Origin: a virus
Taxonomy: Duplodnaviria > Caudoviricetes
IMG/VR virus record: IMGVR_UViG_3300010163_000010
Span: 41,183-105,182 of that record
Direction: 5' to 3' (one strand)
Length of the DNA stretch: 64,000 bases
Position 1 is the stretch's first letter; every line of letters starts with the position of its first letter. Shown here one piece after another: positions 1-64,000 of the stretch. The position numbers were made by a program, and so were the translations under genes. The notes under the pieces were generated by a model. The model ran no database searches, was not told the origin of the DNA, and was given only the letters and a program-made list of their open reading frames with translations.

Positions 1-2
1 CT

Positions 3-158
3 CAGATACTGGACATCTATAAGCACTTCAAGATTACCAACGACAGTCAGCTTGAACAGATTGTCAAGAATCGACTGAATACGGAGTTCGTGTATCGTGA
101 TGATCCTATCGCCTATGGATTTGCATTGTACAAAGCTCTCGGCGGTGATGTAATGTGA
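3..158 (+). CDS. 3' end of a hypothetical protein truncated by the window start
   Basis: Open frame QILDIYKHF...ALGGDVM* ends at TGA 156-158, overlapping the GTG start of the next gene. Confidence 0.7.
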   Translation, partial: QILDIYKHFKITNDSQLEQIVKNRLNTEFVYRDDPIAYGFALYKALGGDVM

Positions 159-889
159 GAATACCACATGTGCACCAGCTTGGGCCTGATACTCTTTCTG
201 CGCCTACGTCTGAAATCAAGGTTGATATCAAACCGGAAGGATACATCGATGATCTCGGACTGTTTGAGGATAAGAAAGAGTACGTCAAGTTCATGATGAG
301 ACTCAAACAGATGATTCGTAACTCGTTTGAGTACACTGAGGCCATCAGCTTTCTCAAGAAGCAGTATGGGATGAACTATTGTGGTATTCATCCGAATCTG
401 AAGATGTGTGATGGATTTCGAATTGAGCTGCACCACACGCCGCTGGTTTTGGAAGATTACTGCTCGATTATCATAAACAAGCGGATCAAGCGTGGAGAGA
501 CGCTGAAGATGTCAGCTATCGCCAGTGAGGTAATGGAGGTTCATTATTTGGGTCTTGTTGGGTTGTACCCACTGTGTGAGCTGTGCCATCACTTTGCTCA
601 CTCTGCTCCTGGTGATGAGTTGTTCATTCCTATGGCTAACGTCTATGGGTATCCCGGTGAGTTCATGAACATTTATGGGGACTTTGTTCCGGCTGCCATG
701 AAAACCAAGTGGGAGAATGTGCAGGTGTTGAATAAGTCCTACACGATGATCAACAATGAACTTCCTTTAGAATTGCAGAAGCAATACATCTATATTGATG
801 CCACCGAGGACGACGCCATTGTTCCTGAGGGTATCAGTACGACAAAACTTGTCAAGTTCATAGATAAGCTGAATAAAAACGAGATATAG
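155..889 (+). CDS. Conserved jumbo-phage protein with degenerate HNH-like motif (paralog of 7342-7977)
   Basis: 244 aa; C...IELHHTP and LCELCHHFAH resemble an HNH/His-Cys box; similar to 7342-7977 (C...IEMHHGP...LSKPIH). Confidence 0.6.
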   Translation: MRIPHVHQLGPDTLSAPTSEIKVDIKPEGYIDDLGLFEDKKEYVKFMMRLKQMIRNSFEYTEAISFLKKQYGMNYCGIHPNLKMCDGFRIELHHTPLVLEDYCSIIINKRIKRGETLKMSAIASEVMEVHYLGLVGLYPLCELCHHFAHSAPGDELFIPMANVYGYPGEFMNIYGDFVPAAMKTKWENVQVLNKSYTMINNELPLELQKQYIYIDATEDDAIVPEGISTTKLVKFIDKLNKNEI

Positions 890-890
890 A

Positions 891-936
891 AATTGGACAT
901 GCGTGGTTAAGTACCGAGCCTGTCCAATTTTCTTTT
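891..936 (+). terminator. Rho-independent terminator
   Basis: AATTGGACA/TGTCCAATT inverted repeat followed by TTCTTTT after the stop codon. Confidence 0.6.
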
Positions 937-939
937 GTC

Positions 940-950
940 TATATACTATA
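940..950 (+). promoter_or_regulatory. Early-type promoter motif TATATACTATA
   Basis: One of 13 intergenic copies of YAYATAYTATW, all upstream of + strand genes. Confidence 0.75.
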
Positions 951-986
951 CAAGTGAATAATGAACGGAGAGGATTGACGATAGAG

Positions 987-1625
987 ATGAGTCATAGGGT
1001 TGATTATCTACTGTTCACTGACGCCTCGTGCCGGCGTGTTGACGATCGGCACTATTGCGCGTATGGAGACGTGATACTCAATACTGCAAATAACGAGTAC
1101 ACGAGCTTCGGAGGCCCGCTCGGGAATCAGAGCGTGGCGCACTGTGAAGCCTGGGCCATTTGGTCTGGGCTGCTGAAGACCAAGGAGATTATTGAGAGCC
1201 GTCCCGATAACAAACTCTGCAGAGTGCTGCTCATCAGCGATAGTAAGCTCAACGTTCTCGCGCTGAGCAAGTACTTGAGCAGCTGGGACATCAGTGACTG
1301 GAAGCATTGGAAGAAACACAACTCCGAGGATCAGGTTAAGAATCAGGATCTGTACAGACGTATACTGGAACTGGTGTTCAATTGCGAACGAATGAAACTG
1401 AAGGTAACCCATATCAATTCTCACCTTAAAGAAGACGACTGGCAGACGATCCAGGCTAAGTTGAGTAAGTTTGGTGTTACCGCAGATGAGAACACGTCGA
1501 AATTGTGTCTCAAGATGAACGCGCTGGCTGACAGCATCGCTTCTGACATCAGTTGGGATCTCAGGTCTACAGATGATCCGGAAATGTTTATGCAGCTTGT
1601 GCCGCGCAGGCCAAGCAGTAAATAG
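987..1625 (+). CDS. rnhA: Ribonuclease HI-like protein
   Basis: FTDAS (Asp1), CEAWAI (Glu), ISDSK (Asp), VKNQDL, HINSH and NALADSIA match RNase HI motifs; start moved to ATG 987, downstream of the promoter and RBS. Confidence 0.85.
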   Translation: MSHRVDYLLFTDASCRRVDDRHYCAYGDVILNTANNEYTSFGGPLGNQSVAHCEAWAIWSGLLKTKEIIESRPDNKLCRVLLISDSKLNVLALSKYLSSWDISDWKHWKKHNSEDQVKNQDLYRRILELVFNCERMKLKVTHINSHLKEDDWQTIQAKLSKFGVTADENTSKLCLKMNALADSIASDISWDLRSTDDPEMFMQLVPRRPSSK

Positions 1626-1633
1626 TTTCTACG

Positions 1634-1644
1634 CATATACTATA
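1634..1644 (+). promoter_or_regulatory. Early-type promoter motif CATATACTATA
   Basis: Matches the recurring motif; followed by AAGGAGGT RBS. Confidence 0.75.
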
Positions 1645-1669
1645 TTTGGGTAAAGGAGGTGGAGTAACA

Positions 1670-2506
1670 ATGGGCAGAAGTTGTGCCGATAGACTCCATC
1701 AGATTCAGAAGGATATCGGTTTAACCGATAAAGAACTGAAAGAGGCCGTAAGAGAAGTGGCTCGGCCTCGGGAAGTGCAGCTTCCCACAATTCATGAAAA
1801 GCTTCCTAAAGTTGAAAAGGAGATGAATGAGTACAGGGTCGGCGGTAAACGCCATAAGAAAGCTGTCGCATACTGGTACTTGGAGGAGTATCTGAAGCCT
1901 GAGTATGCGCAGGAAATCTATGTTGAGCACCCGGACTATAAGGAGCTTGTGGAGTACGCCTACGAACAGGCGATGAATCTGGTACAACTTCAGTCCTTTG
2001 AGCTCGAGAAAGACATTGATCTGTTCAGTGTCTTTCCGGATTACACTCCGGTAGGAAAATATGATATTCCCGAGGAGCAATGGGAGGAGTTTGATCAGTA
2101 CTGCGAAAAGCATCCCGTAAAGAACGTATCTGACGTCTTTAAGCGTCGGAAGAAGTTCAAGAAATGGCGTAACAAGAGGAGCAGGAAGTATTGTACTAAA
2201 AAGTACATCGAACGGATGTATGATCCGTTATTTGCTCTTACTGTTACGGATGAAAAGGAGATATTAGCGAACCTGCAACGGATCAGCAGGGAGAATGAGC
2301 AGCGAATAATTGAGTTCCACAAATTCTTAGACTCGTTGGTAGCAGACCAGTCAATAGGTTCTTCGGCGATGGCCAAGTTCAACGAGCAAACGAAGGTGAT
2401 ACAACAAAAGCATCGACAACGTATCCATGATTTTATGAAAGCCCATGGAATGAGTCCAACCCCATTACGGTTAGATTATGATCCAGGGATTGAACCAGGA
2501 GGGTGA
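1670..2506 (+). CDS. Hypothetical early protein with a basic segment
   Basis: RBS AAGGAGGTGGAG before ATG 1670; KRRKKFKKWRNKRSRK basic patch. Confidence 0.75.
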   Translation: MGRSCADRLHQIQKDIGLTDKELKEAVREVARPREVQLPTIHEKLPKVEKEMNEYRVGGKRHKKAVAYWYLEEYLKPEYAQEIYVEHPDYKELVEYAYEQAMNLVQLQSFELEKDIDLFSVFPDYTPVGKYDIPEEQWEEFDQYCEKHPVKNVSDVFKRRKKFKKWRNKRSRKYCTKKYIERMYDPLFALTVTDEKEILANLQRISRENEQRIIEFHKFLDSLVADQSIGSSAMAKFNEQTKVIQQKHRQRIHDFMKAHGMSPTPLRLDYDPGIEPGG

Positions 2507-2521
2507 TAAAGTAGATTCTGG

Positions 2522-2532
2522 TATATATTATA
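2522..2532 (+). promoter_or_regulatory. Early-type promoter motif TATATATTATA
   Basis: Matches the recurring motif; followed by GGAGGTG RBS. Confidence 0.7.
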
Positions 2533-2557
2533 TATGGGTACAGGAGGTGAGAGATAG

Positions 2558-4402
2558 TTGGGCAACAAGTCTAGTAAGAAAAACGAGAAACTCTCCAAGA
2601 AGCACTTGCTCCCGTATGAGTTGGAACAGTATCGTGTGATCGGGGAGCCTGACATGACCCAGCACTGGCTGGAGATTTTCACTCCGGCTATCGTGAGTGA
2701 TCTGTTCACAATTATGAATAGCAGCAGTAACAATCAGCAGAAAGCCGAGTATATTAAGGAGGAGTTGGGATACTACGGCTTCATGGAAGTGGGATTGGGC
2801 ACGAATGTGTACGCAATGCACAATCCCGCGTATCCCGGTGTGGTGTACAAATTTGCGCTGGATGATAATGGCCTTGCCGATAACTTTAACGATTCGATTC
2901 TTCAGGATATGATTGACGAGTGCATTGGCGGCAAGATCCGGCGTTCAACTCCTGTTCTGGCCAGACATCCTTCTGGAATTGTCTCGGTTCAGGAACGGTG
3001 GGTTGTGATCCGAGATCAGGATCGGATGGATACGTTTCGGGCTAGTATCCTGAAAGCACTTGAGAAGTTAGCCCAAAAGTTTCTCATAGTGGATCTGGCA
3101 CCATCGGAATATCATCTTAACTATGGCGTAGACCGGCAGGGGAACTGGAGGTTCCTGGACGCGTCTGATTTGTATCCGCTTTCCAATATCAAAGGCGGTA
3201 TCAAATGCAAGAAGCCGGTTGGTTGGGACGATGATGCCAACAAGATGATCCGCTGCGGTGGAAGCTTGAGGTATACGCCCGATTTCAGCAGGATTAAGTG
3301 CAGTAAGTGCGGCACAGAATCTTTCCCGCTGGAAATAAGACCAAACGATAAGGAGGACAAAGCGAAGATGTCTAATGCTATGATGGACGGCTTGTCGATT
3401 GAGACGCGGGAGCAGATGTACCGCGATGAGATCGATGCGATTAGTCGTCGTTACGGCAGGATCCCGAGACCTGGTCCCGTGATTCAGGTTGACGAAGCTC
3501 GGAACAAGCCGCCGCAGGCCAAGTCCAAGGCCAGGTTTGTCCCGATGGATTCTTCGTCCGCCGGGGTCAGGACTCCTAACGGTTCGACTATGATCCTGGT
3601 CGATGACGATGACGTTTCGGTTCAGCGTCAGTCTCCTAAGAGCCCCAGTCCGGAAGCTCTCAAGAACACTCATACGTCGTTTAAGCGAGGGAATAACTGT
3701 TCCGTTATCTATTCTTTCAACGACGACGATGAGCAGCCTGAAGAGGAACCGGCAGATGACCCTCAGGAAGATGCCGCTGATAGTGGTGCTGTCATTATTG
3801 ATACCACTGAGCCCGAGCCGGAAAAGGTGGATCCTCAGGATACCAAGAAGTCTTCTTCGAATGAGGATGAGCCTGAGTGTCTTGTCTCTTTGGAGTACGA
3901 CAACGATGAGCTCTCGGCGATCAAGCTGAAGATAACCGGTGACATTGAGTCAGCTTTGTACAACGGGCTGGCTCCGATTTGCGTGTCGTTCGGCAAAGGC
4001 TCTAGTGTCTACACGGCTATCAGCACTAAGGTTCTCATTGATATTCTCACTCCCATTTGCAAGGAACTTCGCGATGAGGAGATTGAGATATTGGGAGGCG
4101 CTGAAGATTCTGATGACGATGAGACCGACGGCGAGGAAGATGACGACGATAGCGGCCCGTTCTATGAGTCTATGCGGGTTATCCGACAACTCCATGATGC
4201 TTTGGAAGATGACGATGCCGGTGAAGTTGAGCGGCTACTGCCTCGTCTCAGAGATGCGTTTAAGAATGACGATTTGATGTACGAAGGTGAACGTCTCTAT
4301 GACACGCTTTCGGATCATCAGTATCCGTTCTATACGTGGATCGATCGCAGGTACCTCAAATATATGAGGAATTTCGATCCGGATCTGAATATCATCGAGT
4401 GA
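2558..4402 (+). CDS. Protein kinase-like protein with Zn ribbon and long acidic C-terminal region
   Basis: VGLGTN (Gly loop), VYK (Lys), DL....HLNYG (catalytic loop), FLDAS (DFG-like); C..C / CSKC Zn ribbon; Asp/Glu-rich tail. Confidence 0.7.
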   Translation: MGNKSSKKNEKLSKKHLLPYELEQYRVIGEPDMTQHWLEIFTPAIVSDLFTIMNSSSNNQQKAEYIKEELGYYGFMEVGLGTNVYAMHNPAYPGVVYKFALDDNGLADNFNDSILQDMIDECIGGKIRRSTPVLARHPSGIVSVQERWVVIRDQDRMDTFRASILKALEKLAQKFLIVDLAPSEYHLNYGVDRQGNWRFLDASDLYPLSNIKGGIKCKKPVGWDDDANKMIRCGGSLRYTPDFSRIKCSKCGTESFPLEIRPNDKEDKAKMSNAMMDGLSIETREQMYRDEIDAISRRYGRIPRPGPVIQVDEARNKPPQAKSKARFVPMDSSSAGVRTPNGSTMILVDDDDVSVQRQSPKSPSPEALKNTHTSFKRGNNCSVIYSFNDDDEQPEEEPADDPQEDAADSGAVIIDTTEPEPEKVDPQDTKKSSSNEDEPECLVSLEYDNDELSAIKLKITGDIESALYNGLAPICVSFGKGSSVYTAISTKVLIDILTPICKELRDEEIEILGGAEDSDDDETDGEEDDDDSGPFYESMRVIRQLHDALEDDDAGEVERLLPRLRDAFKNDDLMYEGERLYDTLSDHQYPFYTWIDRRYLKYMRNFDPDLNIIE

Positions 4403-4521
4403 ACCCGCTGGGATGATCTATAGTTCCAGTGGTTCATTATAAATTGACTGCTTGTGGAATATCCTTATAAGTCCATAGCAGTCAGTAAGTATCAACCCCG
4501 TGTATAAAAGGAGGAACATTT

Positions 4522-5616
4522 ATGGCTATGGTAATCATTGGCTCTGAGAGCCTCATTCGTGATGAGGTTTTCACTAACTACCGGCAGGTGGCCGCCTTCA
4601 ACCTGGGCAAGGGGAAGGGCTCGGCCGTCAATTCCGTCGGTCGTGAGATCGAGTACGAGAAGCTGGGCTTCCTGCCCAATGAGGACACGATCAACGGCAT
4701 CAAGTCCGGTGACATCAAGCTCAAGAAGGTCATCAAGAAGGCCGTCAAGGTCCTGCACAAGCCGTCCATGGACAGCGAGTCCGCGACCCTGGGCTTGGGT
4801 GTTACGCAGCTGATCACCTTGATCACCTCTGACCGTAAGGCCAAGAAGGGGATTCCGGTGGTCGCTTTCATCACTGATCAGGATGACCCCGAGCGGAACA
4901 AGATCCTGGTCAAGTTCATCAAGGCGATCCTGGGCGAGTTCGGCATCAAGACTTTGGATAAGGCTAAGGTAATTAAGAAGATCTTCAAGAAGCGCAAGAA
5001 GGCGCGTGATCGTGTGGCCAGCTACTGCAGCAAGAACAAGAACGGCTGCAACCTCTCTCAGAAGGGGGTTGAGCTCAAGAAGCTCAACTTTGTCTACTTT
5101 GAGATGGAGCTGCGCCAGAGCGGCATGGTCGACGTGGACCTGGCTGACCTGGCCGATCGGGATGTGGTCAACGCCTGCGTGCGGACGCTGCTGAGGGTGT
5201 ATACCGCCGAGAACCTGAAGGATGCTTCCAGCAAGAGCATGGCCAAGAAGCTGGCCAAGAAGGATCGCCGGTCTGTTCGGGCCTACAATGATCTGCGGGA
5301 GATTCTCCTGACCGTCAACGCCAACCTGAAGCTGCCTAAGGTCAAGTATGGGCAGAAGAAGAAGAACGGCCGCGCGGTGAAGCCCAAGCTGAACTGCAAG
5401 AAGTTCAAGAAGTTCTTCATGAAGAAGGACAACCGCGCCCTGCTGGTGCTGATCTACTGGCACACCCTGGCCATTCTGGTCGGTGTCGAGGCTGGCTCTA
5501 AGGAGTACAACGCCCACATGAAGCTGCTGTCCTCTCTGTTCAAGCCGGAGTTCATCAAGCAGTATCTGACGTCGACGGCTGCGTACGTCAAGGGTGAGTC
5601 TCTCGCCACGAAGTAA
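4522..5616 (+). CDS. Very Lys-rich hypothetical protein, probably highly expressed
   Basis: 364 aa; AAGGAGG RBS; strong C/G-ending codon bias (AAG, ATC, CTG); terminator follows. Confidence 0.85.
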   Translation: MAMVIIGSESLIRDEVFTNYRQVAAFNLGKGKGSAVNSVGREIEYEKLGFLPNEDTINGIKSGDIKLKKVIKKAVKVLHKPSMDSESATLGLGVTQLITLITSDRKAKKGIPVVAFITDQDDPERNKILVKFIKAILGEFGIKTLDKAKVIKKIFKKRKKARDRVASYCSKNKNGCNLSQKGVELKKLNFVYFEMELRQSGMVDVDLADLADRDVVNACVRTLLRVYTAENLKDASSKSMAKKLAKKDRRSVRAYNDLREILLTVNANLKLPKVKYGQKKKNGRAVKPKLNCKKFKKFFMKKDNRALLVLIYWHTLAILVGVEAGSKEYNAHMKLLSSLFKPEFIKQYLTSTAAYVKGESLATK

Positions 5617-5626
5617 GTGACCGATG

Positions 5627-5663
5627 AGGTCGGGTCCAGGAGATTCTTGGGCCCGATCTTTTT
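5627..5663 (+). terminator. Rho-independent terminator
   Basis: AGGTCGGGTCCAGGA/TCTTGGGCCCGATCT stem plus T run. Confidence 0.8.
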
Positions 5664-5678
5664 ATCGCTGGAGGTGTT

Positions 5679-5972
5679 TTGATGCCTAAGGTTAAAGCCT
5701 TGTATGAGTGCCGGCAGTGTGGTGCTCATTTTATGTCTGATGAAAAGTATGACGTCAGAAATCTGGAGACTTATAAGGATCTGCAGTTTTTCGATCAGCT
5801 CAACGCGTTAGGGGAGCAAGTGCGGACTGAGACTGCTCCCGTGTCTTGGGCGAAGCATCTGTGGGTGCCGTTGAAGATTGTGCATAAGTGCAATGAGAGT
5901 GTTCACGGTGTATGCGATCTGATTGGGCTTTTGGAGCTCCCTGATGACTCCGGAGATAACGACAGATCGTGA
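5679..5972 (+). CDS. Small Zn-finger protein
   Basis: YECRQCG and HKC...VCDLIG; GGAGGTG RBS. Confidence 0.7.
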   Translation: MMPKVKALYECRQCGAHFMSDEKYDVRNLETYKDLQFFDQLNALGEQVRTETAPVSWAKHLWVPLKIVHKCNESVHGVCDLIGLLELPDDSGDNDRS

Positions 5973-6780
5973 TCGCCAGGGGTTCTATTCCCTGAAGCGT
6001 AAGTACAGCGAACTGTACAAACGTGTGAACTATATCCAGAGGGACATCGATCTCATCCAAAACAAGATTACCGAGTATGATATCCGCTCGGCCAACACGT
6101 CAATTTTGGAACAGAATCACAAGCTCAAAAAAGCTACGTTGGAGGCGATCAACAGTCTCCCTGGAAAAGACCGTAAGGTTATTATAGGAAAAATGATCAA
6201 GAACGACCCCTCTCTGCAAAAGGTTATAGTCAGAGGTGTTATACGTGCAAAGAGGGATCTGTTCTCGGCAAATCTCATTCAAGATGCTGATGTATTAAGC
6301 ATTAAGAATGATGCTGTATTCATTATAGGGCGAAAGCTCAGGTATACATCGTTTGGTGCTATAGAGTTTAGGCCGAAACATGTGTATTCGCTCTACATGA
6401 ACATAGATGGAACAGAGTTCTACTATGATAAGACTGAGCAAAGAGTCTCTGTTAAAGGTATCCGGGATGAGATAGTCGAACATCCCGATCATCAAGCAGG
6501 GATGATGCAGTTCTTTGTGACTGTAATGAAGCATTTAATGTTGGACCGGCGAGATGCTCTCAGAAAGTATCTGATTGAGTTCTCATCGGCCTATAAGGAA
6601 AAGAAACTTCCGCCGTGTTACTACCGGGAACTCAGCAGTGACAACTTCTATCGAACAAAAATGGCCTTGGGCGACTACACGTTTGCTCTTGATTATGCCA
6701 GTGAAGATGAACTTGAATTGATTGATGGTGTATATAACTATAAAAGGTTTGTACTCCCGTTAATTCAAAAGTATATCTGA
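5944..6780 (+). CDS. Minimal family-B-like DNA polymerase (palm/thumb only)
   Basis: EYDIRSANTSIL resembles PolB motif A, LSIKNDAVFII resembles motif C, VSVKGI resembles the thumb KG motif; no exonuclease domain. Confidence 0.55.
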   Translation: MTPEITTDRDRQGFYSLKRKYSELYKRVNYIQRDIDLIQNKITEYDIRSANTSILEQNHKLKKATLEAINSLPGKDRKVIIGKMIKNDPSLQKVIVRGVIRAKRDLFSANLIQDADVLSIKNDAVFIIGRKLRYTSFGAIEFRPKHVYSLYMNIDGTEFYYDKTEQRVSVKGIRDEIVEHPDHQAGMMQFFVTVMKHLMLDRRDALRKYLIEFSSAYKEKKLPPCYYRELSSDNFYRTKMALGDYTFALDYASEDELELIDGVYNYKRFVLPLIQKYI

Positions 6781-6794
6781 TCGGAGGAGTTGTC

Positions 6795-7304
6795 ATGATA
6801 ATGAACATTCCCGTGCTGATAACACTGTATGTTTTGGCAGCACTGTTGCTGGCTTTCGCCGGAACGGTAACTGTCTATGCGATTAAATTTCTACGGGCTG
6901 CCCGCGAAAATAAGAAGAAGACTGAGCTTGTTGTCAAGCTTACAGAGGAGAGAGTGCGGAAGGAATATAACCGCATCGCATTGCTTGACTACGACAAGCT
7001 CAACCGGGTTCTGTCTGTGATGTTCTCCCGGTACCTGATTCTCTCCTCTGACGCCAATGTCAGTGAAAAAGATCCTAATGCCTACCAGCAGCTGTATGCG
7101 TCAGCGCTGGCGAAAATGATTGAATATCTCGGCCCGGAAACTATGAAGGCATTGGACTACCATTATGGTGATAATTATGTGATACGATGGGCCGAGTCCG
7201 CGTTCCGATCATTGGAATTCGACGGAGTAGTGAGCAACATTGTTCATCTGCAAGGTAAGGTGAGTTGTAAGGATGTTGCGCAACGTTTGGCTACGTGGCA
7301 ATAG
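6795..7304 (+). CDS. Membrane-anchored hypothetical protein
   Basis: N-terminal hydrophobic helix (VLITLYVLAALLLAFAGTVTVYAI); GGAGGAG RBS. Confidence 0.8.
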   Translation: MIMNIPVLITLYVLAALLLAFAGTVTVYAIKFLRAARENKKKTELVVKLTEERVRKEYNRIALLDYDKLNRVLSVMFSRYLILSSDANVSEKDPNAYQQLYASALAKMIEYLGPETMKALDYHYGDNYVIRWAESAFRSLEFDGVVSNIVHLQGKVSCKDVAQRLATWQ

Positions 7305-7308
7305 AATT

Positions 7309-7341
7309 GGTGCTCGGGGAAACCCGAGCACCGTTCTTTTT
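7309..7341. terminator. Terminator between convergent genes
   Basis: GGTGCTCGGG-GAAA-CCCGAGCACC plus T run. Confidence 0.85.
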
Positions 7342-7977
7342 CTATTTGAAACTGGCAAGTTTATCGGCTACATCAAACAGACCTTGATCCAGAGTTTGAC
7401 CTTCAGCTCGCCGGCATTCATTGCAGTACCGGCGAATATATCCACGATGTTCAGGTTCCAATCCATCTTCCCATTTATCTATGAAGCGATCTAACCGGCC
7501 AAAGGTTGCCTTAACATCCAGGAAGATTCCTTTGTTTGACTTTTTGTTGTGAGCTCCTCCCATGTGTATGGGTTTAGAGAGCATAACGATCATGATGTTG
7601 TTTTCCTCATGCTCTGTGAGTACCTGGTCGCCAATGGAGAATGTTGTAACCTTTTCGTTTCCCCTTCTGAGATTAGCCTTGAGCACAATATCGCAGATGT
7701 CGAACAGGTTAAAGATAGGACCATGGTGCATTTCTATTTTGAGCCTGGGTTCATCGGTGGGGAGTCGTCCCATGATAGCACAACGGTTCAATCCGCCTGC
7801 TTTCAGTTTAGCTATGTAGTCGCTATACCTGTCGTCAGACCGTACAACCCATTCGCAGCCTTTGACATATTTTACATACCGGTCATAGTCTTCCAGCAGG
7901 TCATCGGGCTCAGCTTCGAACGATACATAGTTATCAGAGAACTCGCCAGATCCATATATGCGTGTAGCTCCAAACAT
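7342..7977 (-). CDS. Conserved jumbo-phage protein with degenerate HNH-like motif (paralog of 155-889)
   Basis: 211 aa; YVKYVKGCEWVVRSDDRY, C, IEMHHGPIFNL; RBS and late-type promoter upstream. Confidence 0.7.
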   Translation of the reverse strand: MFGATRIYGSGEFSDNYVSFEAEPDDLLEDYDRYVKYVKGCEWVVRSDDRYSDYIAKLKAGGLNRCAIMGRLPTDEPRLKIEMHHGPIFNLFDICDIVLKANLRRGNEKVTTFSIGDQVLTEHEENNIMIVMLSKPIHMGGAHNKKSNKGIFLDVKATFGRLDRFIDKWEDGLEPEHRGYIRRYCNECRRAEGQTLDQGLFDVADKLASFK

Positions 7978-8005
7978 ATCAGCCTATTCCTTTCATATAC
8001 AGTGT

Positions 8006-8025
8006 AACAGATTTATAAGGATGTC
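8006..8025. promoter_or_regulatory. Overlapping divergent late-type promoters sharing one TATA
   Basis: + strand AACA-GATT-TATA (8006-8017); - strand GACA-TCCT-TATA (8025-8014). Confidence 0.6.
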
Positions 8026-8178
8026 GTACGCGTTTTTAAAGGTAGGCATCCACTCGTGTATATCTGGTTGTAGTATGGACACACCCACATTCGTTTCACT
8101 GGACTTTTGCTTGTTCGACACACTCCTTTGTTGGTGCCAAATCTTCTGCCGCTGGGAATTCCCAGCGGCAGCTTTTTT
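8018..8178 (+). ncRNA. Candidate small RNA bounded by a late promoter and a terminator
   Basis: Starts after AACA-N4-TATA and ends at CTGCCGCTGGG-AATT-CCCAGCGGCAG + T6; no credible ORF ends before the terminator. Confidence 0.45.
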
Positions 8179-8199
8179 AGTTATCAAAGGTAAACCCGG

Positions 8200-8211
8200 A
8201 ACAACACTATA
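8200..8211 (+). promoter_or_regulatory. Late-type promoter AACA-ACAC-TATA
   Basis: Matches RACA-N4-TATA; upstream of the structural operon. Confidence 0.7.
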
Positions 8212-8254
8212 GATTCAAGTAGTCTATATTATTAAGAAAGGAGGGCGTTGTGAC

Positions 8255-10432
8255 TTGACCTATGACTTTCTTAAGACCTTATACACCGATATCGTTCAAA
8301 TGATTAAGGGAATGGTCGTAAAGCGAGCAGACCTTGCTCGTGAAAATGATACCATTGATACGATACGAGCGTTCGAAACGTACTTATCATGCGTGAATGG
8401 GACTCGGTATTTTCATACATTCAAGCCGTATGATATTCGAGTTCTCAAAAAGTATTATCCGGAAGATTTCGCGAATCGATGCTATGCCAATCCAGAAGCT
8501 ATTCCTGTAGATGATCGAAATATGATCGTTAAGGATCAGGCTCAGCTTATTCTGGATACGTATGAAGAGAAGAATGAGTATTATCGGATACTCATGGGAT
8601 TGCCCAGGCTTGATGATCATCGATGGATCTACATAACCGACCAGCCGGATATCCGCAAAGATGTTCCGATTCATAAGTTGTCGATAGAGGAGATTTCACG
8701 CTTGGAGGTTCGGGGTATTCTCCCCAAACTCCGCAGAAATAATCCTACAAAGCAATATCTCGATTATCTGGGTATTAATGCCATTGATCACCTTGATGCG
8801 CGGTTAGCTAAGCCATTTGAGATTCTTCGGTTGGGAATATGCTCCAATCCTCGTACTGAGGAGATGTTCCGGGAGCAATATTACAGAGCTAGATCTTATA
8901 TAATGGCTACGATCTATCATCGGGAAGAGTTTACCACTAAGACTCTTTATGATCCGGTTATTGGCATGCTAATGGTAACATTGGCGGCTGCCAATACGCT
9001 TGTGCCCAGCGAGAAAGATTACCTTAACTTCGAAGAGATGCTCAATGCCATACTGGAATCTTATGGATTCCTCAGGTACTTTGAAAAGTTTCCGTTTACG
9101 TATAAACGGAGACTGGTCATTGCTCTTGATCAACTTCTCAAGGTTAAAGGTACCGATGGGGTTCTAGTCGACGTATGCAGATTGTTTTCTCCTGATAATG
9201 ATCTGATAGCTAACCGATACTATCTCATGAAGACACAAACCAAAGATCTTGATGGTAACGTAATCTTCAGCGGTAATCCTAATACGGATTATACCCTTCA
9301 GTTTGTCAAGTCTTCTATTATTGAGCATGATATCAGCATGCAGGAAGAAGACCGGCTATCATATGAATCTGTAACAGATAATGATTACCTGTGGCAGCTT
9401 ACACCAGACGAGAAGGAGAATCTTCTCACTAAAGACTTTAACCTGATGTTTACAAAATACGTTGGGGTTGATGCTGCGTATGACATTACGTCTTTAGTGT
9501 TTGAGGTATGCTGCTTTATCAATCTGCTGATGTATGCCAGGGACAACCTGGCAAAAGTCACTATTCCCAATGTATATGCTACAGAAGGAAAGTGTTCTTT
9601 GTTCACGATGTTGAACTTTTTGCTTGCGGCAATGTCTCTGCGAGCGGGATTCGATGGGAATATTATCTATGAACCAGAGTCAATCGCCGAGATATGGCGA
9701 TTCAACTATGGAGACATTCATGATAAACTTCAGGAAATTGTTGACAAGTATGAACTTCGTATTGATGTAGACAGGACATTGGTTGAAGGTTTCGATATTG
9801 AGCTTGCCGGACCTGCCGGCAACAATAATGCTACCGATATGATTAACATTTACGTCAAGAATCGTGAGCTATTTGACGCTATCTTAGACGAAATGAATTC
9901 AACTAATGATATTGGACATTATATCGCTCTATCTAACACTAAAGATATGCTATTCACGTCATGTATAGAACGAAAGACATTTGTTAAGACAGATGGAACA
10001 ATAGCTGCTACGTATCGTGATATGCTTAGCGATCTTGATCTGCGGTTGGTGAGCAAACTTGACAGTGTAGCCGATGACGAAGATAAACAGAATGCTCTCA
10101 TTGTGTATATTCTGGAGCGTCTTGAGGAGATGTTTAATTCTCCGGAACTGCATTATCTGTTTTTGAATACTCCAACAGTTTACTCTACTCTCATTGGTAA
10201 GTATATTCGTATTGCGATCAACGTATTCAAGTCTGCACCGACACAGCTTCGATCCGTCAATGTATTCTTCAATATCGGCGAACGTACCCCTGTGCGGGTT
10301 ATCGATGAAGAAGAGGGCGAAGTTGTTCATAATGTAGACGATTGGATACATGTACAGGATGAACTCACGATTCATCGAGAGGTATTTCTCGATGAAGTAG
10401 TATGTGTAGGCAATAAGGTTTACGAAGAATAA
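8255..10432 (+). CDS. Putative baseplate/virion structural protein
   Basis: 725 aa; LLKVKGT resembles the KGT motif of baseplate wedge proteins; late-type promoter. Confidence 0.55.
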   Translation: MTYDFLKTLYTDIVQMIKGMVVKRADLARENDTIDTIRAFETYLSCVNGTRYFHTFKPYDIRVLKKYYPEDFANRCYANPEAIPVDDRNMIVKDQAQLILDTYEEKNEYYRILMGLPRLDDHRWIYITDQPDIRKDVPIHKLSIEEISRLEVRGILPKLRRNNPTKQYLDYLGINAIDHLDARLAKPFEILRLGICSNPRTEEMFREQYYRARSYIMATIYHREEFTTKTLYDPVIGMLMVTLAAANTLVPSEKDYLNFEEMLNAILESYGFLRYFEKFPFTYKRRLVIALDQLLKVKGTDGVLVDVCRLFSPDNDLIANRYYLMKTQTKDLDGNVIFSGNPNTDYTLQFVKSSIIEHDISMQEEDRLSYESVTDNDYLWQLTPDEKENLLTKDFNLMFTKYVGVDAAYDITSLVFEVCCFINLLMYARDNLAKVTIPNVYATEGKCSLFTMLNFLLAAMSLRAGFDGNIIYEPESIAEIWRFNYGDIHDKLQEIVDKYELRIDVDRTLVEGFDIELAGPAGNNNATDMINIYVKNRELFDAILDEMNSTNDIGHYIALSNTKDMLFTSCIERKTFVKTDGTIAATYRDMLSDLDLRLVSKLDSVADDEDKQNALIVYILERLEEMFNSPELHYLFLNTPTVYSTLIGKYIRIAINVFKSAPTQLRSVNVFFNIGERTPVRVIDEEEGEVVHNVDDWIHVQDELTIHREVFLDEVVCVGNKVYEE

Positions 10433-10459
10433 ATTTAGAGGAAGGAGCGTTAAAGGCTA

Positions 10460-11347
10460 ATGGCACGTCTTTTTAGTAAAGGCGACAAAGCTCGGGTCTA
10501 CGATGAGCTGCGCGATTCCGCCGGTAATATCCTGGCCGCTGGTTCTGGACATCAGATCATTGGTGACGTAGAAGTCATCTATAGATCCACGCGGAATGGG
10601 AAGCCGATTTTTACCAAGACCCATTATACGAATGATCTGTTGGTCACTGGTGCCGTGTTCTTGTCCGAGAAGGTTAATAACGTCCGGTCATCGTTCTTAA
10701 CTACGCCGATCGATTATTCCCTTGGTATTCACAAGATCGAGGAGATCGAGCGTACGTCAAAGACTGTTCCGCAGGAGCATATCGTCGGCTTCTGCGTGGG
10801 CGTTGGTGGTACTGGCGGCACCTATAATACTGTGCATAAAGTGCATAAGACTGATCTCACCGTTCCCACAATGGTTCCGTTCCGTGTAGTTAAGCTGGAT
10901 CGAGATTTGCAGGCACAAGAGCGCCGGCGTTATCTTCTGCGGATTGTAAAGGGTGATTATGCCTATTACTACGGCAAACGGTTCAGCGTTGATCGTGAGA
11001 TCAATGTCCTCTATGAGGATGGAACAGTTGTACCTGTCGATGTGAATCTCATTGGAGATACTAACAAGAAGTTTATCAAGACGTTCACCAAATACACCTG
11101 CACGATCGATGAGACTGATATCAGAGAGTATTTCAAGGTAACGGAAGGCTCAACACAACATTCTTTGGTGAACTCTATCGGTCTGCTCACCGGGTATCTC
11201 GGGAGAGCTGGTGACTCCGATGAGAAGAAAGATAACTTCGATGAGGTTTACAATGCACGGATGATGACCACGCTGAATACTGAGAACGGTGAGCTGAAGG
11301 ATTCACAGTCTACGATCAAATATAACTATCGGCTGTATTTTGTGTAA
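10460..11347 (+). CDS. Putative virion structural (baseplate-associated) protein
   Basis: 295 aa, co-transcribed with the preceding gene; beta-rich composition. Confidence 0.5.
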   Translation: MARLFSKGDKARVYDELRDSAGNILAAGSGHQIIGDVEVIYRSTRNGKPIFTKTHYTNDLLVTGAVFLSEKVNNVRSSFLTTPIDYSLGIHKIEEIERTSKTVPQEHIVGFCVGVGGTGGTYNTVHKVHKTDLTVPTMVPFRVVKLDRDLQAQERRRYLLRIVKGDYAYYYGKRFSVDREINVLYEDGTVVPVDVNLIGDTNKKFIKTFTKYTCTIDETDIREYFKVTEGSTQHSLVNSIGLLTGYLGRAGDSDEKKDNFDEVYNARMMTTLNTENGELKDSQSTIKYNYRLYFV

Positions 11348-11366
11348 GTCTTGGGAGTGATACATT

Positions 11367-12593
11367 ATGGGAAGAATGTTAACTCCTGAGCAGCAAGCAG
11401 AAGCTTTTGCGATAATGAAGGATCCTAAGAATATCGATGTCCATGTTCTCAGTGCGTTGTTTGCTTATCACAAAAAGAGTGGCATCAAGTTCAGTGTTGA
11501 GGACGGGATAGTTATCGGCCCCAACGAGTCGCCGTTTGTGAAGCCCAATACTGTGACGACACTTGGGATCTATATCGCAAATAAGTACCTGCTTGAAGAT
11601 CTTGGTATCTTCGGATACATAAATAAGAACATCAACGGGAAACTGCAAGAGAAGATCGATAATGCAATGGGAAAAGCCTGTCAGGCTCGAGAAATTACTC
11701 CTGAACAGTATGCTAACTACATCGACCGAGGTCAGTGGCTGTATGGTGGTCCCTTTGGGTTTATCTCTGGTGTCTCGTTGTCTCATACAATTATGGAACT
11801 GCCTCCCGCGGCAAAGAAACAGCGTAAGCAATTGATCGAAGAGAATCAAGATGCGATCGCGGCCAACGATGCCCAGGCTGTTCGTAATATGGAGCTCAAG
11901 ATTGTTGATACCGCACTGAATGAGATGCGCAAGAAGGATGATCCGGCTATGGCGCTCTTTGATTCCGGATGCGGCATCGATCCTAAGAACCAGTACAAGA
12001 CGATTTTTGTCATGAAGGGAGCCGTACAGGATAATACAGGAGAATCTCCTACTGGATATAAAGTCATCACTTCAAACTATGACGAAGGAATTACCAAAGA
12101 GGACATGCCTAAGATTGCTGATACTGTAGTAAGCAGTGCGTATTCTACTGGAGTATCCACGCAGGATTCTGGAACTAATGGTAAGAAGTACAACGCTTTG
12201 TTCCAGCGGGTGAGACTTCGGGAGCGTGGATCTGATTGTGGCACTAAGGATACTATTGATGTTACCATAACAGCAGATAATGCTGATAATTATATCTATC
12301 GCAATATCCTTGAAGGATCGAAACTTGTCATGCTGATGCCGGATACGATTGGCAATTACATCGGAAAAACGGTGCATATGCGAACTGGTATTCATTGTAA
12401 GTGTCCTGATCCGGAGTACTGTTCTGCTTGTATTGGTGATAGGCCGTATCGCGTTGGAATCCGTAATATCGGGTATGCATTTATGTCAATCTCCGGCTCT
12501 ACTCTTAATGCATCGATGAAGAAAAAGCACGATATTTCAATAAAGACATATAAGGTCACGCTGCATGATATGCTTAAATACGTTGACCAGTGA
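11367..12593 (+). CDS. Split RNA polymerase beta' subunit fragment (virion RNAP type)
   Basis: DCGT, V.MRT..HC and C..CIG form the beta' Zn site; LNASMKKKH corresponds to the trigger-loop QLTMRTFH; lies in a late operon. Confidence 0.85.
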   Translation: MGRMLTPEQQAEAFAIMKDPKNIDVHVLSALFAYHKKSGIKFSVEDGIVIGPNESPFVKPNTVTTLGIYIANKYLLEDLGIFGYINKNINGKLQEKIDNAMGKACQAREITPEQYANYIDRGQWLYGGPFGFISGVSLSHTIMELPPAAKKQRKQLIEENQDAIAANDAQAVRNMELKIVDTALNEMRKKDDPAMALFDSGCGIDPKNQYKTIFVMKGAVQDNTGESPTGYKVITSNYDEGITKEDMPKIADTVVSSAYSTGVSTQDSGTNGKKYNALFQRVRLRERGSDCGTKDTIDVTITADNADNYIYRNILEGSKLVMLMPDTIGNYIGKTVHMRTGIHCKCPDPEYCSACIGDRPYRVGIRNIGYAFMSISGSTLNASMKKKHDISIKTYKVTLHDMLKYVDQ

Positions 12594-12615
12594 AGTTTTG
12601 GAGGTGTATTAACAA

Positions 12616-13233
12616 ATGATACCTGATATTAACGAGCAGTACGCTTTTCGTACTGAGGTAAGTATTAGTAATGGCGAAGAGCGTATGGCCAAGTTCTACC
12701 GCAACGAAGATCTGAACTACATGCGTAAGAAGCTGAACGCCAGCCGCAATCGCAGCAGCCGTGAGTTGGGTTATATGGGCAACCGGTGTTACGAGGCGGC
12801 TCGGACTCTTGTGGAATCGCTCGAGACCATTTATCGGCTTGAGGATTCTCAGCAGTTTGAGTTCATTACGACCGATACTGTTCTTGCGATTCCTAACGAC
12901 ACCAACTTCGCGGAAGCTGTTTTGACAACATCTGGGTACGTCCTTGCGCATGTTGAGCACATGGGAATTAAAGCGGAATCGATATTTCCGTACGACATTA
13001 CCATTGCATTTACGCAGCAGGGTGGCCCTGAGAATGATGTCTATACACTACATTTTCAGTTCTATGATAAACAGATTGCTGATAACGACGGAACAAAAGT
13101 TAGCACGGTGAATGCTAAACAAACCATTAAGGGCGCTATCCCGGCTCCTAGCGCTATTGGAATGAGCTTTATGCGTGCATATCAGCAAGCTCAAGCAAAT
13201 ACCCCAGGACATTATTTCCATACGGGCGATTAA
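12616..13233 (+). CDS. Hypothetical protein
   Basis: 205 aa ORF with GGAGGTG RBS. Confidence 0.75.
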   Translation: MIPDINEQYAFRTEVSISNGEERMAKFYRNEDLNYMRKKLNASRNRSSRELGYMGNRCYEAARTLVESLETIYRLEDSQQFEFITTDTVLAIPNDTNFAEAVLTTSGYVLAHVEHMGIKAESIFPYDITIAFTQQGGPENDVYTLHFQFYDKQIADNDGTKVSTVNAKQTIKGAIPAPSAIGMSFMRAYQQAQANTPGHYFHTGD

Positions 13234-13247
13234 AGCAGGTGTGATAA

Positions 13248-13751
13248 ATGACTGGTGCATCTATTGGTCAGGCCATATGGGTAATCCATAATGGCGCTAC
13301 AACTACCGCTACATTGGGAACCCTGTATGCGGAGTATGTTGCTGGCCGCATTGGTCAGTATCAAATATACTATGTAGACCCGCAGTCAATCGAGGATTCC
13401 CGTAAAGAGAAGATCCTGAAACCTCTGGTAGGCGCCATGAGTATAACTGACGTTCAAAATCAAGGCATTCATCAAAAGGTAACAGTTACTTCTGAGGATG
13501 AGTTGTCGGTAACCCTAGGCGCTACTGGAGCATTACTGGATTTTGCTGATTTTGATCCACCTCATATAACAGTGAACTACCCATCGAATACCAAGCATTA
13601 TGTAACTGCGCTTAGATCTCTTGGTGGTCCTCCAGGTGATACCATCTTTGTGCGCAAAGTTACCGGGTATCGTATGACTGGTTCCTGTAATGTGATCACA
13701 CTTCCGGTTCCAAATATGATTGCTGATTCAGGCTTTGTAATTATGGCTTGA
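13248..13751 (+). CDS. Hypothetical protein
   Basis: 167 aa ORF, closely spaced in the operon. Confidence 0.7.
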   Translation: MTGASIGQAIWVIHNGATTTATLGTLYAEYVAGRIGQYQIYYVDPQSIEDSRKEKILKPLVGAMSITDVQNQGIHQKVTVTSEDELSVTLGATGALLDFADFDPPHITVNYPSNTKHYVTALRSLGGPPGDTIFVRKVTGYRMTGSCNVITLPVPNMIADSGFVIMA

Positions 13752-13776
13752 TACACAGCATAATATATGTATAAAC

Positions 13777-14245
13777 GGGAGTTCATGGATGCGATGATAC
13801 CTTGCATATTGGCTATTGCTGGTCATCCTAGGTAAGACCGTTGTTGTAATCTGGCCAAATTACGACAGGCAACATGCTGATTGCTGCGTGGACTCTATAT
13901 CGGTGATCCCGTTAATAAAATATCTGATCTTTTCCATTTGGCAGAAACAGCTCATGCTCATACAATTTAATACAGTGTCCTTCTTCTTTGGTACACAGGC
14001 GTGTAACTGAAAGCGGTTGGGAAGCGGCATTAACAATGCTTGGCGGCAACGAGTGCCGCTTCCCACATTATATCCAGACTTGTCCATGCGGGACCACGAG
14101 GCTCATAACCTGAAGTCTGGGCGCCTCTGTCGTTTTGCCAGCGGCAGTGTCACTTCCTCCTCTTTATACCGTGGCGGCTAGATGGATTTCAGGTTGGCCT
14201 CCGGGTTTGGACATGCCCGGAGGCCGATCTAATTTCCGTCCCACA
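13777..14245 (+). ncRNA. Candidate structured non-coding RNA(s)
   Basis: ~500 bp without a credible ORF; several long helices with G-U pairs (13777-13896, 14018-14065, 14073-14121, 14181-14240); promoter variant AATA-TATG-TATA at 13762-13773. Confidence 0.55.
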
Positions 14246-14264
14246 AGGAAATCAAAGGAGTAAT

Positions 14265-14924
14265 ATGATGAGTAAGATTAAAGAGTGGTTCATCAAGTTT
14301 ATGAACAAACTTGGGTTCTACACTGATAAGCAGGTACTTGAACGTTGCATCGATAATAATAGCAACTATGAGAAAATTATCGATACCATGAAGGGCGATA
14401 TGGCCAAGCTGAAAGAAGAGGTTCATCAGCTCAGCATTCAGAATTTGGACCTCAATATGCAGAACAAACGGCTGGTGGATGCGCCGTTCGAAAATCAGGA
14501 GTACATAAAAGACCTCCAAACACAGCTTGGGGACATACTTCATGTTTCCCCATGTTTTGAATTTTCGAATGACATGGCTATCCCTGGATCTACATGCATC
14601 GTTACCGGCATTGAGGATGATCCGCAGGGAGATGAGCGTTTCACAGTCGTAAGAGGACGGACCGTATTAACTGACGATATGACTCCGCTTATCGATCAGA
14701 CTAAGAGCATTGAAGATCGCATGTCTCTGCTTATGGACTATATGAAACGGTGGGGTTTGTGTGATCGAATTGTGCGTGATCTGATGAGTTACGGGGCACT
14801 GTCAGTTAGTTTGGCGTACAACAAAAACTGTACGGCATATGAGATGTATTATCAACTGTCGGCAGTCAGAATCACTGGTTCTGCGACATTCACGATTAAT
14901 GATAGCGTGAAGTACGAAAACTAA
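14265..14924 (+). CDS. Hypothetical protein with coiled coil
   Basis: 219 aa; AAAGGAG RBS; heptad pattern MKGDMAKLKEEVHQL. Confidence 0.8.
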   Translation: MMSKIKEWFIKFMNKLGFYTDKQVLERCIDNNSNYEKIIDTMKGDMAKLKEEVHQLSIQNLDLNMQNKRLVDAPFENQEYIKDLQTQLGDILHVSPCFEFSNDMAIPGSTCIVTGIEDDPQGDERFTVVRGRTVLTDDMTPLIDQTKSIEDRMSLLMDYMKRWGLCDRIVRDLMSYGALSVSLAYNKNCTAYEMYYQLSAVRITGSATFTINDSVKYEN

Positions 14925-14936
14925 ACGGAGAATATA

Positions 14937-14969
14937 CAGGGGAGGCCATATGGCCTCCCCGTTGCTTTT
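14937..14969. terminator. Terminator between convergent genes
   Basis: GGGGAGGCC-ATAT-GGCCTCCCC. Confidence 0.8.
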
Positions 14970-15441
14970 ACTCTTCGGTATTGTTTATTTCCGTGGACTC
15001 ATCGGTCTCATAGTCAAGGACCGCCATCTCTGCCTGAGGATCAGGAATATCGATCCCGAGATTCCCTTCGACATAATCCTCAGCGTCAATGGCTCCTCCA
15101 ATCATCTCGAAGAGCTTGGACGCAGCCTCGGCCAACTGCTTGGAGCGATTGGCGTCGATAACACCCTCGCTGATGCAGTATATTGCGATCGATGCAATCT
15201 CCAGAATGGCGAAGACGATAATTGCAGTGGTGTTGTTGCTGCATCCGATCATTCCGCAGATACCAACGATGCATCCGGCCGCCGACATCCAGAACTTGCG
15301 GGACTTGATTTTCTCCTTCCAGTTCGGCCTGGTTGTCTGGGTTTCCACCAGAGTGCTGGCCAATCGGATGAGCTCATCGGTGTTATCCGCAAGCATCGTC
15401 AGTTGTTCCTGTGTCAAAGTATTGGTCTGCTGATCCTCCAT
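14968..15441 (-). CDS. Putative holin
   Basis: NWKEKIKSRKFW followed by two TM helices and YCISEGVID, typical of Firmicute phage holins. Confidence 0.7.
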   Translation of the reverse strand: MEDQQTNTLTQEQLTMLADNTDELIRLASTLVETQTTRPNWKEKIKSRKFWMSAAGCIVGICGMIGCSNNTTAIIVFAILEIASIAIYCISEGVIDANRSKQLAEAASKLFEMIGGAIDAEDYVEGNLGIDIPDPQAEMAVLDYETDESTEINNTEE

Positions 15442-15865
15442 TGTTTATTTCCTCCTCTGTTACAATGGTATTTGGTGGTTCTGGTATGTTAAAAGTAGGC
15501 TCAGGCGTACTCATACCACGAGTTGGATTGGGGTTGTCTCGAATCGTTTTAGCCCACGGGAAGTCATTATATTTGAACACGTTTTCGATCGTCTTAGTGA
15601 TGAGGTAGAATCCGATCTGACCGATGATAATCGTACAGACGTTGCTAGACAAAGTCTCGGCGATAGCAATCTTATCCATGAACGCCAGTATGTAAGAACA
15701 CCAGATCCAGAGAACACCGTTGATGGTATAGATCCAGATAAGCTGCTTAGATGTACTATTGAGAGAATATGCCAAGCGCTGTTTGAACGTTATCACCTTA
15801 GCCGCAGATATCTCTTCTCTTTTTTCTTCCCGTGATTTGAATAGCTTGATCTTCATGGGAATCAC
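15383..15865 (-). CDS. Two-TM membrane protein (holin-associated)
   Basis: Two hydrophobic helices (LIWIYTINGVLWIWCSYILAF; VCTIIIGQIGFYLIT); adjacent to the holin. Confidence 0.65.
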   Translation of the reverse strand: MIPMKIKLFKSREEKREEISAAKVITFKQRLAYSLNSTSKQLIWIYTINGVLWIWCSYILAFMDKIAIAETLSSNVCTIIIGQIGFYLITKTIENVFKYNDFPWAKTIRDNPNPTRGMSTPEPTFNIPEPPNTIVTEEEINNGGSADQYFDTGTTDDACG

Positions 15866-18027
15866 TGACTTTCTGTATAGTATTGAGGCGCCCTATTCGT
15901 ATCGAGAGGTTCTTGCTTGATAATGGTAAACTGAATAATGTCTCCGATCGCAAGGTCGAATCCAGCATGGAACCTGATGCCTTCATTACACGTATTGTAA
16001 TCAAGCTCTTCGCGAAGAACGGTTTGTCCGTAGTTTACCAGAAGTTTATCAAGACCGAAGACATAATCAGGCACAGTAATCGTAAGTTCTGTACCGGGAG
16101 CAAGTGGTGCCGCCGGTTGATGTTCATATACAAACAGCTTGGTAACAACATTGCCGATACGTGCTTTAACTGCATTGATCTGATCGTTGAGATATGTTTC
16201 AAGGTCAGCAACTCCACACTGAGTAGATGCAATCCATTCAAACTTGCTGGTAGCGTTTCCGCTGTTGCCCACATAGATGAATTTCTCATCCGCGTGCATC
16301 CAGATATCGCCAATGACCGTATAGTTACCAGTTGCAGGGTCGACATTGGGAGGCTCGATAGGCCGGACATGAATCATTGTAGGTGTGATTCCAAGATTAT
16401 GTTCAATAGCAACCTCTGGAATATATGTTGATCCATCCCATGCAGTAAGAGGAGCACCACCGATAAAGTTGCTTTCGCCTTTGTGTTCGATGTACGTCGG
16501 ATACCTCTTGGTTATATCGATCTGGCTATGGCTCAATGAGAACCAAGTGTGCATGGCCTCATTGTACACAAGCCAGATATACGATCCAGCTACATAGCCG
16601 CCACGAACAGGAGAACCGAAACAGTCGGCAATAGGCTCAGCAGGTCCATCGATGCATTTGGCAGTTGGTGCGGTTTCCAGGTCGTATTTTAACTTTACCA
16701 GTAAGCAGTAATGATCGCACAGCTGATCGTATGTGATATCGAGATGAATATGTTGTCCAGATGTTCCCGTAGCATCAATGACGTTGAAGTTAGGGACATC
16801 CATCATGGCGCCTTGGAGGATCGTGAAATACAGATGATCGCCTTTGTTAAGTTCTGTTGTAAGCAGAACTACAGCGCCCATGACGTCAATGTCATAATCG
16901 ACATCGTACACCAGCATATGATTATCTCGAATGACTGTGAGTTCATCCCGTCGTTTATTGTAGTTTGGAACCGGAATAACGGTTGTATGATCGCGATCGG
17001 CCTCATATTCCTCATGAAGAACCTTCAGCGCATACCTGTAGTTACCAGTAGCTCCAAAGTTATTAGGAACAATCGATCCGTTGGATTCAATGAATTCTGT
17101 TACCTTCCAGACTATAACTTCTCCCGCGGTGAGAGGGAACTTGAACTTAATGACTTTCTCATCATCACTCAATGTATAGTCCAGGTTGTTTCGAAGTATC
17201 GTTTGGCCGTAGTTGATTTCGTATGATTGTGCACCAATAGCTGCAACAGGGACATCCAGTTCATCGGTATCTTTCTCAACGGTTACTTTGTATTCCTTGG
17301 TTTCGAGATCATACTTTAAGGTTCCTCTCTTGGCAGTGGTAATATACGAGGTAATCTTGAAGAAGATGATTTCGCCTTCCATGAAACTGATACCATTGAG
17401 GAATCTGATACCGCCTTTAACGCTGGGCACATAGTCATAATCAATCCCGAATCTGAAGATGGTTTGCCCGTAGTTAATCGTGATCTTATCGATGTTGTGG
17501 TCAAATCCTGGAACGTCGATAACATACTGGCCATTGTATAGGATCTCGTAAGCATACTCCCGCTCGACAGGAAGAACCACTTTTGTCACATCACTGTATA
17601 TATCGCTGCTGAGCAGTATCCAAGAGTCAAGCTTTTCGCCATAGACCATGAACATAGTAGTTCCCGGCTTCTGACCACCAGGGATTCTGTCACCAGAACC
17701 GCTAATGATAGGTTTCGGGCCGCTGTTGTTGAAGTCGAGAGTAGGTTCACACTCCACGTTAGTGTGAACAGTCAACAACAGGGGAAACCCATCACAAAGT
17801 ACCTTATCGTGGATATGTGCTTCAAGGTGCCTGTAAGTTCCGTAGCTGCGAGTGTGATTCAGATGACGCAGCGGACTGGCGACATGCTTATCGTATTGGT
17901 GCAAATAGTCTTCAAGCACTCCGCCGTTATCGCGCCTTAGAATGTTACTTGTAACTGTTTGCGGAAACATTGTATCCCAAATTTTACGCTTTACATTCCA
18001 TTGGCGCATGCGGATATACCTATTCAT
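15862..18027 (-). CDS. Tail/baseplate-associated protein with repeated beta modules
   Basis: Three copies of (I/V)NYGQT.(F/L)R...DY plus a fourth degenerate copy; late promoter at 18049-18060. Confidence 0.65.
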   Translation of the reverse strand: MNRYIRMRQWNVKRKIWDTMFPQTVTSNILRRDNGGVLEDYLHQYDKHVASPLRHLNHTRSYGTYRHLEAHIHDKVLCDGFPLLLTVHTNVECEPTLDFNNSGPKPIISGSGDRIPGGQKPGTTMFMVYGEKLDSWILLSSDIYSDVTKVVLPVEREYAYEILYNGQYVIDVPGFDHNIDKITINYGQTIFRFGIDYDYVPSVKGGIRFLNGISFMEGEIIFFKITSYITTAKRGTLKYDLETKEYKVTVEKDTDELDVPVAAIGAQSYEINYGQTILRNNLDYTLSDDEKVIKFKFPLTAGEVIVWKVTEFIESNGSIVPNNFGATGNYRYALKVLHEEYEADRDHTTVIPVPNYNKRRDELTVIRDNHMLVYDVDYDIDVMGAVVLLTTELNKGDHLYFTILQGAMMDVPNFNVIDATGTSGQHIHLDITYDQLCDHYCLLVKLKYDLETAPTAKCIDGPAEPIADCFGSPVRGGYVAGSYIWLVYNEAMHTWFSLSHSQIDITKRYPTYIEHKGESNFIGGAPLTAWDGSTYIPEVAIEHNLGITPTMIHVRPIEPPNVDPATGNYTVIGDIWMHADEKFIYVGNSGNATSKFEWIASTQCGVADLETYLNDQINAVKARIGNVVTKLFVYEHQPAAPLAPGTELTITVPDYVFGLDKLLVNYGQTVLREELDYNTCNEGIRFHAGFDLAIGDIIQFTIIKQEPLDTNRAPQYYTESQ

Positions 18028-18048
18028 GGATAACAGACCTCCTTTCTT

Positions 18049-18060
18049 TATATGGTTGTT
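18049..18060 (-). promoter_or_regulatory. Late-type promoter AACA-ACCA-TATA
   Basis: Matches RACA-N4-TATA; AAGGAGGT RBS follows. Confidence 0.75.
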
Positions 18061-18068
18061 TCAGATAG

Positions 18069-18280
18069 ACGGAACCCACCGTGATGCATTGGAGTTGGAG
18101 GAGCAAATATAAAGCCATATATACCATGCTCATCAACTATAAAAATTTCATCAGTATCAAACCCATAGTCCTCCGCCGGCGACAATTACGGAATATAGTG
18201 CAGTTATTGCTATATGTGCAGGGATAAGTAACTATTACACATATGTAAATAACCCGCCAACTGCACCTGGTGGGTTCCGT
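18069..18280. repeat. 212-bp element with 12-bp terminal inverted repeats and a central palindrome
   Basis: ACGGAACCCACC (18069-18080) / GGTGGGTTCCGT (18269-18280); CGCCGGCG at 18174-18181; half-copies at 32011-32126 and 47865-47971. Confidence 0.75.
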
Positions 18281-18284
18281 TAAA

Positions 18285-18312
18285 GAAATAAAAGCGGGGC
18301 CATCAGGCCCCG
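18285..18312 (-). terminator. Rho-independent terminator of the tail fiber gene
   Basis: GCGGGGCC/GGCCCCGC stem with T run on the - strand. Confidence 0.8.
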
Positions 18313-18325
18313 CAGTATGTTTTTC

Positions 18326-20344
18326 TTAGCCCACCGGAGTCTCGGTAGTCTCAACCGGTACCAGTACCAGCTGGCCAACCTGGGGATCGGTGACGTCGGA
18401 CAGGCTGTTCACAATCAGAGGCACACGCAGTGCCAGCTCGTTGAACGTAGTCTGATCGACGTAAGTGCTGTCCAGCTCGGCCAGCGTCTTGCCGCCAACA
18501 CTGGTAGCATCACCGGCGATATTCACATGCAGCTTTTCGTCGTCGGCAATCTTGACGATCTTGCCAGCCACGTCGGTGTTGCTGTCGCTGGGAATGCCGT
18601 CATCGGTCAGCAGGTCGCCGCCGATAGCATCAGTGATACCGTAGCCAGCCAGAGTAGTCGGAGTATTGTCGATGCTGCTCCAGTCGACGTATTTGCCGGT
18701 CTTCAGGTATACGGTTGCATACTCGGTAACGGCGCCGTCGGGAGTGTCAGGATCAGTCTTGGTAACAATCCATACACCATGGACCTGGCCGGCATTAGCA
18801 GGATCATACTCGATGACCACATCACCCGGGTTGACCATGGTGTTCGTAACCCAGGTAGAGGGAGCATCGGTAGTCTCCTTGGTAACAGCCTTGGTGATAT
18901 CGGAGGAGAGGTTGTCCTTGGAGATGATGCCCTTCAGCTTGCTGACATCAAGCTCCGTGATGCCGCTGCCGCCCTTGAGCGCAGCAATGTCACCCAGAAC
19001 CGTATCGGCTGTATCGGCATCGCCCAGAGTAGTCTGAATATTGGTGACCTTCTCAACCAGGCCGGCAACCGCTGCGGTGCCTGTATCAGGATCAGCCGGC
19101 TTGCCGTTCAGAATCTGGTCGATCGCGGTCTTGTGCTCATCAAACGTGGTGCTGTCGACGGCATCGGTAATACCATAGCCGACCAGAGTAGTGGGCTTAT
19201 TGGTAACGCCGGACCACGCAACAGCGGAGGCCTCGCCGGCGGTATAGGGCAGGTACGCATCTTTCCAGTCGGAGGTACCAAGCTTGGTCTCGTCGACCAC
19301 ATAGTACATCATACCGGCCTTGGTGATATTGCCCTCGCCGTCGGTCTCATCAGCGATCTTAACAGTATCACCCTTCTGTACCTGAGTAGTGGTCAGGCCA
19401 GCCAGATCGGCCTCAGATGTGATGACATGCATCTCAGACAGGGCCGCCTTGGGCACAACGGCCACGTCAAGGATGCCGGTCTTGATCCAGGAGGCGTCAG
19501 AATTCTTCAGGTCGTTCTGGAGGGTGGCGATATCCTTCTTGATAGTGCCGTCTGTGTCGGCATCGCCGATAGTGTCATTGATAGCATCGATATCAGTCTT
19601 CAGCGCCAGGTCAGCCAGCTTCTTGCCGCCGACAGAGCCAGCGTCGCCGGTGATATCGAAGTCCAGTTTGCCGTCGGCATTGGTCTGGGTAATCTTACCA
19701 GCCGCAGTCCAGTCCTCGGCGTCGCCGGCATTCTTGGCACCATGATCAACGATGGAGGCGGAGCCAACCGCATCGGTGATGCCATAACCGGCCAGAGTAG
19801 TCGGAGTATTGACGATACGATCCCACTTAACGTCAGAGGCAGCATCAGTCAGCGCGGCAAACTCCACTGTGGGAGGGTCACCCTCGGCAGCACCGGCAGT
19901 GACATTCTTGACCACATGGGTGGATACGACATTGCCCTCGCTGTCTTTGATCTGAACGATGTCGCCGATGTGCACGGAGGCCTTGTCCACAGCATCCAGA
20001 GAGGCAGCATCGACCACCTTACCGCCCACATCGTCAGGCAGGTTGCTGCGATCGATTACGCCGGTGATCTTGGACGCCTCAACCTCGGTAACACCGGAGC
20101 CGTCCTCCAGCTTCGGCAGAACCTCATGGTCGATTGTGGCAACGCGGTTGATGAGGGAAATCAGCAGATCGGAGACGTTATCGCCGGCCTCAAGAACGGT
20201 ACCGAAGCCGAACGGTTTGGTCTCGAGCTTTTCGATAGTGGAGGCTTTGCCCAGGCCCACGATGTCCGCAGACGTGCCGAGATAGATAGAGTCCCAATCG
20301 GTGCCATTGAATCGCCGAATCGTAGATTTCAGAATAGTAGCCAT
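18326..20344 (-). CDS. Tail fiber protein
   Basis: Three W..(I/V).N.PTTL.GYGITDA repeats typical of phage tail fibers; duplicated GITELDVSK/GVTEVEASK and I.GDA.SVGGK modules. Confidence 0.85.
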   Translation of the reverse strand: MATILKSTIRRFNGTDWDSIYLGTSADIVGLGKASTIEKLETKPFGFGTVLEAGDNVSDLLISLINRVATIDHEVLPKLEDGSGVTEVEASKITGVIDRSNLPDDVGGKVVDAASLDAVDKASVHIGDIVQIKDSEGNVVSTHVVKNVTAGAAEGDPPTVEFAALTDAASDVKWDRIVNTPTTLAGYGITDAVGSASIVDHGAKNAGDAEDWTAAGKITQTNADGKLDFDITGDAGSVGGKKLADLALKTDIDAINDTIGDADTDGTIKKDIATLQNDLKNSDASWIKTGILDVAVVPKAALSEMHVITSEADLAGLTTTQVQKGDTVKIADETDGEGNITKAGMMYYVVDETKLGTSDWKDAYLPYTAGEASAVAWSGVTNKPTTLVGYGITDAVDSTTFDEHKTAIDQILNGKPADPDTGTAAVAGLVEKVTNIQTTLGDADTADTVLGDIAALKGGSGITELDVSKLKGIISKDNLSSDITKAVTKETTDAPSTWVTNTMVNPGDVVIEYDPANAGQVHGVWIVTKTDPDTPDGAVTEYATVYLKTGKYVDWSSIDNTPTTLAGYGITDAIGGDLLTDDGIPSDSNTDVAGKIVKIADDEKLHVNIAGDATSVGGKTLAELDSTYVDQTTFNELALRVPLIVNSLSDVTDPQVGQLVLVPVETTETPVG

Positions 20345-20373
20345 AATTTTAAGTCACTCCTTTATCAAATAGA

Positions 20374-21684
20374 TTAGGGGCTTGATTGCTCTTGCTTGAG
20401 TATGATAAACTGAATCTTATCACCAGAATTCAGCACGATGTTATTCTTGAGTATCACATCGTTATTGCTAACGGTGTAATCGATACTCGGACGCAGCATC
20501 GTCTGACCATAGTTGACGATAATCTTATCGATACCACCATTGAACCCAGTGATATTCGAAATCTCAGTAACGTTATCATCGATAATCTCCATATTCTGGA
20601 CAATCGAGATGATATTGCCGGGCTTCTTATCCAACCGGTCAATCAACGGATCATACTTGTTTTCGATCGCCGTGACCGCCGTATTAACGGCATTATCGGT
20701 GTAAGATTTAAGCGCAGCCTCAAGATCATCGGCATTGTTTTGAATCTTCTCATCGATATAGTCACGAAGTTCTATGATTTCACGAGTTGCCTCTTCACGG
20801 AACATTCTCAGGCGTTCAGACAGCATAGAAACCGTTGTTTGCAGGGCCGAATCCGTGGATCGCAGTAGTACCCAATTGCTGTTCTGTTTGTCATATACAA
20901 GCATTATAATGTTGTTTGGGGCTATTGTGATGGCCAGGGGCTCGCCACTTGTATCGACAATGGGCATATATTCTCCATTATTGTATGAGAGTTTTGCCCC
21001 GGGAAACAGCGGATTGGTTACTCGTACGGTGATGACAGAAAGATCAGGAAGATCTCCGGTGTAGGGTTTGTGCCGAATATCAGCCATCAGCCCGCCATTG
21101 ATTGTCTCGGCAAAGATGCCGTGTCCGCTGATGTCTGCCCAACCTTCAAACATTTGCTTAATATAGTTGTATCTGCCTTCATAAGCAGCACATGCGTTGT
21201 TGTCATAATAACGGATAAATACATGGCCTTCATCGGACTTATATGCGACACATATGCCGTTATCTGACGGCCAGTTCAGTTGCTCATAGTTCTCATATGT
21301 AACTGGGGCAAATAGTATGGCCGGATGATGCATTTGCCGAAGTACCGTGTCGGGTGTAAAGTTTATTCCAACATCATCGAGTTGTGTTAATCGACTGTAG
21401 ATAGTTACGCCATCGACAGTATCGGCATTGAGAATATCCTTACTGTAGTTATACTTATTGAGTATGGGTTGAAGATATTTGAGGCTGTTCGGTGAAAACA
21501 GCTCTCCTGTATGGGGATTACGTATAACAAGTGTGCCGTCCTTGTAGTTGATTCCAAGCTCTCCTGGAGCGAGTTTCTGTCCATCAGCCTCGCTCATCAC
21601 CTCCGGCAATATGATCCGAAAGATATCAGATAAGAGTTGGCACTGCCACGCAGACAGCGTGGTATTAACAGGATCACGCGTCAT
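20374..21684 (-). CDS. Tail fiber-associated protein
   Basis: LAPGELGINYKDG N-terminal motif, coiled coil and a C-terminal VNYGQT module; start set at ATG 21684 after the promoter and GGAGGT RBS. Confidence 0.65.
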   Translation of the reverse strand: MTRDPVNTTLSAWQCQLLSDIFRIILPEVMSEADGQKLAPGELGINYKDGTLVIRNPHTGELFSPNSLKYLQPILNKYNYSKDILNADTVDGVTIYSRLTQLDDVGINFTPDTVLRQMHHPAILFAPVTYENYEQLNWPSDNGICVAYKSDEGHVFIRYYDNNACAAYEGRYNYIKQMFEGWADISGHGIFAETINGGLMADIRHKPYTGDLPDLSVITVRVTNPLFPGAKLSYNNGEYMPIVDTSGEPLAITIAPNNIIMLVYDKQNSNWVLLRSTDSALQTTVSMLSERLRMFREEATREIIELRDYIDEKIQNNADDLEAALKSYTDNAVNTAVTAIENKYDPLIDRLDKKPGNIISIVQNMEIIDDNVTEISNITGFNGGIDKIIVNYGQTMLRPSIDYTVSNNDVILKNNIVLNSGDKIQFIILKQEQSSP

Positions 21685-21704
21685 AACAGCTCTTACCTCC
21701 TTTT

Positions 21705-21716
21705 TATAAGGTTGTT
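21705..21716 (-). promoter_or_regulatory. Late-type promoter AACA-ACCT-TATA
   Basis: Matches RACA-N4-TATA. Confidence 0.75.
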
Positions 21717-21729
21717 TCGACATAATAGA

Positions 21730-21753
21730 AGGGGAGGGAATCGTCCCTCCCCA
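21730..21753 (-). terminator. Rho-independent terminator
   Basis: GGGGAGGGA/TCCCTCCCC stem. Confidence 0.7.
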
Positions 21754-21756
21754 AGT

Positions 21757-24700
21757 CTATTCGTCTTCGTAGTTTGCGTCAATAGCGTACGGTGCATTCC
21801 CGTGATGAATGAGTCCAGGAATGACAACCTTAGCGTCTCGTTCGTTTATGCCGACAAGATCGGTATCGGCAATATCATGGAACTTACGCTTGAAATCCTT
21901 GACCCATTCTTCAGCTTCATGCTTGTTCTGCTCAAGGTAATCAAGCATTGCTTTCAATCTGCCGTTGAAGATATACTCTTCTAGCAGAACGTCATAGTAA
22001 CCACGCATGGTATACTCTGTGATATGAATGGGTATCATTCGTGCATAGTTTCGATTCGGCCGCTGGATACTCTCGGATGTATCAGGTTCATTCCAGTATG
22101 CGATGCAAGCTTTCTTAGCCTTGCTCAGCCATTCATCTTTCTTGCTGTAGAAGATATCAACGCAGCGAATGATTTCTTTGAAATCAAGCAGCAGAATCTT
22201 TCCGGCTGTAATTTCCTGGTATTTATCCCTGGATACATAGTGACCATTGACGAACAGCATCATCCGATTCTGAATGAAAGCTACTTCTCTGAGACTGTAG
22301 TCTATGACCATTCGATATGCGGATTCACGTTCACGCACATCAGTGTCAGGAGATTCATAATCGATATGAAGCCTCCCGATATTGCTTGAGAACATTACAG
22401 AGAAATCGGTGGTGTCTATCAATGCCGTAGAGATCACATGAGAACGTCCTGTATACAGACGCTCGAGTCTTAGGTCAAATCGATCAGGCCCGGTGACCAG
22501 ACGTTTGTAAAAGACATTTACGTTCTCCTGTTTGATTGCCCCGGAGTTCAAGAGGTCCGCAACAATGCTGATGTATCGAATACCGAGTTTCCCTCTGAAG
22601 TTCATTACAACATCGTCGAACAGGAATGCTGTAACGTTATCATGATCGAACTGAACGTGTATGAGTCGCTCATTGACTCGGATAATGATAGATTCTGTAT
22701 CAGAGTAGCAAATCTTATCATCGATGTCATCCAGGAACTCAAACCACACATCATTCTCTTCAGGGGCCTCTGCATCGAAACTTTCTCCCATGTGAATCTT
22801 GTGCAGCTTATTGTCTGTTCGCGGCTTAAACAGTTCAACATCGCTCGCGGTTCCATGAGCTCCATAGTCGAATACTACTGTAGCATTTTTGCCATCAAAG
22901 AATCCTTTGGGCATATAATAGTAAGCTTCTGTCAGCGGGTGACTGATGATCTCCTGGATGTAGTCAGGCAAGGTCAGTGCTGGGATATCAATCCACAAAT
23001 CTCCTACATTCATCGGGTCGGGTTCAAACTCGGAGTAAATGTATGTGAGATTGTGTTTCTCCGCACGACTGATGAGGACATTGCTGGCATTCTCTGGCAC
23101 AGCTAACCAGTAGTCACCGATGTCAACATCGAACGGTTCGTCATCAGACATGATATACTTGATCGGTTTGGATCTCTTAGTGGGATCAGTGGATCCTTGC
23201 CGCATTTCGGTATTTTTATTGTAGATGTAGGCTGTGAGAAGTACTTTATAGACAGCCATATTCAGGCTCTGCTCGTTCATCTGATCAAGATAGTTGTTCC
23301 ACAGATCTACAACTTGCCTGCGATACATGGAATCAGGATCATCAATGTAGCTGGTAATCAGCTCTTTCTTTTGTTTGACCGTTAGAGCTGCGATCTCCGC
23401 TCCGGTAATGGTGATGCCAGTCTCTTCATCCATATAGGAGATATTGCTAAGAGAGTATTCTTCCTCGACATCAACTCGATCAATACCATCGAGAAGTTCA
23501 TTGATAACATCATCCATATCCGGATTATCTTCGCCGGTATCTGCGATAATATCTCCAACGGCAGGATCGGCTGACATGGGTCCGCTATGGACTTCGTACT
23601 CATCGATAACCTCTGTAGTATCCATCTCTGGATTTTCAATGGCCGAATCATTCATCTGTGGATTATCAGGCAGTTTGCCATAATCGATCTGGTGATAAAC
23701 TTTAACAGCCGGATCATCCACTCCATCTCCAGACTGAATGACCAGATACTTCTGATGATGCTTGCTGAGTTTGTAGTATGTGAACAGCAGGTCTGTATAT
23801 CTTTCCGGACCTTCATCGGGTTTTAAACCAAGAGAGTACATACCTTCTTTGAGATCTTCGGGAAGATTATACGGGTCAAGACCAAATGACTCGATAACTT
23901 CGATCGTGTCCTGATTGAATACTTCAGGGACAACGTTGACCAGTAACTCGTACCACATATTCGTATCGTGTTCATTCGGAGGAGCGGTTGATACACGTAC
24001 GAATTGATCTTCATTGTAATCATATACCTTACCACGAAGAATCAAAAGATTTCGATAGAATCGATTCATCTTAATATGGAGTCTGGCCAAGTTCTCTTCA
24101 TCGATATATTCACCGAGGTTTGTGATCTGTGTATCTTGTTCAGCGTTGAATTTGATCAGAGTCAGTCCATCGATGTCAATCTCCGGGTCGAGTATTACAT
24201 ACCGGAGAATCCCGATCTTATCCTCAATGTATTCAGTATGCTTATCAAATAGCCTCATGACTTCATAGTCGCTGTAGATCATTCCATTATAGAAGAGTAT
24301 GTCTCTATGTGACTCAAACGGTACGAGACTGACAATACCATAGACTGCGTTTCCATCGATTCTGTAGATGTTTGTCTTAATGAATGTAGGTTTACCAAAG
24401 ATATGGTTATCACACATCAGAAAGTCTGATTGTTCATTGCAGAAGAACGGGAATTTTTCCCAAGCTCTATAGCAGTATGCGGCTATACGACTGAACTTAT
24501 CCAGAATAGTCACATCATCATCTGCAGCACGGATTTCTTCATCGATCGGTTTCAGATTGTTTAAATATTCGTTGTCTGTATTGTATGGATCTTCAATGTA
24601 ATCAAATTCCGGATATGTGACTAGTCGAGATACTTCGGGCATTGGGACATAGGAACTATCATCGGTGAATACACGAACGATGCAATCCTTATCCGCAGTA

Positions 24701-25422
24701 ATGCACGGATAGAACATTGTATTCACATTGATATCATCGGCTCCATTGTTTATTATCATTCTGTGATAACAGTATTTACTGTACATGGAATCAATATATG
24801 TTCCAACGCCAGCTTTGATCTCAAAGATACCCAGTAATGAACCACTGAAGATTAAATCTATCGATCGTTTATAGGTGCAGCTGAATTCCAGTGTGTCTGC
24901 ATCGATCCGTTTTACCTCGGGGATCTTAAGTACCCCATCGGCAATATAGTAAGCGGAATGTTCCGGGTGCGACATATCACAGTACGGATGCGCTCTAAGG
25001 TTTATCCGTTCAATGTGAGTATGCGTTGTGCCGGCAGTTTCTGCGTCTGGATCAACAGCACTGTATCTCTTAGCGATATTGTCGATAAAGATCAGTTTGA
25101 CATCTTGTGTTTCGAAGTACTGCTTGGGCAAAATGCCGTACAGATGCACCCAGCCTTCGATCCAGGTGATATCTTCCGGGTTGACATACTCGTCATCTAC
25201 CCAGACCTCGAAGAGCCCTTTATCGCCGATATCAGTCATAAAGTGCGGATTAAGATATCCAATACGATCGATATCATTGTAAAGAACCTTGCAGTGCTTT
25301 ATTTTGCGTTCTTTGATTACATTCCAGGTAGAGCGAATACGATAATCTTCCGTAGAGAGGAGACCCATCTCACTGAGCGTATTGTAGAACTCGCTGTTTC
25401 GTTTTATCTCAGAGATAATCAC
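21757..25422 (-). CDS. Large acidic virion structural protein (tail/baseplate block)
   Basis: 1221 aa; repeated EP....GD.W. motifs seen in tail proteins; lies in the late minus-strand block. Confidence 0.6.
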   Translation of the reverse strand: MIISEIKRNSEFYNTLSEMGLLSTEDYRIRSTWNVIKERKIKHCKVLYNDIDRIGYLNPHFMTDIGDKGLFEVWVDDEYVNPEDITWIEGWVHLYGILPKQYFETQDVKLIFIDNIAKRYSAVDPDAETAGTTHTHIERINLRAHPYCDMSHPEHSAYYIADGVLKIPEVKRIDADTLEFSCTYKRSIDLIFSGSLLGIFEIKAGVGTYIDSMYSKYCYHRMIINNGADDINVNTMFYPCITADKDCIVRVFTDDSSYVPMPEVSRLVTYPEFDYIEDPYNTDNEYLNNLKPIDEEIRAADDDVTILDKFSRIAAYCYRAWEKFPFFCNEQSDFLMCDNHIFGKPTFIKTNIYRIDGNAVYGIVSLVPFESHRDILFYNGMIYSDYEVMRLFDKHTEYIEDKIGILRYVILDPEIDIDGLTLIKFNAEQDTQITNLGEYIDEENLARLHIKMNRFYRNLLILRGKVYDYNEDQFVRVSTAPPNEHDTNMWYELLVNVVPEVFNQDTIEVIESFGLDPYNLPEDLKEGMYSLGLKPDEGPERYTDLLFTYYKLSKHHQKYLVIQSGDGVDDPAVKVYHQIDYGKLPDNPQMNDSAIENPEMDTTEVIDEYEVHSGPMSADPAVGDIIADTGEDNPDMDDVINELLDGIDRVDVEEEYSLSNISYMDEETGITITGAEIAALTVKQKKELITSYIDDPDSMYRRQVVDLWNNYLDQMNEQSLNMAVYKVLLTAYIYNKNTEMRQGSTDPTKRSKPIKYIMSDDEPFDVDIGDYWLAVPENASNVLISRAEKHNLTYIYSEFEPDPMNVGDLWIDIPALTLPDYIQEIISHPLTEAYYYMPKGFFDGKNATVVFDYGAHGTASDVELFKPRTDNKLHKIHMGESFDAEAPEENDVWFEFLDDIDDKICYSDTESIIIRVNERLIHVQFDHDNVTAFLFDDVVMNFRGKLGIRYISIVADLLNSGAIKQENVNVFYKRLVTGPDRFDLRLERLYTGRSHVISTALIDTTDFSVMFSSNIGRLHIDYESPDTDVRERESAYRMVIDYSLREVAFIQNRMMLFVNGHYVSRDKYQEITAGKILLLDFKEIIRCVDIFYSKKDEWLSKAKKACIAYWNEPDTSESIQRPNRNYARMIPIHITEYTMRGYYDVLLEEYIFNGRLKAMLDYLEQNKHEAEEWVKDFKRKFHDIADTDLVGINERDAKVVIPGLIHHGNAPYAIDANYEDE

Positions 25423-25452
25423 TGACAGTTCATCTCCTTTCTTAAAAAGTAA

Positions 25453-25478
25453 GTGGGAGGGAGCAGCCTCCCTCCCAC
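25453..25478 (-). terminator. Rho-independent terminator
   Basis: GTGGGAGGGAG/CTCCCTCCCAC stem with T run on the - strand. Confidence 0.8.
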
Positions 25479-25484
25479 CGTAAT

Positions 25485-26549
25485 TCAGGACAACATCAGC
25501 TGCATGCGCTTATACATGTCGGCGCCTTTATTCTTCTCCATAACAGGCTCAAGAGCCATACGGGAAATCAGAGGTGACTCAAAGAGCACCATGCAAATCG
25601 TATACAGATGATACCCGGGATAGTCTATTCCCATGGTAGTAGCCGGGCCGTACAGCCTGATCCACTTATCATAGACGATGCCATCGTCAAGACCCCTCAT
25701 AGAGGGGTACATGTTTTTCAGTTCGGTGATGAATAACGACATCCGGTCAAAGCTGTCCAGATGGAACTGGGCATCCATACCCTCGGTGATCATCTTGGAC
25801 AACTTCGGGAAGTATGTATTCTTGAACCGCTGCAGGAACATTTTCTGGCCAACATCGGTTCCGTACATCTGAATCAGCTCGAACTCTGAGGCTAAGTATC
25901 GAACCTTATCCTTCATGATCGGATCCATGTGTGCAACGCTGTTGATGGCCCGCTCGAGCATATTCGCATAAACCAGAACCATACCATCACCGAAGTCAGC
26001 CGGAACCTGAGAGCTGCTGCGTGTAATTACTAGAGCCAATGCTGCGGCGAATATAACTGCCATAATGGCATTGTAATTTCGGGCAAGAGGAACCTGGTAT
26101 TTGCCGTATTGATCCAGGATAAAGAAGTCAGAGACGTTTACAAATACCCGGGCACTGGAACCGCTTCCTTGGATAATATAAGGAATGCAGGTCGGAAGTT
26201 TGTATGTCTCGCTGTATACCGGGATGATGCTCCCATTGAGGATAAGCTCCTTGAGCTGCTTTTTGCAGGAGATCTTGTACCTGGGACCCTCGAAGAGTTC
26301 GTACATAACCGTTGGGTCAAGCTGAGACAATTCGATCTGCATGAATCCCTGATCAGGCAAGACCATGAGCGGAATTACATCGATCAGCCTCCGACCGTTG
26401 ATCATGGTATTTTTGTTGGCGTATTCGAAGACCTCTGACTCGCCAAGCCGGTAGAAGATTCGGCGTTCGGCGACGGATTCGCCAAGCATAAAGGCCTCTT
26501 CTGTATCCGGATATGTTATGGAAGGCAGGAAAGTGGTACCCTTGATCAT
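25485..26549 (-). CDS. Conserved hypothetical (probably virion) protein
   Basis: AAGGAG RBS before ATG 26549; late promoter at 26581-26592. Confidence 0.7.
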   Translation of the reverse strand: MIKGTTFLPSITYPDTEEAFMLGESVAERRIFYRLGESEVFEYANKNTMINGRRLIDVIPLMVLPDQGFMQIELSQLDPTVMYELFEGPRYKISCKKQLKELILNGSIIPVYSETYKLPTCIPYIIQGSGSSARVFVNVSDFFILDQYGKYQVPLARNYNAIMAVIFAAALALVITRSSSQVPADFGDGMVLVYANMLERAINSVAHMDPIMKDKVRYLASEFELIQMYGTDVGQKMFLQRFKNTYFPKLSKMITEGMDAQFHLDSFDRMSLFITELKNMYPSMRGLDDGIVYDKWIRLYGPATTMGIDYPGYHLYTICMVLFESPLISRMALEPVMEKNKGADMYKRMQLMLS

Positions 26550-26580
26550 TCTGATTCTCCTTTCCATTCTCATATTGATC

Positions 26581-26592
26581 TATAGACATGTT
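26581..26592 (-). promoter_or_regulatory. Late-type promoter AACA-TGTC-TATA
   Basis: Matches RACA-N4-TATA. Confidence 0.7.
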
Positions 26593-26658
26593 TCGGGATA
26601 TTAATTTATGATATTACGAGAGACATTTGGATATAGGAATGCGAGGTGATTACTCTCC

Positions 26659-27369
26659 ATGGCTACGGATAATAAGAATAAGGTATACATAAACAAGGAC
26701 GGCAAAAAGGTCTTGCGGGTGACTGAGGTCATTCAGTCTCTGGCCAAAGATCAGATTCCGTACTGGGCGAATATGCTTGGGTTCAAGCATATCGACTACA
26801 AGAAGGAGCTTGAACGCTGCGGTAACGTTGGGACTATGGTCCACGTTATGATCGAAAAGTTCATGAAGTCTGGTGAGCTTCCGGCTGATATGGATTACAA
26901 CCACTATGGGGTTCGTGACGGCAAGTCTCGGCATGAGGTGGACAATGCCCTTCAGTCGTTTCTTTCCTGGTACGAGGATAACAGCGGCTGGTATCGCGTG
27001 AAGTTTAGCGAGAAGCAGATCATCGGTCAGAAGATGGGCGGTACGATTGACTGTGGGATACATGGAATCATCGACCCTAAGAAGGTAATCTTTGTGGACT
27101 ATAAGACCAGTCCTGATTATTACCTCACACAGTTTCTTCAGTTGAGTGGCTACGTCAGAATCTTTGAGGAGCTCTATGGGCCTGATAAGGTTGAAGGTGT
27201 TATGGTCATATTGGCTGACAAGAAGGAAGGCAAGAAAGCCAGAGCCAAGATCATACCTCGGGAAAAGCTGGATATGCTGATGATCTGCTTTGACTGCCTG
27301 TATAATACCGCACTGACCACCAAGATGCTCAATAAGACTTGGAAGAAGCTTTCGGAGGATATCAAATAA
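26659..27369 (+). CDS. PD-(D/E)xK exonuclease (RecB/Cas4-like superfamily)
   Basis: RVTEVI, GTMVH, E...GGTIDC, DYKTS, QLSGY motifs. Confidence 0.8.
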   Translation: MATDNKNKVYINKDGKKVLRVTEVIQSLAKDQIPYWANMLGFKHIDYKKELERCGNVGTMVHVMIEKFMKSGELPADMDYNHYGVRDGKSRHEVDNALQSFLSWYEDNSGWYRVKFSEKQIIGQKMGGTIDCGIHGIIDPKKVIFVDYKTSPDYYLTQFLQLSGYVRIFEELYGPDKVEGVMVILADKKEGKKARAKIIPREKLDMLMICFDCLYNTALTTKMLNKTWKKLSEDIK

Positions 27370-28037
27370 TGGAATACGCAATAGGGCCGTTGGCTAAAAA
27401 GCCTTTTGAGATTATCGGGAGAATCCGGCTTCCTATGATCTCGTGGAATCCTGTGCCCGCAGGAGATACGAACAAGATGATCATCTCGGAACAGGCGCAT
27501 GACATCTTTTACGGTGAGTTGTCCGCGTCTAAGATTCCGCAGATTATCCCTAATGAGTCCGCGTTTTATCTGGAGCTCTATAACGGGCTCAAGCCTGGGG
27601 AGGGCGCGGTTATCTCCAGTAAGATTCTGTTGGTTACTTCGGTAGAATCATACAAGGTGATTCCCACTGATCCTGATAATCCGATGATAAACCTGACGTT
27701 CAGGTATAAGGTTATTGAGATGAATTCAAAATCCACGGATATACCAGTTGTGGAATCTGTTATCTCACATATTATCATCCCTACGGACACTACTTGTGTT
27801 CTGTTCATCGAGGGGGATAAGATACCTAACGCAAAACTTGCTCGGGCATTTAATGTTTTCAGGCATGGCGATAAGATCTATCACGCTAAGCGCAGTATGC
27901 ACGTCGTCAATAGTGCATCGGATGTACTTAACTGTACCGTTGTGGTTGGTTCTACTGATGAGTTGGCAGATAGTGCCGATCTTCCGTCGGATGATTGGCT
28001 CTATTATATTGCACAAAAGTTATATGGCGGAGTATGA
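27369..28037 (+). CDS. Hypothetical protein
   Basis: ATG overlaps the upstream TAA (TAATG). Confidence 0.7.
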   Translation: MEYAIGPLAKKPFEIIGRIRLPMISWNPVPAGDTNKMIISEQAHDIFYGELSASKIPQIIPNESAFYLELYNGLKPGEGAVISSKILLVTSVESYKVIPTDPDNPMINLTFRYKVIEMNSKSTDIPVVESVISHIIIPTDTTCVLFIEGDKIPNAKLARAFNVFRHGDKIYHAKRSMHVVNSASDVLNCTVVVGSTDELADSADLPSDDWLYYIAQKLYGGV

Positions 28038-28049
28038 GGAGGTACACCA

Positions 28050-29000
28050 ATGAGTTATGCTGATAGGGCGTTCGTTTATATCTGCAAGAAGATTCTCGAA
28101 CACGGCATCAGTGATGAGAATTTTGAAGTGAGACCGAAGTGGGCCGATGGAACTCCGGCTCACACTCTTTACACCTGCAACGTCGTCACGAACTATGATC
28201 TGAGCGGCGGTATTCCGGTGATGACGTTGCGTAAGCAGAATTACAAGAATGCCATCGACGAGATTCTGTGGATCTACCAGAAGAAGTCCAATGACGTTAG
28301 CCGGCTGCATTCGCACATTTGGGATTCCTGGGCTGACGAAAATGGGACCATTGGCAAGGCGTATGGCTATCAGATTCGTCAGCGGTATCGGGTCGCGAAA
28401 TATCCCTCTAAGCATTTCATGAACCTTAGCGATGATCTTCTGGATATGTATCCTTCCTTGCAGCTGCGTAAGGATAGCTGGGCGTGGATGGACCAGATGG
28501 ATGCGGTGCTGTGGATGCTTAAGAACGACCCCATGAACCGAGCAATCATCACTAATGTCTACAACCATGCTGATTTGGCTGATATGAACCTGAGGCCCTG
28601 TGCGTACAGTATGACCTACACCGTTACGCAAGATAGTCAGGGCCAGCTGCACCTTAACGGGCTCCTCAATCAGCGGTCCCAGGATATGCTCACAGCTAAT
28701 AACTGGAATGTGCTGCAGTATTCGGTTTTGATACATATGATTGCCCAGTGCTGCGGCATGATACCTGGAACACTTACGCATATTATCGCAAATGCCCATA
28801 TCTATGACCGGCACATTCCTATCGTTGAAGACCTTATTAAACAGTATGAGGCGGATATAGTCACTAACCGCCAAATCACAAATCCCAAATTCTGGATGAA
28901 TCCCGACATCAAGAACTTCTACAAATTCACCTTGGATGATTTTAGGCTAGAAGACTACACGTATCATAATTTTGATAGTCGGTTTGAGGTTGCGGTATGA
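28050..29000 (+). CDS. thyA: Thymidylate synthase
   Basis: EILWI, IWDSW, AYGYQ, LRPC (catalytic Cys), NQRSQD, WN (dUMP-specifying Asn), HIYDRH. Confidence 0.95.
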   Translation: MSYADRAFVYICKKILEHGISDENFEVRPKWADGTPAHTLYTCNVVTNYDLSGGIPVMTLRKQNYKNAIDEILWIYQKKSNDVSRLHSHIWDSWADENGTIGKAYGYQIRQRYRVAKYPSKHFMNLSDDLLDMYPSLQLRKDSWAWMDQMDAVLWMLKNDPMNRAIITNVYNHADLADMNLRPCAYSMTYTVTQDSQGQLHLNGLLNQRSQDMLTANNWNVLQYSVLIHMIAQCCGMIPGTLTHIIANAHIYDRHIPIVEDLIKQYEADIVTNRQITNPKFWMNPDIKNFYKFTLDDFRLEDYTYHNFDSRFEVAV

Positions 29001-29599
29001 AAGCGATCGTCTGTACAAGTTGCAATTGGAAAATCGGAAATGCGGGGAAGCTGCTGTTTGACATTCCCGAGGATCGCCGTATGTTCCGGTATCACACAAC
29101 CAGCATCGACTGGACGTATACGCCTTGCTGGCATCCCCAGATGCCCATTGTCATCATGGGCCGCAAGACGTACGAGAGCCTTCCCGGCAAAAGGCCGTTG
29201 CCCAATCGGATTAATTGGATTCTCTCCGATTCCCTCAAAGGTTCTGACCCAGAGGGGTTCAAGGTGGTCAGTTTGTCGGATATCCTGCGGCCGTGTTATG
29301 TGGAGAATCCGAACGTTTGGGTCATAGGCGGAGCGGAGGTATATCGGACATTAGCACCGTACTGCAGTCATTTCTATATCACATGCGTGAATCAGCACAT
29401 TGAAGATTCTAATGCTGATACCGCTATGTTTGATATTCATCGGAGCATTGATCCGAATGTGTCCTGCGAGATCGCCAGCAGTTCTGCCTGGTACGAATTT
29501 AAGCATAACGGTGAAAATGTGCAATATCGGTTCGCCGTTTACCGCAACTATAAACGGATAAGGATGTATACAAGCGATGAACAAACAGTATCCCGATGA
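28997..29599 (+). CDS. folA: Dihydrofolate reductase
   Basis: IG..GKL, PEDRRMF, VIMGRKTYESLP..RPLPNR.N, WVIGGAEVY. Confidence 0.93.
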   Translation: MKAIVCTSCNWKIGNAGKLLFDIPEDRRMFRYHTTSIDWTYTPCWHPQMPIVIMGRKTYESLPGKRPLPNRINWILSDSLKGSDPEGFKVVSLSDILRPCYVENPNVWVIGGAEVYRTLAPYCSHFYITCVNQHIEDSNADTAMFDIHRSIDPNVSCEIASSSAWYEFKHNGENVQYRFAVYRNYKRIRMYTSDEQTVSR

Positions 29600-30248
29600 A
29601 GTGGTAAAGGAGACCCTTTCTCCGCAGGTTTTCCTTCTGGCTGTGGAGAATACCCTTAACCTCTCTAAGTCCGAGGGTGGTCCTAAGGATATGGTAGTTA
29701 GCAGATTCCTGTGCCACTTACTGCCGCTCTGCTATTTCCAGGGTATGTTCTCCGCTGTTGATGCGGTGGCTGCTGCGAAGAAGGAGAATGCTCGTATCGA
29801 CGATCCTGAGGCTATGGCTGATAAGATTCTCGATGTGGGATACTCCAGGTATCTTTATGCGGTGAATTACTGTAAGGATGTCGAGGATGTCGATCTTGCT
29901 CCGATGGGATTTATCGAATTCGTACATAAACTAGTCGAGTCGTTCGATAACCCATCAGTTCTTGAGGTAGCTATTGGTCATGCTATTGACCGGTTGGACA
30001 AGCATGTGCGAGAGTCGGCAAAGAAGGACATTGAGTCGGCAATGGGCAACACCTCTGATGACGTCGAACCCATAGAAATGCCTGATTTCGATACCTCTGA
30101 TCCTGAGGTTCTGAAGGAGTTCTTCACGCTGTTCCAGGAGCTGGGAACGATCTACAACAGCCGAGACAAATATGAGACTGAAGAAGAGAAAAAGAAATAC
30201 GACAGGTTTGTCGTCCTCTATAATACCATTTTGGGCGAGCAGCAGTAA
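29577..30248 (+). CDS. Hypothetical protein
   Basis: 223 aa helical ORF continuing the operon. Confidence 0.7.
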   Translation: MNKQYPDEVVKETLSPQVFLLAVENTLNLSKSEGGPKDMVVSRFLCHLLPLCYFQGMFSAVDAVAAAKKENARIDDPEAMADKILDVGYSRYLYAVNYCKDVEDVDLAPMGFIEFVHKLVESFDNPSVLEVAIGHAIDRLDKHVRESAKKDIESAMGNTSDDVEPIEMPDFDTSDPEVLKEFFTLFQELGTIYNSRDKYETEEEKKKYDRFVVLYNTILGEQQ

Positions 30249-30250
30249 CG

Positions 30251-30294
30251 TATATACTATAAGTACGAGCGGGAATAAAATCTCGCTCGTACTT
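30251..30294 (+). promoter_or_regulatory. Early-type promoter with a 5' leader hairpin
   Basis: TATATACTATA at 30251-30261, then AAGTACGAGCGGGA/TCTCGCTCGTACTT. Confidence 0.7.
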
Positions 30295-30322
30295 TATATA
30301 TTACTAAAGGAGTGTGCGATTT

Positions 30323-31603
30323 ATGAATTCCATTACGGTAGGGGACCTGTACTTCTTGAAGAGCCCTATTATCAGCACTAGTCACAGTATCGAGCAGGAG
30401 AAGAAATTGAGCTACCTCCTGGGAACAGTGTCCACGAGGCCGGCTGTTGTTATCCGTGCTCCCGCGTGGTGGGATGAGTTCGAGACCGTTACGGTTATCC
30501 CCGCTATGAGCAAGGGCAACCCCGCCTTGAAGATGCATCTGACTGATCGGTATGGGCGGATGTCCAAAGCCGAGTACCCGTTTATCCCGCACAACCCGTA
30601 TACGGTTCCGGTGTCCAGGTTGGGTAAGTATATCGGCTCTTTGGACAGAGAGGAGCTTAAGGAGCTCTTATATGCTTTTACGTGGATCCATGATGCCACC
30701 ATGCAGGAAAACCCGACCTGTAGAGTCCCGTCTATCTACCAGCACGTAAGAGCTAAAAAGATACCGCCGGTCAATAACTGGTTAGATCATCACGACATAA
30801 GAGCAGAAACGGAGCTCGTCGTCGATGAAAATAATATCTTGACTTGTAAGGAGGATCTGACGATGAATGGATTCAAGATCATTCCTGCCGACACCCCTGT
30901 CGAGAAGCAGGAACGCCCGAAAACCGTCGTAACCAAAGCTACCGCGTTCAAACCGAGAGCGCGTGATGAGTCCAAGGAGTTCCCGCCGTCGACGTTCAGC
31001 GATGAGACCCTGCACCAGGTCGCTTCCCGGTTTAATATTAGCGCTGGCTACTATAACAACACGATCACCAAGCGGGATCCGAGCGTTCTGCGGCCTGACG
31101 AGATTGATACCATCCGTAAGAATCTCACCGCAAGAGAGTTTGATGAGATGGCCCAGTACTATAAGACCTTGACGCCCTTCGATGCGTTTGTCCTCGGGCC
31201 TCGTCTGCCCACCAGGGTCCTCATCAACATCACCGGGTTCAGCTACGATAACACTCTGGTGCTGAAGTCTCTGTGCAACTATATGCGCGATATGGATACC
31301 GAGGAATACAAAACCAGAATCGTCAACCGCGCAGTGAGCAAACTGACAAAGACTCAGGCACCTAAGCCTGCTGATCAATCGGCAGTCACGGAATCCACAT
31401 CTCCGGATTACAAGCAATACCTGGCTCGGGTGAAGCCGTGGCTCAATCCGAAGAAGATCACTAAGATGCCGCCCAGTATGGCTGAGCTGTTCGTGCAGAT
31501 TCCGATGGGCATGGTTAAGCGTGCGTACCATGGCACGCAGTTCGATCAGAAGTACGCTGCAGCTATGGAACTCTACAGCAAGACTACTTCCGGGAATAAG
31601 TAA
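30323..31603 (+). CDS. MazF/PemK-like endoribonuclease domain fused to a long C-terminal region
   Basis: VGDLYF, TRPAVVI, TVTVIPAMSK and RLGKYIGSL..EEL follow the PemK/MazF pattern. Confidence 0.65.
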   Translation: MNSITVGDLYFLKSPIISTSHSIEQEKKLSYLLGTVSTRPAVVIRAPAWWDEFETVTVIPAMSKGNPALKMHLTDRYGRMSKAEYPFIPHNPYTVPVSRLGKYIGSLDREELKELLYAFTWIHDATMQENPTCRVPSIYQHVRAKKIPPVNNWLDHHDIRAETELVVDENNILTCKEDLTMNGFKIIPADTPVEKQERPKTVVTKATAFKPRARDESKEFPPSTFSDETLHQVASRFNISAGYYNNTITKRDPSVLRPDEIDTIRKNLTAREFDEMAQYYKTLTPFDAFVLGPRLPTRVLINITGFSYDNTLVLKSLCNYMRDMDTEEYKTRIVNRAVSKLTKTQAPKPADQSAVTESTSPDYKQYLARVKPWLNPKKITKMPPSMAELFVQIPMGMVKRAYHGTQFDQKYAAAMELYSKTTSGNK

Positions 31604-31648
31604 AGTAAATCCACCTCCTTTAATATCTGATTTGAATTCCAACCCACA

Positions 31649-31659
31649 TATATACTATA
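31649..31659 (+). promoter_or_regulatory. Early-type promoter TATATACTATA
   Basis: Matches the recurring motif. Confidence 0.75.
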
Positions 31660-31701
31660 ATCATGAAGGTCAGAAGATCAAGATATAGGAGGTAGACAAT
31701 T

Positions 31702-31947
31702 ATGACCATCGTCAACAAGATCGACAGCTCCGTGCTGGAGCGGTTGATAATCAACTCTCTCCGCAAGGCAAATGCGGGGAAGAGCAGCAGCGACATCGAC
31801 TGGCAGGTTCAGTCGGTAAAAAAATTCATGAATAGTTTCGGCATCAAGTTCATCGATGCCATCGAATGCGAGGACGGCTGCGTGTACCAGTACAGCCGTT
31901 TTGGCAATATCACCAAGCAGGCGATCCGCACCTGCGAGATTGTGTAG
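31702..31947 (+). CDS. Small early hypothetical protein
   Basis: 81 aa; AGGAGGT RBS; own promoter and terminator. Confidence 0.8.
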   Translation: MTIVNKIDSSVLERLIINSLRKANAGKSSSDIDWQVQSVKKFMNSFGIKFIDAIECEDGCVYQYSRFGNITKQAIRTCEIV

Positions 31948-31965
31948 TAGCAGCAGGAACGAGAT

Positions 31966-31997
31966 GGCCCGGGGAAATCCCCGGGCCGTTTCTTTTT
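31966..31997 (+). terminator. Rho-independent terminator
   Basis: GGCCCGGGG-AAAT-CCCCGGGCC plus T run. Confidence 0.85.
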
Positions 31998-32010
31998 CCT
32001 GTGATGGGCA

Positions 32011-32126
32011 CGGAACCCACTAGAACTTCGATAATCGACACTGCTTATCATACCATCAACGTAGTGATTAGGACCTTCATGTATTACAATGTTGTATACC
32101 CCACAGATAGCATCTGCCGCCGGCGA
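32011..32126 (+). repeat. Half-copy of the dispersed CGGAACCCAC...CCGCCGGCGA element
   Basis: CGGAACCCAC at 32011-32020; CCGCCGGCGA at 32117-32126. Confidence 0.7.
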
Positions 32127-32189
32127 GTGAAAATTTTATTTTTATTTTTGATTGTATACGGATCATCTTTATAAAGGATGTGATGCGTT

Positions 32190-32357
32190 ATGTTAGAGCC
32201 CGTTGATGTTCCCGATGATAAGAATAATCATAAAATGCTCTATCCGAGTAATGATCACCCCATTTCTACTTGGTATGGGGTGATTCTTGAGGAAGGCCTT
32301 AGGAATGCAAGTAACTATGTCACAACAACTCTGAAGCGTATGAGGGATACCGAATGA
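32190..32357 (+). CDS. Small hypothetical protein (55 aa, not in the ORF track)
   Basis: MLEPVDVPDD...RMRDTE*; AAAGGATGTG RBS; stop overlaps the sbcD start (ATGA). Confidence 0.6.
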   Translation: MLEPVDVPDDKNNHKMLYPSNDHPISTWYGVILEEGLRNASNYVTTTLKRMRDTE

Positions 32358-33538
32358 GGGATTTCAAAGTATTTGTGTCTTTGGCTGATCTTCACTTTGG
32401 CGTAAAGCATGTCTCAGCCGCTAGTATGCGGGATCAGCTGAAGGAACACTTTTTCAAGACCGTTGACCGGATGCCGTATCTTGATGGCATCTTTATTCTC
32501 GGCGATACTTTGCACACCACAACGACGTCGTTGAACAGCGACTATTCTGAACTGTTCATGTGGTTTGCGAGTAAGATCTATAAGTTGGCCCGGAAGAGAA
32601 ACGCCACGGTTATCTGGATCGCTGGGACGTTGTCTCACGATGGCCAACAGTTGTCTACTATTAAGCACTATGTCAACAATGACGATGGAATAGACTTCAG
32701 GGTATACGATACGGTTGAAGAGACCGAGATTTGGGATACCTATAAGCTGCTCATTCTCCCTGACGTGAAGGTTAAGAAGCTTAGTGACATTGGAGATAAG
32801 CTGGTGCCTGGTCGGTACGATATGATCCTTGGACATGGTACTATCGATACTATGCAGTACTTTGTTCAGGAATCAGAAAACATGCCCACTAAGACCTATG
32901 TCTATGATGTCGAAAAATTGATGGCCGCATCGAAAGGCCCTGTGATGTTTGGCCATATTCATCAGTACCAGACTATCGCCAATAAGTTCTGCTATGTGGG
33001 ACCGTTCACGATGCTTGAGCGTGGCTGGCAGGACGCTGGTTTCGTTATCGGCGCTATCTACAATAAGGACACAACGAAATTCAAGTTTGAGCACTACTTA
33101 AATCCGGATTCCGCATCGTATACTGAAATTAATGTCACTCGGCATATTCTTAATACCATACCTATCGATGAGATCATTGAGTCTATCGATGAGATCATCA
33201 GCGAGACAAAAGAAAATGATCTGATTACACTTCGTATTACTCGTGGGGATGAGATCAGTTCTGCTGAAAAAGTTATGATGTTAGAGAATCGGTATCGTTC
33301 TGACCGACGGATCTCTATTGTGAAGAAGATCAAGAACAAGCAGGATCGGGATCGCGAGCAAGTTCAGAAGGATCGTAAGGATCATTTTGCTTATCTCATG
33401 GATGAAACTGAAGATCTCCCGGTAATTCTGTATCGGTACTATGAAGAGGAGATCAAACCTACAATTCCGGCTAACAGCGGGGCTGATAATCTGGTTCTTG
33501 AAGATTTCATCCGCGCTTTAAGCACCCCTACAAACTAG
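32354..33538 (+). CDS. sbcD: SbcD/Mre11-like metallophosphoesterase nuclease
   Basis: ADLHFG, GDTLH, GTLSHD, GHG and FGHIH calcineurin-like motifs. Confidence 0.85.
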   Translation: MRDFKVFVSLADLHFGVKHVSAASMRDQLKEHFFKTVDRMPYLDGIFILGDTLHTTTTSLNSDYSELFMWFASKIYKLARKRNATVIWIAGTLSHDGQQLSTIKHYVNNDDGIDFRVYDTVEETEIWDTYKLLILPDVKVKKLSDIGDKLVPGRYDMILGHGTIDTMQYFVQESENMPTKTYVYDVEKLMAASKGPVMFGHIHQYQTIANKFCYVGPFTMLERGWQDAGFVIGAIYNKDTTKFKFEHYLNPDSASYTEINVTRHILNTIPIDEIIESIDEIISETKENDLITLRITRGDEISSAEKVMMLENRYRSDRRISIVKKIKNKQDRDREQVQKDRKDHFAYLMDETEDLPVILYRYYEEEIKPTIPANSGADNLVLEDFIRALSTPTN

Positions 33539-33558
33539 GTAAAGGATCAATTAGTACA

Positions 33559-33586
33559 AAGCCGGGCCTTCGGGGGTCCGGCTTTT
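33559..33586 (+). terminator. Rho-independent terminator
   Basis: AAGCCGGGCC/GGTCCGGCTT plus T run. Confidence 0.7.
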
Positions 33587-33613
33587 CTGTTCTTACATCC
33601 GTTTGAACTATTC

Positions 33614-33624
33614 TATATACTATT
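33614..33624 (+). promoter_or_regulatory. Early-type promoter TATATACTATT
   Basis: Variant of the recurring motif. Confidence 0.65.
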
Positions 33625-33649
33625 ACCTTGAGCATGGTGGGGTTTCCAT

Positions 33650-35437
33650 ATGAGCATGAATTATTTGAAAATGCTTACGGCTGTCGATAAGCTTCCGGTT
33701 CATACCGACATTGAGACTCTTGACATATATTGCGAGTATCTTTTGAATGATACCAGCAAATACATTAACTACGCGAATTTGACTAATCTTCAGGATTACA
33801 TTGAGAGAATGGATCCGAAGGTTTTTATCACCAATGATGCCAAGATGGCTCGGTATGAATTTGTTCGATGCTATCTGGAGGCCCGTATAACTCGTGGTAT
33901 CGTTTCGCGCAAGATGTGTTTGCGTTATATTGCTGAAAACGTTGAGCACCGGTACTGGAAAATTATTCAGCGGGACATCCTGAACTCGATCGAAGAGGAT
34001 TCGCTGAAGAAGAAAGATATCGAGTTCATCAATGACATGGTGTTCGCTCAGTTGAACGTCATGTTCCTGCATAAGTATCGTGCTCCTCTTGTGCGTCTTC
34101 TGGAAGACCTTGAGAACAATGAGTTTGGTAAGACTCCTGAAGACTGCTCGAATGCTATTCAGCTATTCCAATCTGCGCTGAATGAACTCACAACAGCTCA
34201 GCGTAGGTCCAAGCAGGATAACCGGTTTAATCTCACTGACGCGAATCATTTCTATGCCGTTATGTCCGAGGCGTGTGCTCGGTTTTTGTCCGATAGCCAG
34301 TATTGGCAAACTGGCATGCAAGGACTGAACGATATGCTCGGTGGTGGTCTTGAGAATTCCCGTACGTACAATATCATTGGTGCAACGGGTGGTTTTAAGT
34401 CCGGTCTTCTGTTGAACTTGATGAAGATGGTGAAGCTTCGTAATAAGGGTCATGAGCACAAAGATCCCAAGAAGCGTCCGACCATTCTGTTTTTGTCCCA
34501 AGAGAATAATATTTGGGAGACCATTCTCCGTATCTTTAATATTTTTGGTACTACAAAGAACGTGCGTAACTTTACCGCAGCTGAGATTATGGAGATCTTG
34601 GCCAAGGGTGGTTTCTGCCTGGTTAATGATGATCTGGATATCGATATCGAATTCCGGTACTATGGGAACATGGACATTGGTGTCAATGATATCCGCGGTA
34701 TTGTTGAAGAGATCGAGAATGGCAACCGCGAGGTCATCGGTATCTTCCAGGACTATATTGAGAGGCTTCGTCCGCCGGTTATGAGCGTAGATCGCCGCAC
34801 ACAACTCAGCGATTGTTCTAACCAGCTTCATGACCTGGCGATTGACCTGGACATCTGGATTGTCACCGGTTCTCAGTTTAACCGTAATGGTGTTGCGGTT
34901 ATTGAGGATATGCGTGCTTCGAATAAGCATGACATCGGCATGAAGGTTGGCAGCAAGGACATTTCTGAGTCCTTTGGTATGCTCAAGAACTTCGATGTGA
35001 ATATCTGTATTATCATCGAGTATGACGCTAACGAGGAGCGGTTCTGGTTATCGTTCCGACGATTAAAATTCCGCGGTGACGACACCGATAGGTTGAGCTA
35101 CTTTGTTCAACCGTTTGTTGGCAAGAACAGTAAGATTCAGCTCATGGAGGATATTAATCTGGAGCAGCCGTTGTATCGAACCTCTATGATCGATGAGGTC
35201 AACGCCGGAATCATCGATGATGCTGTAGCCATGAAGGATATCACCAGAAGGACCAGAACTATTCTGGAGCCGCTGACCGATGATCCTGAGGATATCGATA
35301 TCGCAAACTTCGTTGGCGAGTATATGAGCGATCTGGCCAAGTCTACCGGTGAACGGTCTGATGGCCGTATCGACGATGTTGATGGGTTCTACGTCTTGAT
35401 TCCTGCACTTCCGGGGATGATGACGATTACCAAATAG
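33650..35437 (+). CDS. dnaB: DnaB-like replicative helicase (jumbo-phage type)
   Basis: TG..GLN.MLGGG, Walker A GATGGFKS, FLSQEN, Walker B QDYI, SQFNR, I.ESF, KFR. Confidence 0.9.
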   Translation: MSMNYLKMLTAVDKLPVHTDIETLDIYCEYLLNDTSKYINYANLTNLQDYIERMDPKVFITNDAKMARYEFVRCYLEARITRGIVSRKMCLRYIAENVEHRYWKIIQRDILNSIEEDSLKKKDIEFINDMVFAQLNVMFLHKYRAPLVRLLEDLENNEFGKTPEDCSNAIQLFQSALNELTTAQRRSKQDNRFNLTDANHFYAVMSEACARFLSDSQYWQTGMQGLNDMLGGGLENSRTYNIIGATGGFKSGLLLNLMKMVKLRNKGHEHKDPKKRPTILFLSQENNIWETILRIFNIFGTTKNVRNFTAAEIMEILAKGGFCLVNDDLDIDIEFRYYGNMDIGVNDIRGIVEEIENGNREVIGIFQDYIERLRPPVMSVDRRTQLSDCSNQLHDLAIDLDIWIVTGSQFNRNGVAVIEDMRASNKHDIGMKVGSKDISESFGMLKNFDVNICIIIEYDANEERFWLSFRRLKFRGDDTDRLSYFVQPFVGKNSKIQLMEDINLEQPLYRTSMIDEVNAGIIDDAVAMKDITRRTRTILEPLTDDPEDIDIANFVGEYMSDLAKSTGERSDGRIDDVDGFYVLIPALPGMMTITK

Positions 35438-35462
35438 ATTTTACAAATAGGAGGAACTACAT

Positions 35463-36113
35463 ATGGCTAATGACAAACCCCTTGTTAAGGCCGAGAACGT
35501 AGAGATCTTTTGGATCGAGTGCAATGAGGAGGCCGCGATCGATGCCAAGAAGTCCGAGGAGGTCACCACGGCATTTCTCAACGAGACACTCCTACCGAAG
35601 CTGACTGCCATGGCTACCCAGCCGTGCATGTGTCAGCAGAAGGAGCTGCAGGAGCGCGCTATCGCTAAGGCCAGGCTGATGCCCAATCTGTCTACAGCTA
35701 GGGCTGTTGCCGTGGAGATCACTCAGGCCGACGTTGATCGATTTGAGTACGGCGTGGTGGTCACGCTTAATGCCGGCATTGATCCTATCATCGTCTGCAT
35801 TATCGAGAGCTGCAAGTGCTGTGGCCGGGTCAGAACCATCCAGGGTTCGGCGAAGGATGTTACACTGCTTGTGGCTCGTGCCGTTACCAGTGCTCTCAAC
35901 GACGGAACTATTCCTATTCCGTATGACATTCAGCCTGCGACTGACGGTACCCCTAAGGTGGATGTGCCCCTTAGCGAGTATGCCATGGAGGACTTGGATA
36001 CCGGCGAGGTTACCGCCTGTGACAGCCTCGGCAAAGCTCTCTTTGGGAATAACAGCACGGAAGACGTTATGATCTCGGATATCGACGAAAAGCCTCCTGC
36101 AGCCGAGAAGTAA
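35463..36113 (+). CDS. Hypothetical protein with Cys pairs
   Basis: 216 aa; PCMC and CKCC; GGAGG RBS. Confidence 0.75.
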   Translation: MANDKPLVKAENVEIFWIECNEEAAIDAKKSEEVTTAFLNETLLPKLTAMATQPCMCQQKELQERAIAKARLMPNLSTARAVAVEITQADVDRFEYGVVVTLNAGIDPIIVCIIESCKCCGRVRTIQGSAKDVTLLVARAVTSALNDGTIPIPYDIQPATDGTPKVDVPLSEYAMEDLDTGEVTACDSLGKALFGNNSTEDVMISDIDEKPPAAEK

Positions 36114-36117
36114 ATAA

Positions 36118-36147
36118 AGTCGGGTGGGCATAATAACCCACCCGACT
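36118..36147. terminator. Terminator between convergent genes
   Basis: AGTCGGGTGGG/CCCACCCGACT. Confidence 0.8.
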
Positions 36148-36148
36148 G

Positions 36149-36604
36149 CTACACGATGTCTTCCCCGACGTGTTTGAGATGCTCATTCCAGTTCTTTTTG
36201 ATGCTTATTGCTGACCGGGTTGCGATCGTATCAAATACAGTACCGATCAACTTCGGCGGAATGTACCGCATAGTTTGCTTCAGGTAGAACTGGGATGGGC
36301 ACTCTCGATCGTTTAGATACATAAGCATCCACCACAAACTCGGGGTATCGTAAATATCAAGACTGAGCAGGTACGGCTTGAACTTATAGTACCTTCGTTC
36401 AGCTAGAGTCACCTTTAACTCCTCGACGTATGGGGCGACAAACTTGTAGTATATCTCGAACAGGTTCTTATCGGGCACTACAAGCGTTCCATCGTCGGTC
36501 GTGCTGTAGAAGGTGATTTTGTTGACGTCATACCGATCCTTGCGGTTAATGATATCGTCAAGAGTCCGGATTACCTTGGTTTGTGTCTCTGTTGGGATGG
36601 CCAT
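36149..36604 (-). CDS. Baseplate wedge protein (T4 gp53/LysM-like)
   Basis: YKFKPYLLSLDIYDTPSLWWMLMYLN resembles the gp53 RPD.IA..YG...YWW.I...N motif. Confidence 0.7.
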   Translation of the reverse strand: MAIPTETQTKVIRTLDDIINRKDRYDVNKITFYSTTDDGTLVVPDKNLFEIYYKFVAPYVEELKVTLAERRYYKFKPYLLSLDIYDTPSLWWMLMYLNDRECPSQFYLKQTMRYIPPKLIGTVFDTIATRSAISIKKNWNEHLKHVGEDIV

Positions 36605-36607
36605 GAA

Positions 36608-37009
36608 TTATCCCTCCTTCTTTTCCTTCTCTTTATCTCGAATAAACATTAGAAATCCCTCATCGACTTTACCGGTAGGGAAAATGAGAAGGAACTCCGC
36701 ACCCTTATTGAATCTGACCGGGCATCGGGTTCCAGCAAGGATTGGAAGTTCCAGCGCGTGGTCTGCTTCAATAAGTCCGGCGGTTACCGGATAGTTTTCG
36801 TTGACAAAATATCCGCTGTTCAGTGTGATTTTGTCCACAGTGTCATCCTGCGGAACAGTTGGCATATATTCAGGAACATTAACCTGCACTTTGAAATTGA
36901 TGCGGTGTGTGATATCTTTATAGTCACGAGCCGCATATGCCTTCATGATAAGGCGGTCTTTCTTGATTACGTGACTCTGTTTACGTCCAAGAGTGGAGTT
37001 CTTTTCCAT
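36608..37009 (-). CDS. Hypothetical late protein (possible baseplate OB-fold)
   Basis: GAAGGTG RBS before ATG 37009; late promoter at 37044-37055. Confidence 0.6.
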   Translation of the reverse strand: MEKNSTLGRKQSHVIKKDRLIMKAYAARDYKDITHRINFKVQVNVPEYMPTVPQDDTVDKITLNSGYFVNENYPVTAGLIEADHALELPILAGTRCPVRFNKGAEFLLIFPTGKVDEGFLMFIRDKEKEKKEG

Positions 37010-37043
37010 ACATGACACCTTCAATCACGATGGTAATTTGATT

Positions 37044-37055
37044 TATAACTTTGTC
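37044..37055 (-). promoter_or_regulatory. Late-type promoter GACA-AAGT-TATA
   Basis: Matches RACA-N4-TATA. Confidence 0.65.
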
Positions 37056-37079
37056 CAAGAGAGGGGTGATACATCACAA

Positions 37080-38411
37080 ATGAGTAAAAAGGGTAAACTC
37101 GGAAGAAAGGTGCAGCCTCCTAAAGATGGTCCTATTCATATAGGTAATAAGATAGAATACAACACGCTTACCCGCAGTCAGAAGAAGGCCGATAAGATCT
37201 TCAGTGACTGGTTTTTTGGAGAAAAGAACTCTGATACTCAGATACTTCGGATAGGTGCAACCGGAGGAAGCGGAAAGTCGTATCTGATCAGTTACTTGCT
37301 GGATGCATACAATTTCGATCAGTCGAATTGTTATGTCATGGCATACACGGGACAGGCCGTGAATGTTCTGCGTAAGAATCAGATTTTGGCCAACACGATT
37401 CACTCCACGGTTATGTATCCCAAAGAGGAACCCGTGTATGATAAAGAGACCGGGAAACCGCTGCTGAAACGTGGTGTACCTGTAACCAAGCAGGTATTTG
37501 TTCCTCTGAGAAGAATCCCTTCGGAGATACAACTTATCATCATTGATGAGGCATCATTCCTCCCTGAGGAACTTGAGAATATCCTGAAGAGATACAATGT
37601 TCCTATTTTGGAGGTAGGCGATCCCATACAGCTTCCTCCTGTTGGGGATAGGCAGGTATTCACCATGGATACTCTTAATTATTTCTTCGATGAAGTAATG
37701 CGTCAAGACCGAGACAGCGGGATCTATGATCTGGCCAATAAACTTCGTCGTGGAGATAATATCTATTTGTCTGATTACCATGATGATATGCTGTTTCTTC
37801 ATGCACAGCAAACGGTGGAAGAGACGTTCTATCGGTTCCTGCCGTTCTTTCGATCTGCGGATATCATCATTACTAATACCAACAAGCAGCGGCAGATTGT
37901 GACTGATTTGTATCGCAAGGTCATCCTGAAGGCTAAGACCCCATATCCGATGAAAGGTGAGAAGGTTATTTGTCGTCGTAATAACCGGCAATTGTTCTTG
38001 GATCAGTATATTCTCACCAATGGTACTATCGGTACCGCGTTGGATACAGTTGGCAGGAGTCAGATAGATAAGCAAGCTGGAACGTTCTTTATGGATTTCC
38101 AGCCGGATGTCACGAAGCATCTTGGGATGTATTATACCAATCTTGTGTGTGACAGCGAATTCTTTCGCAAGAATTATGGTGTGACTGATGATTTGGCATA
38201 TAAGCGGCCTGGAGAGAAGTTTGAGTTCGCACATGCCATCACCACACATCTATCTCAGGGGGCCAGTTTTCCTACGGTGTTGTACATGGATTCATACAAC
38301 CGTGATCCTGAGTATCAGATGCGCATACGTTACACCGCAATAACACGGGCGGAACAGCGAGTGATATATATTCTGCCCTATACACCATATCCAGACTGGG
38401 AGGTATTTTAA
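37080..38411 (+). CDS. dda: Dda/RecD-like SF1B helicase
   Basis: GGSGKS, AYTGQA, TIHS, IIDEAS, GDPIQLPPV, VMRQ, AITTHLSQG, YTAITRA. Confidence 0.9.
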   Translation: MSKKGKLGRKVQPPKDGPIHIGNKIEYNTLTRSQKKADKIFSDWFFGEKNSDTQILRIGATGGSGKSYLISYLLDAYNFDQSNCYVMAYTGQAVNVLRKNQILANTIHSTVMYPKEEPVYDKETGKPLLKRGVPVTKQVFVPLRRIPSEIQLIIIDEASFLPEELENILKRYNVPILEVGDPIQLPPVGDRQVFTMDTLNYFFDEVMRQDRDSGIYDLANKLRRGDNIYLSDYHDDMLFLHAQQTVEETFYRFLPFFRSADIIITNTNKQRQIVTDLYRKVILKAKTPYPMKGEKVICRRNNRQLFLDQYILTNGTIGTALDTVGRSQIDKQAGTFFMDFQPDVTKHLGMYYTNLVCDSEFFRKNYGVTDDLAYKRPGEKFEFAHAITTHLSQGASFPTVLYMDSYNRDPEYQMRIRYTAITRAEQRVIYILPYTPYPDWEVF

Positions 38412-39415
38412 TGGAACTTGAACGTTTGCCGAAGATCTTTTATTACCTGGAGATAGCTAAGGCTGCCTCCAGGCGTGCTACTTGCCTGAGGAGGCACTAT
38501 GGTGTTGTAATCGTGAAAGATGATGAGATCGTCTCCACCGGTTACAACGGTGCTGCTCGTGGCATTGAGGATTGTCTTGAGCGAGGCACCTGCACGCGCA
38601 AAGAACTCGGTATCCCCAGGGGTACCAACTACGAGGCGTGCTTGGCCCGTGATACCAGGATTATGTCTCCGGCTGGATCTCATCTGAGCATTGAGTGGTT
38701 CGCTAATGCTAATGCGGCCGAATTTGACGTATATGCGGTTGATCCTGATACCGGTAAGTTCGTCAGAACTAAGGCCGAGCGTGCATTTAAGACCAAAGAT
38801 GTGATGCAACTAACACGGGTGCATTTTGATCACGGTGGATATGTCGATTGCACCGAGGATCATCGCATCATGATGTCTAACTTCACGTACAAGGCGGCTA
38901 GCGAGCTTAAACTTGATGACTTGGTAATGGGTATGCGCTATGTGTCTGTTATGGGATGTGCGCCTCATGCCGACATTGTTCCGCTTAGGTACACTCATAA
39001 GGTTACTAAGCTTGAACACGTCGATTATCGCGGTCCAGTGTATGACATCACTGTTCCCGAGTATCACAACTTCGCTATCAATCTTGGCGACATGAGCTGC
39101 ATATTTGTGCATAACTGCCGGTCTGTGCACGCAGAAGCCAATGCCTTGATCTCGGCTGGACGCAAGCAGCTTATTCACGGCACGATGTACCTGTATGGAT
39201 GGGACGTTGAAGCTCAGCAAGTTGTTCGTCGGCCTAATGTCTGTATCATGTGCAGGCGGATGATCATTAACTCCGGCCTGGATCAAGTTATCTATGCCGA
39301 TCCTGATGGATTAGCATACAATAAAGAAGTTGGTTATGGCTATCGGGCAGAGAATATCTCTGATTGGGTTAAGGCTGGCGAGCCTGCAATAGAGCCTGGA
39401 AAACCGGGTTATTGA
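38411..39415 (+). CDS. dCMP deaminase (ComEB-like) interrupted by a mini-intein
   Basis: RATCLRR, STGYNG, VHAEANA and CIMC motifs flank an inserted Hint domain. Confidence 0.9.
   Translation: MELERLPKIFYYLEIAKAASRRATCLRRHYGVVIVKDDEIVSTGYNGAARGIEDCLERGTCTRKELGIPRGTNYEACLARDTRIMSPAGSHLSIEWFANANAAEFDVYAVDPDTGKFVRTKAERAFKTKDVMQLTRVHFDHGGYVDCTEDHRIMMSNFTYKAASELKLDDLVMGMRYVSVMGCAPHADIVPLRYTHKVTKLEHVDYRGPVYDITVPEYHNFAINLGDMSCIFVHNCRSVHAEANALISAGRKQLIHGTMYLYGWDVEAQQVVRRPNVCIMCRRMIINSGLDQVIYADPDGLAYNKEVGYGYRAENISDWVKAGEPAIEPGKPGY
38639..39115 (+). mobile_element. Mini-intein (159 aa, no homing endonuclease)
   Basis: Block A CLARDTRI, block B CTEDH, block F VYDITV, block G FVHN/C; removing it restores NYEA-CRSVHAE. 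Confidence 0.9.
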
Positions 39416-39423
39416 TACCTTCC

Positions 39424-39435
39424 AACAACAGTATA
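39424..39435 (+). promoter_or_regulatory. Late-type promoter AACA-ACAG-TATA
   Basis: Matches RACA-N4-TATA. Confidence 0.7.
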
Positions 39436-39466
39436 ACCCAATCGAATAGAAAGGCAGGTATCTAAG

Positions 39467-40063
39467 ATGGCCATGCGCATTGCCGATTTCTGCATTGAAC
39501 AGGTCAAGGCTAAAGGCTGGTTTTCTATTGCCAACCTGTACTTCGATAACTCTTACTGCATCTTCCCATTCACACAGGCCGGCCGCGTGTGTTATTCTCC
39601 GTCGGCCGACGTTTTCTTTTCCACAAGCACCATCGACTCGGTGAATACCCAGCATATGATGTGGTATTATCTGGCTGAGGCAGATGACCGGCATTTGTCT
39701 TTGTACCAGACGTTCACTTGTACCGGTGGGGATCATCTGCAGCATTTCGATTCTCATCTGTTTAACTACTCTCGGCAAACACCTTCTGGGATCGATGAGT
39801 TCCCAGTTCCTACGCTGCCCTCTGAGGCTACGGTAAAGGGATACACTCTGGACGAAAACGGTCAGTATGTCTCTGGCGGCAGGCATGAAGAGATCTGCAT
39901 GGAAGATGACCGCATTATCTCTGCGTTGGATTTGTACCCTGAGCGTAAATCGTTGTATGATTACATTGGCGTTCAGATCGGCGGGTACCAGGAGTTTATC
40001 AAGAATCACGAGGTCTTTTGCAAGGCTGTGAACAAACACTTCAATCTCTCGGACTGTATTTAA
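39467..40063 (+). CDS. Hypothetical protein
   Basis: 198 aa ORF downstream of a late-type promoter. Confidence 0.75.
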   Translation: MAMRIADFCIEQVKAKGWFSIANLYFDNSYCIFPFTQAGRVCYSPSADVFFSTSTIDSVNTQHMMWYYLAEADDRHLSLYQTFTCTGGDHLQHFDSHLFNYSRQTPSGIDEFPVPTLPSEATVKGYTLDENGQYVSGGRHEEICMEDDRIISALDLYPERKSLYDYIGVQIGGYQEFIKNHEVFCKAVNKHFNLSDCI

Positions 40064-40076
40064 ATACACGCCAACA

Positions 40077-40188
40077 AACAGTCATATAACCCTACTGTAC
40101 TATGGTGTGTATTCTGGGAAAGTCTTTTCCGGGTACATATTATAGTAGTGAGATGTAGAGGTGCATAGCCGTTGGCGTGCACCTCTGT
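40077..40188 (+). promoter_or_regulatory. Tandem late and early promoters with a 5' hairpin
   Basis: AACA-GTCA-TATA at 40077-40088; TACATATTATA at 40134-40144; AGAGGTGCA/TGCACCTCT hairpin at 40157-40186. Confidence 0.65.
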
Positions 40189-40243
40189 CTTCTCTTCCCG
40201 TCCACGGATAAGGGTTAGACAAATTTTACAGGAGGAATGATCT

Positions 40244-40879
40244 ATGGGCAAGAAGAACAAAAGCTTGAAGTACTACAGGGACTACGGCAACAAGAAGAAG
40301 AAGTCCAAGAAGAGCAAGGGTGGTAAGAGCTACTACGGCAAGCCCCAGTGCAAGGATGTCAAGCTGACCCTGGACAAGAAGGATGTCAAGGAGAACCGGA
40401 AGATCGTCATGAGCCCGGTCGACATCCCGGACAAGTTCGCCAAGAATCGGGCCAAGTGCAACCACGCCGGCCAGATGATGAGTGTCGACGACTACAAGAG
40501 CCTCACGCCGAACTATGCGGCGTACACCCCGATGCTGGACTGGGCGGTTAAGAAGTACGGTGCCAACCACGTCCACGTCTGCCGGAGCTGCTTCGACGTT
40601 GTGGTCGATCGCGACGTTGTCGACAGCGACAATGTCATCGACGCCTTGACCACGCTGTACGTGGCTGTGAACGTCGCCGTGAGCAACAAGCGGATGAAGG
40701 ATGATGAGGTGAAGTCGTTCAACAAGATGAAGGGCCAGCTGGATGACTTCCGCCAGCTGATCGAGGTCTTGGGCGAGATCAAGCTCTGCTCTCAGCAGAA
40801 CGGCTCGGGTTCGAATCCGACAGGCGTCACCGCCGGCACGCCGGTTAACGCTAACGACGGCAGCGTGTTCATGCGCTAG
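40244..40879 (+). CDS. Basic protein with a putative Zn site, probably highly expressed
   Basis: Lys-rich N-terminus; CNH...CRSC; strong codon bias; AGGAGG RBS. Confidence 0.85.
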   Translation: MGKKNKSLKYYRDYGNKKKKSKKSKGGKSYYGKPQCKDVKLTLDKKDVKENRKIVMSPVDIPDKFAKNRAKCNHAGQMMSVDDYKSLTPNYAAYTPMLDWAVKKYGANHVHVCRSCFDVVVDRDVVDSDNVIDALTTLYVAVNVAVSNKRMKDDEVKSFNKMKGQLDDFRQLIEVLGEIKLCSQQNGSGSNPTGVTAGTPVNANDGSVFMR

Positions 40880-40892
40880 ACATGCATACAAA

Positions 40893-40920
40893 ACGGGGTC
40901 CTTCGGGGCCCCGTTCTTTT
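40893..40920 (+). terminator. Rho-independent terminator
   Basis: ACGGGGTCC-TTCG-GGGCCCCGT plus T run. Confidence 0.85.
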
Positions 40921-40970
40921 ACTCTGCGTATGCGTATACGGCAGTCCTATTGTATTTGTATCGTATGACA

Positions 40971-40982
40971 AACAACAGTATA
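40971..40982 (+). promoter_or_regulatory. Late-type promoter AACA-ACAG-TATA
   Basis: Matches RACA-N4-TATA; upstream of gyrB. Confidence 0.65.
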
Positions 40983-41024
40983 GAAACTCAGAATAGTATG
41001 AGTTTAAAGGAGTGAGAACCGCAA

Positions 41025-43397
41025 GTGGCAACCAAGTATGATGCCAGTTCGATTGTTTCGATTAAGGACGACCGGACAAGGCTGAGACTGCGTCCTACGC
41101 AATTTATTCCCAGCACCTATGCCGATGGTGCATTGCACATTATCTTCGAGATCATTGATAACTCGATCGATGAGTTGTCCATTGATGATCCCGTTGGTAA
41201 TCACTTGTCCGTGACCTTCGACGTTAAGACCAAGGAGGTCACGGTTATCGATGATGGCCGCGGCATTCCGCAGGAGCGGCTGCTTGAAGTGTGCACAGTA
41301 CTGAATACCTCGGGCAAGTTTAACAACACCGAAGAGACTGCCTATGCGCATAGCGGTGGTACGTTCGGCGTTGGATACAAAACTGCGGTGTTCCTTTCCA
41401 AGACATGTGAAGTGACGTCTATGCGAAAGGGCAAATCATTGACGTATAAGTTCAAAGACGGCCTCTTGACTGATACGATCAACACAAAATGCAAAGAGCA
41501 TGGCACCATGACCAAATTCACCATCGATAACGATATCATCGAGATCAATGGTGTTTCGGTTGAGGACATCAAACAGCGGCTGTATGAGAAAAGCTTCTGC
41601 TTCCCTGATATTTATATCGTGTTTACGATACTGGACGACGGGAAAGAGGTTAAGACTCATACGTTCTTTGGCAATACCTTGCTCGACTTAGTGAAGAAGG
41701 ATAAGCCGGATACCGAGATCATCCAGGTGTCTGATTCCCGTAAGGTTCGATTGTTGAAGAACATTGCCGATGATGACATCAGTGAGATTAAAGTAGTGAC
41801 TGAAGCGGCTTTCGCGTTCAAAGATGGTGCTCTTGATGCTGATACTGATACCTTCATCACAAGCTATGCGAATAGCATTAAGACCTACGATGGTGGGTCG
41901 CATGTTGAGGGGTTGAAGCTTGGCATTGTGAAGTTCTTTAAGGAAGTCGTTGTTCCTAAGTTTGGCAAACGGGACAAGGGTTTGCCCGTTATGCCCAGCG
42001 ACATCACTTCTGGTCTGTGTGGTGTCGTTAGTGTTAAGCTCAATAAACCGGAATTCAGCGCTCAGCACAAGTCCAGGCTGACCAACACTGAGGTAAAGTA
42101 CGCGGTCAGGGATGCCGTGTTCGATACCCTCAGTGAGCAGAAGCCGGCTGTGATCAATGCTATCGCTGATTTCGTCAAACGTGTCACCAGAGGACGCATT
42201 GCGTCCAAGAAGAGCCGAAAGAAGGATGTCGACAATGCATTCTCAAATGACCGGATTGTGATGTATACCCCGATCATCTATAACATGAAAACGACTTCTC
42301 CGGAATTGGTGCTCGCAGAAGGAAACTCTGCGGCATCTGCAGCAGCCACTGCCAGGGATCCGAATAACCAGGCGATCTATATGGTTAAGAAGCCGAAGAA
42401 CGTCTACGATGTTGACATTGATGACGTGGCCCGGACGACCCTCGGTGTGTTCAACAATCTGTGTGACATCTGCAACATCGAACCTGGCAAAAAGTGTGAT
42501 CCCAGCAAATCCACTATGCAGAGGATTCTCATGCTGACCGATGGTGATGTCGATGGTGATAATATCGCTGTGTCAGTGGTTGCGCTCTTTGCTAAGCACT
42601 GTAAGCCGATGATCGATGCGGGTATGATCGGACGCATTCTGCCTCCGGCGTATTCGTTTACGACTAAGAAGGGCAAAACTCGCTTTGTGCGATCTAAGCG
42701 TGAGTTCTTTGATATCATCATGAATCGCTTTGTGTCCGAAGTAACGGTTTCGCTGAATGGGAAGAAGATGACCAATAAGCAGCTGTATGCTTTCCTGGAT
42801 CATAACTTTGAATACGACACCGATCTTGAGGCACTGAGTGATTGGTTCTGCTGCGAGCCCAAGGCCATGGAGTATATCATCTGGAAGTACCATGGAGACT
42901 ACAAAGAGCAGAAGAAGTCGTACTGGATGACCGCTATGAAGAGGTATAGCGATATCCGGGTTCTGCTGGAGAATGGTTCGGTTGTTCTCGATGGTGAGCT
43001 TCCCGGTGGTAGTTTCATCAACATTGCTTTTGACGAGAATTTCGATAGACGTATTCGGGAATTCAAAGTCAAGCAGTCCGCGAACAGCGAGATAACCGGG
43101 TATAAGATTGGGGATTCGGATGACAAGAAGACTTTGTACGATGTGATGCACATGTTCCGGGGCTATATGCCGTCCGGGGTTAAGCGTTACAAGGGACTTG
43201 GTGAGCTGGATACGGCTGAGATGCAGGAACTCTGTATGAACCGGGATAAGCGAACGGTCATCATCTTCAAGTTCAAAGACTTTGAATCCGACATGGATAA
43301 GATTGACATCATCATGTCCACGAAGGCAGAAGCAGCAGAGGCCCGTGCGGACATCGTCACATCCATTCGTTTGGCCAATCGTGACCTGGACACCTAA
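41025..43397 (+). CDS. gyrB: Type IIA topoisomerase subunit B (GyrB/ParE-like)
   Basis: EIIDNSIDE, DDGRGIP, SGKF, SGG.FGVG, GGSHVEG, EGNSA, TDGDVDG, RYKGLGE. Confidence 0.92.
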   Translation: MATKYDASSIVSIKDDRTRLRLRPTQFIPSTYADGALHIIFEIIDNSIDELSIDDPVGNHLSVTFDVKTKEVTVIDDGRGIPQERLLEVCTVLNTSGKFNNTEETAYAHSGGTFGVGYKTAVFLSKTCEVTSMRKGKSLTYKFKDGLLTDTINTKCKEHGTMTKFTIDNDIIEINGVSVEDIKQRLYEKSFCFPDIYIVFTILDDGKEVKTHTFFGNTLLDLVKKDKPDTEIIQVSDSRKVRLLKNIADDDISEIKVVTEAAFAFKDGALDADTDTFITSYANSIKTYDGGSHVEGLKLGIVKFFKEVVVPKFGKRDKGLPVMPSDITSGLCGVVSVKLNKPEFSAQHKSRLTNTEVKYAVRDAVFDTLSEQKPAVINAIADFVKRVTRGRIASKKSRKKDVDNAFSNDRIVMYTPIIYNMKTTSPELVLAEGNSAASAAATARDPNNQAIYMVKKPKNVYDVDIDDVARTTLGVFNNLCDICNIEPGKKCDPSKSTMQRILMLTDGDVDGDNIAVSVVALFAKHCKPMIDAGMIGRILPPAYSFTTKKGKTRFVRSKREFFDIIMNRFVSEVTVSLNGKKMTNKQLYAFLDHNFEYDTDLEALSDWFCCEPKAMEYIIWKYHGDYKEQKKSYWMTAMKRYSDIRVLLENGSVVLDGELPGGSFINIAFDENFDRRIREFKVKQSANSEITGYKIGDSDDKKTLYDVMHMFRGYMPSGVKRYKGLGELDTAEMQELCMNRDKRTVIIFKFKDFESDMDKIDIIMSTKAEAAEARADIVTSIRLANRDLDT

Positions 43398-43411
43398 GAG
43401 GAGGAAGACTA

Positions 43412-43768
43412 ATGAAGATTGTCGATAAGAACGTCACCAGGAACAGCATTGTCTCGATCACTGTGTTGTTGGAGAGTCCCACGGATAAGGCCGCTTACGA
43501 CAAGATCGATGTGGTCAAGACTTGCCCGCACTGCGGCAAGCCGACCAAGCCGGCTCCGGACTCCTACAAGATCCTGATTCACAACCCGCTTACCAAGCCC
43601 ATCCCGGGCAGTCCGGTTGACCTCGGGGAGATCCACACCAAGTGCTCGTCGTGTGGCAAGGAGATCGTTGATGCATCGCAGTATGATCTCTCGGCGTTCA
43701 ACGAGGTCACCCAGTTCCTTGATCAGCTGAGGGATGCGGCTAAGAATAAAGTGAAAAGCCGGAGGTAG
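43412..43768 (+). CDS. Small Zn-ribbon protein between the topoisomerase subunits
   Basis: CPHCGK...CSSCGK; GGAGG RBS; strong codon bias. Confidence 0.8.
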   Translation: MKIVDKNVTRNSIVSITVLLESPTDKAAYDKIDVVKTCPHCGKPTKPAPDSYKILIHNPLTKPIPGSPVDLGEIHTKCSSCGKEIVDASQYDLSAFNEVTQFLDQLRDAAKNKVKSRR

Positions 43769-43778
43769 ACGTTAAGTT

Positions 43779-46421
43779 ATGGCAAAACGCAAGAAACAGG
43801 AACAGAGCAGTGGACCAATTAAACTCATACCGATTCCTGGCGGTCGGTATGAGCAGTTCCTGCACAGGAAACGTCAGAAGGAGATCAGGCAGATCCCCAA
43901 AGACTCGTATGACTATCTGACTACTTTGGTGGATATCAACGGCAGTGTTAACATCGAAGATATGTCGGAGGTTGGTGTCGGGGATTACACCCTCTCCAAA
44001 GGTCTTATCCACGCGATGAATATGAACGTTGGCCGGCAGATTCCGTGGATTGAGGATGGTCTCAAATCTGTTGAGCGCCGGGCACTGTATGCAATGTGGG
44101 TTGGCGGCTACTACGGCAATAAGAGCATCAAAGTTGCATCTGTTGTAGGTGCCATGATTGAGAAGTATTACCCTCATGGCGACAGAGCGCCGGCTGACAC
44201 CATATATCGTCTGGGACGATCCAAGACTATGATGTTGCCGTATGTGCGGCCCAAAGGCAACTATGGTAACATGCAGGATTTGGAACCGGCTGCATCAAGA
44301 TATGCTGAAGCATCTTTGAGTGATTATGCCAGAGATTGCTTCTTTGGTGATATTGGGCCCAGGAGACCGCTCTATGATGAGCGTGACACCTATGAGTACA
44401 CCAGCAAAGAGCCTATCTATCTGATCAGCCGGTATCCGAATATTCTGATGCAATGGAACTTGGGTATTGGCAAAGGAGCTGCCAGTTGGCTCGGTGCTTT
44501 CAATAGCATTGAATTGATGAAGGCGACTCTGGATCTAATGAAAGACCCCAATGCGGTGATTGATATTTATCCGGATGCCCCAGTGCCGGTAAATATTGTG
44601 AATAAGGATGAACTTGCAGGGTGCTTTGATCGAGCTAAGTTCAAAGTGATGATGCGTGCTCCTTATCACACAATAGTAGATCAGCGCCGGTCTGGAAACA
44701 AGATTGAGGACAAGTTAGCTATTGTCTTCACGGCACTGCCTCTTGGCGTAGTTGGTAATCAGATCGCAGATGAGATAACCCGGATCAAGAAAGATGAAGC
44801 CAAGAAGGCATCCAAGCGACTCCCCGAAGTGCTGAATGTTGAGATTGCTGTGGACGATGTATCCCCAGGTGGCATCGAGATCATTGTGGAGTATGAGCGT
44901 GGGTATGATCCGCATGTGTTGGCCGAAAAGCTCTATAAGTCCACATCGTTGGGGAAGACAATCGGCGTCAACTACAATCTGATCATTGATAATATGCCGG
45001 TTGTCAAAACGCCTCGGGAAATACTGCTGATTTGGATTAATCAGCGCTATGATCAGAAGCGTCGGTATTTTCATCAGCTGGTTATACAATCGGCTATTGA
45101 TCGTGCCACCTATGATGCCCTGGTAATGGTTCTTAGCACTTCTGATGCGACCGATAAGGCCATTGCGCTGATCAGGAAATCCAAAGACAAGACTGCCGCA
45201 ATCGAAGCTTTGCAGAAAGCATTCAGCATGACCAACTTCCAGGCTCGGCAGGTGATCAAGATCCCTCTTGGTAACCTGTCCAAAATGAGCATCACCGAGG
45301 TTATTCAGAAGCGTGATGAGGCGATTAAGTCCTATAAGCACTATCGGAAAATGCTCAGTGACGATGGATCTATCCAGAAGGCGGTCTATGATGAGGTTGT
45401 GGCTGGCATGAAGAAATATGGAAAGCCGCGAGTCGCGAACCTTATGAATTTGGAGAGCGAGGGTGTTGGATCGGATACTGATACAAAGTATTTGATCTAT
45501 AATTCCGAGTATTACTTCTGTGTGGATAAGCCGGAAGATTTACCTGGAATCATTGATTCGTTGAACAACACCTATCAAATGGTTCAGGTTCAGAATTCTG
45601 ATAACGTCCTGGTGTTTACCCGTGCAGGTAAGTTAAAGATTCTTAATGGCTATGCATTTAATCTGACGGATACCGGAATTGCTGTCAGTACCCTCGGGAT
45701 CAAGGATATCGCTAGTATCGTGAACGGCAACCCAACCAGAGAATATATGGATCTGGTGATGGTTACTGAGCAGGGATACGGCAAGCGCATATCATTTGCC
45801 GAGGCGACCAAGTCCGTTAAGAGCAGCGTCATTAACCTGAGCACCGGAGATTCCCTTGCAGCGGTGATTCCGGTGAAGACAAATAATCACCCGGATTCGA
45901 TTATTGGGATGATTCAGGGAGACAAGATGTATTATTTGCGTCTTGACAGCTTCCCGGTCTACAAGAGAGCCTCTGCCGGCAATCGACTCATCAAGGGTGT
46001 AAAAGATCTTCAGATCACTGGAGCAGTATACTTTGACGCCACCGATGGGTCGAACTATATGCTGATCTACGGGGAATCTGGATATATCAAGCTTCTTGAT
46101 ATGGCGTTCCTGTCGTTTGCTAAGCGCGGCAATAACTCGGTGTCCCTTCAAGGTAAGAAGATTATCGGCGCTGCGCTGATTCACGGCAAACCTAAAGCGT
46201 TGTCGAATCATGACCCCGAGGCAGATACACGGTCGGAGTTTGACGACAGCGTTATGTTGTACTGGGGCAAGGGCAAACTGGAAATCAACTTGCAGATCGG
46301 CAAGACTGTGCTGTTCAAAGCTGCTACCGGCGAGACACAGAAGTTCAAGATGTCAACATCGATTGGCAGCCCGGTAAAAGTTCTGAAGGTATCCAAAAAC
46401 GAGTGGTACCATATTCAGTAG
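43779..46421 (+). CDS. gyrA: Type IIA topoisomerase subunit A (GyrA/ParC-like)
   Basis: DGLKSVERR, YYPHGD, GNYG, AASRY (catalytic Tyr), GIG.G; C-terminal pinwheel-type repeats (VTEQGYGKR). Confidence 0.92.
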   Translation: MAKRKKQEQSSGPIKLIPIPGGRYEQFLHRKRQKEIRQIPKDSYDYLTTLVDINGSVNIEDMSEVGVGDYTLSKGLIHAMNMNVGRQIPWIEDGLKSVERRALYAMWVGGYYGNKSIKVASVVGAMIEKYYPHGDRAPADTIYRLGRSKTMMLPYVRPKGNYGNMQDLEPAASRYAEASLSDYARDCFFGDIGPRRPLYDERDTYEYTSKEPIYLISRYPNILMQWNLGIGKGAASWLGAFNSIELMKATLDLMKDPNAVIDIYPDAPVPVNIVNKDELAGCFDRAKFKVMMRAPYHTIVDQRRSGNKIEDKLAIVFTALPLGVVGNQIADEITRIKKDEAKKASKRLPEVLNVEIAVDDVSPGGIEIIVEYERGYDPHVLAEKLYKSTSLGKTIGVNYNLIIDNMPVVKTPREILLIWINQRYDQKRRYFHQLVIQSAIDRATYDALVMVLSTSDATDKAIALIRKSKDKTAAIEALQKAFSMTNFQARQVIKIPLGNLSKMSITEVIQKRDEAIKSYKHYRKMLSDDGSIQKAVYDEVVAGMKKYGKPRVANLMNLESEGVGSDTDTKYLIYNSEYYFCVDKPEDLPGIIDSLNNTYQMVQVQNSDNVLVFTRAGKLKILNGYAFNLTDTGIAVSTLGIKDIASIVNGNPTREYMDLVMVTEQGYGKRISFAEATKSVKSSVINLSTGDSLAAVIPVKTNNHPDSIIGMIQGDKMYYLRLDSFPVYKRASAGNRLIKGVKDLQITGAVYFDATDGSNYMLIYGESGYIKLLDMAFLSFAKRGNNSVSLQGKKIIGAALIHGKPKALSNHDPEADTRSEFDDSVMLYWGKGKLEINLQIGKTVLFKAATGETQKFKMSTSIGSPVKVLKVSKNEWYHIQ

Positions 46422-46436
46422 AGAGAATATTCGAGA

Positions 46437-46496
46437 TATATACTATATCGGTGAAGTGAGGGGACGTGTTCAGTAATATGCTGGGCACGTCCCCTC
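46437..46496 (+). promoter_or_regulatory. Early-type promoter with a 5' leader hairpin
   Basis: TATATACTATA at 46437-46447; GAGGGGACGTGTTCAG/CTGGGCACGTCCCCTC at 46458-46496. Confidence 0.7.
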
Positions 46497-46520
46497 CTTA
46501 CATTTACAACAGGAGGTTTC

Positions 46521-47861
46521 ATGATGAAAGGCATTATCATTAACAGCCAGACCAGTGCGGCTATGCTCTCCACGTTTTTGGAGGCGGCTGTACCGCATCT
46601 GAAGGTGGAGAACATCTCCGCCGGCCAGAAGTACTATACCTTGGCTGTCGACAATGGGGTTCTGCGGCTGAACCACGGTGTCAAGGTTGGCATTGAGCAG
46701 TGGGGCACCAAGCTCGACTCCGACTTCGCCAAGCTGCCGCTGTTGCCTCTGTCGATGGGCCAGGAGATGGTAGAGAAGGTCATCAGTAACTCCAAGGGCG
46801 GCATGTTCGATGTGAACAGCCCCGACCAGCTGTATGAGTACTACTCAGTGATCTCTGAGAATATGATGATCGTGGTTGATCCTAAGCTCGCGGCTGGCGT
46901 TTGCGGAGGCAAATTCAGGATCTATCGGATTCCGGCGAGTATTGTTGATAGTGAGTGGGCTGTGGTATCGGTCTTGCGTTATGAGGGAGCTACCGTCGGG
47001 ACTCAGCAGTATAAGACGTTTGGTGTTGAGTGCTATGACGAAGAGGATCTTTGCTGTATTGATAGGTGGCTTGCCATCAACTGCGGTGCTCGTACGATTG
47101 AGGAGGCCACGGGTATCAAGCCCATTTACGAGGGCGACTCTCTGCTCAGTGCATACTATGCCTTGCAGCTTATCACTGATGCTGGGCAATATGAACCCAA
47201 TGATACCGAGATTGAGTATCACTTCGGCCCCGGTTGGGACAATGCGCATCAGGCCAAGAAATTAAGCCTTGCCATTGGGATGGTACCCAAAATGTGCGGG
47301 TACACCCATAATGATGACGAGGGAACTGGTCGTGCGTTTATGGGTATGCTCTATAGCGAGGATGGCATCGTTGCCCAGTATATCGCGGGTTATCACATGC
47401 CCACCGAGGAGCAGCTCAATCAGCTCTATAACATGCATTACCAGATTGTGGATTTGATGGTTGCTGGTAAGTTGGAAAAGACCATGCCGGATTACACCGA
47501 CAAGTTCGAGTCGTATATCCAGTATACCGGCACTAACCTCTCTAGCTGCATTGCTATGTTAGTGGACCTTACCGATGATGCTGTATCTGCAGAAGACAAC
47601 GTGGATATCGATGAGCGGGAATCCAATCCTGGTAATGCTGCCATTGCGCAGCTTGAACGCTGCGGATGCTCGGAGGTCTACTGCAACTTTGACATCGGCA
47701 ATACCGAACATATCACTGGCGCGGTGTGCACGCCTGACGACGAGGACGACGAGGACGAGCCGGAGAAGTTCGTGAGGTCTGCGTGCCCGTTTATGTATCC
47801 CTGCTACGGGATTAACTGCAAGGCCATCGAGGCCAGGGACGATGAGGACGAAGGCGACTGA
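46521..47861 (+). CDS. Acidic early hypothetical protein
   Basis: 446 aa; AGGAGGT RBS; Cys-rich acidic C-terminus. Confidence 0.8.
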   Translation: MMKGIIINSQTSAAMLSTFLEAAVPHLKVENISAGQKYYTLAVDNGVLRLNHGVKVGIEQWGTKLDSDFAKLPLLPLSMGQEMVEKVISNSKGGMFDVNSPDQLYEYYSVISENMMIVVDPKLAAGVCGGKFRIYRIPASIVDSEWAVVSVLRYEGATVGTQQYKTFGVECYDEEDLCCIDRWLAINCGARTIEEATGIKPIYEGDSLLSAYYALQLITDAGQYEPNDTEIEYHFGPGWDNAHQAKKLSLAIGMVPKMCGYTHNDDEGTGRAFMGMLYSEDGIVAQYIAGYHMPTEEQLNQLYNMHYQIVDLMVAGKLEKTMPDYTDKFESYIQYTGTNLSSCIAMLVDLTDDAVSAEDNVDIDERESNPGNAAIAQLERCGCSEVYCNFDIGNTEHITGAVCTPDDEDDEDEPEKFVRSACPFMYPCYGINCKAIEARDDEDEGD

Positions 47862-47864
47862 TAC

Positions 47865-47971
47865 CGGAACCCACCAGCTTCAGTAGCCAGAATTCCATTC
47901 TGTACGGTTGATCCTGCTGGCGTTGTCATCGGAGGAATCGGTATTCCCTTACTATAAATCGTCGCCGGCGG
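47865..47971 (-). repeat. Half-copy of the dispersed element (matches the right half of the 18.1 kb copy)
   Basis: - strand CCGCCGGCGACGATT...ACTGAAGCTGGTGGGTTCCG, 107 bp, the same length as 18173-18279. Confidence 0.75.
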
Positions 47972-47980
47972 TAGAAAGGG

Positions 47981-48020
47981 AACGGGCAGGGGTTATTTAC
48001 CTGCCCGTTTCTTTTTCTTT
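47981..48020 (+). terminator. Rho-independent terminator
   Basis: AACGGGCAGG/CCTGCCCGTT plus T run. Confidence 0.85.
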
Positions 48021-48021
48021 G

Positions 48022-48033
48022 GACATCACTATA
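48022..48033 (+). promoter_or_regulatory. Late-type promoter GACA-TCAC-TATA
   Basis: Matches RACA-N4-TATA. Confidence 0.7.
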
Positions 48034-48074
48034 GTAAGATGCTTTAAGACAGGTCTTAGGGTGGTGATGTTACA

Positions 48075-49220
48075 TTGCTCAAAAAGATATTTGGGGATAG
48101 GATCTCTAAATCTCTTACCCCTGCAGCTACAAAGACTCTTGAAAGAAAGATTGGGGAATACGTTGACCGGAACTCTGAGATTCTGCTGACTCTTGATCTG
48201 AGCAGGCGTTATTCCTTCGCCGACAATGACCGGCAGGTTGTCTATGAGGCCATGGGCGTCTCCAAAGAAGAGATGGAGAAGGCCGTGAAGGAGAGCAAGC
48301 AGATTCACAACAACAACAAGATCCAGTCAAATCCGTTCTATATCTCGTGCGTTCTTGTGTGCAGCGAATACTTTGCCAAGAAAAACGAGAGCATGGTAGT
48401 TACGGTTTTCACGTATATGTCCCTTATGATGTGGACATCTCTTCATAAAGGCTTCTTCAAGTATGAGGCCAGAAAAGAGATTATGGACTATACCTTAGGA
48501 CACTTGGACAATACGTTTTTAATTCGATCGTTCCCGTCATTATTTGCGTTCATTCAAGATAACGCAAAGACAACAGTAACTACGTACAAAGATCGTATTA
48601 TCAAGTGTGAGGACACAGACATCACATGGGTTGTGGATTCTCTTTGGACTCGGTTAAAAGGTAAGATCAAGAACATTGCTTCTGAATATTACTACAACCA
48701 TGAAAAGGGAAACTATCTCAATGCGGATGAAGCCGTCTTTACCGGCAATGAGTATCGAGAGATCGATAATATCTCGTTCGATATTGATCGCCTAACCAAC
48801 AAGGTATATACAAGTTTGACGAACCGGCAATATGACAAACGGTTCATTAAATACAGCATCTCTTCTGCTAATACCTCATACCAGAGGTTGAATAATCTCA
48901 TCGAGGACATTATCGACAGCGATGATGGGCGTATGCGTGCACTCATTAGCGCCATGATTGAGTTCTATGTTCAGCAGGCAGGTAAACCCATATCCTATGT
49001 AGCCAAGGGTGACTTCATTGCCTATATGAAAACGGCATTCTCATCGAATACCGAGGTCGCTCAAATGGGTGTTATCAAGAGCACCATTGATGCCTGGCTG
49101 GCAGAGAATATGTATAAGTACGGCCGGGCAAACTACGGTAAAACGGTGAAGATTCAGTATCGCCGCTGCCTGTACATGTTCTTCGTGTTCATTATCAACT
49201 ATGAAGCTAAACGTTCCTAA
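48075..49220 (+). CDS. Conserved hypothetical (probably virion) protein
   Basis: 381 aa helical ORF in a late operon with the RNAP fragment. Confidence 0.7.
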   Translation: MLKKIFGDRISKSLTPAATKTLERKIGEYVDRNSEILLTLDLSRRYSFADNDRQVVYEAMGVSKEEMEKAVKESKQIHNNNKIQSNPFYISCVLVCSEYFAKKNESMVVTVFTYMSLMMWTSLHKGFFKYEARKEIMDYTLGHLDNTFLIRSFPSLFAFIQDNAKTTVTTYKDRIIKCEDTDITWVVDSLWTRLKGKIKNIASEYYYNHEKGNYLNADEAVFTGNEYREIDNISFDIDRLTNKVYTSLTNRQYDKRFIKYSISSANTSYQRLNNLIEDIIDSDDGRMRALISAMIEFYVQQAGKPISYVAKGDFIAYMKTAFSSNTEVAQMGVIKSTIDAWLAENMYKYGRANYGKTVKIQYRRCLYMFFVFIINYEAKRS

Positions 49221-49238
49221 TGAAAGGAGTCTTTAAAT

Positions 49239-49517
49239 ATGGATAGGCCGGCATGCGTTAAGTTCCTCACACCGGAGGAGAATGAGTGCCTGGAGTCCTT
49301 GCTCAGGGCGCAGGATCTTTTTGACACTATTTGTCAGGATGATCCGCAAAATCCCACGGATTCGTATAATTTCGGGCACTATGTCGATGCCGCTCGGAAT
49401 GCCATTCTGGTGCGCGGTGCCAGGCGTATGGATCCGCAGAATCTTCTCAAGAGGAACCCGAACAGCAAGGCGGCTAAGCTGATTCCGGCTGAGGGTGAGA
49501 AGCATGGGCTTACGTAA
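49239..49517 (+). CDS. Hypothetical protein
   Basis: 92 aa; AAAGGAG RBS. Confidence 0.7.
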   Translation: MDRPACVKFLTPEENECLESLLRAQDLFDTICQDDPQNPTDSYNFGHYVDAARNAILVRGARRMDPQNLLKRNPNSKAAKLIPAEGEKHGLT

Positions 49518-50247
49518 GGATATCGAGAGCGACATCTATGCGCTCTTGGATGATATGGACCCATCTGGAAAGAATACTGACCGTATGCGGTCCTTCTTCA
49601 AGACCATGGATGACAAGACGTTCTATAAGCACATGGATGAGTTCTTTGATAATCCGGATAAGAATTTCCCTGTGGCCTATGATGCCTACAATAATCCGGT
49701 GAACATGGACTTTGCCCATAAGGTCGCCAAGAAACACAACGTTCCCATCTACGAGCGTATTTACCGGCCGTATCTGACCGGTGATACCGAAGATCCCCCT
49801 GGAACTGTGAATGAGATAATGGTTCTCGATGTTCCGGTCAAACGGCTGAAGCAGACCATGTTCAATAAGAACCATGCGTCTACGACTGCTCGTAAGCGTG
49901 ATCCTAAGACTGGTCAGATGTCCGGTGAGGATCGTACAGCCAGGGTTACGGACGTTGAGACATTTTCGCTCATCGTTCAAGGTCAGTATAATGCGGCGCA
50001 GGAATTCTATGGGCCGATGGCAGATGACATGGCAGCACATTATGAGATGCTGCGGCGAATCCAGAGAGATGGCGAAGTTGAATTGCGCGATCTCCCCAAT
50101 GACCCGCTCGATAAGGTCACGCTGAACACGATTAACGTGTACATGATAGGCGCATGTCTTCAATCTAATCTCATTGATGAGTCCGGATATATTCTCCCAG
50201 TTACTTTGAAAGGCCGCGAAGATAAATTGTCTACAATTAAACGATAG
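49504..50247 (+). CDS. Split RNA polymerase beta C-terminal fragment (virion RNAP type)
   Basis: KRLKQ...KNHA....RDPKTGQ.SG...RVTDVE.FSL parallels the RpoB C-terminal KL.H...DK.HAR...TQQP..G...RFGEME.WAL region. Confidence 0.7.
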   Translation: MGLRKDIESDIYALLDDMDPSGKNTDRMRSFFKTMDDKTFYKHMDEFFDNPDKNFPVAYDAYNNPVNMDFAHKVAKKHNVPIYERIYRPYLTGDTEDPPGTVNEIMVLDVPVKRLKQTMFNKNHASTTARKRDPKTGQMSGEDRTARVTDVETFSLIVQGQYNAAQEFYGPMADDMAAHYEMLRRIQRDGEVELRDLPNDPLDKVTLNTINVYMIGACLQSNLIDESGYILPVTLKGREDKLSTIKR

Positions 50248-50261
50248 GAAGGAGTACTGTC

Positions 50262-50429
50262 ATGCATTCCGAGAAAACTCCCGAGCAGCTTCGTGAAGAG
50301 CTGATGAAGCTCGTTGAGAATAATGCGAACCTCGCAGATGGCAAAGCGTGCTTTTTCAACGAGATTGCTACTCCCGGTATTCAGCGTCCGGTTAAGCCCA
50401 AAGACGTCGGTGTGAAGCCGGCGCGGTAA
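50262..50429 (+). CDS. Small hypothetical protein (55 aa, not in the ORF track)
   Basis: MHSEKTPEQ...VKPAR*; AAGGAG RBS; terminator follows. Confidence 0.6.
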   Translation: MHSEKTPEQLREELMKLVENNANLADGKACFFNEIATPGIQRPVKPKDVGVKPAR

Positions 50430-50436
50430 AAGAGAT

Positions 50437-50465
50437 GCCCAGGGTGTCATTCAAACACCCTGGGC
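50437..50465 (+). terminator. Terminator-like hairpin
   Basis: GCCCAGGGTGT/ACACCCTGGGC. Confidence 0.65.
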
Positions 50466-50496
50466 TATTGCCGCAACTATAGAAATGTGTTTCGGG

Positions 50497-50507
50497 TACA
50501 TACTATA
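50497..50507 (+). promoter_or_regulatory. Early-type promoter TACATACTATA
   Basis: Matches the recurring motif. Confidence 0.7.
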
Positions 50508-50538
50508 GTTAGGCAATAAAAGAAAGGAGTAGATCAAC

Positions 50539-51390
50539 GTGTTAACTAAACCTACTAAAGACCACCGGTACCGGGTGGGTTTTGATTCGGTACACTACGT
50601 ACGGCTCTTTATCATCGCCTGTTTGCTTGCGGCTATTGTCGGAGCTGTGTCGATGGCGTTCTTTCTTTTGAGGGTTTACGATAAGAGCATGCAGCTCCTG
50701 GAGACCGAGAAAACTAATCTTCAGGAGGACATTGTCACTCTGGGGTACACGCACCAGGAGACCTTGGAGGAGACTATCTCGAAGTATGAGAATTACATCA
50801 GTGCGCTTAATGAACAACACGAGAAAGAGTTGTCTGCTCGTGATGCAAAGATTGAAGAGCTGTCAGGTTCTCTTGAGGAACTCAATGCTTTGTTTGAATC
50901 GATCGATGATGATCTGAGTTTCACCGTTCTAAAGCGCTACTGGTATGTCTTTAAGGACGCAGAAAATGGTTCAGGAATTACACCTGAGCTGGTAGCCTTC
51001 GTTGATTCGAAGTGCAAAGACTGGAATGTTAATCCGCATTGGATGTGGGCCATTTGGTGGTCTGAGTCGAACTGGAAAATCGATGTGGATAACGATAAAT
51101 CTTCTGCCCGCGGATTAGGGCAGCTTCTTTCTGGAACCGGGAAGTATCTCTATGAGAATACTCTCGGTCATGGATCTGGAACATACAATCATCGTATGGC
51201 CTATGATCCGTTTATCAATGCTGAGTTAACCATTGCGCATATCGGCAATGACTTAGCTAAAGGCAGCATGACCGCTGCCGTTCAACACTACTCTGGCGGC
51301 GGGGGTTCAACGTACTATAATAAGGCAGTAAAAAATGCCGCCAGGTATGGTATCAAGCTGTCAGACAGCAATGCAACGTACCCGTATTAG
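50539..51390 (+). CDS. Membrane-anchored lytic transglycosylase (SLT family)
   Basis: N-terminal TM helix, coiled coil, then AIWWSESNW (catalytic Glu), SSARGLGQL, DPFINA, HYSGG. Confidence 0.8.
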   Translation: MLTKPTKDHRYRVGFDSVHYVRLFIIACLLAAIVGAVSMAFFLLRVYDKSMQLLETEKTNLQEDIVTLGYTHQETLEETISKYENYISALNEQHEKELSARDAKIEELSGSLEELNALFESIDDDLSFTVLKRYWYVFKDAENGSGITPELVAFVDSKCKDWNVNPHWMWAIWWSESNWKIDVDNDKSSARGLGQLLSGTGKYLYENTLGHGSGTYNHRMAYDPFINAELTIAHIGNDLAKGSMTAAVQHYSGGGGSTYYNKAVKNAARYGIKLSDSNATYPY

Positions 51391-51445
51391 GTATCGTCCG
51401 TGTAACCACGGTTGATATACATTTACTTTACAGGAGGAATGACCT

Positions 51446-52654
51446 ATGACCGAAGAAGAGATCTCCACCCTCATCCCTAAGACGACAACCCCCAGAGGCA
51501 TCATCACCACCACCGACGAGGTCAAAGCTGCCACTACACGTAAGCTGCTGTTCGTCGGCACTGGCGACGGCGGCTGCAATATCGCCTCTGACATCGGTGG
51601 TGCGTTGGCTCAGAGCGGAGCGCGCGTGATCGCCTACAATACCTGCACTCGGGCGATGAACGATGTGTCCGCCCATCTGAAGATCTTCCCCGATGGCGAG
51701 GACGGCTCTGGTAAGGCGAGGAGTTACTCCAAGGATATCTTCAAGAACGGTGTCTACAAGGATATCATTAAAGGTATCCGCACGCTGTCTACGCGGGACG
51801 GCCCGTTCGAGTATATCGTGGTCTGCAGCACTGCCGATGGCGGCACCGGATCTGGTATTTCTCCGGTATGTGCCAAGCTGATCAAGGATAATGTCGACGT
51901 GCCGGTCATGATCCTCGGTGTCTATCCGGCTACGTGGGAGGATGCCATTGCGCAGTTCAATGCGCTGCAGTGGCAGGCTGAGGTAGAGAAGACCGGTCTT
52001 CCCTATTTCGTTCTCGATAACGATCAGCCTGAGACCAGCAAGAAGATTATTCACAAACAGATCAACAGCTACGCGGCCAGAATGATGTCGCTGTTAGCCG
52101 GTCAGGAGTTCGGGAATACCGGAATCAGCATGATCGATGACCGCAACCTGTTTTCGCTGCTGGCTCCCAGATCTGGTCAGAATCACCGGGCTCTTATCGC
52201 GATTTCCGCCGAGCGCCTGCGCAACGACCAGTCGCTGGATGACTATGTCGAGAAGATGCTGCGCAGCTGCAACCAGCCAATGCCTTCCAGTATCGGCGGG
52301 ATCGGCATATTCGTTCGCGGCCCGCATGACCTGATCGAGCGGATCGATACCAGTCTGCAGGGTTTCCAGGATAAGTACGGCCGGGCCATCCTGCACTTCG
52401 CCCACATCGAGGAAGGCGACGATATCAAAGTCGCGATTCTCCTGACCGATTGCGACGAGCCCAGCCAGCGGCTGCTCGAGATGAAGAATCGCTATGATGA
52501 TGTGATGGTATGCCGGTCGTCCGCCAAGTCGATTCTCGACGACTTCGATTTGGATATGGATGACGATCCGATGGATATGGGCATGAGCATTGTTCAGCGG
52601 CCCACGGATATCGCGGACAAGAACATCGACATCTCTGCACTGGATCTTCTGTAA
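51446..52654 (+). CDS. phuZ: Tubulin/FtsZ-family protein (PhuZ/TubZ-like)
   Basis: VGTGDGGCNI, DGSGK, GGTGSG tubulin signature, LDND, IDDRNL; acidic tail ending IDISALDLL. Confidence 0.85.
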   Translation: MTEEEISTLIPKTTTPRGIITTTDEVKAATTRKLLFVGTGDGGCNIASDIGGALAQSGARVIAYNTCTRAMNDVSAHLKIFPDGEDGSGKARSYSKDIFKNGVYKDIIKGIRTLSTRDGPFEYIVVCSTADGGTGSGISPVCAKLIKDNVDVPVMILGVYPATWEDAIAQFNALQWQAEVEKTGLPYFVLDNDQPETSKKIIHKQINSYAARMMSLLAGQEFGNTGISMIDDRNLFSLLAPRSGQNHRALIAISAERLRNDQSLDDYVEKMLRSCNQPMPSSIGGIGIFVRGPHDLIERIDTSLQGFQDKYGRAILHFAHIEEGDDIKVAILLTDCDEPSQRLLEMKNRYDDVMVCRSSAKSILDDFDLDMDDDPMDMGMSIVQRPTDIADKNIDISALDLL

Positions 52655-52667
52655 GATTTAGCACACC

Positions 52668-52696
52668 GGCGGGTGGGGAATCTTCCCCACCCGTCT
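52668..52696 (+). terminator. Terminator-like hairpin
   Basis: GCGGGTGGGGA/TCCCCACCCGT. Confidence 0.65.
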
Positions 52697-52704
52697 TACA
52701 GGAG

Positions 52705-52962
52705 GTGATATTGGTGGATAGCGACAAAACGTACTACGATCAGAGTGATATGCTCGAGTTCTTTTACGACGCATTGGCTCACGGTCGTAAAGATGACGCC
52801 GCTACGATTCTGAAGGTGATGGCCAGCAGCTGCCCGTTGTATAAGGCCGGCGTCTGCCTGGAATCGTTCTTCTGCCCCGATTGCAAGTTCTACCTCAATA
52901 ATGGGGTGATCATTCCGATGCGGCGTGACTCTGCTGAAAAGACCATTCAGGTACACGACTAA
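52705..52962 (+). CDS. Small Cys-containing hypothetical protein
   Basis: 85 aa; CP....C....CPDC; GGAGGTG RBS. Confidence 0.65.
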   Translation: MILVDSDKTYYDQSDMLEFFYDALAHGRKDDAATILKVMASSCPLYKAGVCLESFFCPDCKFYLNNGVIIPMRRDSAEKTIQVHD

Positions 52963-52975
52963 GGAGGTTTTATCA

Positions 52976-54154
52976 ATGGCTGTTAAGAAGAAGACGACGA
53001 AGAGTAAGAAGTCGGCCCCGACCCCGACCGCGCGGTCGATTGTCAGTGGCATCAACAAGAGCATCATCGCTGGGCTGAAGACCGCTCATTTGCCGGCGTT
53101 CAGCGAGCTCTCGATTCAGCCGAATCAGCTCAGCTTGGCGTTCAAGGGCGAGCGGTATCTGGAGGCCGTTCTCGGCGATACCAATCACCGGTTCTATGAG
53201 CATCTGGTCTTCTCGTCCATCTACGACGTTGCGGTGAACATGGTTCAGCAGAAGATTGCCGCGCCCAACGTTCAGATGCCTGGTGTGTGGACTCATATCA
53301 TGGTGAACTCTCTTGCGTCTCGACTTCTCGAGGATGTGACCTATACAACCGCAGATGGTAACGAGGCCAAAGCTCTCTTTGTTGTTAAGGCCGAGGTTAC
53401 CGCTCCGGTCATAACCTCGGAAAATGTCCTTACGGAGTCCGAGCTCTACAGCTTCCCGCCCAATCTTCGTATGGCGTATGTCGACTATACTCCCAAAGTG
53501 TTTGTCGACTTGCTGGATGGGTTAGTTGCAGAGATGCTTTCGCAAATGGAGTTCTTTGCTCTGTCGAATTACACGCCGCATACGATCCTTCCGGATAACG
53601 ATACCATTCCGTCTCTTCGTGGTTATCCGGGGTATCTCAAGGCATATATGGGAGACGATGTGAGCAACTGGTACAACGGAATCAAAGATATTATTATGCA
53701 TGGGGAGATCTCCTTCGAAGATCAGCTCCGGGAGTTCACTGATACTATCATCGTTGATTTCGTGAACGCTATTATCATGGGGATTATGTACGGCGGTGTG
53801 TCTAAAGAGACTACGTTGAAGCTGCGGAAAATTAAGATTTCCCCCAGAGTGGATGAGATGTATATTGACATTCTGGATCCGAAACTCACGATGCCGTGTT
53901 TGATCACGTACGACGTTGGCGATGGTAGCGATCCGTTGTTTACCGTTTTCAACATTATTCCCAAGTATTTGATCGAGTTGTTTACAGAGGATAAGCCGAC
54001 ACAGACAGCAAAGCGGTTTGTGAATAAGCAGATCAATGATGCGCAGACCGCATTGACCCGGTTGTGTTTTGATATCGTTACAGCCGAGATGCTTGGGCGG
54101 GCTTGTCAGTTTATCGACGACCCGGAAGCCGTCGAGTCTGACGACGCAAATTGA
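52976..54154 (+). CDS. Hypothetical protein
   Basis: AAGGAGGT RBS before ATG 52976; basic N-terminal tail. Confidence 0.8.
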   Translation: MAVKKKTTKSKKSAPTPTARSIVSGINKSIIAGLKTAHLPAFSELSIQPNQLSLAFKGERYLEAVLGDTNHRFYEHLVFSSIYDVAVNMVQQKIAAPNVQMPGVWTHIMVNSLASRLLEDVTYTTADGNEAKALFVVKAEVTAPVITSENVLTESELYSFPPNLRMAYVDYTPKVFVDLLDGLVAEMLSQMEFFALSNYTPHTILPDNDTIPSLRGYPGYLKAYMGDDVSNWYNGIKDIIMHGEISFEDQLREFTDTIIVDFVNAIIMGIMYGGVSKETTLKLRKIKISPRVDEMYIDILDPKLTMPCLITYDVGDGSDPLFTVFNIIPKYLIELFTEDKPTQTAKRFVNKQINDAQTALTRLCFDIVTAEMLGRACQFIDDPEAVESDDAN

Positions 54155-54156
54155 TC

Positions 54157-54205
54157 TATATACTATAAGTGTGACCATGAGGATGTGTTCTTGTGGTCAC
54201 ACTTA
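54157..54205 (+). promoter_or_regulatory. Early-type promoter with a 5' leader hairpin
   Basis: TATATACTATA at 54157-54167; TAAGTGTGACCATGAGGA/TTCTTGTGGTCACACTTA. Confidence 0.7.
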
Positions 54206-54230
54206 TTGATAAAGGAAGGTGAGTAAACTC

Positions 54231-55160
54231 ATGAGCAAGAATCGGAACAATAATAACAAGTTCACGAACCGCGCGTCTAAGCGGTTCAACGACATGCCCA
54301 AGATCGAGGTCATGCCGCAGTCGGAAATCTTCGATATCCTCAATTCCGACATGAAGACGATCATCGATCAGGTGACCGCCTATCGGGATCACAGGGTTGG
54401 CGCCGTGTTCCCGTCCTATGTCTCGAACGGCTTCGCGAACCTCTCCACGACTCTGTACTTCTATGAGTACGTGAAGGATCACGTCAAGCCCAAGAAGCGC
54501 GGCATCAAGACGGATCTCGAAGAGGCCGATCTCGAGTCCTTGCGGATGATCTTGGCCGATGCGCACAAGAAGAGCGCTTCCGGGGTCTACCAGATCGAGA
54601 AGGAGTATACCGAGCGCAACGAGTTGCTCGGCAAGGCCTTCAAGAGGCTGTGCCCCGAGATCTACAGGCTTACTGGAAAGTTTGAGACGTTGTCGAAGTC
54701 TCAGCGACGGGAGCTTACGATTCTGTTCTGGGGTGATCCGGTGTACAACTTCCGGTTTATCCACAAGCACATTAATCGGAGTACTGTGTCCGACAAGAAG
54801 AAGCTGAAGATCTTGAAAAAGATCTACGGCAAACGCTTTGTTCGGGCAGTGGGTGCGGCTATGTGTGTGGAAGGCAACAACAGTGATTGCCTTGCCATGC
54901 TGTTCGATTATATGTGCAGCAAGAAGAAGAAAAAGCGTGCGCACTATATCCGCGCGTATGCTGAGGCGTTTAAGCGGTCTAAGGGTCTTCGGTATTTCAG
55001 GATTGACCAGGACTTCTACGACCACAACAAGCGCATCATCGAGGAGTTGGGCATTGTGGACATTGGCTACAAGAAGGCGTTCAAAGACCTTCGCGGAGCT
55101 AAGACCCAGAAGGCTCCTCCCCAGAAGAAGGACTTCAGGCCGCAGTCGGATAGGCGGTAG
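54231..55160 (+). CDS. Very basic early hypothetical protein
   Basis: Lys/Arg-rich; strong codon bias; own promoter and terminator (alternative GTG start at 54219). Confidence 0.85.
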   Translation: MSKNRNNNNKFTNRASKRFNDMPKIEVMPQSEIFDILNSDMKTIIDQVTAYRDHRVGAVFPSYVSNGFANLSTTLYFYEYVKDHVKPKKRGIKTDLEEADLESLRMILADAHKKSASGVYQIEKEYTERNELLGKAFKRLCPEIYRLTGKFETLSKSQRRELTILFWGDPVYNFRFIHKHINRSTVSDKKKLKILKKIYGKRFVRAVGAAMCVEGNNSDCLAMLFDYMCSKKKKKRAHYIRAYAEAFKRSKGLRYFRIDQDFYDHNKRIIEELGIVDIGYKKAFKDLRGAKTQKAPPQKKDFRPQSDRR

Positions 55161-55167
55161 GATTAAT

Positions 55168-55197
55168 GGGCAGCGGGGGGTTATCCTCCGCTGCCCT
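55168..55197 (+). terminator. Terminator-like hairpin
   Basis: GGGCAGCGGGGG/CCTCCGCTGCCC. Confidence 0.7.
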
Positions 55198-55276
55198 GCC
55201 TATACATAACGTGTTTCATTTTTATCTTGATTTTGCTAAAAACAATACCATAACATAAGCAAAAGGAGTGATATGA

Positions 55277-56695
55277 ATGATTTCGGATTTTAATAAGTAT
55301 ATCCGAGAGACTCAGGGGAAGAATGAGAAGAACCTGCTTAGCACGGTAACATCCATGCCCCAGTATCCGACGGGATATATGTACTTGGACTACGGCACCG
55401 GCAGCTACTTGACTGTCTGCGATGAGAACGAGTGCCCGTTGTACCAGTACCACAACATCGGTATCAGTTGTGGGTCGGTCAACACCATTATCTCCAAGTC
55501 TCAGGGCGGCAAGACGACTCTCACCGTATCTATGGCCGTGGCTATCATCGAAGCCTTCGTTAATAAGCTGCTCTATGAGGCATGTATGCGAGATGTAATC
55601 GCAACCGCAAAACTTAAGAATCTTCCTGAGTATAGTGGGTACCCGTTTATCCAGATTCTTGATACTGAAAAGACGCTGCCCATCGATTACGCCAAGAAGG
55701 TCGCTCGGTATACCAACAAGCTGACTCAGCAGCACATTTCGATTAACCCCATCACTACAGATACCGATCTCATGGTTGCTTTGGACAAGCATGTTCGATT
55801 CAAGGTTGAGCATATGTCGAAGACTCCCATGCCTATGTTGGATATCTACGGCAATGTGATATATGAGTATCCGCCAACAGTCATGATTGTGGACTCTATG
55901 TCCCAGCTGCTATTGGAGAACTGCGACGATCCGACAATGATTGCAAAGGCCAAGAAGGGTGGTATTCTTGATATATATGCAACGGCCACACAGAATACGG
56001 CTGGTGCACGTAGAGCAAAGATTATCACAGCTCTGTACTCACAACTGGTCAACTATGCCAAGAAGTATAACATCATCATCTTCCCGATCTGTCATATCAA
56101 CAAGATGCTGCCGGTGAATGGTATTCCCGTTAAGCAGTACCGAGGGCTGCGTGCTGGTGAAACTATTGGTGGCGGAGAGAAAGCAATCTTCCTGGCCTCT
56201 ACTATTCTACGTCTGGATGTCATCAAGAGTGTTGGCACTGAGAGTTCTACGGCTGTGAACCTTGGCGATGGTATCACTGGTCACATTGCGATCGCATCCT
56301 GGATTAAGTCCAAATCGAACTCTAAGGCTAACCGATGTCAGCTGGTCTATACTAACATTGCCGGCTATGACGCCACATTGTCAAACTTGTGGTATGCTAA
56401 GGAGACTGGGGATCTTCCGAAGAGTGGCAATTTTTTCTATATTCCCGGGTATGAGCAGTATAAGTTCACCATGAAGAACTACCGGGATGTATTTGGCGAG
56501 CATCCGGAGATGTTTGGCGGATTGTATGATCTGCTCAGGGTTAAGTGTTCCAAAATGTTAGATAATCCCGAGCAAGCGATCTATGCTGAGCGGAAACTCA
56601 TTAATGATCTTCGCGATGATATTCATGAGGAATTTGATCGCGGCGATGCTATGGATATGGATGATATGTTCGCAAGTGTATTCAATGCGAACTGA
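55277..56695 (+). CDS. uvsX: RecA/UvsX-like recombinase (jumbo-phage type)
   Basis: YPTG..YLD, Walker A SQGGKTT, LDTE, Walker B IVDS, CHIN, GGGE..F, KSK; promoter variant AACA-ATAC-CATA at 55241-55252. Confidence 0.85.
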   Translation: MISDFNKYIRETQGKNEKNLLSTVTSMPQYPTGYMYLDYGTGSYLTVCDENECPLYQYHNIGISCGSVNTIISKSQGGKTTLTVSMAVAIIEAFVNKLLYEACMRDVIATAKLKNLPEYSGYPFIQILDTEKTLPIDYAKKVARYTNKLTQQHISINPITTDTDLMVALDKHVRFKVEHMSKTPMPMLDIYGNVIYEYPPTVMIVDSMSQLLLENCDDPTMIAKAKKGGILDIYATATQNTAGARRAKIITALYSQLVNYAKKYNIIIFPICHINKMLPVNGIPVKQYRGLRAGETIGGGEKAIFLASTILRLDVIKSVGTESSTAVNLGDGITGHIAIASWIKSKSNSKANRCQLVYTNIAGYDATLSNLWYAKETGDLPKSGNFFYIPGYEQYKFTMKNYRDVFGEHPEMFGGLYDLLRVKCSKMLDNPEQAIYAERKLINDLRDDIHEEFDRGDAMDMDDMFASVFNAN

Positions 56696-56706
56696 GGAAG
56701 CTGCGA

Positions 56707-57243
56707 ATGGACACTCATGTTGAGATTAGTCACACAGTGAAGGAACAGATCTGGGATGTCCGGTATTGTGATAAATGTAAAGAGCCGATCGACATGAATA
56801 AGTTAGTTGGAGACCGGCCGCATGCCACAGATGTGCGCTACACGCACTACTGCATTGTTCGTGATTACAGCATTGATCCGTCTTTGAACGATGGCATAAG
56901 CAGCTATTGCGAGTGCTGCATGTACGATGCAATCAAGGATGTTTTGAATACCCTTGAGGGCCAGTATGAGATTGCGATGCAGTGTGGCATTGTCTATCCG
57001 GATGAACTTACCAAACGTAAAGATGCTGGAGAGAAAAGAAAACAGCAGCGCGACGCGGCGTTTGTAAAAACGCTGACTGGATTAGCCGCCGAAGAGGAAG
57101 AGCGGTATCAGCGGCTTATGGGCTCCGACAATCCGGTTGCTGACAGCATTGTTTCAGGAGAGAAACGTTATATCAATAAAATCGGACGTTATAGCAAGGC
57201 GGAGGATCCTGAATTCTATAAGCAGCACTGTCATAGTAGCTAG
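56707..57243 (+). CDS. Zn-finger protein, tandem paralog 1
   Basis: EQIWDVRYCDKC...YCECCM. Confidence 0.75.
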   Translation: MDTHVEISHTVKEQIWDVRYCDKCKEPIDMNKLVGDRPHATDVRYTHYCIVRDYSIDPSLNDGISSYCECCMYDAIKDVLNTLEGQYEIAMQCGIVYPDELTKRKDAGEKRKQQRDAAFVKTLTGLAAEEEERYQRLMGSDNPVADSIVSGEKRYINKIGRYSKAEDPEFYKQHCHSS

Positions 57244-57252
57244 GAGACAACT

Positions 57253-57585
57253 ATGGAAACCAATGTCAAGATTAGGCATACGATAACTGAGCAGGTCTGG
57301 GATGCCAGGTACTGCGATAAGTGCAATAAGCTGGTTCATATGAATTCGGTAGTAGGCACCAGACTGACTAAACCGATTACGTTCACTAAATATTATGTGG
57401 TTCGCAATATTAATGATGACCATGTGCCCATGCACTTTTGCGAAGAGTGCATGGGCAGCCTCGTCTCTGAGTTTCTTAAGAGGGCTGATGGTCACTATGA
57501 TGTTGAGATTGAGATCGGCGGCATTTATGAGGACGAGCTTCGTTTAGCGAAGCTGCTAAAGAGGGATAAAATTTCTGATGGATAA
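57253..57585 (+). CDS. Zn-finger protein, tandem paralog 2
   Basis: EQVWDARYCDKC...FCEECM. Confidence 0.75.
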   Translation: METNVKIRHTITEQVWDARYCDKCNKLVHMNSVVGTRLTKPITFTKYYVVRNINDDHVPMHFCEECMGSLVSEFLKRADGHYDVEIEIGGIYEDELRLAKLLKRDKISDG

Positions 57586-58021
57586 GTATCTTACCATTGA
57601 ATATTCTGCAAAAGTTGCAGAAGATGTCTGGAATGTTCGCACATGTGATCAATGCGGTGCTGTTGTTGACATGAATTGGGATCTCTTTGAGCGGCATAAG
57701 AGAGTTTCCGAGACTAGACTTAGTCATTATTGTGAGCTTCGGCATGGGGCTATAAACAAGTGTATCTGTGACCGGTGTACTAAAGAGTACATGGATCGCT
57801 TAAATTCTTGGGGCCATGCTGAGGGCGATTATGTGTTCACCTTTAAGTATGGTCATATATTCACCGATGAAGTGATTGACGAAGGTGACTCCGATAAGCA
57901 TGACTGGAGATTAAACCTTGATGGGATAGAAGATCGAGAAAAGCGTGAGGCTATTGTTCAGGGGACAGCTAAAACGGAAAAATATTCAATCGAATCTATG
58001 TATCGTCGACAAGAGAATTAA
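57578..58021 (+). CDS. Zn-finger protein, tandem paralog 3
   Basis: EDVWNVRTCDQC...ICDRCT. Confidence 0.75.
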   Translation: MDKYLTIEYSAKVAEDVWNVRTCDQCGAVVDMNWDLFERHKRVSETRLSHYCELRHGAINKCICDRCTKEYMDRLNSWGHAEGDYVFTFKYGHIFTDEVIDEGDSDKHDWRLNLDGIEDREKREAIVQGTAKTEKYSIESMYRRQEN

Positions 58022-58049
58022 GCTTGTGTAGATTCATTGTGAATTCATC

Positions 58050-58060
58050 CATATATTATA
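58050..58060 (+). promoter_or_regulatory. Early-type promoter CATATATTATA
   Basis: Matches the recurring motif. Confidence 0.7.
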
Positions 58061-58086
58061 CATAGAGTACTGGAGGTGAGTTCACA

Positions 58087-58797
58087 TTGAGAATGATAAC
58101 TCTGGACGAAGCGGTGGCTATAACCGATGACATGTTCACGAATTATGTGGAACCGGTTGGGCTGTCGCTTATGTCTGGAGAAGTCCCACAGATTATGTTC
58201 TCGATCAATCGTCGAGGTACTAAGGAGAAGGATTGGCTGGCTCAGGTTCGATTTAAGAACACGTTGGCAATATCGGTATTTCGCTGTGATGTTTATTTGG
58301 AGGATGTTTTTCGTTTGTGCCGGGATTGCAGACTCTGGCTTATAACGAGAGAAGTTTTTCAAGTGGCCGTTTTGTATGCGATGCTGCATCCGCTGTATCA
58401 GAGTCAATACGTAGACTTCGGGTTTGATGTAAATATCGACTACGAATCTATGATGGCCTCAGCCGGACGGCAAGCATACGCCTTTATGTCAAAGCATGTT
58501 CCGATTGTCGATCTGGTTCAGCCAATCGTTCTTGAGATCTTTCGATATCATATGATGATTTTTACGAATCATCATGAGGGGGAATTACACTCTACGCGAA
58601 CGCTGCGAGATCTGCAGAAGCAGTATGAGCAGATTATGCTGGAGAAGTATCGAGGGGCTTATTGTATGGCCCGGTATCGCAAAGCCTGGACATCTCTTGT
58701 AGATGCTGATGGGTTTATTGTGTTGGAGAAAAAGACTGCCGGAAGAACGATCTACAGTAATGATCGAATAGAAGACCAAACCGACCATATACTATAA
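58087..58797 (+). CDS. Early hypothetical protein
   Basis: 236 aa; GGAGGTG RBS; C-terminal DADGFIVL. Confidence 0.75.
   Translation: MRMITLDEAVAITDDMFTNYVEPVGLSLMSGEVPQIMFSINRRGTKEKDWLAQVRFKNTLAISVFRCDVYLEDVFRLCRDCRLWLITREVFQVAVLYAMLHPLYQSQYVDFGFDVNIDYESMMASAGRQAYAFMSKHVPIVDLVQPIVLEIFRYHMMIFTNHHEGELHSTRTLRDLQKQYEQIMLEKYRGAYCMARYRKAWTSLVDADGFIVLEKKTAGRTIYSNDRIEDQTDHIL
58786..58796 (+). promoter_or_regulatory. Early-type promoter CATATACTATA
   Basis: Matches the recurring motif; upstream of the RNAP subunit. Confidence 0.7.
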
Positions 58798-58825
58798 CCG
58801 TGTACTAAGGAAGGAGTGAAGTGTT

Positions 58826-60856
58826 ATGGGTAAAGGTAAAATGTCCAATCAGGAAAAGGCAATCCTGAAAAGAGCCAAGACGTTTCACTATGAGACGGAT
58901 CGTCTTGGTGCAAGTTCGTTGATGATCCAGCAGTCCCACACCAACAGCAGCCGCTGCATTATGTCGGCTAACCAGCTTCGCGATGCTGTCAGCATTAAGG
59001 ATCCCGAGCAGCCGCTGGTTCCCACTGGGTTCGAGAACGTTCTCGCGGGGTTCTCGCACATGCTCAATCCGGCTGACGCTGACTACGAGGTTGTGGCGAA
59101 GTTCGTGAAGAATGACTACAACTACGTTATTATCGGGTTTGATAAGAAGCATCGGCGCTATCATGCCTGGAAACGGGTGGAGATGGAGGAGCATTCGGAG
59201 GGGTTCTCTACCCGGTATAATAACAACTTTATCGATTCCCTTGAAGTTGGAGATAAGATCCACAAGGGCGATATGGTTCAGAAGTCCACAAACTTCGATA
59301 AGTCCATGAACTACGCCTATGGCAAGAATGTCAACGTTGTCTATATGGTAACGACCAATGTCTATGAGGATGGCATTTTGGCCATGAATGGCGTCGATCA
59401 GATGTTCAACACCTTTAGGTCATATACACTGGAGATCAATCTTGCCGATAACGAAATCCCGATTAACTGGTATGGCGATAAGGATCACTACCAGGGGATT
59501 CCGATGGTTGGCGAGAAGTGTCGTAAGGGCTATGCGGCTATTGTTCGGCGGGCCGATAACTACAAAGCCATGTATGACCTGAAAGCCAAGCGTATGCGGC
59601 ACATCGAGCGTGGGGACCGGCCGTACTATATGCATGGCCGAGTGATCGATATCGATATTCTCACAAACAAAGACCCCGCAAAGATGCTGGAGATTGGTGC
59701 AACACATCAGATCAACCAGTTGTACCAAGAGCAGCAGGATTACTATCGCAACCTCTACCAGTATATGCAGGATATTGTAGATGGTGCTGACGATGGGGGG
59801 TACACCTATACCGACGACTTCAGCATTATCTGTGAAGAGGCGCATGATTTCGTAGACTCCTCGGCATTCATGGCTGATAATAAGGATACCATCTATGGTA
59901 ATACCAAGATCATACTCCACATTCTTGATGAGGAGAAGATGATCGTTGGTTCTAAGTTTGTCGGCCGTTGCGGGAACAAGGGGGTCATTGCCAAGATCCT
60001 TCCGCCCGAGAAATCCTGGCACATGGAGGATGGCACGCCTATTCACTTTGTAGTAGCTACGCTTGGTGTCATTGGCCGATTGAATCAGTCTCAGCTATAT
60101 GAGCATTCGGCCAATGAGTTAGGTGCTACAGCAGTAAAAGCTATGAAGCAGACCAATAGCCTTAAGGAGAAAGGCAAGATTATCTATAAACTGCTGAAGT
60201 ATCTGAATCCAGACGAGGCTAAAGCGTTCAAGGCTTATTATGAGGCCCTTACTGATGATGAGAAGGCGAAGTACTGCAAGAAGCGGGAGCGTCTTGGCAT
60301 TCGGATTGTCCAAGACCCGATAGACAACGCCAACATTCTTGACTTTGCTGAAGCCTATGAGACGTTTCCGCCTAACTATCAGCACGTTATCTTTGAGGAT
60401 GGAACCAAGTCCTTGCGCAAGGTTCTGTGTGCGAAGATGTTCTATGTGCGATTGAAACAGGACCCGCTGGAAAAGTATTCTTCTCGGTCGAAGGGGCCGG
60501 TGAATCCGCTAACTACGTTACCGTCGAAGTCTAGTCTGCATAAGAAGTTCTTGGCTCCTCATTCCGATGTCCCGGTTCGGTTTGGCGAGATGGAGCTGGA
60601 GCTCTTGATGACCATGTGCAATCACCCGGCGGCTGTTGCTGACTTTATGACTGAAAACTCCACCAGCTATGAGGCTAAGTTGGCTTTGGCTCGGCATGAA
60701 TATATGGGTAACTTTGATGAAGAGGCTGATATGTCTGAGGTTGTGATGACGAGCAAGAAGAATGTTGAGTTGATCACGGCCTATATCGAGCCGCTTGGAA
60801 CGGAGATTGAGCTCGAGATTGAAACCGCTCCTGACGATGAGTACTTTGAGGCGTAA
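58826..60856 (+). CDS. Split RNA polymerase beta subunit, C-terminal half (non-virion RNAP type)
   Basis: NSSRCIM..NQ, YGKN, YEDG, GSKFVGRCGNKGVI, GRLN, RLKQ, RFGEME; early promoter. Confidence 0.92.
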   Translation: MGKGKMSNQEKAILKRAKTFHYETDRLGASSLMIQQSHTNSSRCIMSANQLRDAVSIKDPEQPLVPTGFENVLAGFSHMLNPADADYEVVAKFVKNDYNYVIIGFDKKHRRYHAWKRVEMEEHSEGFSTRYNNNFIDSLEVGDKIHKGDMVQKSTNFDKSMNYAYGKNVNVVYMVTTNVYEDGILAMNGVDQMFNTFRSYTLEINLADNEIPINWYGDKDHYQGIPMVGEKCRKGYAAIVRRADNYKAMYDLKAKRMRHIERGDRPYYMHGRVIDIDILTNKDPAKMLEIGATHQINQLYQEQQDYYRNLYQYMQDIVDGADDGGYTYTDDFSIICEEAHDFVDSSAFMADNKDTIYGNTKIILHILDEEKMIVGSKFVGRCGNKGVIAKILPPEKSWHMEDGTPIHFVVATLGVIGRLNQSQLYEHSANELGATAVKAMKQTNSLKEKGKIIYKLLKYLNPDEAKAFKAYYEALTDDEKAKYCKKRERLGIRIVQDPIDNANILDFAEAYETFPPNYQHVIFEDGTKSLRKVLCAKMFYVRLKQDPLEKYSSRSKGPVNPLTTLPSKSSLHKKFLAPHSDVPVRFGEMELELLMTMCNHPAAVADFMTENSTSYEAKLALARHEYMGNFDEEADMSEVVMTSKKNVELITAYIEPLGTEIELEIETAPDDEYFEA

Positions 60857-60860
60857 GAAA

Positions 60861-60896
60861 TGTGGGAGGGGCTTCGGCTCCTCCCACACCAGTTTT
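60861..60896 (+). terminator. Rho-independent terminator
   Basis: TGTGGGAGGGGC-TTCG-GCTCCTCCCACA. Confidence 0.8.
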
Positions 60897-60914
60897 ATGA
60901 AGATTTAATTTATC

Positions 60915-60925
60915 TATATACTATA
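60915..60925 (+). promoter_or_regulatory. Early-type promoter TATATACTATA
   Basis: Matches the recurring motif. Confidence 0.75.
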
Positions 60926-60970
60926 GATGTAGTCACAAGGTGACAAATATACTCAAGGAGGTATAACGTT

Positions 60971-63475
60971 ATGAGTAGGAAGAAGCACAGACTCAACAAT
61001 AACAGGCGTAACGGGTCGAGCAGCCCGACCTTTGGCGGGGGAGATCCCGCGAGTATCTTGTCCACGACTGCTCCGCGGATGGTCGTCGACACCACCGATC
61101 CCAGCAGTCCGATGGCCGACATTCTGAACACGCACACCCAGGGCGTAGAAGACTGGTCTATGAAAAAGGATTCTGATGGGTTCTGCGTGCTGCAGTTGAC
61201 GGCTGAGGGCTTTGAGGCCTTGGATGAGGTTCGGGTTCGTCGGTCCAAGAAGTTCTCCAAGAAGGTTGAGGACATCGTTGTCAACCAAGACCCCTATGAG
61301 AACTACAGCCCCAATGCCGCTATCACCATGCTCGACCAGGCGGTTGGTATGGTTAAGGGCGGCAAGTACAAGAAGGCTCTGGATAAGAGGGACAATAACA
61401 TCATCGATGAGTTGACCGATACGTTCCTGAACATGGAGTCGACCTTGCCGAACTTTGATCGGGTGTGCGAGGCGGTTCTGAAGTTGATTCGGGTCGGTAA
61501 AAGCTTCTATGAGTACTATCCGGATGACCTGTATATTGACAATGAACTGTACGATCGGGTGCTCGCAAAGTATCTCGGTTATGGTTTCACCGAGCCCACT
61601 GGATATGTACAGGCGGGGAAGAGCAAGACTGCCATCAGGTACCCGCTTTTGCACAATAACATGGACAAGAGCTATGTTCTGCGGAGCGGTGACGATATTC
61701 CGGAAGGCGTTAAGGAAACCACTAAGGTTGAAGATTGGCTGATTCGATGCTATAAGGTCATTGGGGCCACTTCTGAGACCGAGGTGGAGCTGGAGCTCTC
61801 TCCGAAGATCGACGGCATCTCGGTTAATGGCACTATCAGAACTGGCAAGAAGTGTGATGCTCTGTTCAATCCGCAGACTCGCGGTGATGAGACTGACTCC
61901 ATGAAGATTATTGGCATGGATGGCATTCAGTTAGGCTACGGCCGTGATAAAGAGATCGAATTCGGTCTGCAGCTTGAAGCCTTCGTGACCAATGATGACA
62001 TGAGAGGCGTGGCTGAGTATCTGAAGCTTGATCGACCTTATGCCAGCAACAGACATGCAGCTTCCGGAATCATCAGTCGGCTGTGTGCCAAGGAAGACGA
62101 TGAGCTGCTCCCGTTCCTCAGCTTCTATCCGATTGAGACGATGGGATTGGATAAGAGCTATGTTGAGCGGATGAAGTTCATCAAGGATTTTGAGGTTGTT
62201 CCGAGTGATATGATTGAGCGGAAGATTATTAAGGGCAATCTCAAAGAGCTGCTGGATAAGATCGAAAAGCAGTTCAGCAAGTTCGCCGAGAAGCGTGAGA
62301 GTTTGAGTTATGCGATCGATGGCATGGTTATCACATTTGTTGATGATGATTATCAGAAAGCGTTGAGCCGCAATGGCAGAACCAATAAGTATCAGTTGGC
62401 GTTGAAGTTTGATCCGGCCAGTGCTGTTGGTGTCGTCAAGGGCATTCACCTGGATTCTGGTAATAAAGGTTTTCGGACTATTCAGGTGGATCTGAAGCAT
62501 CCGGTGTTCTTGGATGGCGTTCGGTATGATCATGTACAAGTAGGCTCTGCGGCTTTGTTTGAGGACTTGCATCTACGGGAAGATTCGACCGTAAATGTTC
62601 ACAGGGTCGGCGATGTCATCCCGGCTATCAGTGTGATTCATGCCGGTAATGGGAAATTGCTGAATCTTCCTGAGCTTTGTCCGCAGTGTGGGAAATCCTT
62701 GACGATCAAGAACAAGAAGCTGTACTGCCCGAACATTGATTGCCGAGGAAATCTCTCTGGCCGAATTGCCGGGTTCTTGACTGGCATTGGTATGATCGGT
62801 TATGCGGATACGTTCATTAACAAGATGATCGATACCTGTAAGGTAACTTCTCTTGCTGATCTCTTTGAGCTTACAGAGGATACCTTCAAGAGGAAGGGCT
62901 TGACAGGAAAGATCTATATGGAATTCCCGGCTGCATTGCAGGAGGCCATCTCGAAAACTGATGACTTCAAGATCGTTGGCTCTATCGGTATTCCGGACAT
63001 CGGCCCGGCTCGGGCCCGCGACATGTTGGAGGGCTGCGGCGGCTGGGATTACTTCCTTATGTATGTGAATGGTAAACTTGATCGCGGTGAACGTAATAGT
63101 GCAAGAAACTCTCTTGCTGGATTAACTAAAAACATTCAAAAGCTCCTGGATCCCCGGTTGTTTGCACACATTAACGAATGCAAGCCGATCATCACGTATA
63201 ACTTTAACACTTTACGTGTTGGTCACACAGGAGTTACCCTTAGTGATGATGTGGTTAAGGTGTGTCGGGATATTGGTGCGATTGTCGTTGATGGTAAAGC
63301 ATTCGATGTATTGATTACAGGCGACTATGCGTCTACTAGTGAGAAGATGAGGGTCGCTGAGAAAAATAATATCGATATTTATGAAAGTAACGATTTCATT
63401 CAACATTATAGCACTGTGGCTGGTTCTATTACTCTTACCGATAGTGGGCATTGGGTACAGCAGAAACAAGCCTAG
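60971..63475 (+). CDS. ligA: NAD+-dependent DNA ligase with an N-terminal extension
   Basis: YY......D..YD, KIDG adenylation motif, TRGD, SNRHAASG, IDGMV, ALKF, GDVIP, CPQC...C....C Zn finger, HhH, BRCT-like end. Confidence 0.92.
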   Translation: MSRKKHRLNNNRRNGSSSPTFGGGDPASILSTTAPRMVVDTTDPSSPMADILNTHTQGVEDWSMKKDSDGFCVLQLTAEGFEALDEVRVRRSKKFSKKVEDIVVNQDPYENYSPNAAITMLDQAVGMVKGGKYKKALDKRDNNIIDELTDTFLNMESTLPNFDRVCEAVLKLIRVGKSFYEYYPDDLYIDNELYDRVLAKYLGYGFTEPTGYVQAGKSKTAIRYPLLHNNMDKSYVLRSGDDIPEGVKETTKVEDWLIRCYKVIGATSETEVELELSPKIDGISVNGTIRTGKKCDALFNPQTRGDETDSMKIIGMDGIQLGYGRDKEIEFGLQLEAFVTNDDMRGVAEYLKLDRPYASNRHAASGIISRLCAKEDDELLPFLSFYPIETMGLDKSYVERMKFIKDFEVVPSDMIERKIIKGNLKELLDKIEKQFSKFAEKRESLSYAIDGMVITFVDDDYQKALSRNGRTNKYQLALKFDPASAVGVVKGIHLDSGNKGFRTIQVDLKHPVFLDGVRYDHVQVGSAALFEDLHLREDSTVNVHRVGDVIPAISVIHAGNGKLLNLPELCPQCGKSLTIKNKKLYCPNIDCRGNLSGRIAGFLTGIGMIGYADTFINKMIDTCKVTSLADLFELTEDTFKRKGLTGKIYMEFPAALQEAISKTDDFKIVGSIGIPDIGPARARDMLEGCGGWDYFLMYVNGKLDRGERNSARNSLAGLTKNIQKLLDPRLFAHINECKPIITYNFNTLRVGHTGVTLSDDVVKVCRDIGAIVVDGKAFDVLITGDYASTSEKMRVAEKNNIDIYESNDFIQHYSTVAGSITLTDSGHWVQQKQA

Positions 63476-63499
63476 TGGCAAGAACCACGAAAAACGTGC

Positions 63500-64000
63500 C
63501 GAAAACGTTCCTGATTGTTATGTGAACGGTAACGCTTCGGAAATGAAGCACACCATAACACATGAATAATAGGAACGAATCAGAGTTAGAGAATGTCTGT
63601 TTTCGGCGGCGTGTAGGCGCCTCTCTGGGTCTCCCTTGATTGGGACCCTCCGGGGAGGTCGCCAAGTCGTGGTTACTGCCTTGGTCCTTTGAGACAGTTT
63701 CCGGTCAGCAGGGGTGAAGAGAGACCCGCGAAAGAGCTTACAGGTGAGGCGGGTAAATGCTTAGGGCCCGGGTCCTTTGCATAAGAAAAGTGTCGAAACA
63801 CGTTCTTCGGGACGATGAAAGTATGAACTGTGCTTTGGCCGTGTTGATCCTTGAATCAAAGTGTTTATGAATTCGTCCGTGAAAGTCGGGCGTATCAGTT
63901 GCGGTGTGGATTCATTCGTGATCCCACCGCGAACACTTCAATATGGTAGCAATCGGGGTGCCCCATGAAGGCTCCCGGTTCTATAGACAAATGATTCAAG
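63500..64000 (+). ncRNA. Candidate large structured non-coding RNA (may run past the window end)
   Basis: No credible ORF; nested helices, e.g. GGGTCTC/GAGACCC, TGTAGGC/GCTTACA, GCCGTGTTGA/TCAATATGGT, GCGGTG/CACCGC, and closing GTCTGT/ATAGAC. Confidence 0.6.

Follow-up and report, generated by a model that had tools for sequence, protein, structure and literature searches.

The window, i.e. the whole stretch of 64,000 nucleotides that was analysed, is part of a 105-kb contig of a phiKZ-like jumbo phage that is about 41% complete. Three intergenic loci in this window, A, B and C, carry copies of a dispersed element in which a short arm faces a short core (Table 1). At locus A, the element begins 13 nt past the terminator of a 672-aa fibre-like gene and stands before the retained promoter-like box and RBS of a 721-aa gene. 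A terminator also precedes cassette B and, elsewhere in the contig, the array at 6.1-6.9 kb. Cassette C is placed between the stop codon of a 446-aa gene (47859-47861) and the terminator of that gene, a hairpin with a 9-nt loop, which is above the loop limit of the terminator scan; the scan reported none here.

Table 1. Elements, cassettes, joints and terminators at loci A, B and C (window coordinates)
Feature	Position	Strand	Description
Locus A, full element	18069..18280	.	two head-to-head cassettes, one common core, 12-bp inverted arms
Locus A, inverted arms	18069-18080 and 18269-18280		12 bp each
Cassette Al	18072..18182	-	37 codons, S-P-A-E ... G-G-F, G-type; stop-free, length 3n
Cassette Ar	18173..18277	+	35 codons, P-P-A-T ... 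G-G-F, then R and stop; A-type
5' joint (core) TCCGCCGGCGA	18172..18182	.	common to Al and Ar
Intrinsic terminator, upstream 672-aa fibre-like gene	18294..18313	-	element A starts 13 nt past it
Cassette B	32013..32126	-	38 codons, S-P-A-A ... S-G-F
Cassette B joints	arm 32011-32020; core 32117-32126		core CCGCCGGCGA
Terminator preceding cassette B	31961..31992	+
Cassette C	47867..47971	-	35 codons, P-P-A-T ... G-G-F
Cassette C joints	arm 47865-47875; core 47962-47971		core TCGCCGGCGG
Terminator-like hairpin and T-run after cassette C	47983..48016	+	read by eye

Exact matches to the arm CGGAACCCAC are found at 18070 (+), 18270-18279 (-), 32011 (+) and 47865 (+), and their gaps to the palindrome CGCCGGCG are 94, 88, 97 and 88 bp. 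These positions and distances had been described in an earlier, sequence-only reading of the window and were reproduced exactly, as were the 12-bp terminal inverted repeats of locus A and the neighbouring terminators at all three loci. The palindrome itself is enriched in the window (5 seen, 0.59 expected, a count of 5 being reached by 0 of 100 shuffles). Three of these five window cores are involved, and that of locus A serves both arms. The 11-mer TCCGCCGGCGA is among the commonest 11-mers of the contig.

When the arm-core pair was scanned for in the whole contig, as that reading had proposed, further copies were found, each arm with its core. Thus, the four arm copies hold for the window, but the contig-wide family is larger: it contains at least 12 half-elements (12 arms with at most one mismatch), four of them inside the window (a pair at A and single ones at B and C). 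The core (T)CCGCCGGCGA forms one end of a half-element and the arm GGTGGGTTCCG the other, and for all 12 arms the core partner stands on the correct side, 92-164 nt off. The loci lie at 6.1-6.9, 31.2, 38.3, 59.3, 73.2 and 89.1 kb of the contig, so that the proposed intervals of about 15 kb do not correspond to any periodicity. The first of them, at contig 6107-6871, is an array of three tandem arm-core-arm units. Full elements measure 212-291 bp and possess 10-12-bp terminal inverted repeats.

Conserved joints bound every cassette, with the asymmetric core of 10-11 nt, (T)CCGCCGGCGA, kept in 8/8 element cores and the arm in 12/12 (at most one mismatch). The 8-bp palindrome that had been taken as the core does occur, but the full core is this longer asymmetric sequence. 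Likewise, the spacers are indeed dissimilar, but their length is not conserved, given the range of 92-164 nt. The joints are constant over just 10-11 nt, and the interiors between them show no mutual relation and differ in length. One example is the pair of cassette B and a further cassette of the contig, D5. Their outer flanks of about 55 nt (terminator, some 24 nt and arm) are near-identical, the likeness ends at the inner edge of the arm, and the interiors are unrelated. No target-site duplication is visible at the elements. Most likely, arm and core are recombination joints.

Coding signature of the element interiors

The distance from arm to core is 3n+2 in 12/12 half-elements, which constitutes a coding signature, and the cassette lengths (33-57 codons) are multiples of three in 12/12. 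In the frame that begins with S/P-P-A and ends with G-G-F, none of the 407 interior codons is a stop, as compared to 18-44 stops in the remaining five frames. The GC content at codon positions 1, 2 and 3 of the cassettes is 0.48, 0.42 and 0.27, respectively. In comparison with the long ORFs of the phage, the cassette peptides are enriched in Trp (2.5x), Tyr (1.8x) and Gly (1.6x) and depleted in Lys (0.2x), Gln (0.4x) and Arg (0.5x), an amino-acid make-up that random AT-rich DNA would not be expected to give. Altogether, the element interiors are protein-coding and under protein-level constraint. The sequence-only reading had regarded the element as a non-coding, protein-bound DNA site, which does not agree with the open frame, the coding periodicity and the non-random amino acids of the interior. 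In more general terms, 'intergenic' repeats of jumbo phages should, before being annotated as DNA sites, be examined for a spacing of 3n and for frames free of stops.

Genomic setting and counterparts in relatives

No consistent start codon was found upstream of the cores. The frames leading into the cores are closed after 1-30 codons, and no constant part of a gene enters any core. Relative to the transcription on their flanks, B, C and E, which are single cassettes, are in antisense, and cassette F, in the gap of a convergent gene pair, is antisense to one gene and sense to the other. The GC content at the third codon position is 0.27 in the cassettes versus 0.52 in the long ORFs of the phage, so that the cassettes lack codon adaptation. 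In sum, an intact frame is kept without start codon or promoter, as in a silent donor, and the cassettes read as silent, i.e. they would not be expressed where they are located. Downstream of full elements lie large virion- or fibre-like genes, of 721 aa at locus A and 785 aa at the array.

Several simpler origins were considered and dropped. A read-through extension of upstream genes is not compatible with the different frames of C and E. A frameshift from a 171-aa gene into cassette F would have to be +1 or -2, and no signal for it is seen. The two halves of each element are unrelated, which does not agree with fold-back duplication at the palindrome, and arms acting as terminator stems lack a T-run after them.

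Comparison with relatives showed that the elements are insertions. G001, G003 and two closer relatives lack them at the corresponding syntenic positions, and the site of locus A contains just the terminator, the promoter-like box and the RBS in four relatives. Such empty sites had been suggested as a check in the sequence-only reading. Because the elements are inserted and arm and core are likely recombinational, two of its candidates, the arm/core recombination site and the mobile element, pointed in roughly the right direction.

The nearest relatives possess a classical diversity-generating retroelement (DGR) with reverse transcriptase (RT), TR and variable region (VR). In G001, the mismatches between TR and VR are at TR adenines except for two, both in the 3' tail. 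In the closest relative, the DGR targets a tail fibre that ends in a DUF6273 tip, and DGR variable regions have been described in the literature at the C-terminus of this C-type-lectin-like domain. In four relatives, the TR/VR block begins with S/T-x-A/P directly after W-W (e.g. TCG CCT GGC) and ends with G-F-R and GGGTTCCGG. The cassette joints, TCG CCG GCG and GGT GGG TTC CG, stand at the same positions and in the same frame as these VR ends, so that the match comprises position, frame and, in part, nucleotides. Profile-profile alignment placed cassettes and relatives' VRs in register (strand, Pro, G-F) with P = 0.007 and a low hhalign probability of 5%; a plain HMM search with the cassette profile gave no match to the relatives' VRs. 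Homology of cassettes and VRs is suggested mainly by the joints and the register in which they stand. The relatives' TR/VR pairs show the adenine pattern, and the cassettes do not form a TR/VR pair of equal length. A k-mer scan found no analogous arrays in the relatives.

Searches for the partners of such a system were carried out at several levels. The 105-kb contig contains no acceptor with both joints (regex, HMM and DUF6273 searches), no DUF6273 gene and no recombinase or RT gene. In detail, RVT_1 and resolvase gave no match, and the best integrase hit, of 11.8 bits, was sub-threshold and inside a phiKZ-type virion protein. The region where the relatives encode the RT is missing from the incomplete contig, and RTs of the DGR type are common in the clade. 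Neither the FGE-sulfatase nor the Lcl_C lectin family is represented in the contig, and FGE-sulfatase is also missing from the relatives. Among the matches listed from the viral and metagenome collections there was no acceptor, and protein searches gave none either. The databases hold no strain-level relative (closest protein identity 62%), and exact-protein look-ups of the flanking genes led to no other assemblies.

Pattern searches gave a similar picture. The arm...core pattern had 92 single matches in viral contigs, about the number expected by chance and all in GC-rich contigs, of which none was cassette-like after the frame and stop filter. The half-element pattern had at least 120 matches in metagenomes, at chance level, the core...arm pattern extended by GGCC had two chance matches, and the full-element pattern had none in viral and metagenome contigs. 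The cassette profile retrieved only unrelated repeat proteins from 1.84 billion proteins. Nothing was obtained when longer proteins were searched for, when the cassettes were compared with Pfam, PDB and the ESM Atlas, or when the cassette HMM was run on the relatives' loci and on 80 DGR loci of gut phages. A tRNA scan was likewise empty.

A putative library of fibre tips and its alternatives

As the cassette ends match both ends of the relatives' hypervariable tip region, the cassettes look like stored spare tips. We consider it rather probable, if by no great measure, that the elements are silent whole-VR cassettes that are copied into a fibre gene off the contig. The dispersed cassettes would form a library, each of them a complete VR that could serve as alternative at the tip of a tail-fibre or receptor-binding protein of DUF6273 type, with the core (T)CCGCCGGCGA as 5' joint, read as S/P-P-A, and the arm GGTGGGTTCCG as 3' joint, read as G-G-F-R. 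The expressed acceptor gene would be expected to have the same two joints, with its VR bounded by (T/C)CGCCGGCG and GGTGGGTTCCGG. It would lie outside the contig, probably where the relatives encode the fibre gene adjoining the reverse transcriptase. A cassette could then be transferred to the acceptor by recombination or gene conversion, crossing over inside the two short joints, and the entire binding loop would be replaced and the binding of the fibre changed. In this model we infer that there is an acceptor, that copying takes place and by which kind of enzymology, and that host range is affected. A point against cassette copying is that 10-11 nt is short for ordinary homologous recombination.

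Among the alternatives, one in which the cassettes are RNA templates survives best, and we still regard it as unlikely. A DGR-type RT would turn the transcript of a whole cassette into cDNA, which would take the place of the VR; the arm would be the end for priming or homing, and the GC-rich core would supply the short 5' homology for cDNA integration. The coincidence of the joints with the TR/VR block ends of the relatives and the frequency of such RTs in the clade fit this idea. Additionally, an RT known from JGI only (P0091, on a 12.45-kb contig) could belong to the phage, and two cDNAs with 8-nt self-complementary 3' ends might conceivably anneal and yield head-to-head pairs. However, the cassettes are not TR-like, with Asn at just 6% and no A-rich AAY runs, they lack both the conserved tail that follows GGGTTCCGG in the TR/VR of the relatives and a common 3' spacer, and the contig lacks the RT gene. 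Moreover, sense RNA would not be expected, since of the four single cassettes three run antisense to local transcription and one has a terminator before it.

Quite improbable, too, is selfish or fossil DNA, i.e. VR-derived fragments that were spread by a MITE-like palindromic element or by past ectopic recombination and have no present function. The terminal inverted repeats of 10-12 bp, the insertion relative to empty sites and the location in neutral intergenic gaps by terminator hairpins would suit this explanation. However, copies of a mobile element should be alike and these interiors are unrelated, decay would introduce stops or frameshifts and 12/12 cassettes are open and 3n with exact joints, and a target-site duplication is not seen. 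A MITE- or REP-type repeat as such was rejected, as the terminal inverted repeats are there but full-length similarity and duplication are not.

We give very little credence to invertons, where full elements would flip between their inverted arms and regulate the downstream structural genes (721 aa at A, 785 aa at the array). Units of 212-291 bp that have inverted repeats and immediately precede large virion- or fibre-like genes are reminiscent of this, but single half-elements, coding constraint and the VR-end match are left unexplained, the contig has no invertase or integrase gene, and the promoter-like box lies outside element A. Finally, the original idea of non-coding sites bound by protein (att-like, centromere, origin, packaging or topoisomerase) or of a small RNA family, which drew on two short conserved motifs at a roughly fixed intergenic distance, is largely refuted by the frame and stop statistics and is hardly credible any more, as there is a coding signature between the motifs, spacing varies and copies are not periodic, there is no support for a centromere, origin, packaging or topoisomerase site, Rfam gave no match at the gathering threshold, and folding is no better than in shuffled sequence (z-scores -1.0 to +2.4, 11 copies).

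Likeness to known variation systems

Returning to the silent-cassette reading, its purpose would likely be the same as that of DGRs on DUF6273 or C-type-lectin-like fibre tips, namely variation of the binding tip (Bordetella phage BPP-1 Mtd; gut-phage DGRs, PMC11792537; bioRxiv 10.1101/2024.10.15.618418). The cassette joints stand at both ends of the relatives' TR/VR block, in the same frame. Because a DGR uses one template and introduces changes only at adenine-templated positions, its length and scaffold stay fixed. In contrast, at least 12 unrelated scaffolds of 33-57 codons are present here; all of them lack A-richness and a post-VR tail, and the available contig is without RT.

Other systems are comparable in part. 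In Neisseria pilE/pilS, Borrelia vlsE/vls and Treponema tprK, variable surface loops change by gene conversion from silent cassettes. Those donors likewise have no start, no promoter and short conserved bounding sequences, whereas here the putative system belongs to a virus, the donors are dispersed through the genome, alone or in head-to-head pairs, instead of being clustered by an expression site, and the joints span just 10-11 nt, with a palindrome at the centre of one. Shufflons and multiple-inversion systems (R64 Rci/sfx, Min of p15B, Gin of Mu, Cin of P1) vary the tip of an adhesin or fibre by their segments. The tandem array has the geometry of shufflon segments, as its successive cores enclose two convergent coding tails. 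However, no recombinase gene and no constant part reading into a core were found, the copies are dispersed over 83 kb, and a cassette represents an internal segment between two unlike joints, whereas a shufflon segment is a C-terminal end flanked by one repeat type.

CdiA/Rhs orphan cassettes resemble the present ones as start-less spare modules that keep a short conserved junction motif and can recombine into the main gene. They are set apart by being long C-terminal toxin domains that follow the main gene as a tandem series of the same orientation, and every one is paired with an immunity gene. Finally, REP/BIME and Rickettsia palindromic elements are also short repeats of alternating orientation near gene 3' ends and terminators. 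Their copies are similar in sequence, and the Rickettsia elements can stay in frame, whereas here conservation is limited to the ends, with the interior constrained at the level of the protein.

No account of a viral system that switches cassettes for host recognition was found in the searchable published literature. Somewhat more tentatively than the library itself, we propose such switching, in which stored unrelated whole VRs would supplement or replace DGR point mutagenesis at the fibre tip and be swapped at two joints of 10-11 nt. The palindromic 5' joint would allow head-to-head joining and might be a site for a nuclease, recombinase or RT. The repertoire also offers natural loop variants on a lectin-like scaffold that are usable for binding tests. 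If true, a whole receptor-binding loop would be changed in one step from a stored repertoire, as compared to DGR point changes within one scaffold. This would add a third phage route to variation in host recognition, besides invertases and DGRs, and would represent a viral counterpart to the bacterial libraries of antigenic variation.

Inventory and coding signature of the arm–core elements

The four exact arm copies of the window all lie where the sequence-only reading had placed them, and the core CGCCGGCG occurs there five times against 0.59 expected. Three of these five cores stand 88-97 bp from arms, one of them serving both arms at locus A. The terminators said to adjoin the loci were recovered at A and B by a terminator scan and at C by eye (9-nt loop, after the cassette). 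The window makes up bases 41183-105182 of a viral contig of 105,182 bp (rated 41% complete, with phiKZ-type virion proteins among its genes). A search of this whole contig, allowing no more than a single mismatch in the 11-mer arm, gave 12 arms in all, each accompanied on its proper side by a core at a distance of 92-164 nt. Since the loci are unevenly spaced over the contig, there is no true 15-kb period.

The same reading had proposed an intergenic, protein-bound DNA site; the stretch from arm to core proved instead to be an open, triplet-periodic frame. Arm-to-core distances equal 2 mod 3 in 12/12 elements (chance about (1/3)^11), and in each the frame running from core to arm is open, starting with S/P-P-A and ending with G-G-F. 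Conserved ends excluded, this frame holds no stop in 407 codons, compared with 18-44 in the other five. The cassettes show a clear triplet periodicity, with GC of 0.48/0.42/0.27 at codon positions 1/2/3 (0.52/0.37/0.52 in the long ORFs of the contig). Trp, Tyr, Gly and Pro are enriched and Lys, Gln, Arg and Leu strongly depleted, which is the opposite of translated random AT-rich DNA; such a composition is typical of exposed binding loops. A structured RNA was rejected, as the fold z-scores of 11 copies range from -1.0 to +2.4 and an Rfam scan gave no match to the elements.

Positions of the elements and of other features in this contig and its relatives
Feature	Position	Remark
Tandem arm-core-arm units (n=3)	contig 6107-6871	includes cassette D5
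Single elements E and F	contig 31.2 kb and 38.3 kb	
Locus A	window 18069-18280	full unit
Locus B	window 32013-32126	single
Locus C	window 47867-47971	single
Identical terminator, T-run and spacer before the arms of B and D5	window 31966-32020; contig 6861-6916	nowhere else in contig
In-gene orphan cores	window 19234-19241; contig 29311 (outside window)	
Arm-like GGTGGGTTTCT	contig 38264-38274 (outside window)	
Promoter-like 11-mer TATAGTATATA	e.g. window 31650-31665	upstream of genes
429-aa protein	window 30314-31603	gene kept in relatives
52-codon ORF	window 32191-32349	plausible RBS
Arm-like terminator stem, relative G001	G001 152729-152752	GGTGGGTTAC / GTAACCCACC
Arm-like terminator stem, relative G003	site A, contig ~16.6 kb	GGACCCACCC / GGGTGGGTCC
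Contig ends of G001 in a DGR target gene	L116:99-182; L127:10652-10735	230-kb relative
VR and TR of unequal length in one relative	L350:8601-8690; L350:9584-9670	

Fixed joints and genomic setting

The conserved parts of the elements are short (core 10-11 nt, arm 11 nt), and the cassette interiors are mutually unrelated at both DNA and protein level, with no other match in the contig or in three related genomes. The core, (T)CCGCCGGCGA, is asymmetric in 8/8; consequently one side reads P-P-A followed by an A-initial codon and the other S-P-A followed by a G-initial codon. Cassettes B and D5 share an outer flank of about 55 nt (terminator, T-run, spacer and arm), and this likeness goes no further inward than the arm. 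Point mutation cannot produce such a pattern, which points to interiors replaced between fixed joints, or to homogenised joints.

In the whole contig CGCCGGCG occurs 14 times (about one expected), and 6/14 are orphans. Two canonical 10-12-nt orphan cores lie inside large genes, one fibre-like (672 aa) and the other of >1048 aa, out of the cassette frame and lacking an arm. The arm-like GGTGGGTTTCT belongs to a terminator 44 nt away from cassette F's arm; it has no core in its vicinity and may be a decayed cassette end. Terminator stems resembling the arm also occur in two relatives, possibly by coincidence among G-rich stems.

Traced upstream from the core, the frame meets a stop after 1-30 codons; neither a start codon nor a ribosome-binding site (RBS) is consistently present there. 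The two cassettes of a full unit diverge from a common core, so that the 'upstream' of each is its partner's antisense. Element A follows the terminator of the 672-aa gene and precedes a promoter-like box and RBS of a 721-aa gene, both of which are also present in relatives; cassette B and the 6.1-6.9 kb array each follow a terminator. Cassettes C and E each separate a stop codon from the terminator that belongs to it, antisense to the transcript concerned; F sits between convergent genes, sense to one and antisense to the other. The low GC3 of the cassettes as a whole would fit upkeep of the frame without selection for translation efficiency. Altogether, the cassettes form a set of in-frame, start-less, unrelated putative variable-region (VR) equivalents with exact joints, placed beside terminators and without expression signals of their own.

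Other features were recorded. The 11-mer TATAGTATATA or its complement, probably a phage promoter, ranks near the top of the 11-mer counts in each of the four related phages, and first in this phage and G003. In front of the 721-aa gene, as of its orthologues, the RBS is immediately preceded by a second box, CCTATAGTA or CCATATAAAG. The N-terminal part of the 429-aa protein scores 28 bits for a PemK/MazF-like toxin domain. The 52-codon ORF, between cassette B and a 394-aa gene, is missing from the relatives' shorter spacer.

Probable correspondence with variable regions of related phages

Relatives were found through the topoisomerase gene (three viral records) and a 1221-aa gene (two closer ones, 58-62% identity); no close strain was found in the databases. 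Gene order is conserved, and the elements are absent from all of these relatives. Site A is empty in them: a terminator, a brief promoter-like box and an RBS are all that stands there, in a gap of 84-98 bp (where genes are called) versus 298 bp in this phage.

VRs of diversity-generating retroelements (DGRs) typically end in G-F-R, and for this reason a retroelement was sought in the relatives. G001 encodes a reverse transcriptase (RT; 55 bits) and a template repeat (TR)/VR pair of 100 nt, mismatched at TR adenines except for two positions in the 3' tail. The closest relative has a like arrangement, as do two further relatives; its target is a 376-aa protein of two parts, the N-terminal matching the solved tail fibre 8vbx gp47 (E = 8e-14) and the C-terminal DUF6273 (above the Pfam cut-off). 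In every relative's case the TR/VR block starts just after a W-W motif with codons S/T-x-A/P (TCG CCT GGC in the closest relative) and ends in G-F-R-P, nucleotides GGGTTCCGGCC. The phage joints, TCG CCG GCG (or CCG CCG GCG) and GGT GGG TTC CG, coincide with these two block ends in position and frame, the 3' joint with eight or nine identical bases. Profile-profile alignment of the 12 cassettes with nine VR/TR segments of relatives brought a hydrophobic strand, a Pro and G-F into register (P = 0.007, single comparison); its HH-suite probability is low (5%), so that taken alone it is weak support. DGR variable regions have been placed at the C-terminus of DUF6273, a C-type-lectin-like domain (PMC11792537; bioRxiv 10.1101/2024.10.15.618418). 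From joint positions and frame, profile register and this published placement, we read each cassette as the putative equivalent of a whole VR of a DUF6273-type fibre tip.

The cassettes were rejected as products of a single DGR template, since they vary in length, are unrelated in sequence and contain only 6% Asn. Moreover, the relatives' DGRs keep a conserved tail after GGGTTCCGG in TR and VR, whereas the cassettes lack it; G001 has its TR and VRs only, with no dispersed copies.

Three side observations concern these DGRs. The G001 contig ends both fall in one DGR target gene, with identical constant part and different VRs; probably the genome is circularly permuted and its assembly was interrupted where the population varies through the DGR. 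In another relative the VR is one codon longer than its TR; adenine mutagenesis alone makes no indels. The motif D-G-F/Y-x-x-L-x-P-K, carried by RTs P0091 (JGI-only) and P0086, seems to be a clade-wide tag.

Proposed transfer to a fibre gene

A fibre gene that bears both joints and acts as acceptor would lie in the 59% of the genome that the contig lacks. It was not found by regex, HMM, Pfam family search, viral-contig pattern scans or protein searches, nor among the matches listed in metagenome-contig pattern scans. Full-text literature searches gave no description of silent cassettes in phages or of cassettes in jumbo-phage tail fibres.

DNA-level copying is favoured because local transcription runs antisense to 3/4 single cassettes; the main alternative is a cDNA route via a DGR-type RT. 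The contig encodes neither resolvase nor RT genes, and its only integrase-like match is sub-threshold and inside a virion protein. By either route, cassettes might be joined head-to-head through the palindrome at the centre of the 5' joint. Cassettes would be copied into the expressed fibre gene by crossover within the two joints.

Follow-up and report, generated by a model that had tools for sequence, protein, structure and literature searches.

The question raised by this locus is why one and the same short peptide, D-x-D-G-F-x-V-L, recurs in three unrelated proteins, a DnaB-like helicase, a protein of 236 amino acids and a NAD-dependent DNA ligase, that are encoded in a single stretch of 64,000 nucleotides (hereafter the window; positions 41,183 to 105,182 of a 105,182-bp virus record). 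The tag, as we call it, is a conserved, strongly enriched, peptide-level feature of terminal extensions that is restricted to this clade, and we consider it very probable that it serves as a docking or targeting tag. The copies found in the window and the two found elsewhere in the record are as follows (positions refer to the window unless genome positions are indicated).

33650..35437, plus strand: gene of the DnaB-like replicative helicase; divDNAB domain (PF20307) at residues 167-514, variable tail at residues 515-595
35375..35398, plus strand: tag DVDGFYVL, residues 576-583 of the 595-residue helicase, in its C-terminal tail; PSSM score 24.9
58087..58797, plus strand: gene of the 236-aa protein, family unknown, TTG start; directly 5' of the gene of an RNA polymerase beta-type subunit
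58702..58725, plus strand: tag DADGFIVL, residues 206-213 of the 236-aa protein, close to its C-terminus; PSSM score 29.3
60971..63475, plus strand: gene of the NAD-dependent DNA ligase, whose N-terminal extension is about 246 residues long; an AAGGAGG lies 8 nt upstream of the ATG start
61169..61192, plus strand: tag DSDGFCVL, residues 67-74 of the 834-residue ligase, in its N-terminal extension; PSSM score 22.7
5923..6780, plus strand: gene of a 285-aa PHROG 21037 protein of unknown function that bears a weaker N-terminal tag
5971..5994, plus strand: this weaker tag, DRQGFYSL, at residue 17; PSSM score 17.8
genome 32442-32747, minus strand: additional carrier upstream of the window, tag 4 residues from the C-terminus, found with the looser regular expression
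genome 39637-40263, minus strand: additional carrier upstream of the window, tag at residue 5, found with the looser regular expression

The three main copies lie in frame in long open reading frames, as an earlier note on this DNA had described, and the domain limits given by Pfam and PHROG bear out its remark that the tag is outside the catalytic domains of DnaB and of the ligase (in the latter the adenylation domain spans residues 250-482 according to Pfam, and the match to PHROG 3869 covers residues 247-814). The 236-aa protein has no match in Pfam or PHROG, nor by tblastn among 50,697 phage records; the alignment of its orthologues begins at the same residue, i.e. at the TTG start codon. 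The note had also ascribed early promoters to all three genes. A promoter-like TATATACTAT is indeed present 5' of the helicase (33614) and the ligase (60915), but the gene at 58087 has a poorer look-alike only. As for the weaker copy, in the genomes G001, G004 and G005 the orthologues of the PHROG 21037 protein likewise have their tag in this N-terminal position (scores 18.1, 22.6 and 35.2, respectively).

It could be argued that the peptide is no more than the by-product of a signal in the DNA or RNA, such as a site of recombination or homing or an RNA element. The codons GAT-NNT-GAT-GGG-TTY are common to all three copies in the window, a caveat already voiced in the earlier note, and GGG codes for five of the six tag glycines in this record as compared to 13% of all its glycine codons. 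However, the likelihood of this explanation is close to nil, since the two upstream copies use GAC and GGC, the preference for GGG or GGA before Phe and Tyr codons is general in these genomes (GGG accounts for 25% of the 173 such sites outside the tag in this record), the copies are found on both strands, each of them in the coding frame, and synonymous variation contradicts it: in the relatives, whose GC content is 37-51%, all Asp, Gly, Phe and Leu codons are found at the tag. Since every synonymous codon occurs, it is the peptide and not the DNA that carries the signal.

A second possibility is that the matches are chance beta-hairpin turns, or parts of unrelated folds, without a common function. 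DxDG turns are common in proteins, and some matches of the loose regular expression are clearly unrelated, such as the internal N-T-D-G-Y-V-L-M of an 881-aa protein. Nevertheless, this reading is refuted statistically and is, in our opinion, very improbable. In a six-frame search of the whole record the strict pattern has exactly three matches, all of them the window copies, and the looser D.DG[FY].[VI]L, the check proposed in the earlier note, is found in five places, while the chance expectations computed for a crude proteome of 33,716 amino acids are 0.0023 and 0.011, respectively (overall, 3-5 observed versus 0.002-0.06 expected); 1,500 composition shuffles gave a maximum of one strict and two looser matches. 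A 13-column PSSM has 62 matches in four genomes (6, 16, 23 and 17), as opposed to none when the proteins are reversed and no more than 0.33 when they are shuffled, and a degenerate DNA pattern is found 7, 3, 7, 8 and 13 times in five relatives, its reversed version not at all. In the three near-complete relatives the tag is present on 14-20 proteins per genome. A peptide recurring on unrelated proteins so far above chance is characteristic of a short linear motif (SLiM), and the bias toward termini, the retention in DnaB homologues and the functional enrichment described below likewise speak against chance.

According to the PSSM the consensus is [YR]-R-D-x-[DE]-G-F-h-x-L-[KRI]-[PRK], where the two acidic residues, Gly, Phe and Leu are the best kept positions and the flanks are usually basic, with R before and K, R or P after the core. 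No more than 30 residues separate 38 of the 62 copies from a terminus (12.4 expected), and at a distance of 50 residues the observed count was reached in none of 20,000 permutations; in some carriers the tag is also found on internal linkers. A relation to the capsid targeting sequence of T4-type phages, an N-terminal leader of proteins inside the virion that ends in the cleavage motif of the head protease, was considered and rejected, as 41 of the 62 copies are closer to the C-terminus and the carriers are replication, repair and mobile-element enzymes.

The DnaB tag is present in all seven IMG/VR orthologues and in 112 of 120 database homologues (one of the homologues is labelled uncultured Duncaniella), even though the 112 tagged proteins contain 48 different octapeptides. 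Mean column identity of DnaB falls from 0.79 in the core to 0.57 in the part of the tail that precedes the tag, rises to 0.74 over the tag and drops to 0.51 beyond it, and this drift of the flanks suggests that the tails bearing the tag are flexible or disordered. The tag is likewise kept in 4/4 orthologues of the ligase (at residues 20, 28 and 35 of the N-extension in the relatives), in 4/4 of the 236-aa protein, and in 3/3 each of a DNA polymerase subunit and, from the diversity-generating retroelement (DGR), the reverse transcriptase and Avd. In other families it varies, being present in 1/4 orthologues of GyrA, 2/3 of an SF2 helicase and 2/4 of the OG22 group. Retention in orthologues, combined with gain and loss between lineages, is again the behaviour of a SLiM. 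Outside the clade the picture is different: a pattern search gave no match in any of the cultured jumbo phages with multisubunit RNA polymerases (msRNAPs) that were searched, i.e. phiKZ, AR9, BpSp, LPJP1 and phiR1-37, and no description of the tag was found in the literature.

The carriers with an assigned function (PHROG/Pfam assignments) all act on nucleic acids. They include DnaB-like and SF2 helicases, the NAD-dependent ligase, GyrA, RNase H, a PC4-like DNA-binding protein, a Bro-N/KilAC protein, at least eight HNH endonucleases, the DGR reverse transcriptase and Avd, as well as a DNA polymerase subunit (PHROG 2943) that has three tandem copies in 3/3 genomes; none has a head or tail PHROG. 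In genome G004, 12 of 20 carriers fall into the DNA/RNA category as compared to 23 of 150 sampled non-carriers (Fisher P = 4e-5), whereas structural, lytic and metabolic functions account for 0 of 13 categorised carriers and 15 of 38 categorised non-carriers (P = 0.005). The earlier note had conceded that its idea would fall if the motif were not conserved in orthologues or not enriched among DNA-metabolism proteins; it proved to be both conserved and enriched, the enrichment being measured on nucleic-acid proteins in general. On the other hand, the tag is absent from four RNA polymerase subunits, the primase, the Dda-like helicase, both PHROG 2927 DNA polymerase pieces, SbcC, RusA, an exonuclease and three HNH endonucleases of the G004 sample, and a UvsX-like recombinase lacks it too. 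Many DNA-acting proteins are thus untagged, therefore the tag is not a general mark of replisome proteins.

Two conserved genes, X and Y, are located between the ligase and the polymerase subunit. In the Y family (28 aligned members), encoded directly 5' of the tagged polymerase subunit, a tag on the interdomain linker is the only near-invariant feature. The predicted structure of Y is the only model that covers a tag; here a mean pLDDT of 90 at residues 121-130 gives way to 65 and then 52 across and after the tag, with residues 139-145 below 50. Both proteins were considered as clamp candidates, but neither looks clamp-like, and no clamp is among their best fold matches. X is a tandem HU/IHF-like protein in a single chain, for which VIA gave Z scores of 7.2 with single-chain IHF and of 8.6-10.8 with tandem HU-fold proteins. 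For Y no fold stands out, the best VIA Z being 4.5 and Foldseek giving nothing at E <= 0.001.

What could such a tag do? It might act without a shared docking receptor, either by contacting DNA or RNA directly, like an AT-hook, or as a site for a protease, chaperone or modifier that times the enzymes, e.g. a degron. The mostly basic flanks would fit this, and the restriction to nucleic-acid proteins agrees with direct contact as well as with a common regulatory switch. Nevertheless we find it improbable, given that the best kept residues (the acidic pair, Gly, Phe and Leu) are an unlikely surface for nucleic acid contact, and that no phage protease or modifier is linked to the tag, the protease for head maturation that is encoded close to the polymerase locus being part of the virion module. 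The chemistry of the peptide, acidic residues with Gly, Phe and Leu, is that of a typical turn-plus-strand ligand.

A stronger alternative, though in our view still an unlikely one, is that the tag is a linear address, read by a receptor that would move every tagged polypeptide into a phage-built compartment or zone that holds the phage DNA, or retain it there. Nuclear localisation signals, which are read by importins, are the obvious analogy, being portable linear addresses on many nucleic-acid proteins, often terminal and sometimes present in several copies. They are basic, however, while the present tag is an acidic turn followed by a hydrophobic strand, and neither a compartment nor an importin analogue is known in this clade. 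The address reading accounts well for the fact that no function-assigned carrier is structural or metabolic, and for the separate copies on selfish HNH endonucleases, the DGR reverse transcriptase, Avd and small DNA-binding proteins; the terminal position, the multiple copies per protein and the easy gain and loss would also suit a signal peptide. In addition, one protein of the record is tubulin/PhuZ-like (Pfam Tubulin 3.6e-10, PHROG 4733 8.6e-8), and the record also has split multisubunit RNA polymerases, as do nucleus-forming phages.

Several observations stand against it. PHROG 4795 and PF25677, the models of chimallin, have no match in this record and four relatives, three of which are at least 99% complete, and phmmer with phiKZ gp54 and gp69 gave best E-values of only 0.86 and 0.67 in this record and three relatives; very remote homologues may have escaped these searches. 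The nucleus-forming framework invoked in the earlier note is therefore left without sequence support, chimallin and PicA both being undetected. The nearest cultured kin, the AR9/PBS1-type phages, encode msRNAPs and are described as lacking chimallin (10.1101/2023.02.24.529968). Entry would be required just as much for three kinds of protein that are untagged, the RNA polymerase subunits, the primase and the UvsX-like recombinase. The general likeness to the PicA/Imp1 import of chimalliviruses is that split-msRNAP jumbo phages selectively bring DNA enzymes to the phage DNA; there, however, the cargo is recognised through folded-surface residues and not by a terminal signal, as stated in a section of a 2025 review (PMC12908238), while here the peptide is linear and terminal. 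A bacterial-virus counterpart of the nuclear localisation signal, operating in a clade of gut jumbo phages without chimallin through a compartment or exclusion zone not seen so far, seems to us slightly less likely still. If it were true, a portable peptide address would admit proteins, and homing endonucleases and DGRs would have copied it in order to enter.

We favour docking on a DNA platform, a tentative preference which we hold to be plausible rather than probable. The D-x-D-G turn, the short hydrophobic strand and the basic or proline cap that follows may form, judging from the sequences, a portable SLiM that unrelated nucleic-acid proteins carry on a flexible tail at either end or, in some cases, on an internal linker. 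We infer that the tag binds a protein, that this is one receptor and that the receptor sits on DNA. All copies would bind this single shared receptor, which would be phage-encoded or, less likely, host-encoded, and binding would concentrate or tether the clients where the phage DNA is replicated, recombined and repaired. Selfish homing endonucleases and DGR proteins may have acquired the tag for equal access. The logic would be that of the "tool-belt" of clamp-binding tails, with a different peptide and a hypothetical platform.

The earlier note had proposed an undescribed docking or targeting motif for a phage hub protein. Its motif stands, as a conserved, enriched peptide on terminal extensions, but the hub was not found when candidate clamps, chimallin and PicA were sought in this record and its relatives. 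With respect to clamps, the Pfam models PF02916 (T4 gp45), PF00705 (PCNA) and PF00712 (beta clamp) have no match in this record and four relatives, which weighs against a DNA platform, as does the number of untagged DNA-acting proteins. A divergent phage clamp or a clamp of the host might nonetheless be involved. The tags on the DGR reverse transcriptase, Avd and many homing endonucleases fit at least equally well with each polypeptide needing its own address.

It is instructive to compare the tag with known platforms. The closest parallel is gp45 of T4 and RB69, where a short peptide on terminal tails docks unrelated proteins (the gp43 polymerase, whose T4 version carries the clamp-binding peptide in its C-terminal tail, gp33, gp55 and the ligase) to one platform. 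Here, too, one short peptide is found on terminal tails of several unrelated phage DNA proteins, but the peptide differs and the clients include DnaB, GyrA, the DGR reverse transcriptase, Avd and many HNH endonucleases. PIP-box and beta-clamp clients are similar in as much as a SLiM is present on disordered termini of polymerases, ligase, RNase H, helicases and nucleases, and is borrowed by selfish elements; IS transposases reportedly use the beta-clamp-binding motif. We rejected an identification of the tag with these clamp-client motifs, since its consensus has no Gln and no paired aromatics and does not resemble QxxLxxFF (PIP box) or QL[SD]LF (beta clamp).

Jumbo phages of the phiKZ type (group 1) are presented as having no classical clamp in a comparative study (PMC7824862), and in chimalliviruses Rhc, an RNase H fused to a clamp-derived domain, is a polymerase subunit that binds DNAP-C (passages of PMC13648698 and PMC13648687). 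Rhc is thus a non-canonical processivity or platform subunit of clamp-less jumbo phages, and those passages describe no shared client tag. The RNase H proteins of the present clade are 210-240 amino acids long, which leaves little room for a clamp domain, and the tag is borne by at least one of these proteins.

Translation placed each of the three D-x-D-G-F-x-V-L peptides singled out in the earlier note in frame within a long ORF, and two further copies of this peptide (the tag) lie just upstream of the window. Positions refer to the window unless "genome" is stated.

35375-35398: DVDGFYVL, residues 576-583 of the 595 of the DnaB-like helicase (Pfam divDNAB at residues 167-514)
58702-58725: DADGFIVL, residues 206-213 of a 236-aa protein without Pfam or PHROG match
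61169-61192: DSDGFCVL, residues 67-74, in the N-terminal extension of the NAD-dependent ligase (family match from residue 247)
genome 32442-32747 (-): 101-aa protein with the tag at its end
genome 39637-40263 (-): 208-aa protein with the tag at its beginning

In the helicase and the ligase the tag is outside the catalytic domains, as had been claimed: beyond divDNAB in the former and before the family match in the latter. A six-frame search of the whole 105,182-bp record, whose bases 41183-105182 form the window, finds D.DGF.VL in only three places and D.DG[FY].[VI]L in two more, so that the original observation is confirmed and enlarged by the two upstream carriers. The numbers expected by composition in the 33,716-aa crude proteome are 0.0023 for the strict and 0.011 for the looser pattern, and the maxima in 1,500 shuffles were 1 and 2, respectively. 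The record itself has a GC content of 46% and a CheckV completeness of 41%. The helicase gene has no megablast match among 50,697 phage records, nor has the 236-aa protein a tblastn match in phage records.

Relatives were found in IMG/VR through DnaB (57-79% identity, contigs of 62-288 kb), and three of them, the near-complete genomes G001 (231 kb), G004 (260 kb) and G005 (288 kb), were taken whole. A 13-column PSSM built from 34 segments (regex seeds), with the consensus [YR]-R-D-x-[DE]-G-F-[IVFYL]-x-L-[IKRV]-[PRK]-[RKT], gives 6 matches in this record, 16 in G005, 23 in G004 and 17 in G001, compared with none in reversed proteins and no more than 0.33 in shuffled ones. The tagged fraction of the crude ORFs is 6/102 in this record, 14/340 in G005, 20/299 in G004 and 14/265 in G001; these counts are approximate because genes were called by a crude longest-ORF heuristic that gets small or overlapping genes and some start codons wrong (one tagged 121-aa protein of G001, for example, was missed and is absent from the PSSM count). 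At the DNA level, a degenerate pattern of the tag has 7, 3, 7, 8 and 13 matches in five relatives and 0 in the reversed control. The copies gather at protein ends: 38 of the 62 are within 30 residues of a terminus (12.4 expected) and 47 within 50 residues (20.2 expected), the latter a value reached by none of 20,000 permutations. The nearer end is the C-terminus for 41 copies and the N-terminus for 21.

The tag is also conserved. It is kept in 7/7 IMG/VR DnaB orthologues while the rest of the tail drifts, and among the best 120 database helicase homologues (58-100% identity) it occurs within the last 110 residues in 112. These carry 48 different octapeptides, with D, G, F/Y and L kept in nearly all, and the mean column identity of the DnaB alignment falls from 0.79 in the core to 0.57 in the tail ahead of the tag, rises to 0.74 within the tag and drops to 0.51 beyond it. 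Homologues of DnaB with E <= 1e-20 number 275 in the database, a figure by which the clade appears to be widespread in metagenomes. In reciprocal-best-hit groups the tag is present in every orthologue examined of nine families, namely DnaB, the 236-aa protein, the PHROG 21037 protein and the ligase (4/4 each, in the ligase at residues 20-67 of the N-extension), the PHROG 2943 polymerase subunit, orthologue group OG79, the reverse transcriptase of a diversity-generating retroelement (DGR) and its partner Avd (3/3 each), and a PC4-like protein (2/2). It comes and goes in four others: GyrA (1/4), an SF2 helicase (2/3) and the groups OG22 and OG16 (2/4 each). The untagged DnaB homologues P0122, P0124, P0127, P0129-P0131 and P0147 have longer tails (607-664 aa), and some of the 8/120 without the tag, whose contigs are absent from IMG/VR, have in common an acidic residue and Phe with a basic stretch behind them, perhaps another tag, used by a sister group. 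The RNase H gene of this record (903-1625, +) ends in the tail D-D-P-E-M-F-M-Q-L-V-P-R-R at 1575-1598 (+), with a PSSM score of 6.1, below the threshold; the G004 orthologue scores 14.1 at the same place, and the tail looks like a decayed copy.

The carriers that could be placed in a family all handle nucleic acids. They are the DnaB-like and SF2 (ResIII/DEAD) helicases, NAD ligase, GyrA, RNase H (PF00075), the PHROG 2943 polymerase subunit, which has three tandem copies in its C-tail in 3/3 relatives, a PC4-like DNA-binding protein, a Bro-N/KilAC protein, at least 8 HNH endonucleases, and DGR reverse transcriptases and Avd proteins. By best PHROG, the 20 carriers of G004 comprise 12 in 'DNA, RNA and nucleotide metabolism', 1 in 'transcription regulation' and 7 without category. 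The control was a random draw of 150 of the 189 eligible non-carrier ORFs of G004 (at least 100 aa; ORFs spanning 20-kb fetch boundaries left out before sampling), with 23 DNA/RNA, 8 head, 2 lysis, 4 other and 1 moron protein. The enrichment among DNA-metabolism proteins, for which the earlier note had proposed to look, is thus borne out in G004 (Fisher P = 4e-5), also when only proteins with a functional category are counted (13/13 carriers versus 23/38 non-carriers, P = 0.005). A rule that all DNA proteins carry the tag is ruled out by the many untagged ones in the control: four RNA polymerase subunits, a primase, a Dda-like helicase, two PHROG 2927 DNA polymerase pieces, SbcC, RusA, an exonuclease and three HNH endonucleases. 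The UvsX-like recombinase has no tag either. Each of G001, G004 and G005 has a DGR (e.g. L064:4893-7122); its genes for reverse transcriptase and Avd are separated by about 0.4 kb, and the products of both are tagged.

PHROG matches among the 102 crude ORFs include pieces of a split multisubunit RNA polymerase, topoisomerase II subunits, a UvsX-like recombinase, a Dda-like helicase, thymidylate synthase, DHFR, tubulin and a 4,552-aa tail protein, and judging from this gene content the record is part of a jumbo-phage genome, in a clade of the phiKZ/AR9-type group. Among cultured phages the helicase is matched best by AR9, PBS1 and BpSp (26-27% identity, with alignments that end before the tail), and the DNA pattern of the tag has 0 matches in each of phiKZ, AR9, BpSp, LPJP1 and phiR1-37. 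The NCBI source name of P0137, a 60%-identical DnaB homologue, is 'uncultured Duncaniella sp.', and this name hints at gut Bacteroidota (Muribaculaceae) as hosts.

These data establish the tag as a clade-specific short linear motif under peptide-level selection, carried on terminal tails by a subset of nucleic-acid proteins and borrowed by selfish elements as well. The analogy of clamp-binding tails, PIP boxes and localisation signals makes binding to a single shared receptor most likely. We lean, at a little less than an even chance, towards a DNA-bound platform on which the tagged clients would dock in 'tool-belt' fashion, a reading in line with the client list, the three copies carried by the polymerase subunit and the fact that gene Y is linked to that subunit. 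Ligase, X, Y and the tagged polymerase subunit follow one another in this order in the relatives; the last three are missing from this record because its contig ends 525 bp beyond the ligase. X lies between the ligase and Y:

L077:12018-12674 (+): X
L043:11912-12646 (+): X
L069:6840-7673 (-): X

X is well conserved (45 homologues). Its AF2 model (pLDDT 84.6), a single polypeptide with two alpha-beta3-alpha halves, has fold matches to single-chain IHF (VIA Z 7.2 over 126 aligned residues) and to tandem HU-fold proteins (Z 8.6-10.8); rather than a clamp, X is on this model a DNA-binding protein of tandem HU/IHF-like fold. In one X homologue, P0025, a C-terminal extension bears the tag. Y evolves fast (27 homologues in a full HMMER search), and in 28 aligned members only the columns G, F and L within a central [HY]-D-x-[DE]-G-F-x-x-L are near-invariant; by its sequence this stretch is the tag itself. 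The Y model (pLDDT 84.1) has two domains and a linker, with the tag at the linker start, where confidence falls; no Foldseek match was obtained at E <= 0.001, and the best VIA rows are weak RNase-H-like folds (Z <= 4.5). Co-folding of Y 1-124 and Y 150-279 with the DnaB tail 540-595 (G001; without controls) gave no answer, the score being 0.00 twice, and speaks neither for nor against binding.

Several candidates for the platform itself were considered. Searches with the Pfam models for T4 gp45, PCNA and beta clamp gave no match in this record or in four relatives, and a comparative study describes phiKZ-type jumbo phages as lacking a classical sliding clamp (PMC7824862). A clamp hidden beside the PHROG 2943 subunit is not among the listed fold matches of X and Y, which leaves room for one; of its other neighbours, OG65 is a virion structural protein, OG66 a head protease, and 'OG63' an antisense artefact of the crude ORF caller. 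The UvsX-like recombinase was a tentative idea for the hub, through an FxxA-like contact; its sequence shows neither the tag nor an evident oligomerisation motif to match. This recombinase (55277-56695, +) has a conserved acidic tail, A-M-D-M-D-D-[MLI]-F plus a few residues, in 4/4 orthologues, and acidic-plus-aromatic C-terminal tails are also found on X and many Y proteins of the relatives; they may form a second, SSB-tail-like class of docking motif in the same phages.

A less probable reading, which we nevertheless take seriously, is that the tag is an address or import signal. It would agree with the fact that each polypeptide has its own copy, including both DGR proteins and many homing endonucleases. 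However, the RNA polymerase subunits are untagged and there is no sign of a shell: neither the chimallin profiles (PHROG 4795, PF25677) nor phmmer with phiKZ gp54 and gp69 (PicA) gave a match in this record or its relatives, and a 686-aa protein considered as a possible shell protein reached ESM Atlas scores of at most 0.79. One report describes PBS1-type phages as having the multisubunit polymerase and no chimallin (10.1101/2023.02.24.529968), and a 2025 review has chimallivirus cargo recognised via a folded surface, not a terminal signal (PMC12908238). A tubulin/FtsZ-family gene (51446-52654, +; Pfam Tubulin 3.6e-10, PHROG 4733 'tubulin PhuZ' 8.6e-8) sits in this phage without detectable chimallin.

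The other readings are much less likely than these two. That the tag contacts nucleic acid directly or is a degron seems improbable to us, and that it is a chance hairpin, recurring as it does above the composition and shuffle expectations, hardly credible. Least credible is a nucleotide-level signal, which the earlier note had kept in play since the three window copies share GAT-NNT-GAT-GGG-TTY. They do; GAC and GGC, however, occur in the two copies upstream of the window, and in the relatives (GC 37-51%) all synonymous codons occur at each tag position. The Gly codon is GGG in 5/6 copies of this record versus 13% of all its Gly codons; GGG and GGA are, however, generally favoured before Phe/Tyr codons (GGG in 25% of 173 non-tag cases here). 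Selection acts on the peptide.

Clamps, SSB tails and importins organise DNA transactions through shared client tags, of which, to our knowledge, few have been described in phages other than T4. In the literature searched, no tag of this kind is described for jumbo phages. The principle is known; what is new is the peptide, the range of its clients and the lack of a recognisable platform. With one tag on about 14-20 proteins per genome, including the replicative helicase, ligase, a polymerase subunit and selfish elements, these uncultured phages offer a direct handle on the missing organising centre of their replication, which might be a DNA platform or an import/targeting receptor, and a list of its clients, several without known function. 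The tag also shows the adaptation of mobile elements to their phage host and, if portable, could deliver proteins to phage DNA.

A few other features of these genomes deserve mention. The promoter-like word TATATACTAT (at most 1 mismatch) has 14 sites versus 3.96 expected, 13 of them on the + strand; sites lie about 35-55 nt upstream of the helicase (33614), the ligase (60915) and other genes, with 12 further sites, among them 58786, which precedes an RNA polymerase subunit gene at 58826, and 940, inside the RNase H ORF. A 429-aa protein (30314-31603, +) has a PemK/MazF-like domain at residues 41-122 (PF02452, 2.5e-6) and is otherwise unassigned. Upstream of the window, genome 17486-31144 (-) (L002:2487-16145) is the single 4,552-aa ORF, with tape-measure and tail-protein PHROG matches, adjoined by the genes of a PAAR-like protein and the tagged 101-aa protein. 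In two of the relatives, about 630 nt between the ligase and X have no convincing ORF (L077:11375-12017, L043:11287-11911). Finally, the topoisomerase II large subunit of G004 is in two ORFs (L057:9668-13164; PHROG 543 positions 445-586 and 23-445) with a 263-aa ORF between them, the reciprocal-best hit of a G001 HNH endonuclease, and the split looks like the insertion of a homing element.

Follow-up and report, generated by a model that had tools for sequence, protein, structure and literature searches.

The locus studied here raises the question of what a phage genome holds in the half kilobase of DNA that directly follows its DNA ligase gene. The window, by which we mean the whole stretch of 64,000 nucleotides that was analysed, covers bases 41183-105182 of a 105,182-bp IMG/VR virus record with a CheckV completeness of 41%. 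Non-coding DNA amounts to only about 3.9 kb in these 64 kb, and its largest gap is the element described below. This element looks like a large, conserved and structured non-coding RNA that is read from the plus strand and belongs to a previously uncatalogued class, here called type 1. It is placed among the following genes and signals.

58826-60856: split multisubunit RNA-polymerase beta-like gene (Pfam Rpb2_6), upstream of the ligase
60861-60888: terminator hairpin, preceding the promoter motif of the ligase
60913-60925, plus strand: TCTATATACTATA promoter motif before the ligase
60971-63475, plus strand: NAD-dependent DNA ligase of 834 aa (Pfam PF01653 and PF03120), the upstream neighbour of the element
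63476 to about 63985, plus strand: RNA element of about 510 nt, in the final 0.5 kb of the window

The stop codon of the ligase is found at 63475 and the region 63476-64000 comes directly after it. The last base of the window is contig base 105182, which puts the element at the extreme end of the record.

Phage lineage

About 200 relatives of the ligase were found, on metagenome contigs up to about 250 kb long. When compared with 50,697 GenBank phage records (tblastn) the ligase gave matches of less than 25% identity only, and neither the element (blastn) nor the product of the gene that follows it in related phages, referred to below as the HU/IHF-fold protein (tblastn), had a match among the GenBank phages. 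The source is a jumbo-phage lineage from which no member has been cultured, and the carriers of the type-1 element make up a single subclade of such phages, of about 230-260 kb. In the ligase tree, which has a midpoint root only, the four type-1 carriers form one group with a support of 92/92, and the ligases of the phages compared are only 47-59% identical. An earlier reading made from the sequence alone (hereafter the sequence-only reading) had taken Firmicute phages as its premise. This premise is not supported: the only hints to the host are bin labels (a Ruminococcus MAG and a Duncaniella record), and labels of that kind are a poor guide where phage contigs are concerned.

In the ligase about 250 aa (window 60971-61720) precede the adenylation domain, the Pfam match starting from residue 250, and this N-terminal extension is also kept in the phage homologues. 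For three relatives located on JAEEGI and JAEEGK contigs (L021, L022 and L023) the ligase matches end at query residue about 570-687, and the 206-kb contig JAEEGK010000085.1 presents two separate ligase matches (L022 and L023). In these three cases the ligase gene may be split, duplicated or interrupted.

Absence of a coding sequence

The sequence-only reading described more than 500 bp without a credible ORF, and this description was borne out, as no frame spans 63476-64000 with table 11, nor does one when any one of the stop codons is reassigned. When the homologues were compared in all six frames, no conservation at the protein level was seen. A 76-aa ORF on the minus strand (63435-63665) was rejected as a gene because it is not conserved, and an alternative genetic code or a hidden ORF was rejected by the reassigned-stop scan and the six-frame comparison. 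The plus strand folds with -201 kcal/mol, corresponding to z = -5.6 against dinucleotide shuffles, and the minus strand has z = -3.7 against shuffles of the same kind.

Comparison with known RNA families

The whole window was compared with Rfam 15 (4227 families) at the gathering score and no hits were obtained. The same result was found for the region 63300-64000 (701 bases) with E<=10 and permissive filters, and for seven related loci with E<=1. With ARAGORN neither the 64-kb window nor the 40 kb around the L006 copy yielded a tRNA or tmRNA. These results agree with the earlier statement that signatures of RNase P, tmRNA and group I or II introns are absent. The same statement left the choice between a member of a ROOL/GOLLD-like class and a new class; membership of ROOL or GOLLD is not supported, as there are no Rfam hits, and the new class is the part that stands. 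Adjacent tRNAs, whose presence was proposed as a check, were not found beside the element by ARAGORN.

ROOL (RF03087) was rejected, as its Rfam model is not matched and there are no tRNA neighbours, although a tRNA context is typical and not strictly defining. The Rfam models of GOLLD (RF01998), OLE (RF01071), HEARO (RF02033) and raiA (RF03072) are unmatched in the window and in the seven loci. Concerning group I and group II introns, there is no Rfam match and there are no flanking exons, the ligase having its own stop at 63475; in the homologues the downstream gene starts with an ATG and a ribosome-binding site of its own. RNase P RNA and tmRNA were matched neither by Rfam nor by ARAGORN. 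Since no Rfam match and no tRNA or tmRNA were found, the element is not ROOL, GOLLD, OLE, HEARO, raiA, RNase P, tmRNA or an intron, in so far as current models describe these.

The likeness to some of these families is nevertheless instructive. ROOL, whose function is unknown, is carried by phages and prophages of gut and rumen bacteria, and the typical setting of ROOL and GOLLD is a phage or prophage region, often near tRNA genes. Like ROOL, the element is a structured non-coding RNA of about 500-600 nt with many hairpins and conserved single-stranded blocks, but it is located away from tRNA genes and in a jumbo phage that has its own multisubunit RNA polymerase. With GOLLD it shares the condition of a large, ornate, phage-associated RNA of unknown function, although GOLLD has about 800 nt and is often tRNA-adjacent, whereas the element has about 510 nt and matches no model. 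HEARO, the omega-RNA of IscB, is similar in being a large structured RNA fixed just upstream of one protein gene, which suggests an RNA-protein pair. Unlike in HEARO, the neighbouring protein shows a tandem HU/IHF-like fold and lacks RuvC and HNH nuclease domains, and there is no transposon context. ROOL has been shown to form an oligomeric cage (PMC12286853).

Homologues of the element

Syntenic loci were gathered via the ligase relatives and were searched by nhmmer using the 525 nt of the window as query. Homologous copies were identified in L020 (2873-3382, E 2e-22) and in L006/L003 (6335-6977, E 7e-14); L003 and L006 are an identical sequence obtained from two samples and were counted as one member. 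The fourth member, L056 (about 5490-5950), comes from a contig of 125 kb that was assigned to a Ruminococcus MAG by binning, and was first spotted by eye and then confirmed by a covariance model with 130 bits. Among homologues the length of the element ranges from 460 to 640 nt.

The covariance model R1 scored 157 bits for L020, 153 for L006, 151 for the window and 130 for L056. In the window the match (E 4.5e-41) is located at 63665-63835, and the E values of the three homologues range from 6e-35 to 9e-43. There is a single copy per phage, the phage's own contig included. No new members were found by R1 in 79 pattern-derived viral loci, the L056 MAG alone was matched among 150 bacterial genomes of its family, and no copy was present in a complete 260-kb phage carrying the second type of RNA described below. 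Motif-pair pattern scans of viral contigs (30 and over 120 hits) were rejected, as all these hits were due to chance; nhmmer and R1 added nothing. The window copy presents the ordered blocks of type 1, which are UCGGCGGCG, AGUCGYGG, GRAGARA, AAUGC and AUAAGAAARGU, with the helices P5-P8 between them.

In the homologues the copy ends with a hairpin and the conserved GGUUCUAUA, the ATG of L006 being found about 50 nt further on. The window copy therefore ends at about 63985 and is essentially complete. It had been proposed to look for a continuation in the next window, but none exists, since the end of the window is the end of the contig and the element itself stops before it.

Structure and covariation

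The full-length structure model was curated by hand on the four distinct members and anchored on the conserved blocks, because RNAalifold on anchor-stitched full-length alignments was noisy. The parts of the model, all on the plus strand, are the following in the window.

63480-63497: 5' leader (AAGAAC..GAAAA..), starting 4-11 nt past the stop codon of whichever gene precedes
63498-63607: 5' domain, with P0 around the long hairpin P1 and the small hairpin P2
63498-63502 with 63603-63607: P0, in which G-C becomes A-U in L056
63506-63577: P1, with both sides changed in 4 of the 6 pairs of the closing stem
63581-63599: P2, a hairpin of differing sequence at the same place in three sequences
63616-63663: P4, a long hairpin closed by GGCG/CGCC, whose closing pairs covary (C-G/U-A, G-C/C-G)
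63665-63835: conserved core, comprising P5-P8 and near-invariant single-stranded blocks
63671-78 with 63695-702: P5
63703-23: near-invariant single-stranded block CGGUCAGCAGG..GAAGAGA, a purine-rich junction
63724-29 with 63749-54, inner part 63737-40 with 63745-48: P6, two-tiered
63757-82: P7
63781-97: near-invariant single-stranded block AUAAGAAAAGUGUCGAA of 17 nt, AUAAGAAAAGURUCGAA across members
63801-14: P8
63825-35: near-invariant single-stranded block GAACUGUGCUU
63836-63950: variable 3' domain, of about 90 to about 200 nt among homologues
63868-63897: P9, a bulged hairpin whose stem covaries in 4 of 4 sequences (lower part C-G to U-A)
63901-63930: window-specific hairpin in the variable 3' domain
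63945-49: conserved GGUAG in the variable 3' domain
63951-58 with 63973-80: P10, terminal hairpin of 8 bp, present in 4 of 4 members
63977-85: conserved GGUUCUAUA, overlapping P10 and kept in the window, L020 and L006
63986-64000: first part of the spacer that leads to the next gene, truncated by the contig end

Fourteen helices are common to the four members in the hand alignment. Canonical pairs occupy 268 of its 270 cells, and 42 of the 77 pairs are changed on both sides, with the reservation that in P2, the inner part of P7 and P8 the sequences are unalignable and 'covariation' means there a hairpin at the same place and not site-wise substitution. Of the cells 36 are G.U, and as these would be A.C on the other strand they fix the plus strand as the folded one.

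A test free of the hand alignment was carried out with the 34 pairs of P5-P8 on an unedited MAFFT alignment (A5) of the 171-nt core. The proportion of paired cells was 86.4%, against 37-44% when the partners were slid by 1-3 columns, and was reached by none of 500 shuffles. Thirteen pairs were changed on both sides, against 1-3 after sliding, a number reached by one of the 500 shuffles. The covariation score was reached by 0-1 of 500 shuffles and the number of further pair types by 15 of 500.

Outside the core, the interior of P4 is a long stem whose sequence differs in each homologue, and the hairpin lies between two invariant blocks, UCGGCGGCG (63603-63611) and AGUCGUGG (63665-63672), which may pair with each other as a tentative P3. 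The 5' leader is kept in the window, L020 and L006 despite their differing upstream genes and is absent in L056; it may be a processing site or the pairing partner of the 3' GGUUCU. Near-invariant unpaired blocks of 8-17 nt, as seen in the aligned members, are what would be expected of tertiary contacts, an active site or a binding site. As candidate long-range pairings we considered 5' AGAACC with 3' GGUUCU, UAGAACU (63823-29) with GGUUCUA, GGUAG with CUACC in P5, and the junction GGAAG with CUUCU after 63835.

Part of the helices named in the sequence-only reading belong to this common structure. CGTTCCT/AGGAACG (63506-63577) is P1 and CGTCCG/CGGGCG (63874-63892) is P9, and both show compensatory changes in homologues. 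The helix GCCGTGTTGA/TCAATATGGT has analogous counterparts in L006 and L056, but its register is not conserved. The helix 63591-63600 with 63983-97, which was thought to close an outer domain of about 405 nt, is present in the window but conserved in no homologue; its 3' strand falls past the point where conservation stops, and the proposed domain is not supported. TGTAGGC/GCTTACA and GGGTCTC/GAGACCC are present in the window and in no homologue, and clash with the covarying local helices P4 and P6. The hairpin GTGT-CGAA-ACAC, also present in the window, is conserved in no homologue, and AAGTGTT/AACACTT and GCGGTG/CACCGC proved to be window-specific and are placed within the variable region.

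The downstream gene and a second type of RNA

The gene located upstream of the element varies among the phages. L020 has two genes between the ligase and the element, namely a 131-aa ORF and a gene encoding a 110-aa LPD28-domain protein (Pfam E 2.5e-27), both within L020:2141-2872. In L056 an ORF of about 68 aa, HTH-like by eye, is found at about 5284-5490 between the ligase and the RNA. As the genes between ligase and element differ in L020 and L056, the element is not tied to the ligase gene as such.

The gene encoding the HU/IHF-fold protein is found directly downstream wherever the contig reaches (L006, L056 and all the type-2 loci described below); L020 and the window end before this gene, and the adjacency in type 1 rests on L006 and L056. 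In the type-1 homologues long enough to show it the gene starts about 45-50 nt past the GGUUCUAUA motif. Its positions are:

L006:6978-7634
L002:8712-9446
L056:5972 onwards

The protein has 210-260 aa and is acidic, with a pI of about 4.8. It has no Pfam or PHROG family, and Foldseek against the PDB gave no hit at E<=0.001. The AlphaFold model (pLDDT 85.7) presents a tandem helix-plus-beta-ribbon fold which, when compared by VIA-align, reached Z 7.2 with single-chain IHF, Z 4.5-4.7 with HU/Hbb for the N-terminal half, and Z about 10 with some microtubule-inner proteins. A conserved proline is located near the tip of each beta-arm, and the protein is confined to this phage clade.

All 12 loci that have the HU/IHF-fold gene also have a non-coding gap of at least 480 nt before it, the structure of which was tested in some of them, and no gap is found in L016/L017, which are ligase loci without this gene. 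In more distant relatives the same junction between the ligase and the HU/IHF-fold gene is occupied by another RNA, type 2, with sizes of 480-630 nt. The type-2 loci are listed below; L005 was grouped with L004 as a type-2 carrier.

L002:8209-8711
L004:6221-6733
L010:5278-5837
L013:5425-5905
L019:5170-5659
L193:1876-2501

The core of type 2 has the form ..AUAAGUAGNUGGGUA..CUGAUGNCGAAAGAGGU..ACUUCGUGGGU.. and RNAalifold predicted 43 pairs in it, both sides being changed in 27 of them. Type 2 has no Rfam hit. Comparing type 1 with type 2, nhmmer --max gave no hit and the covariance model with the filters off gave nothing above noise.

Putative promoters and transcript ends

A phage promoter-like consensus, TCTATATACTATA, is found upstream of at least 12 genes of the window, at a distance of 15-90 nt and often just past a terminator hairpin. 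Its copies include:

31648-31660
33610-33622
54153-54165
60911-60925
at least 8 more

A promoter variant, CTATATATTATA, is used in a 230-kb relative. The motif at 60913 is presumed, from its sequence, to be the start of the transcript that runs into the element. A scan for terminators and sigma-70-like promoters within 63476-63950 found none. Since neither a terminator nor a recognisable promoter separates the element from the ligase stop, transcription would take place by read-through from the ligase promoter at 60913, and the RNA would be the tail of the ligase transcript. This transcript would end at the hairpin P10, which is probably the 3' end or terminator of the RNA; the tail of P10, UUCUAUAG, has few U and no clear U-tract, and P10 was not flagged by the terminator scan. 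The conserved 5' leader may mark the site where the RNA is cut free from the mRNA.

Positions 63980-63992 agree with the TCTATATACTATA consensus at 9 of 13 positions, in the first half only, and the same half-match exists in L020 and L006. By this resemblance the GGUUCUAUA motif may serve the next gene as promoter. In the type-2 loci L013, L010 and L002, ATAT-rich motifs that look more clearly like promoters are placed between the RNA and the HU/IHF-fold gene. Given such motifs between the element and the HU/IHF-fold gene, the latter may be transcribed without the element.

Possible roles of the element

Few large (over 400 nt) structured RNA classes are known in bacteria and phages, and those understood or imaged so far have all proved to be ribozymes, cores of ribonucleoproteins or, in a recent case, an RNA-only cage. 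The element has the marks of a large functional RNA, such as helices kept by compensatory change, invariant unpaired blocks and no known family. Moreover it is found beside the HU/IHF-fold gene in every locus that reaches past the element, which argues for a functional tie to that gene. We are therefore inclined, at roughly even odds, to suggest from the conserved fold that it is a discrete RNA acting as such and linked to the HU/IHF-fold gene. The folded RNA would act as a scaffold, a ribonucleoprotein partner or a ribozyme and not as a simple leader; speculatively, it could help to organise or regulate phage DNA-protein complexes. Against a discrete RNA it must be said that there are only four distinct members, that transcription, RNA ends and processing are all deduced from the sequence, that P10 lacks a clear U-tract, and that the acidic nature of the HU/IHF-fold protein (pI 4.8) disfavours direct binding of RNA.

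The constant presence of one gene directly downstream would suit a cis-acting leader, the main alternative, just as well as a trans-acting RNA. The element would then be a leader or intercistronic regulator of the HU/IHF-fold gene, contained in its mRNA via read-through past P10, and would govern translation or the termination at P10, perhaps with the encoded nucleic-acid-binding protein as autoregulator or in response to a ligand. Such a role would suit the distance of at most 50 nt between element and gene in L006 and L056, the two type-1 loci with sequence past the element, whichever gene lies upstream, the gap of at least 480 nt in all 12 loci having the gene and in neither L016 nor L017 without it, and the presence of two unrelated RNA types at the same position. 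Inspection of the sequence also indicates that P10 could alternate with a pairing of GGUUCU to UAGAAC (63823-29) or to the 5' AAGAAC. The autoregulatory mRNA leaders of phage T4 gene 32 and of ribosomal proteins are simple and have tens to about 200 nt. The element is similar to them as a structured RNA directly 5' of a nucleic-acid-binding-protein gene, but it differs in its size of about 510 nt, its at least 14 helices and the promoter-like motif between element and gene. With about 500 nt and numerous invariant unpaired stretches it greatly exceeds the known leaders of bacteria and phages in size and intricacy, and the promoter half-match before the gene, together with its clearer counterparts in L013, L010 and L002, also speaks against a leader, a role which we regard as possible but rather doubtful. 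We find it quite unlikely that the element is a passive 3' untranslated tail, that is, a stable structure with no further function that ends and protects the mRNA of the ligase operon and insulates it from the next promoter. Its position at the end of a transcription unit, with a terminal hairpin and a promoter-like motif directly after, would agree with such a tail, but protection needs one hairpin and not 500 nt, and blocks of 11-17 nt are invariant although the ligases are 47-59% identical, the helices being kept by compensatory change.

The conservation could also be that of a DNA-level element, such as a replication origin, a packaging site or hairpin promoters. Replication origins often use DNA-bending proteins such as those of the HU/IHF type, and the element adjoins a replication gene (the ligase) and the HU/IHF-fold gene. 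This explanation has very little probability in our opinion, as the 36 G.U cells in the conserved helices are A.C on the other strand, which means that a double-stranded cruciform is not conserved. In addition, the cumulative GC skew of the 230-kb relative has its minimum near 74 kb while the element is at 151.4 kb, where there is no extremum, and reading the sequences by eye revealed no iterons. More improbable still is a copy of a known large RNA family (ROOL, GOLLD or a group I intron) so diverged that the covariance models miss it. Such families are diverse and their phage copies can be atypical, but no Rfam hit was obtained even at E<=10 for the 701 bases or at E<=1 for the seven loci, the ligase ORF has its own stop with no flanking exons, and there are no tRNA genes near.

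Returning to the discrete RNA, we can also advance, with considerable reserve, a wider hypothesis. In this clade of uncultured gut and rumen jumbo phages a fixed 'RNA slot' directly before the HU/IHF-fold gene would be occupied by an RNA of about 500 nt with a complex fold, drawn from at least two unrelated kinds. These RNAs would be catalytic or would form a self-assembling or scaffolding particle, as ROOL and GOLLD, possibly with the HU/IHF-fold protein, in order to organise or protect the phage DNA. If true, this would be a new class of functional large RNA in viruses. The fixed protein-gene neighbour and the unrelated RNA at the same spot in sister phages make a testable system, consisting of the RNA by itself or together with the HU/IHF-fold protein, for the roles of large phage RNAs.

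Other non-coding gaps

In the 230-kb relative (G003) a crude ORF call indicated four other non-coding gaps, of 750-920 nt, at the following positions.

L183:15385-16305
L181:8028-8941
L189:17153-17939
L188:3122-3870
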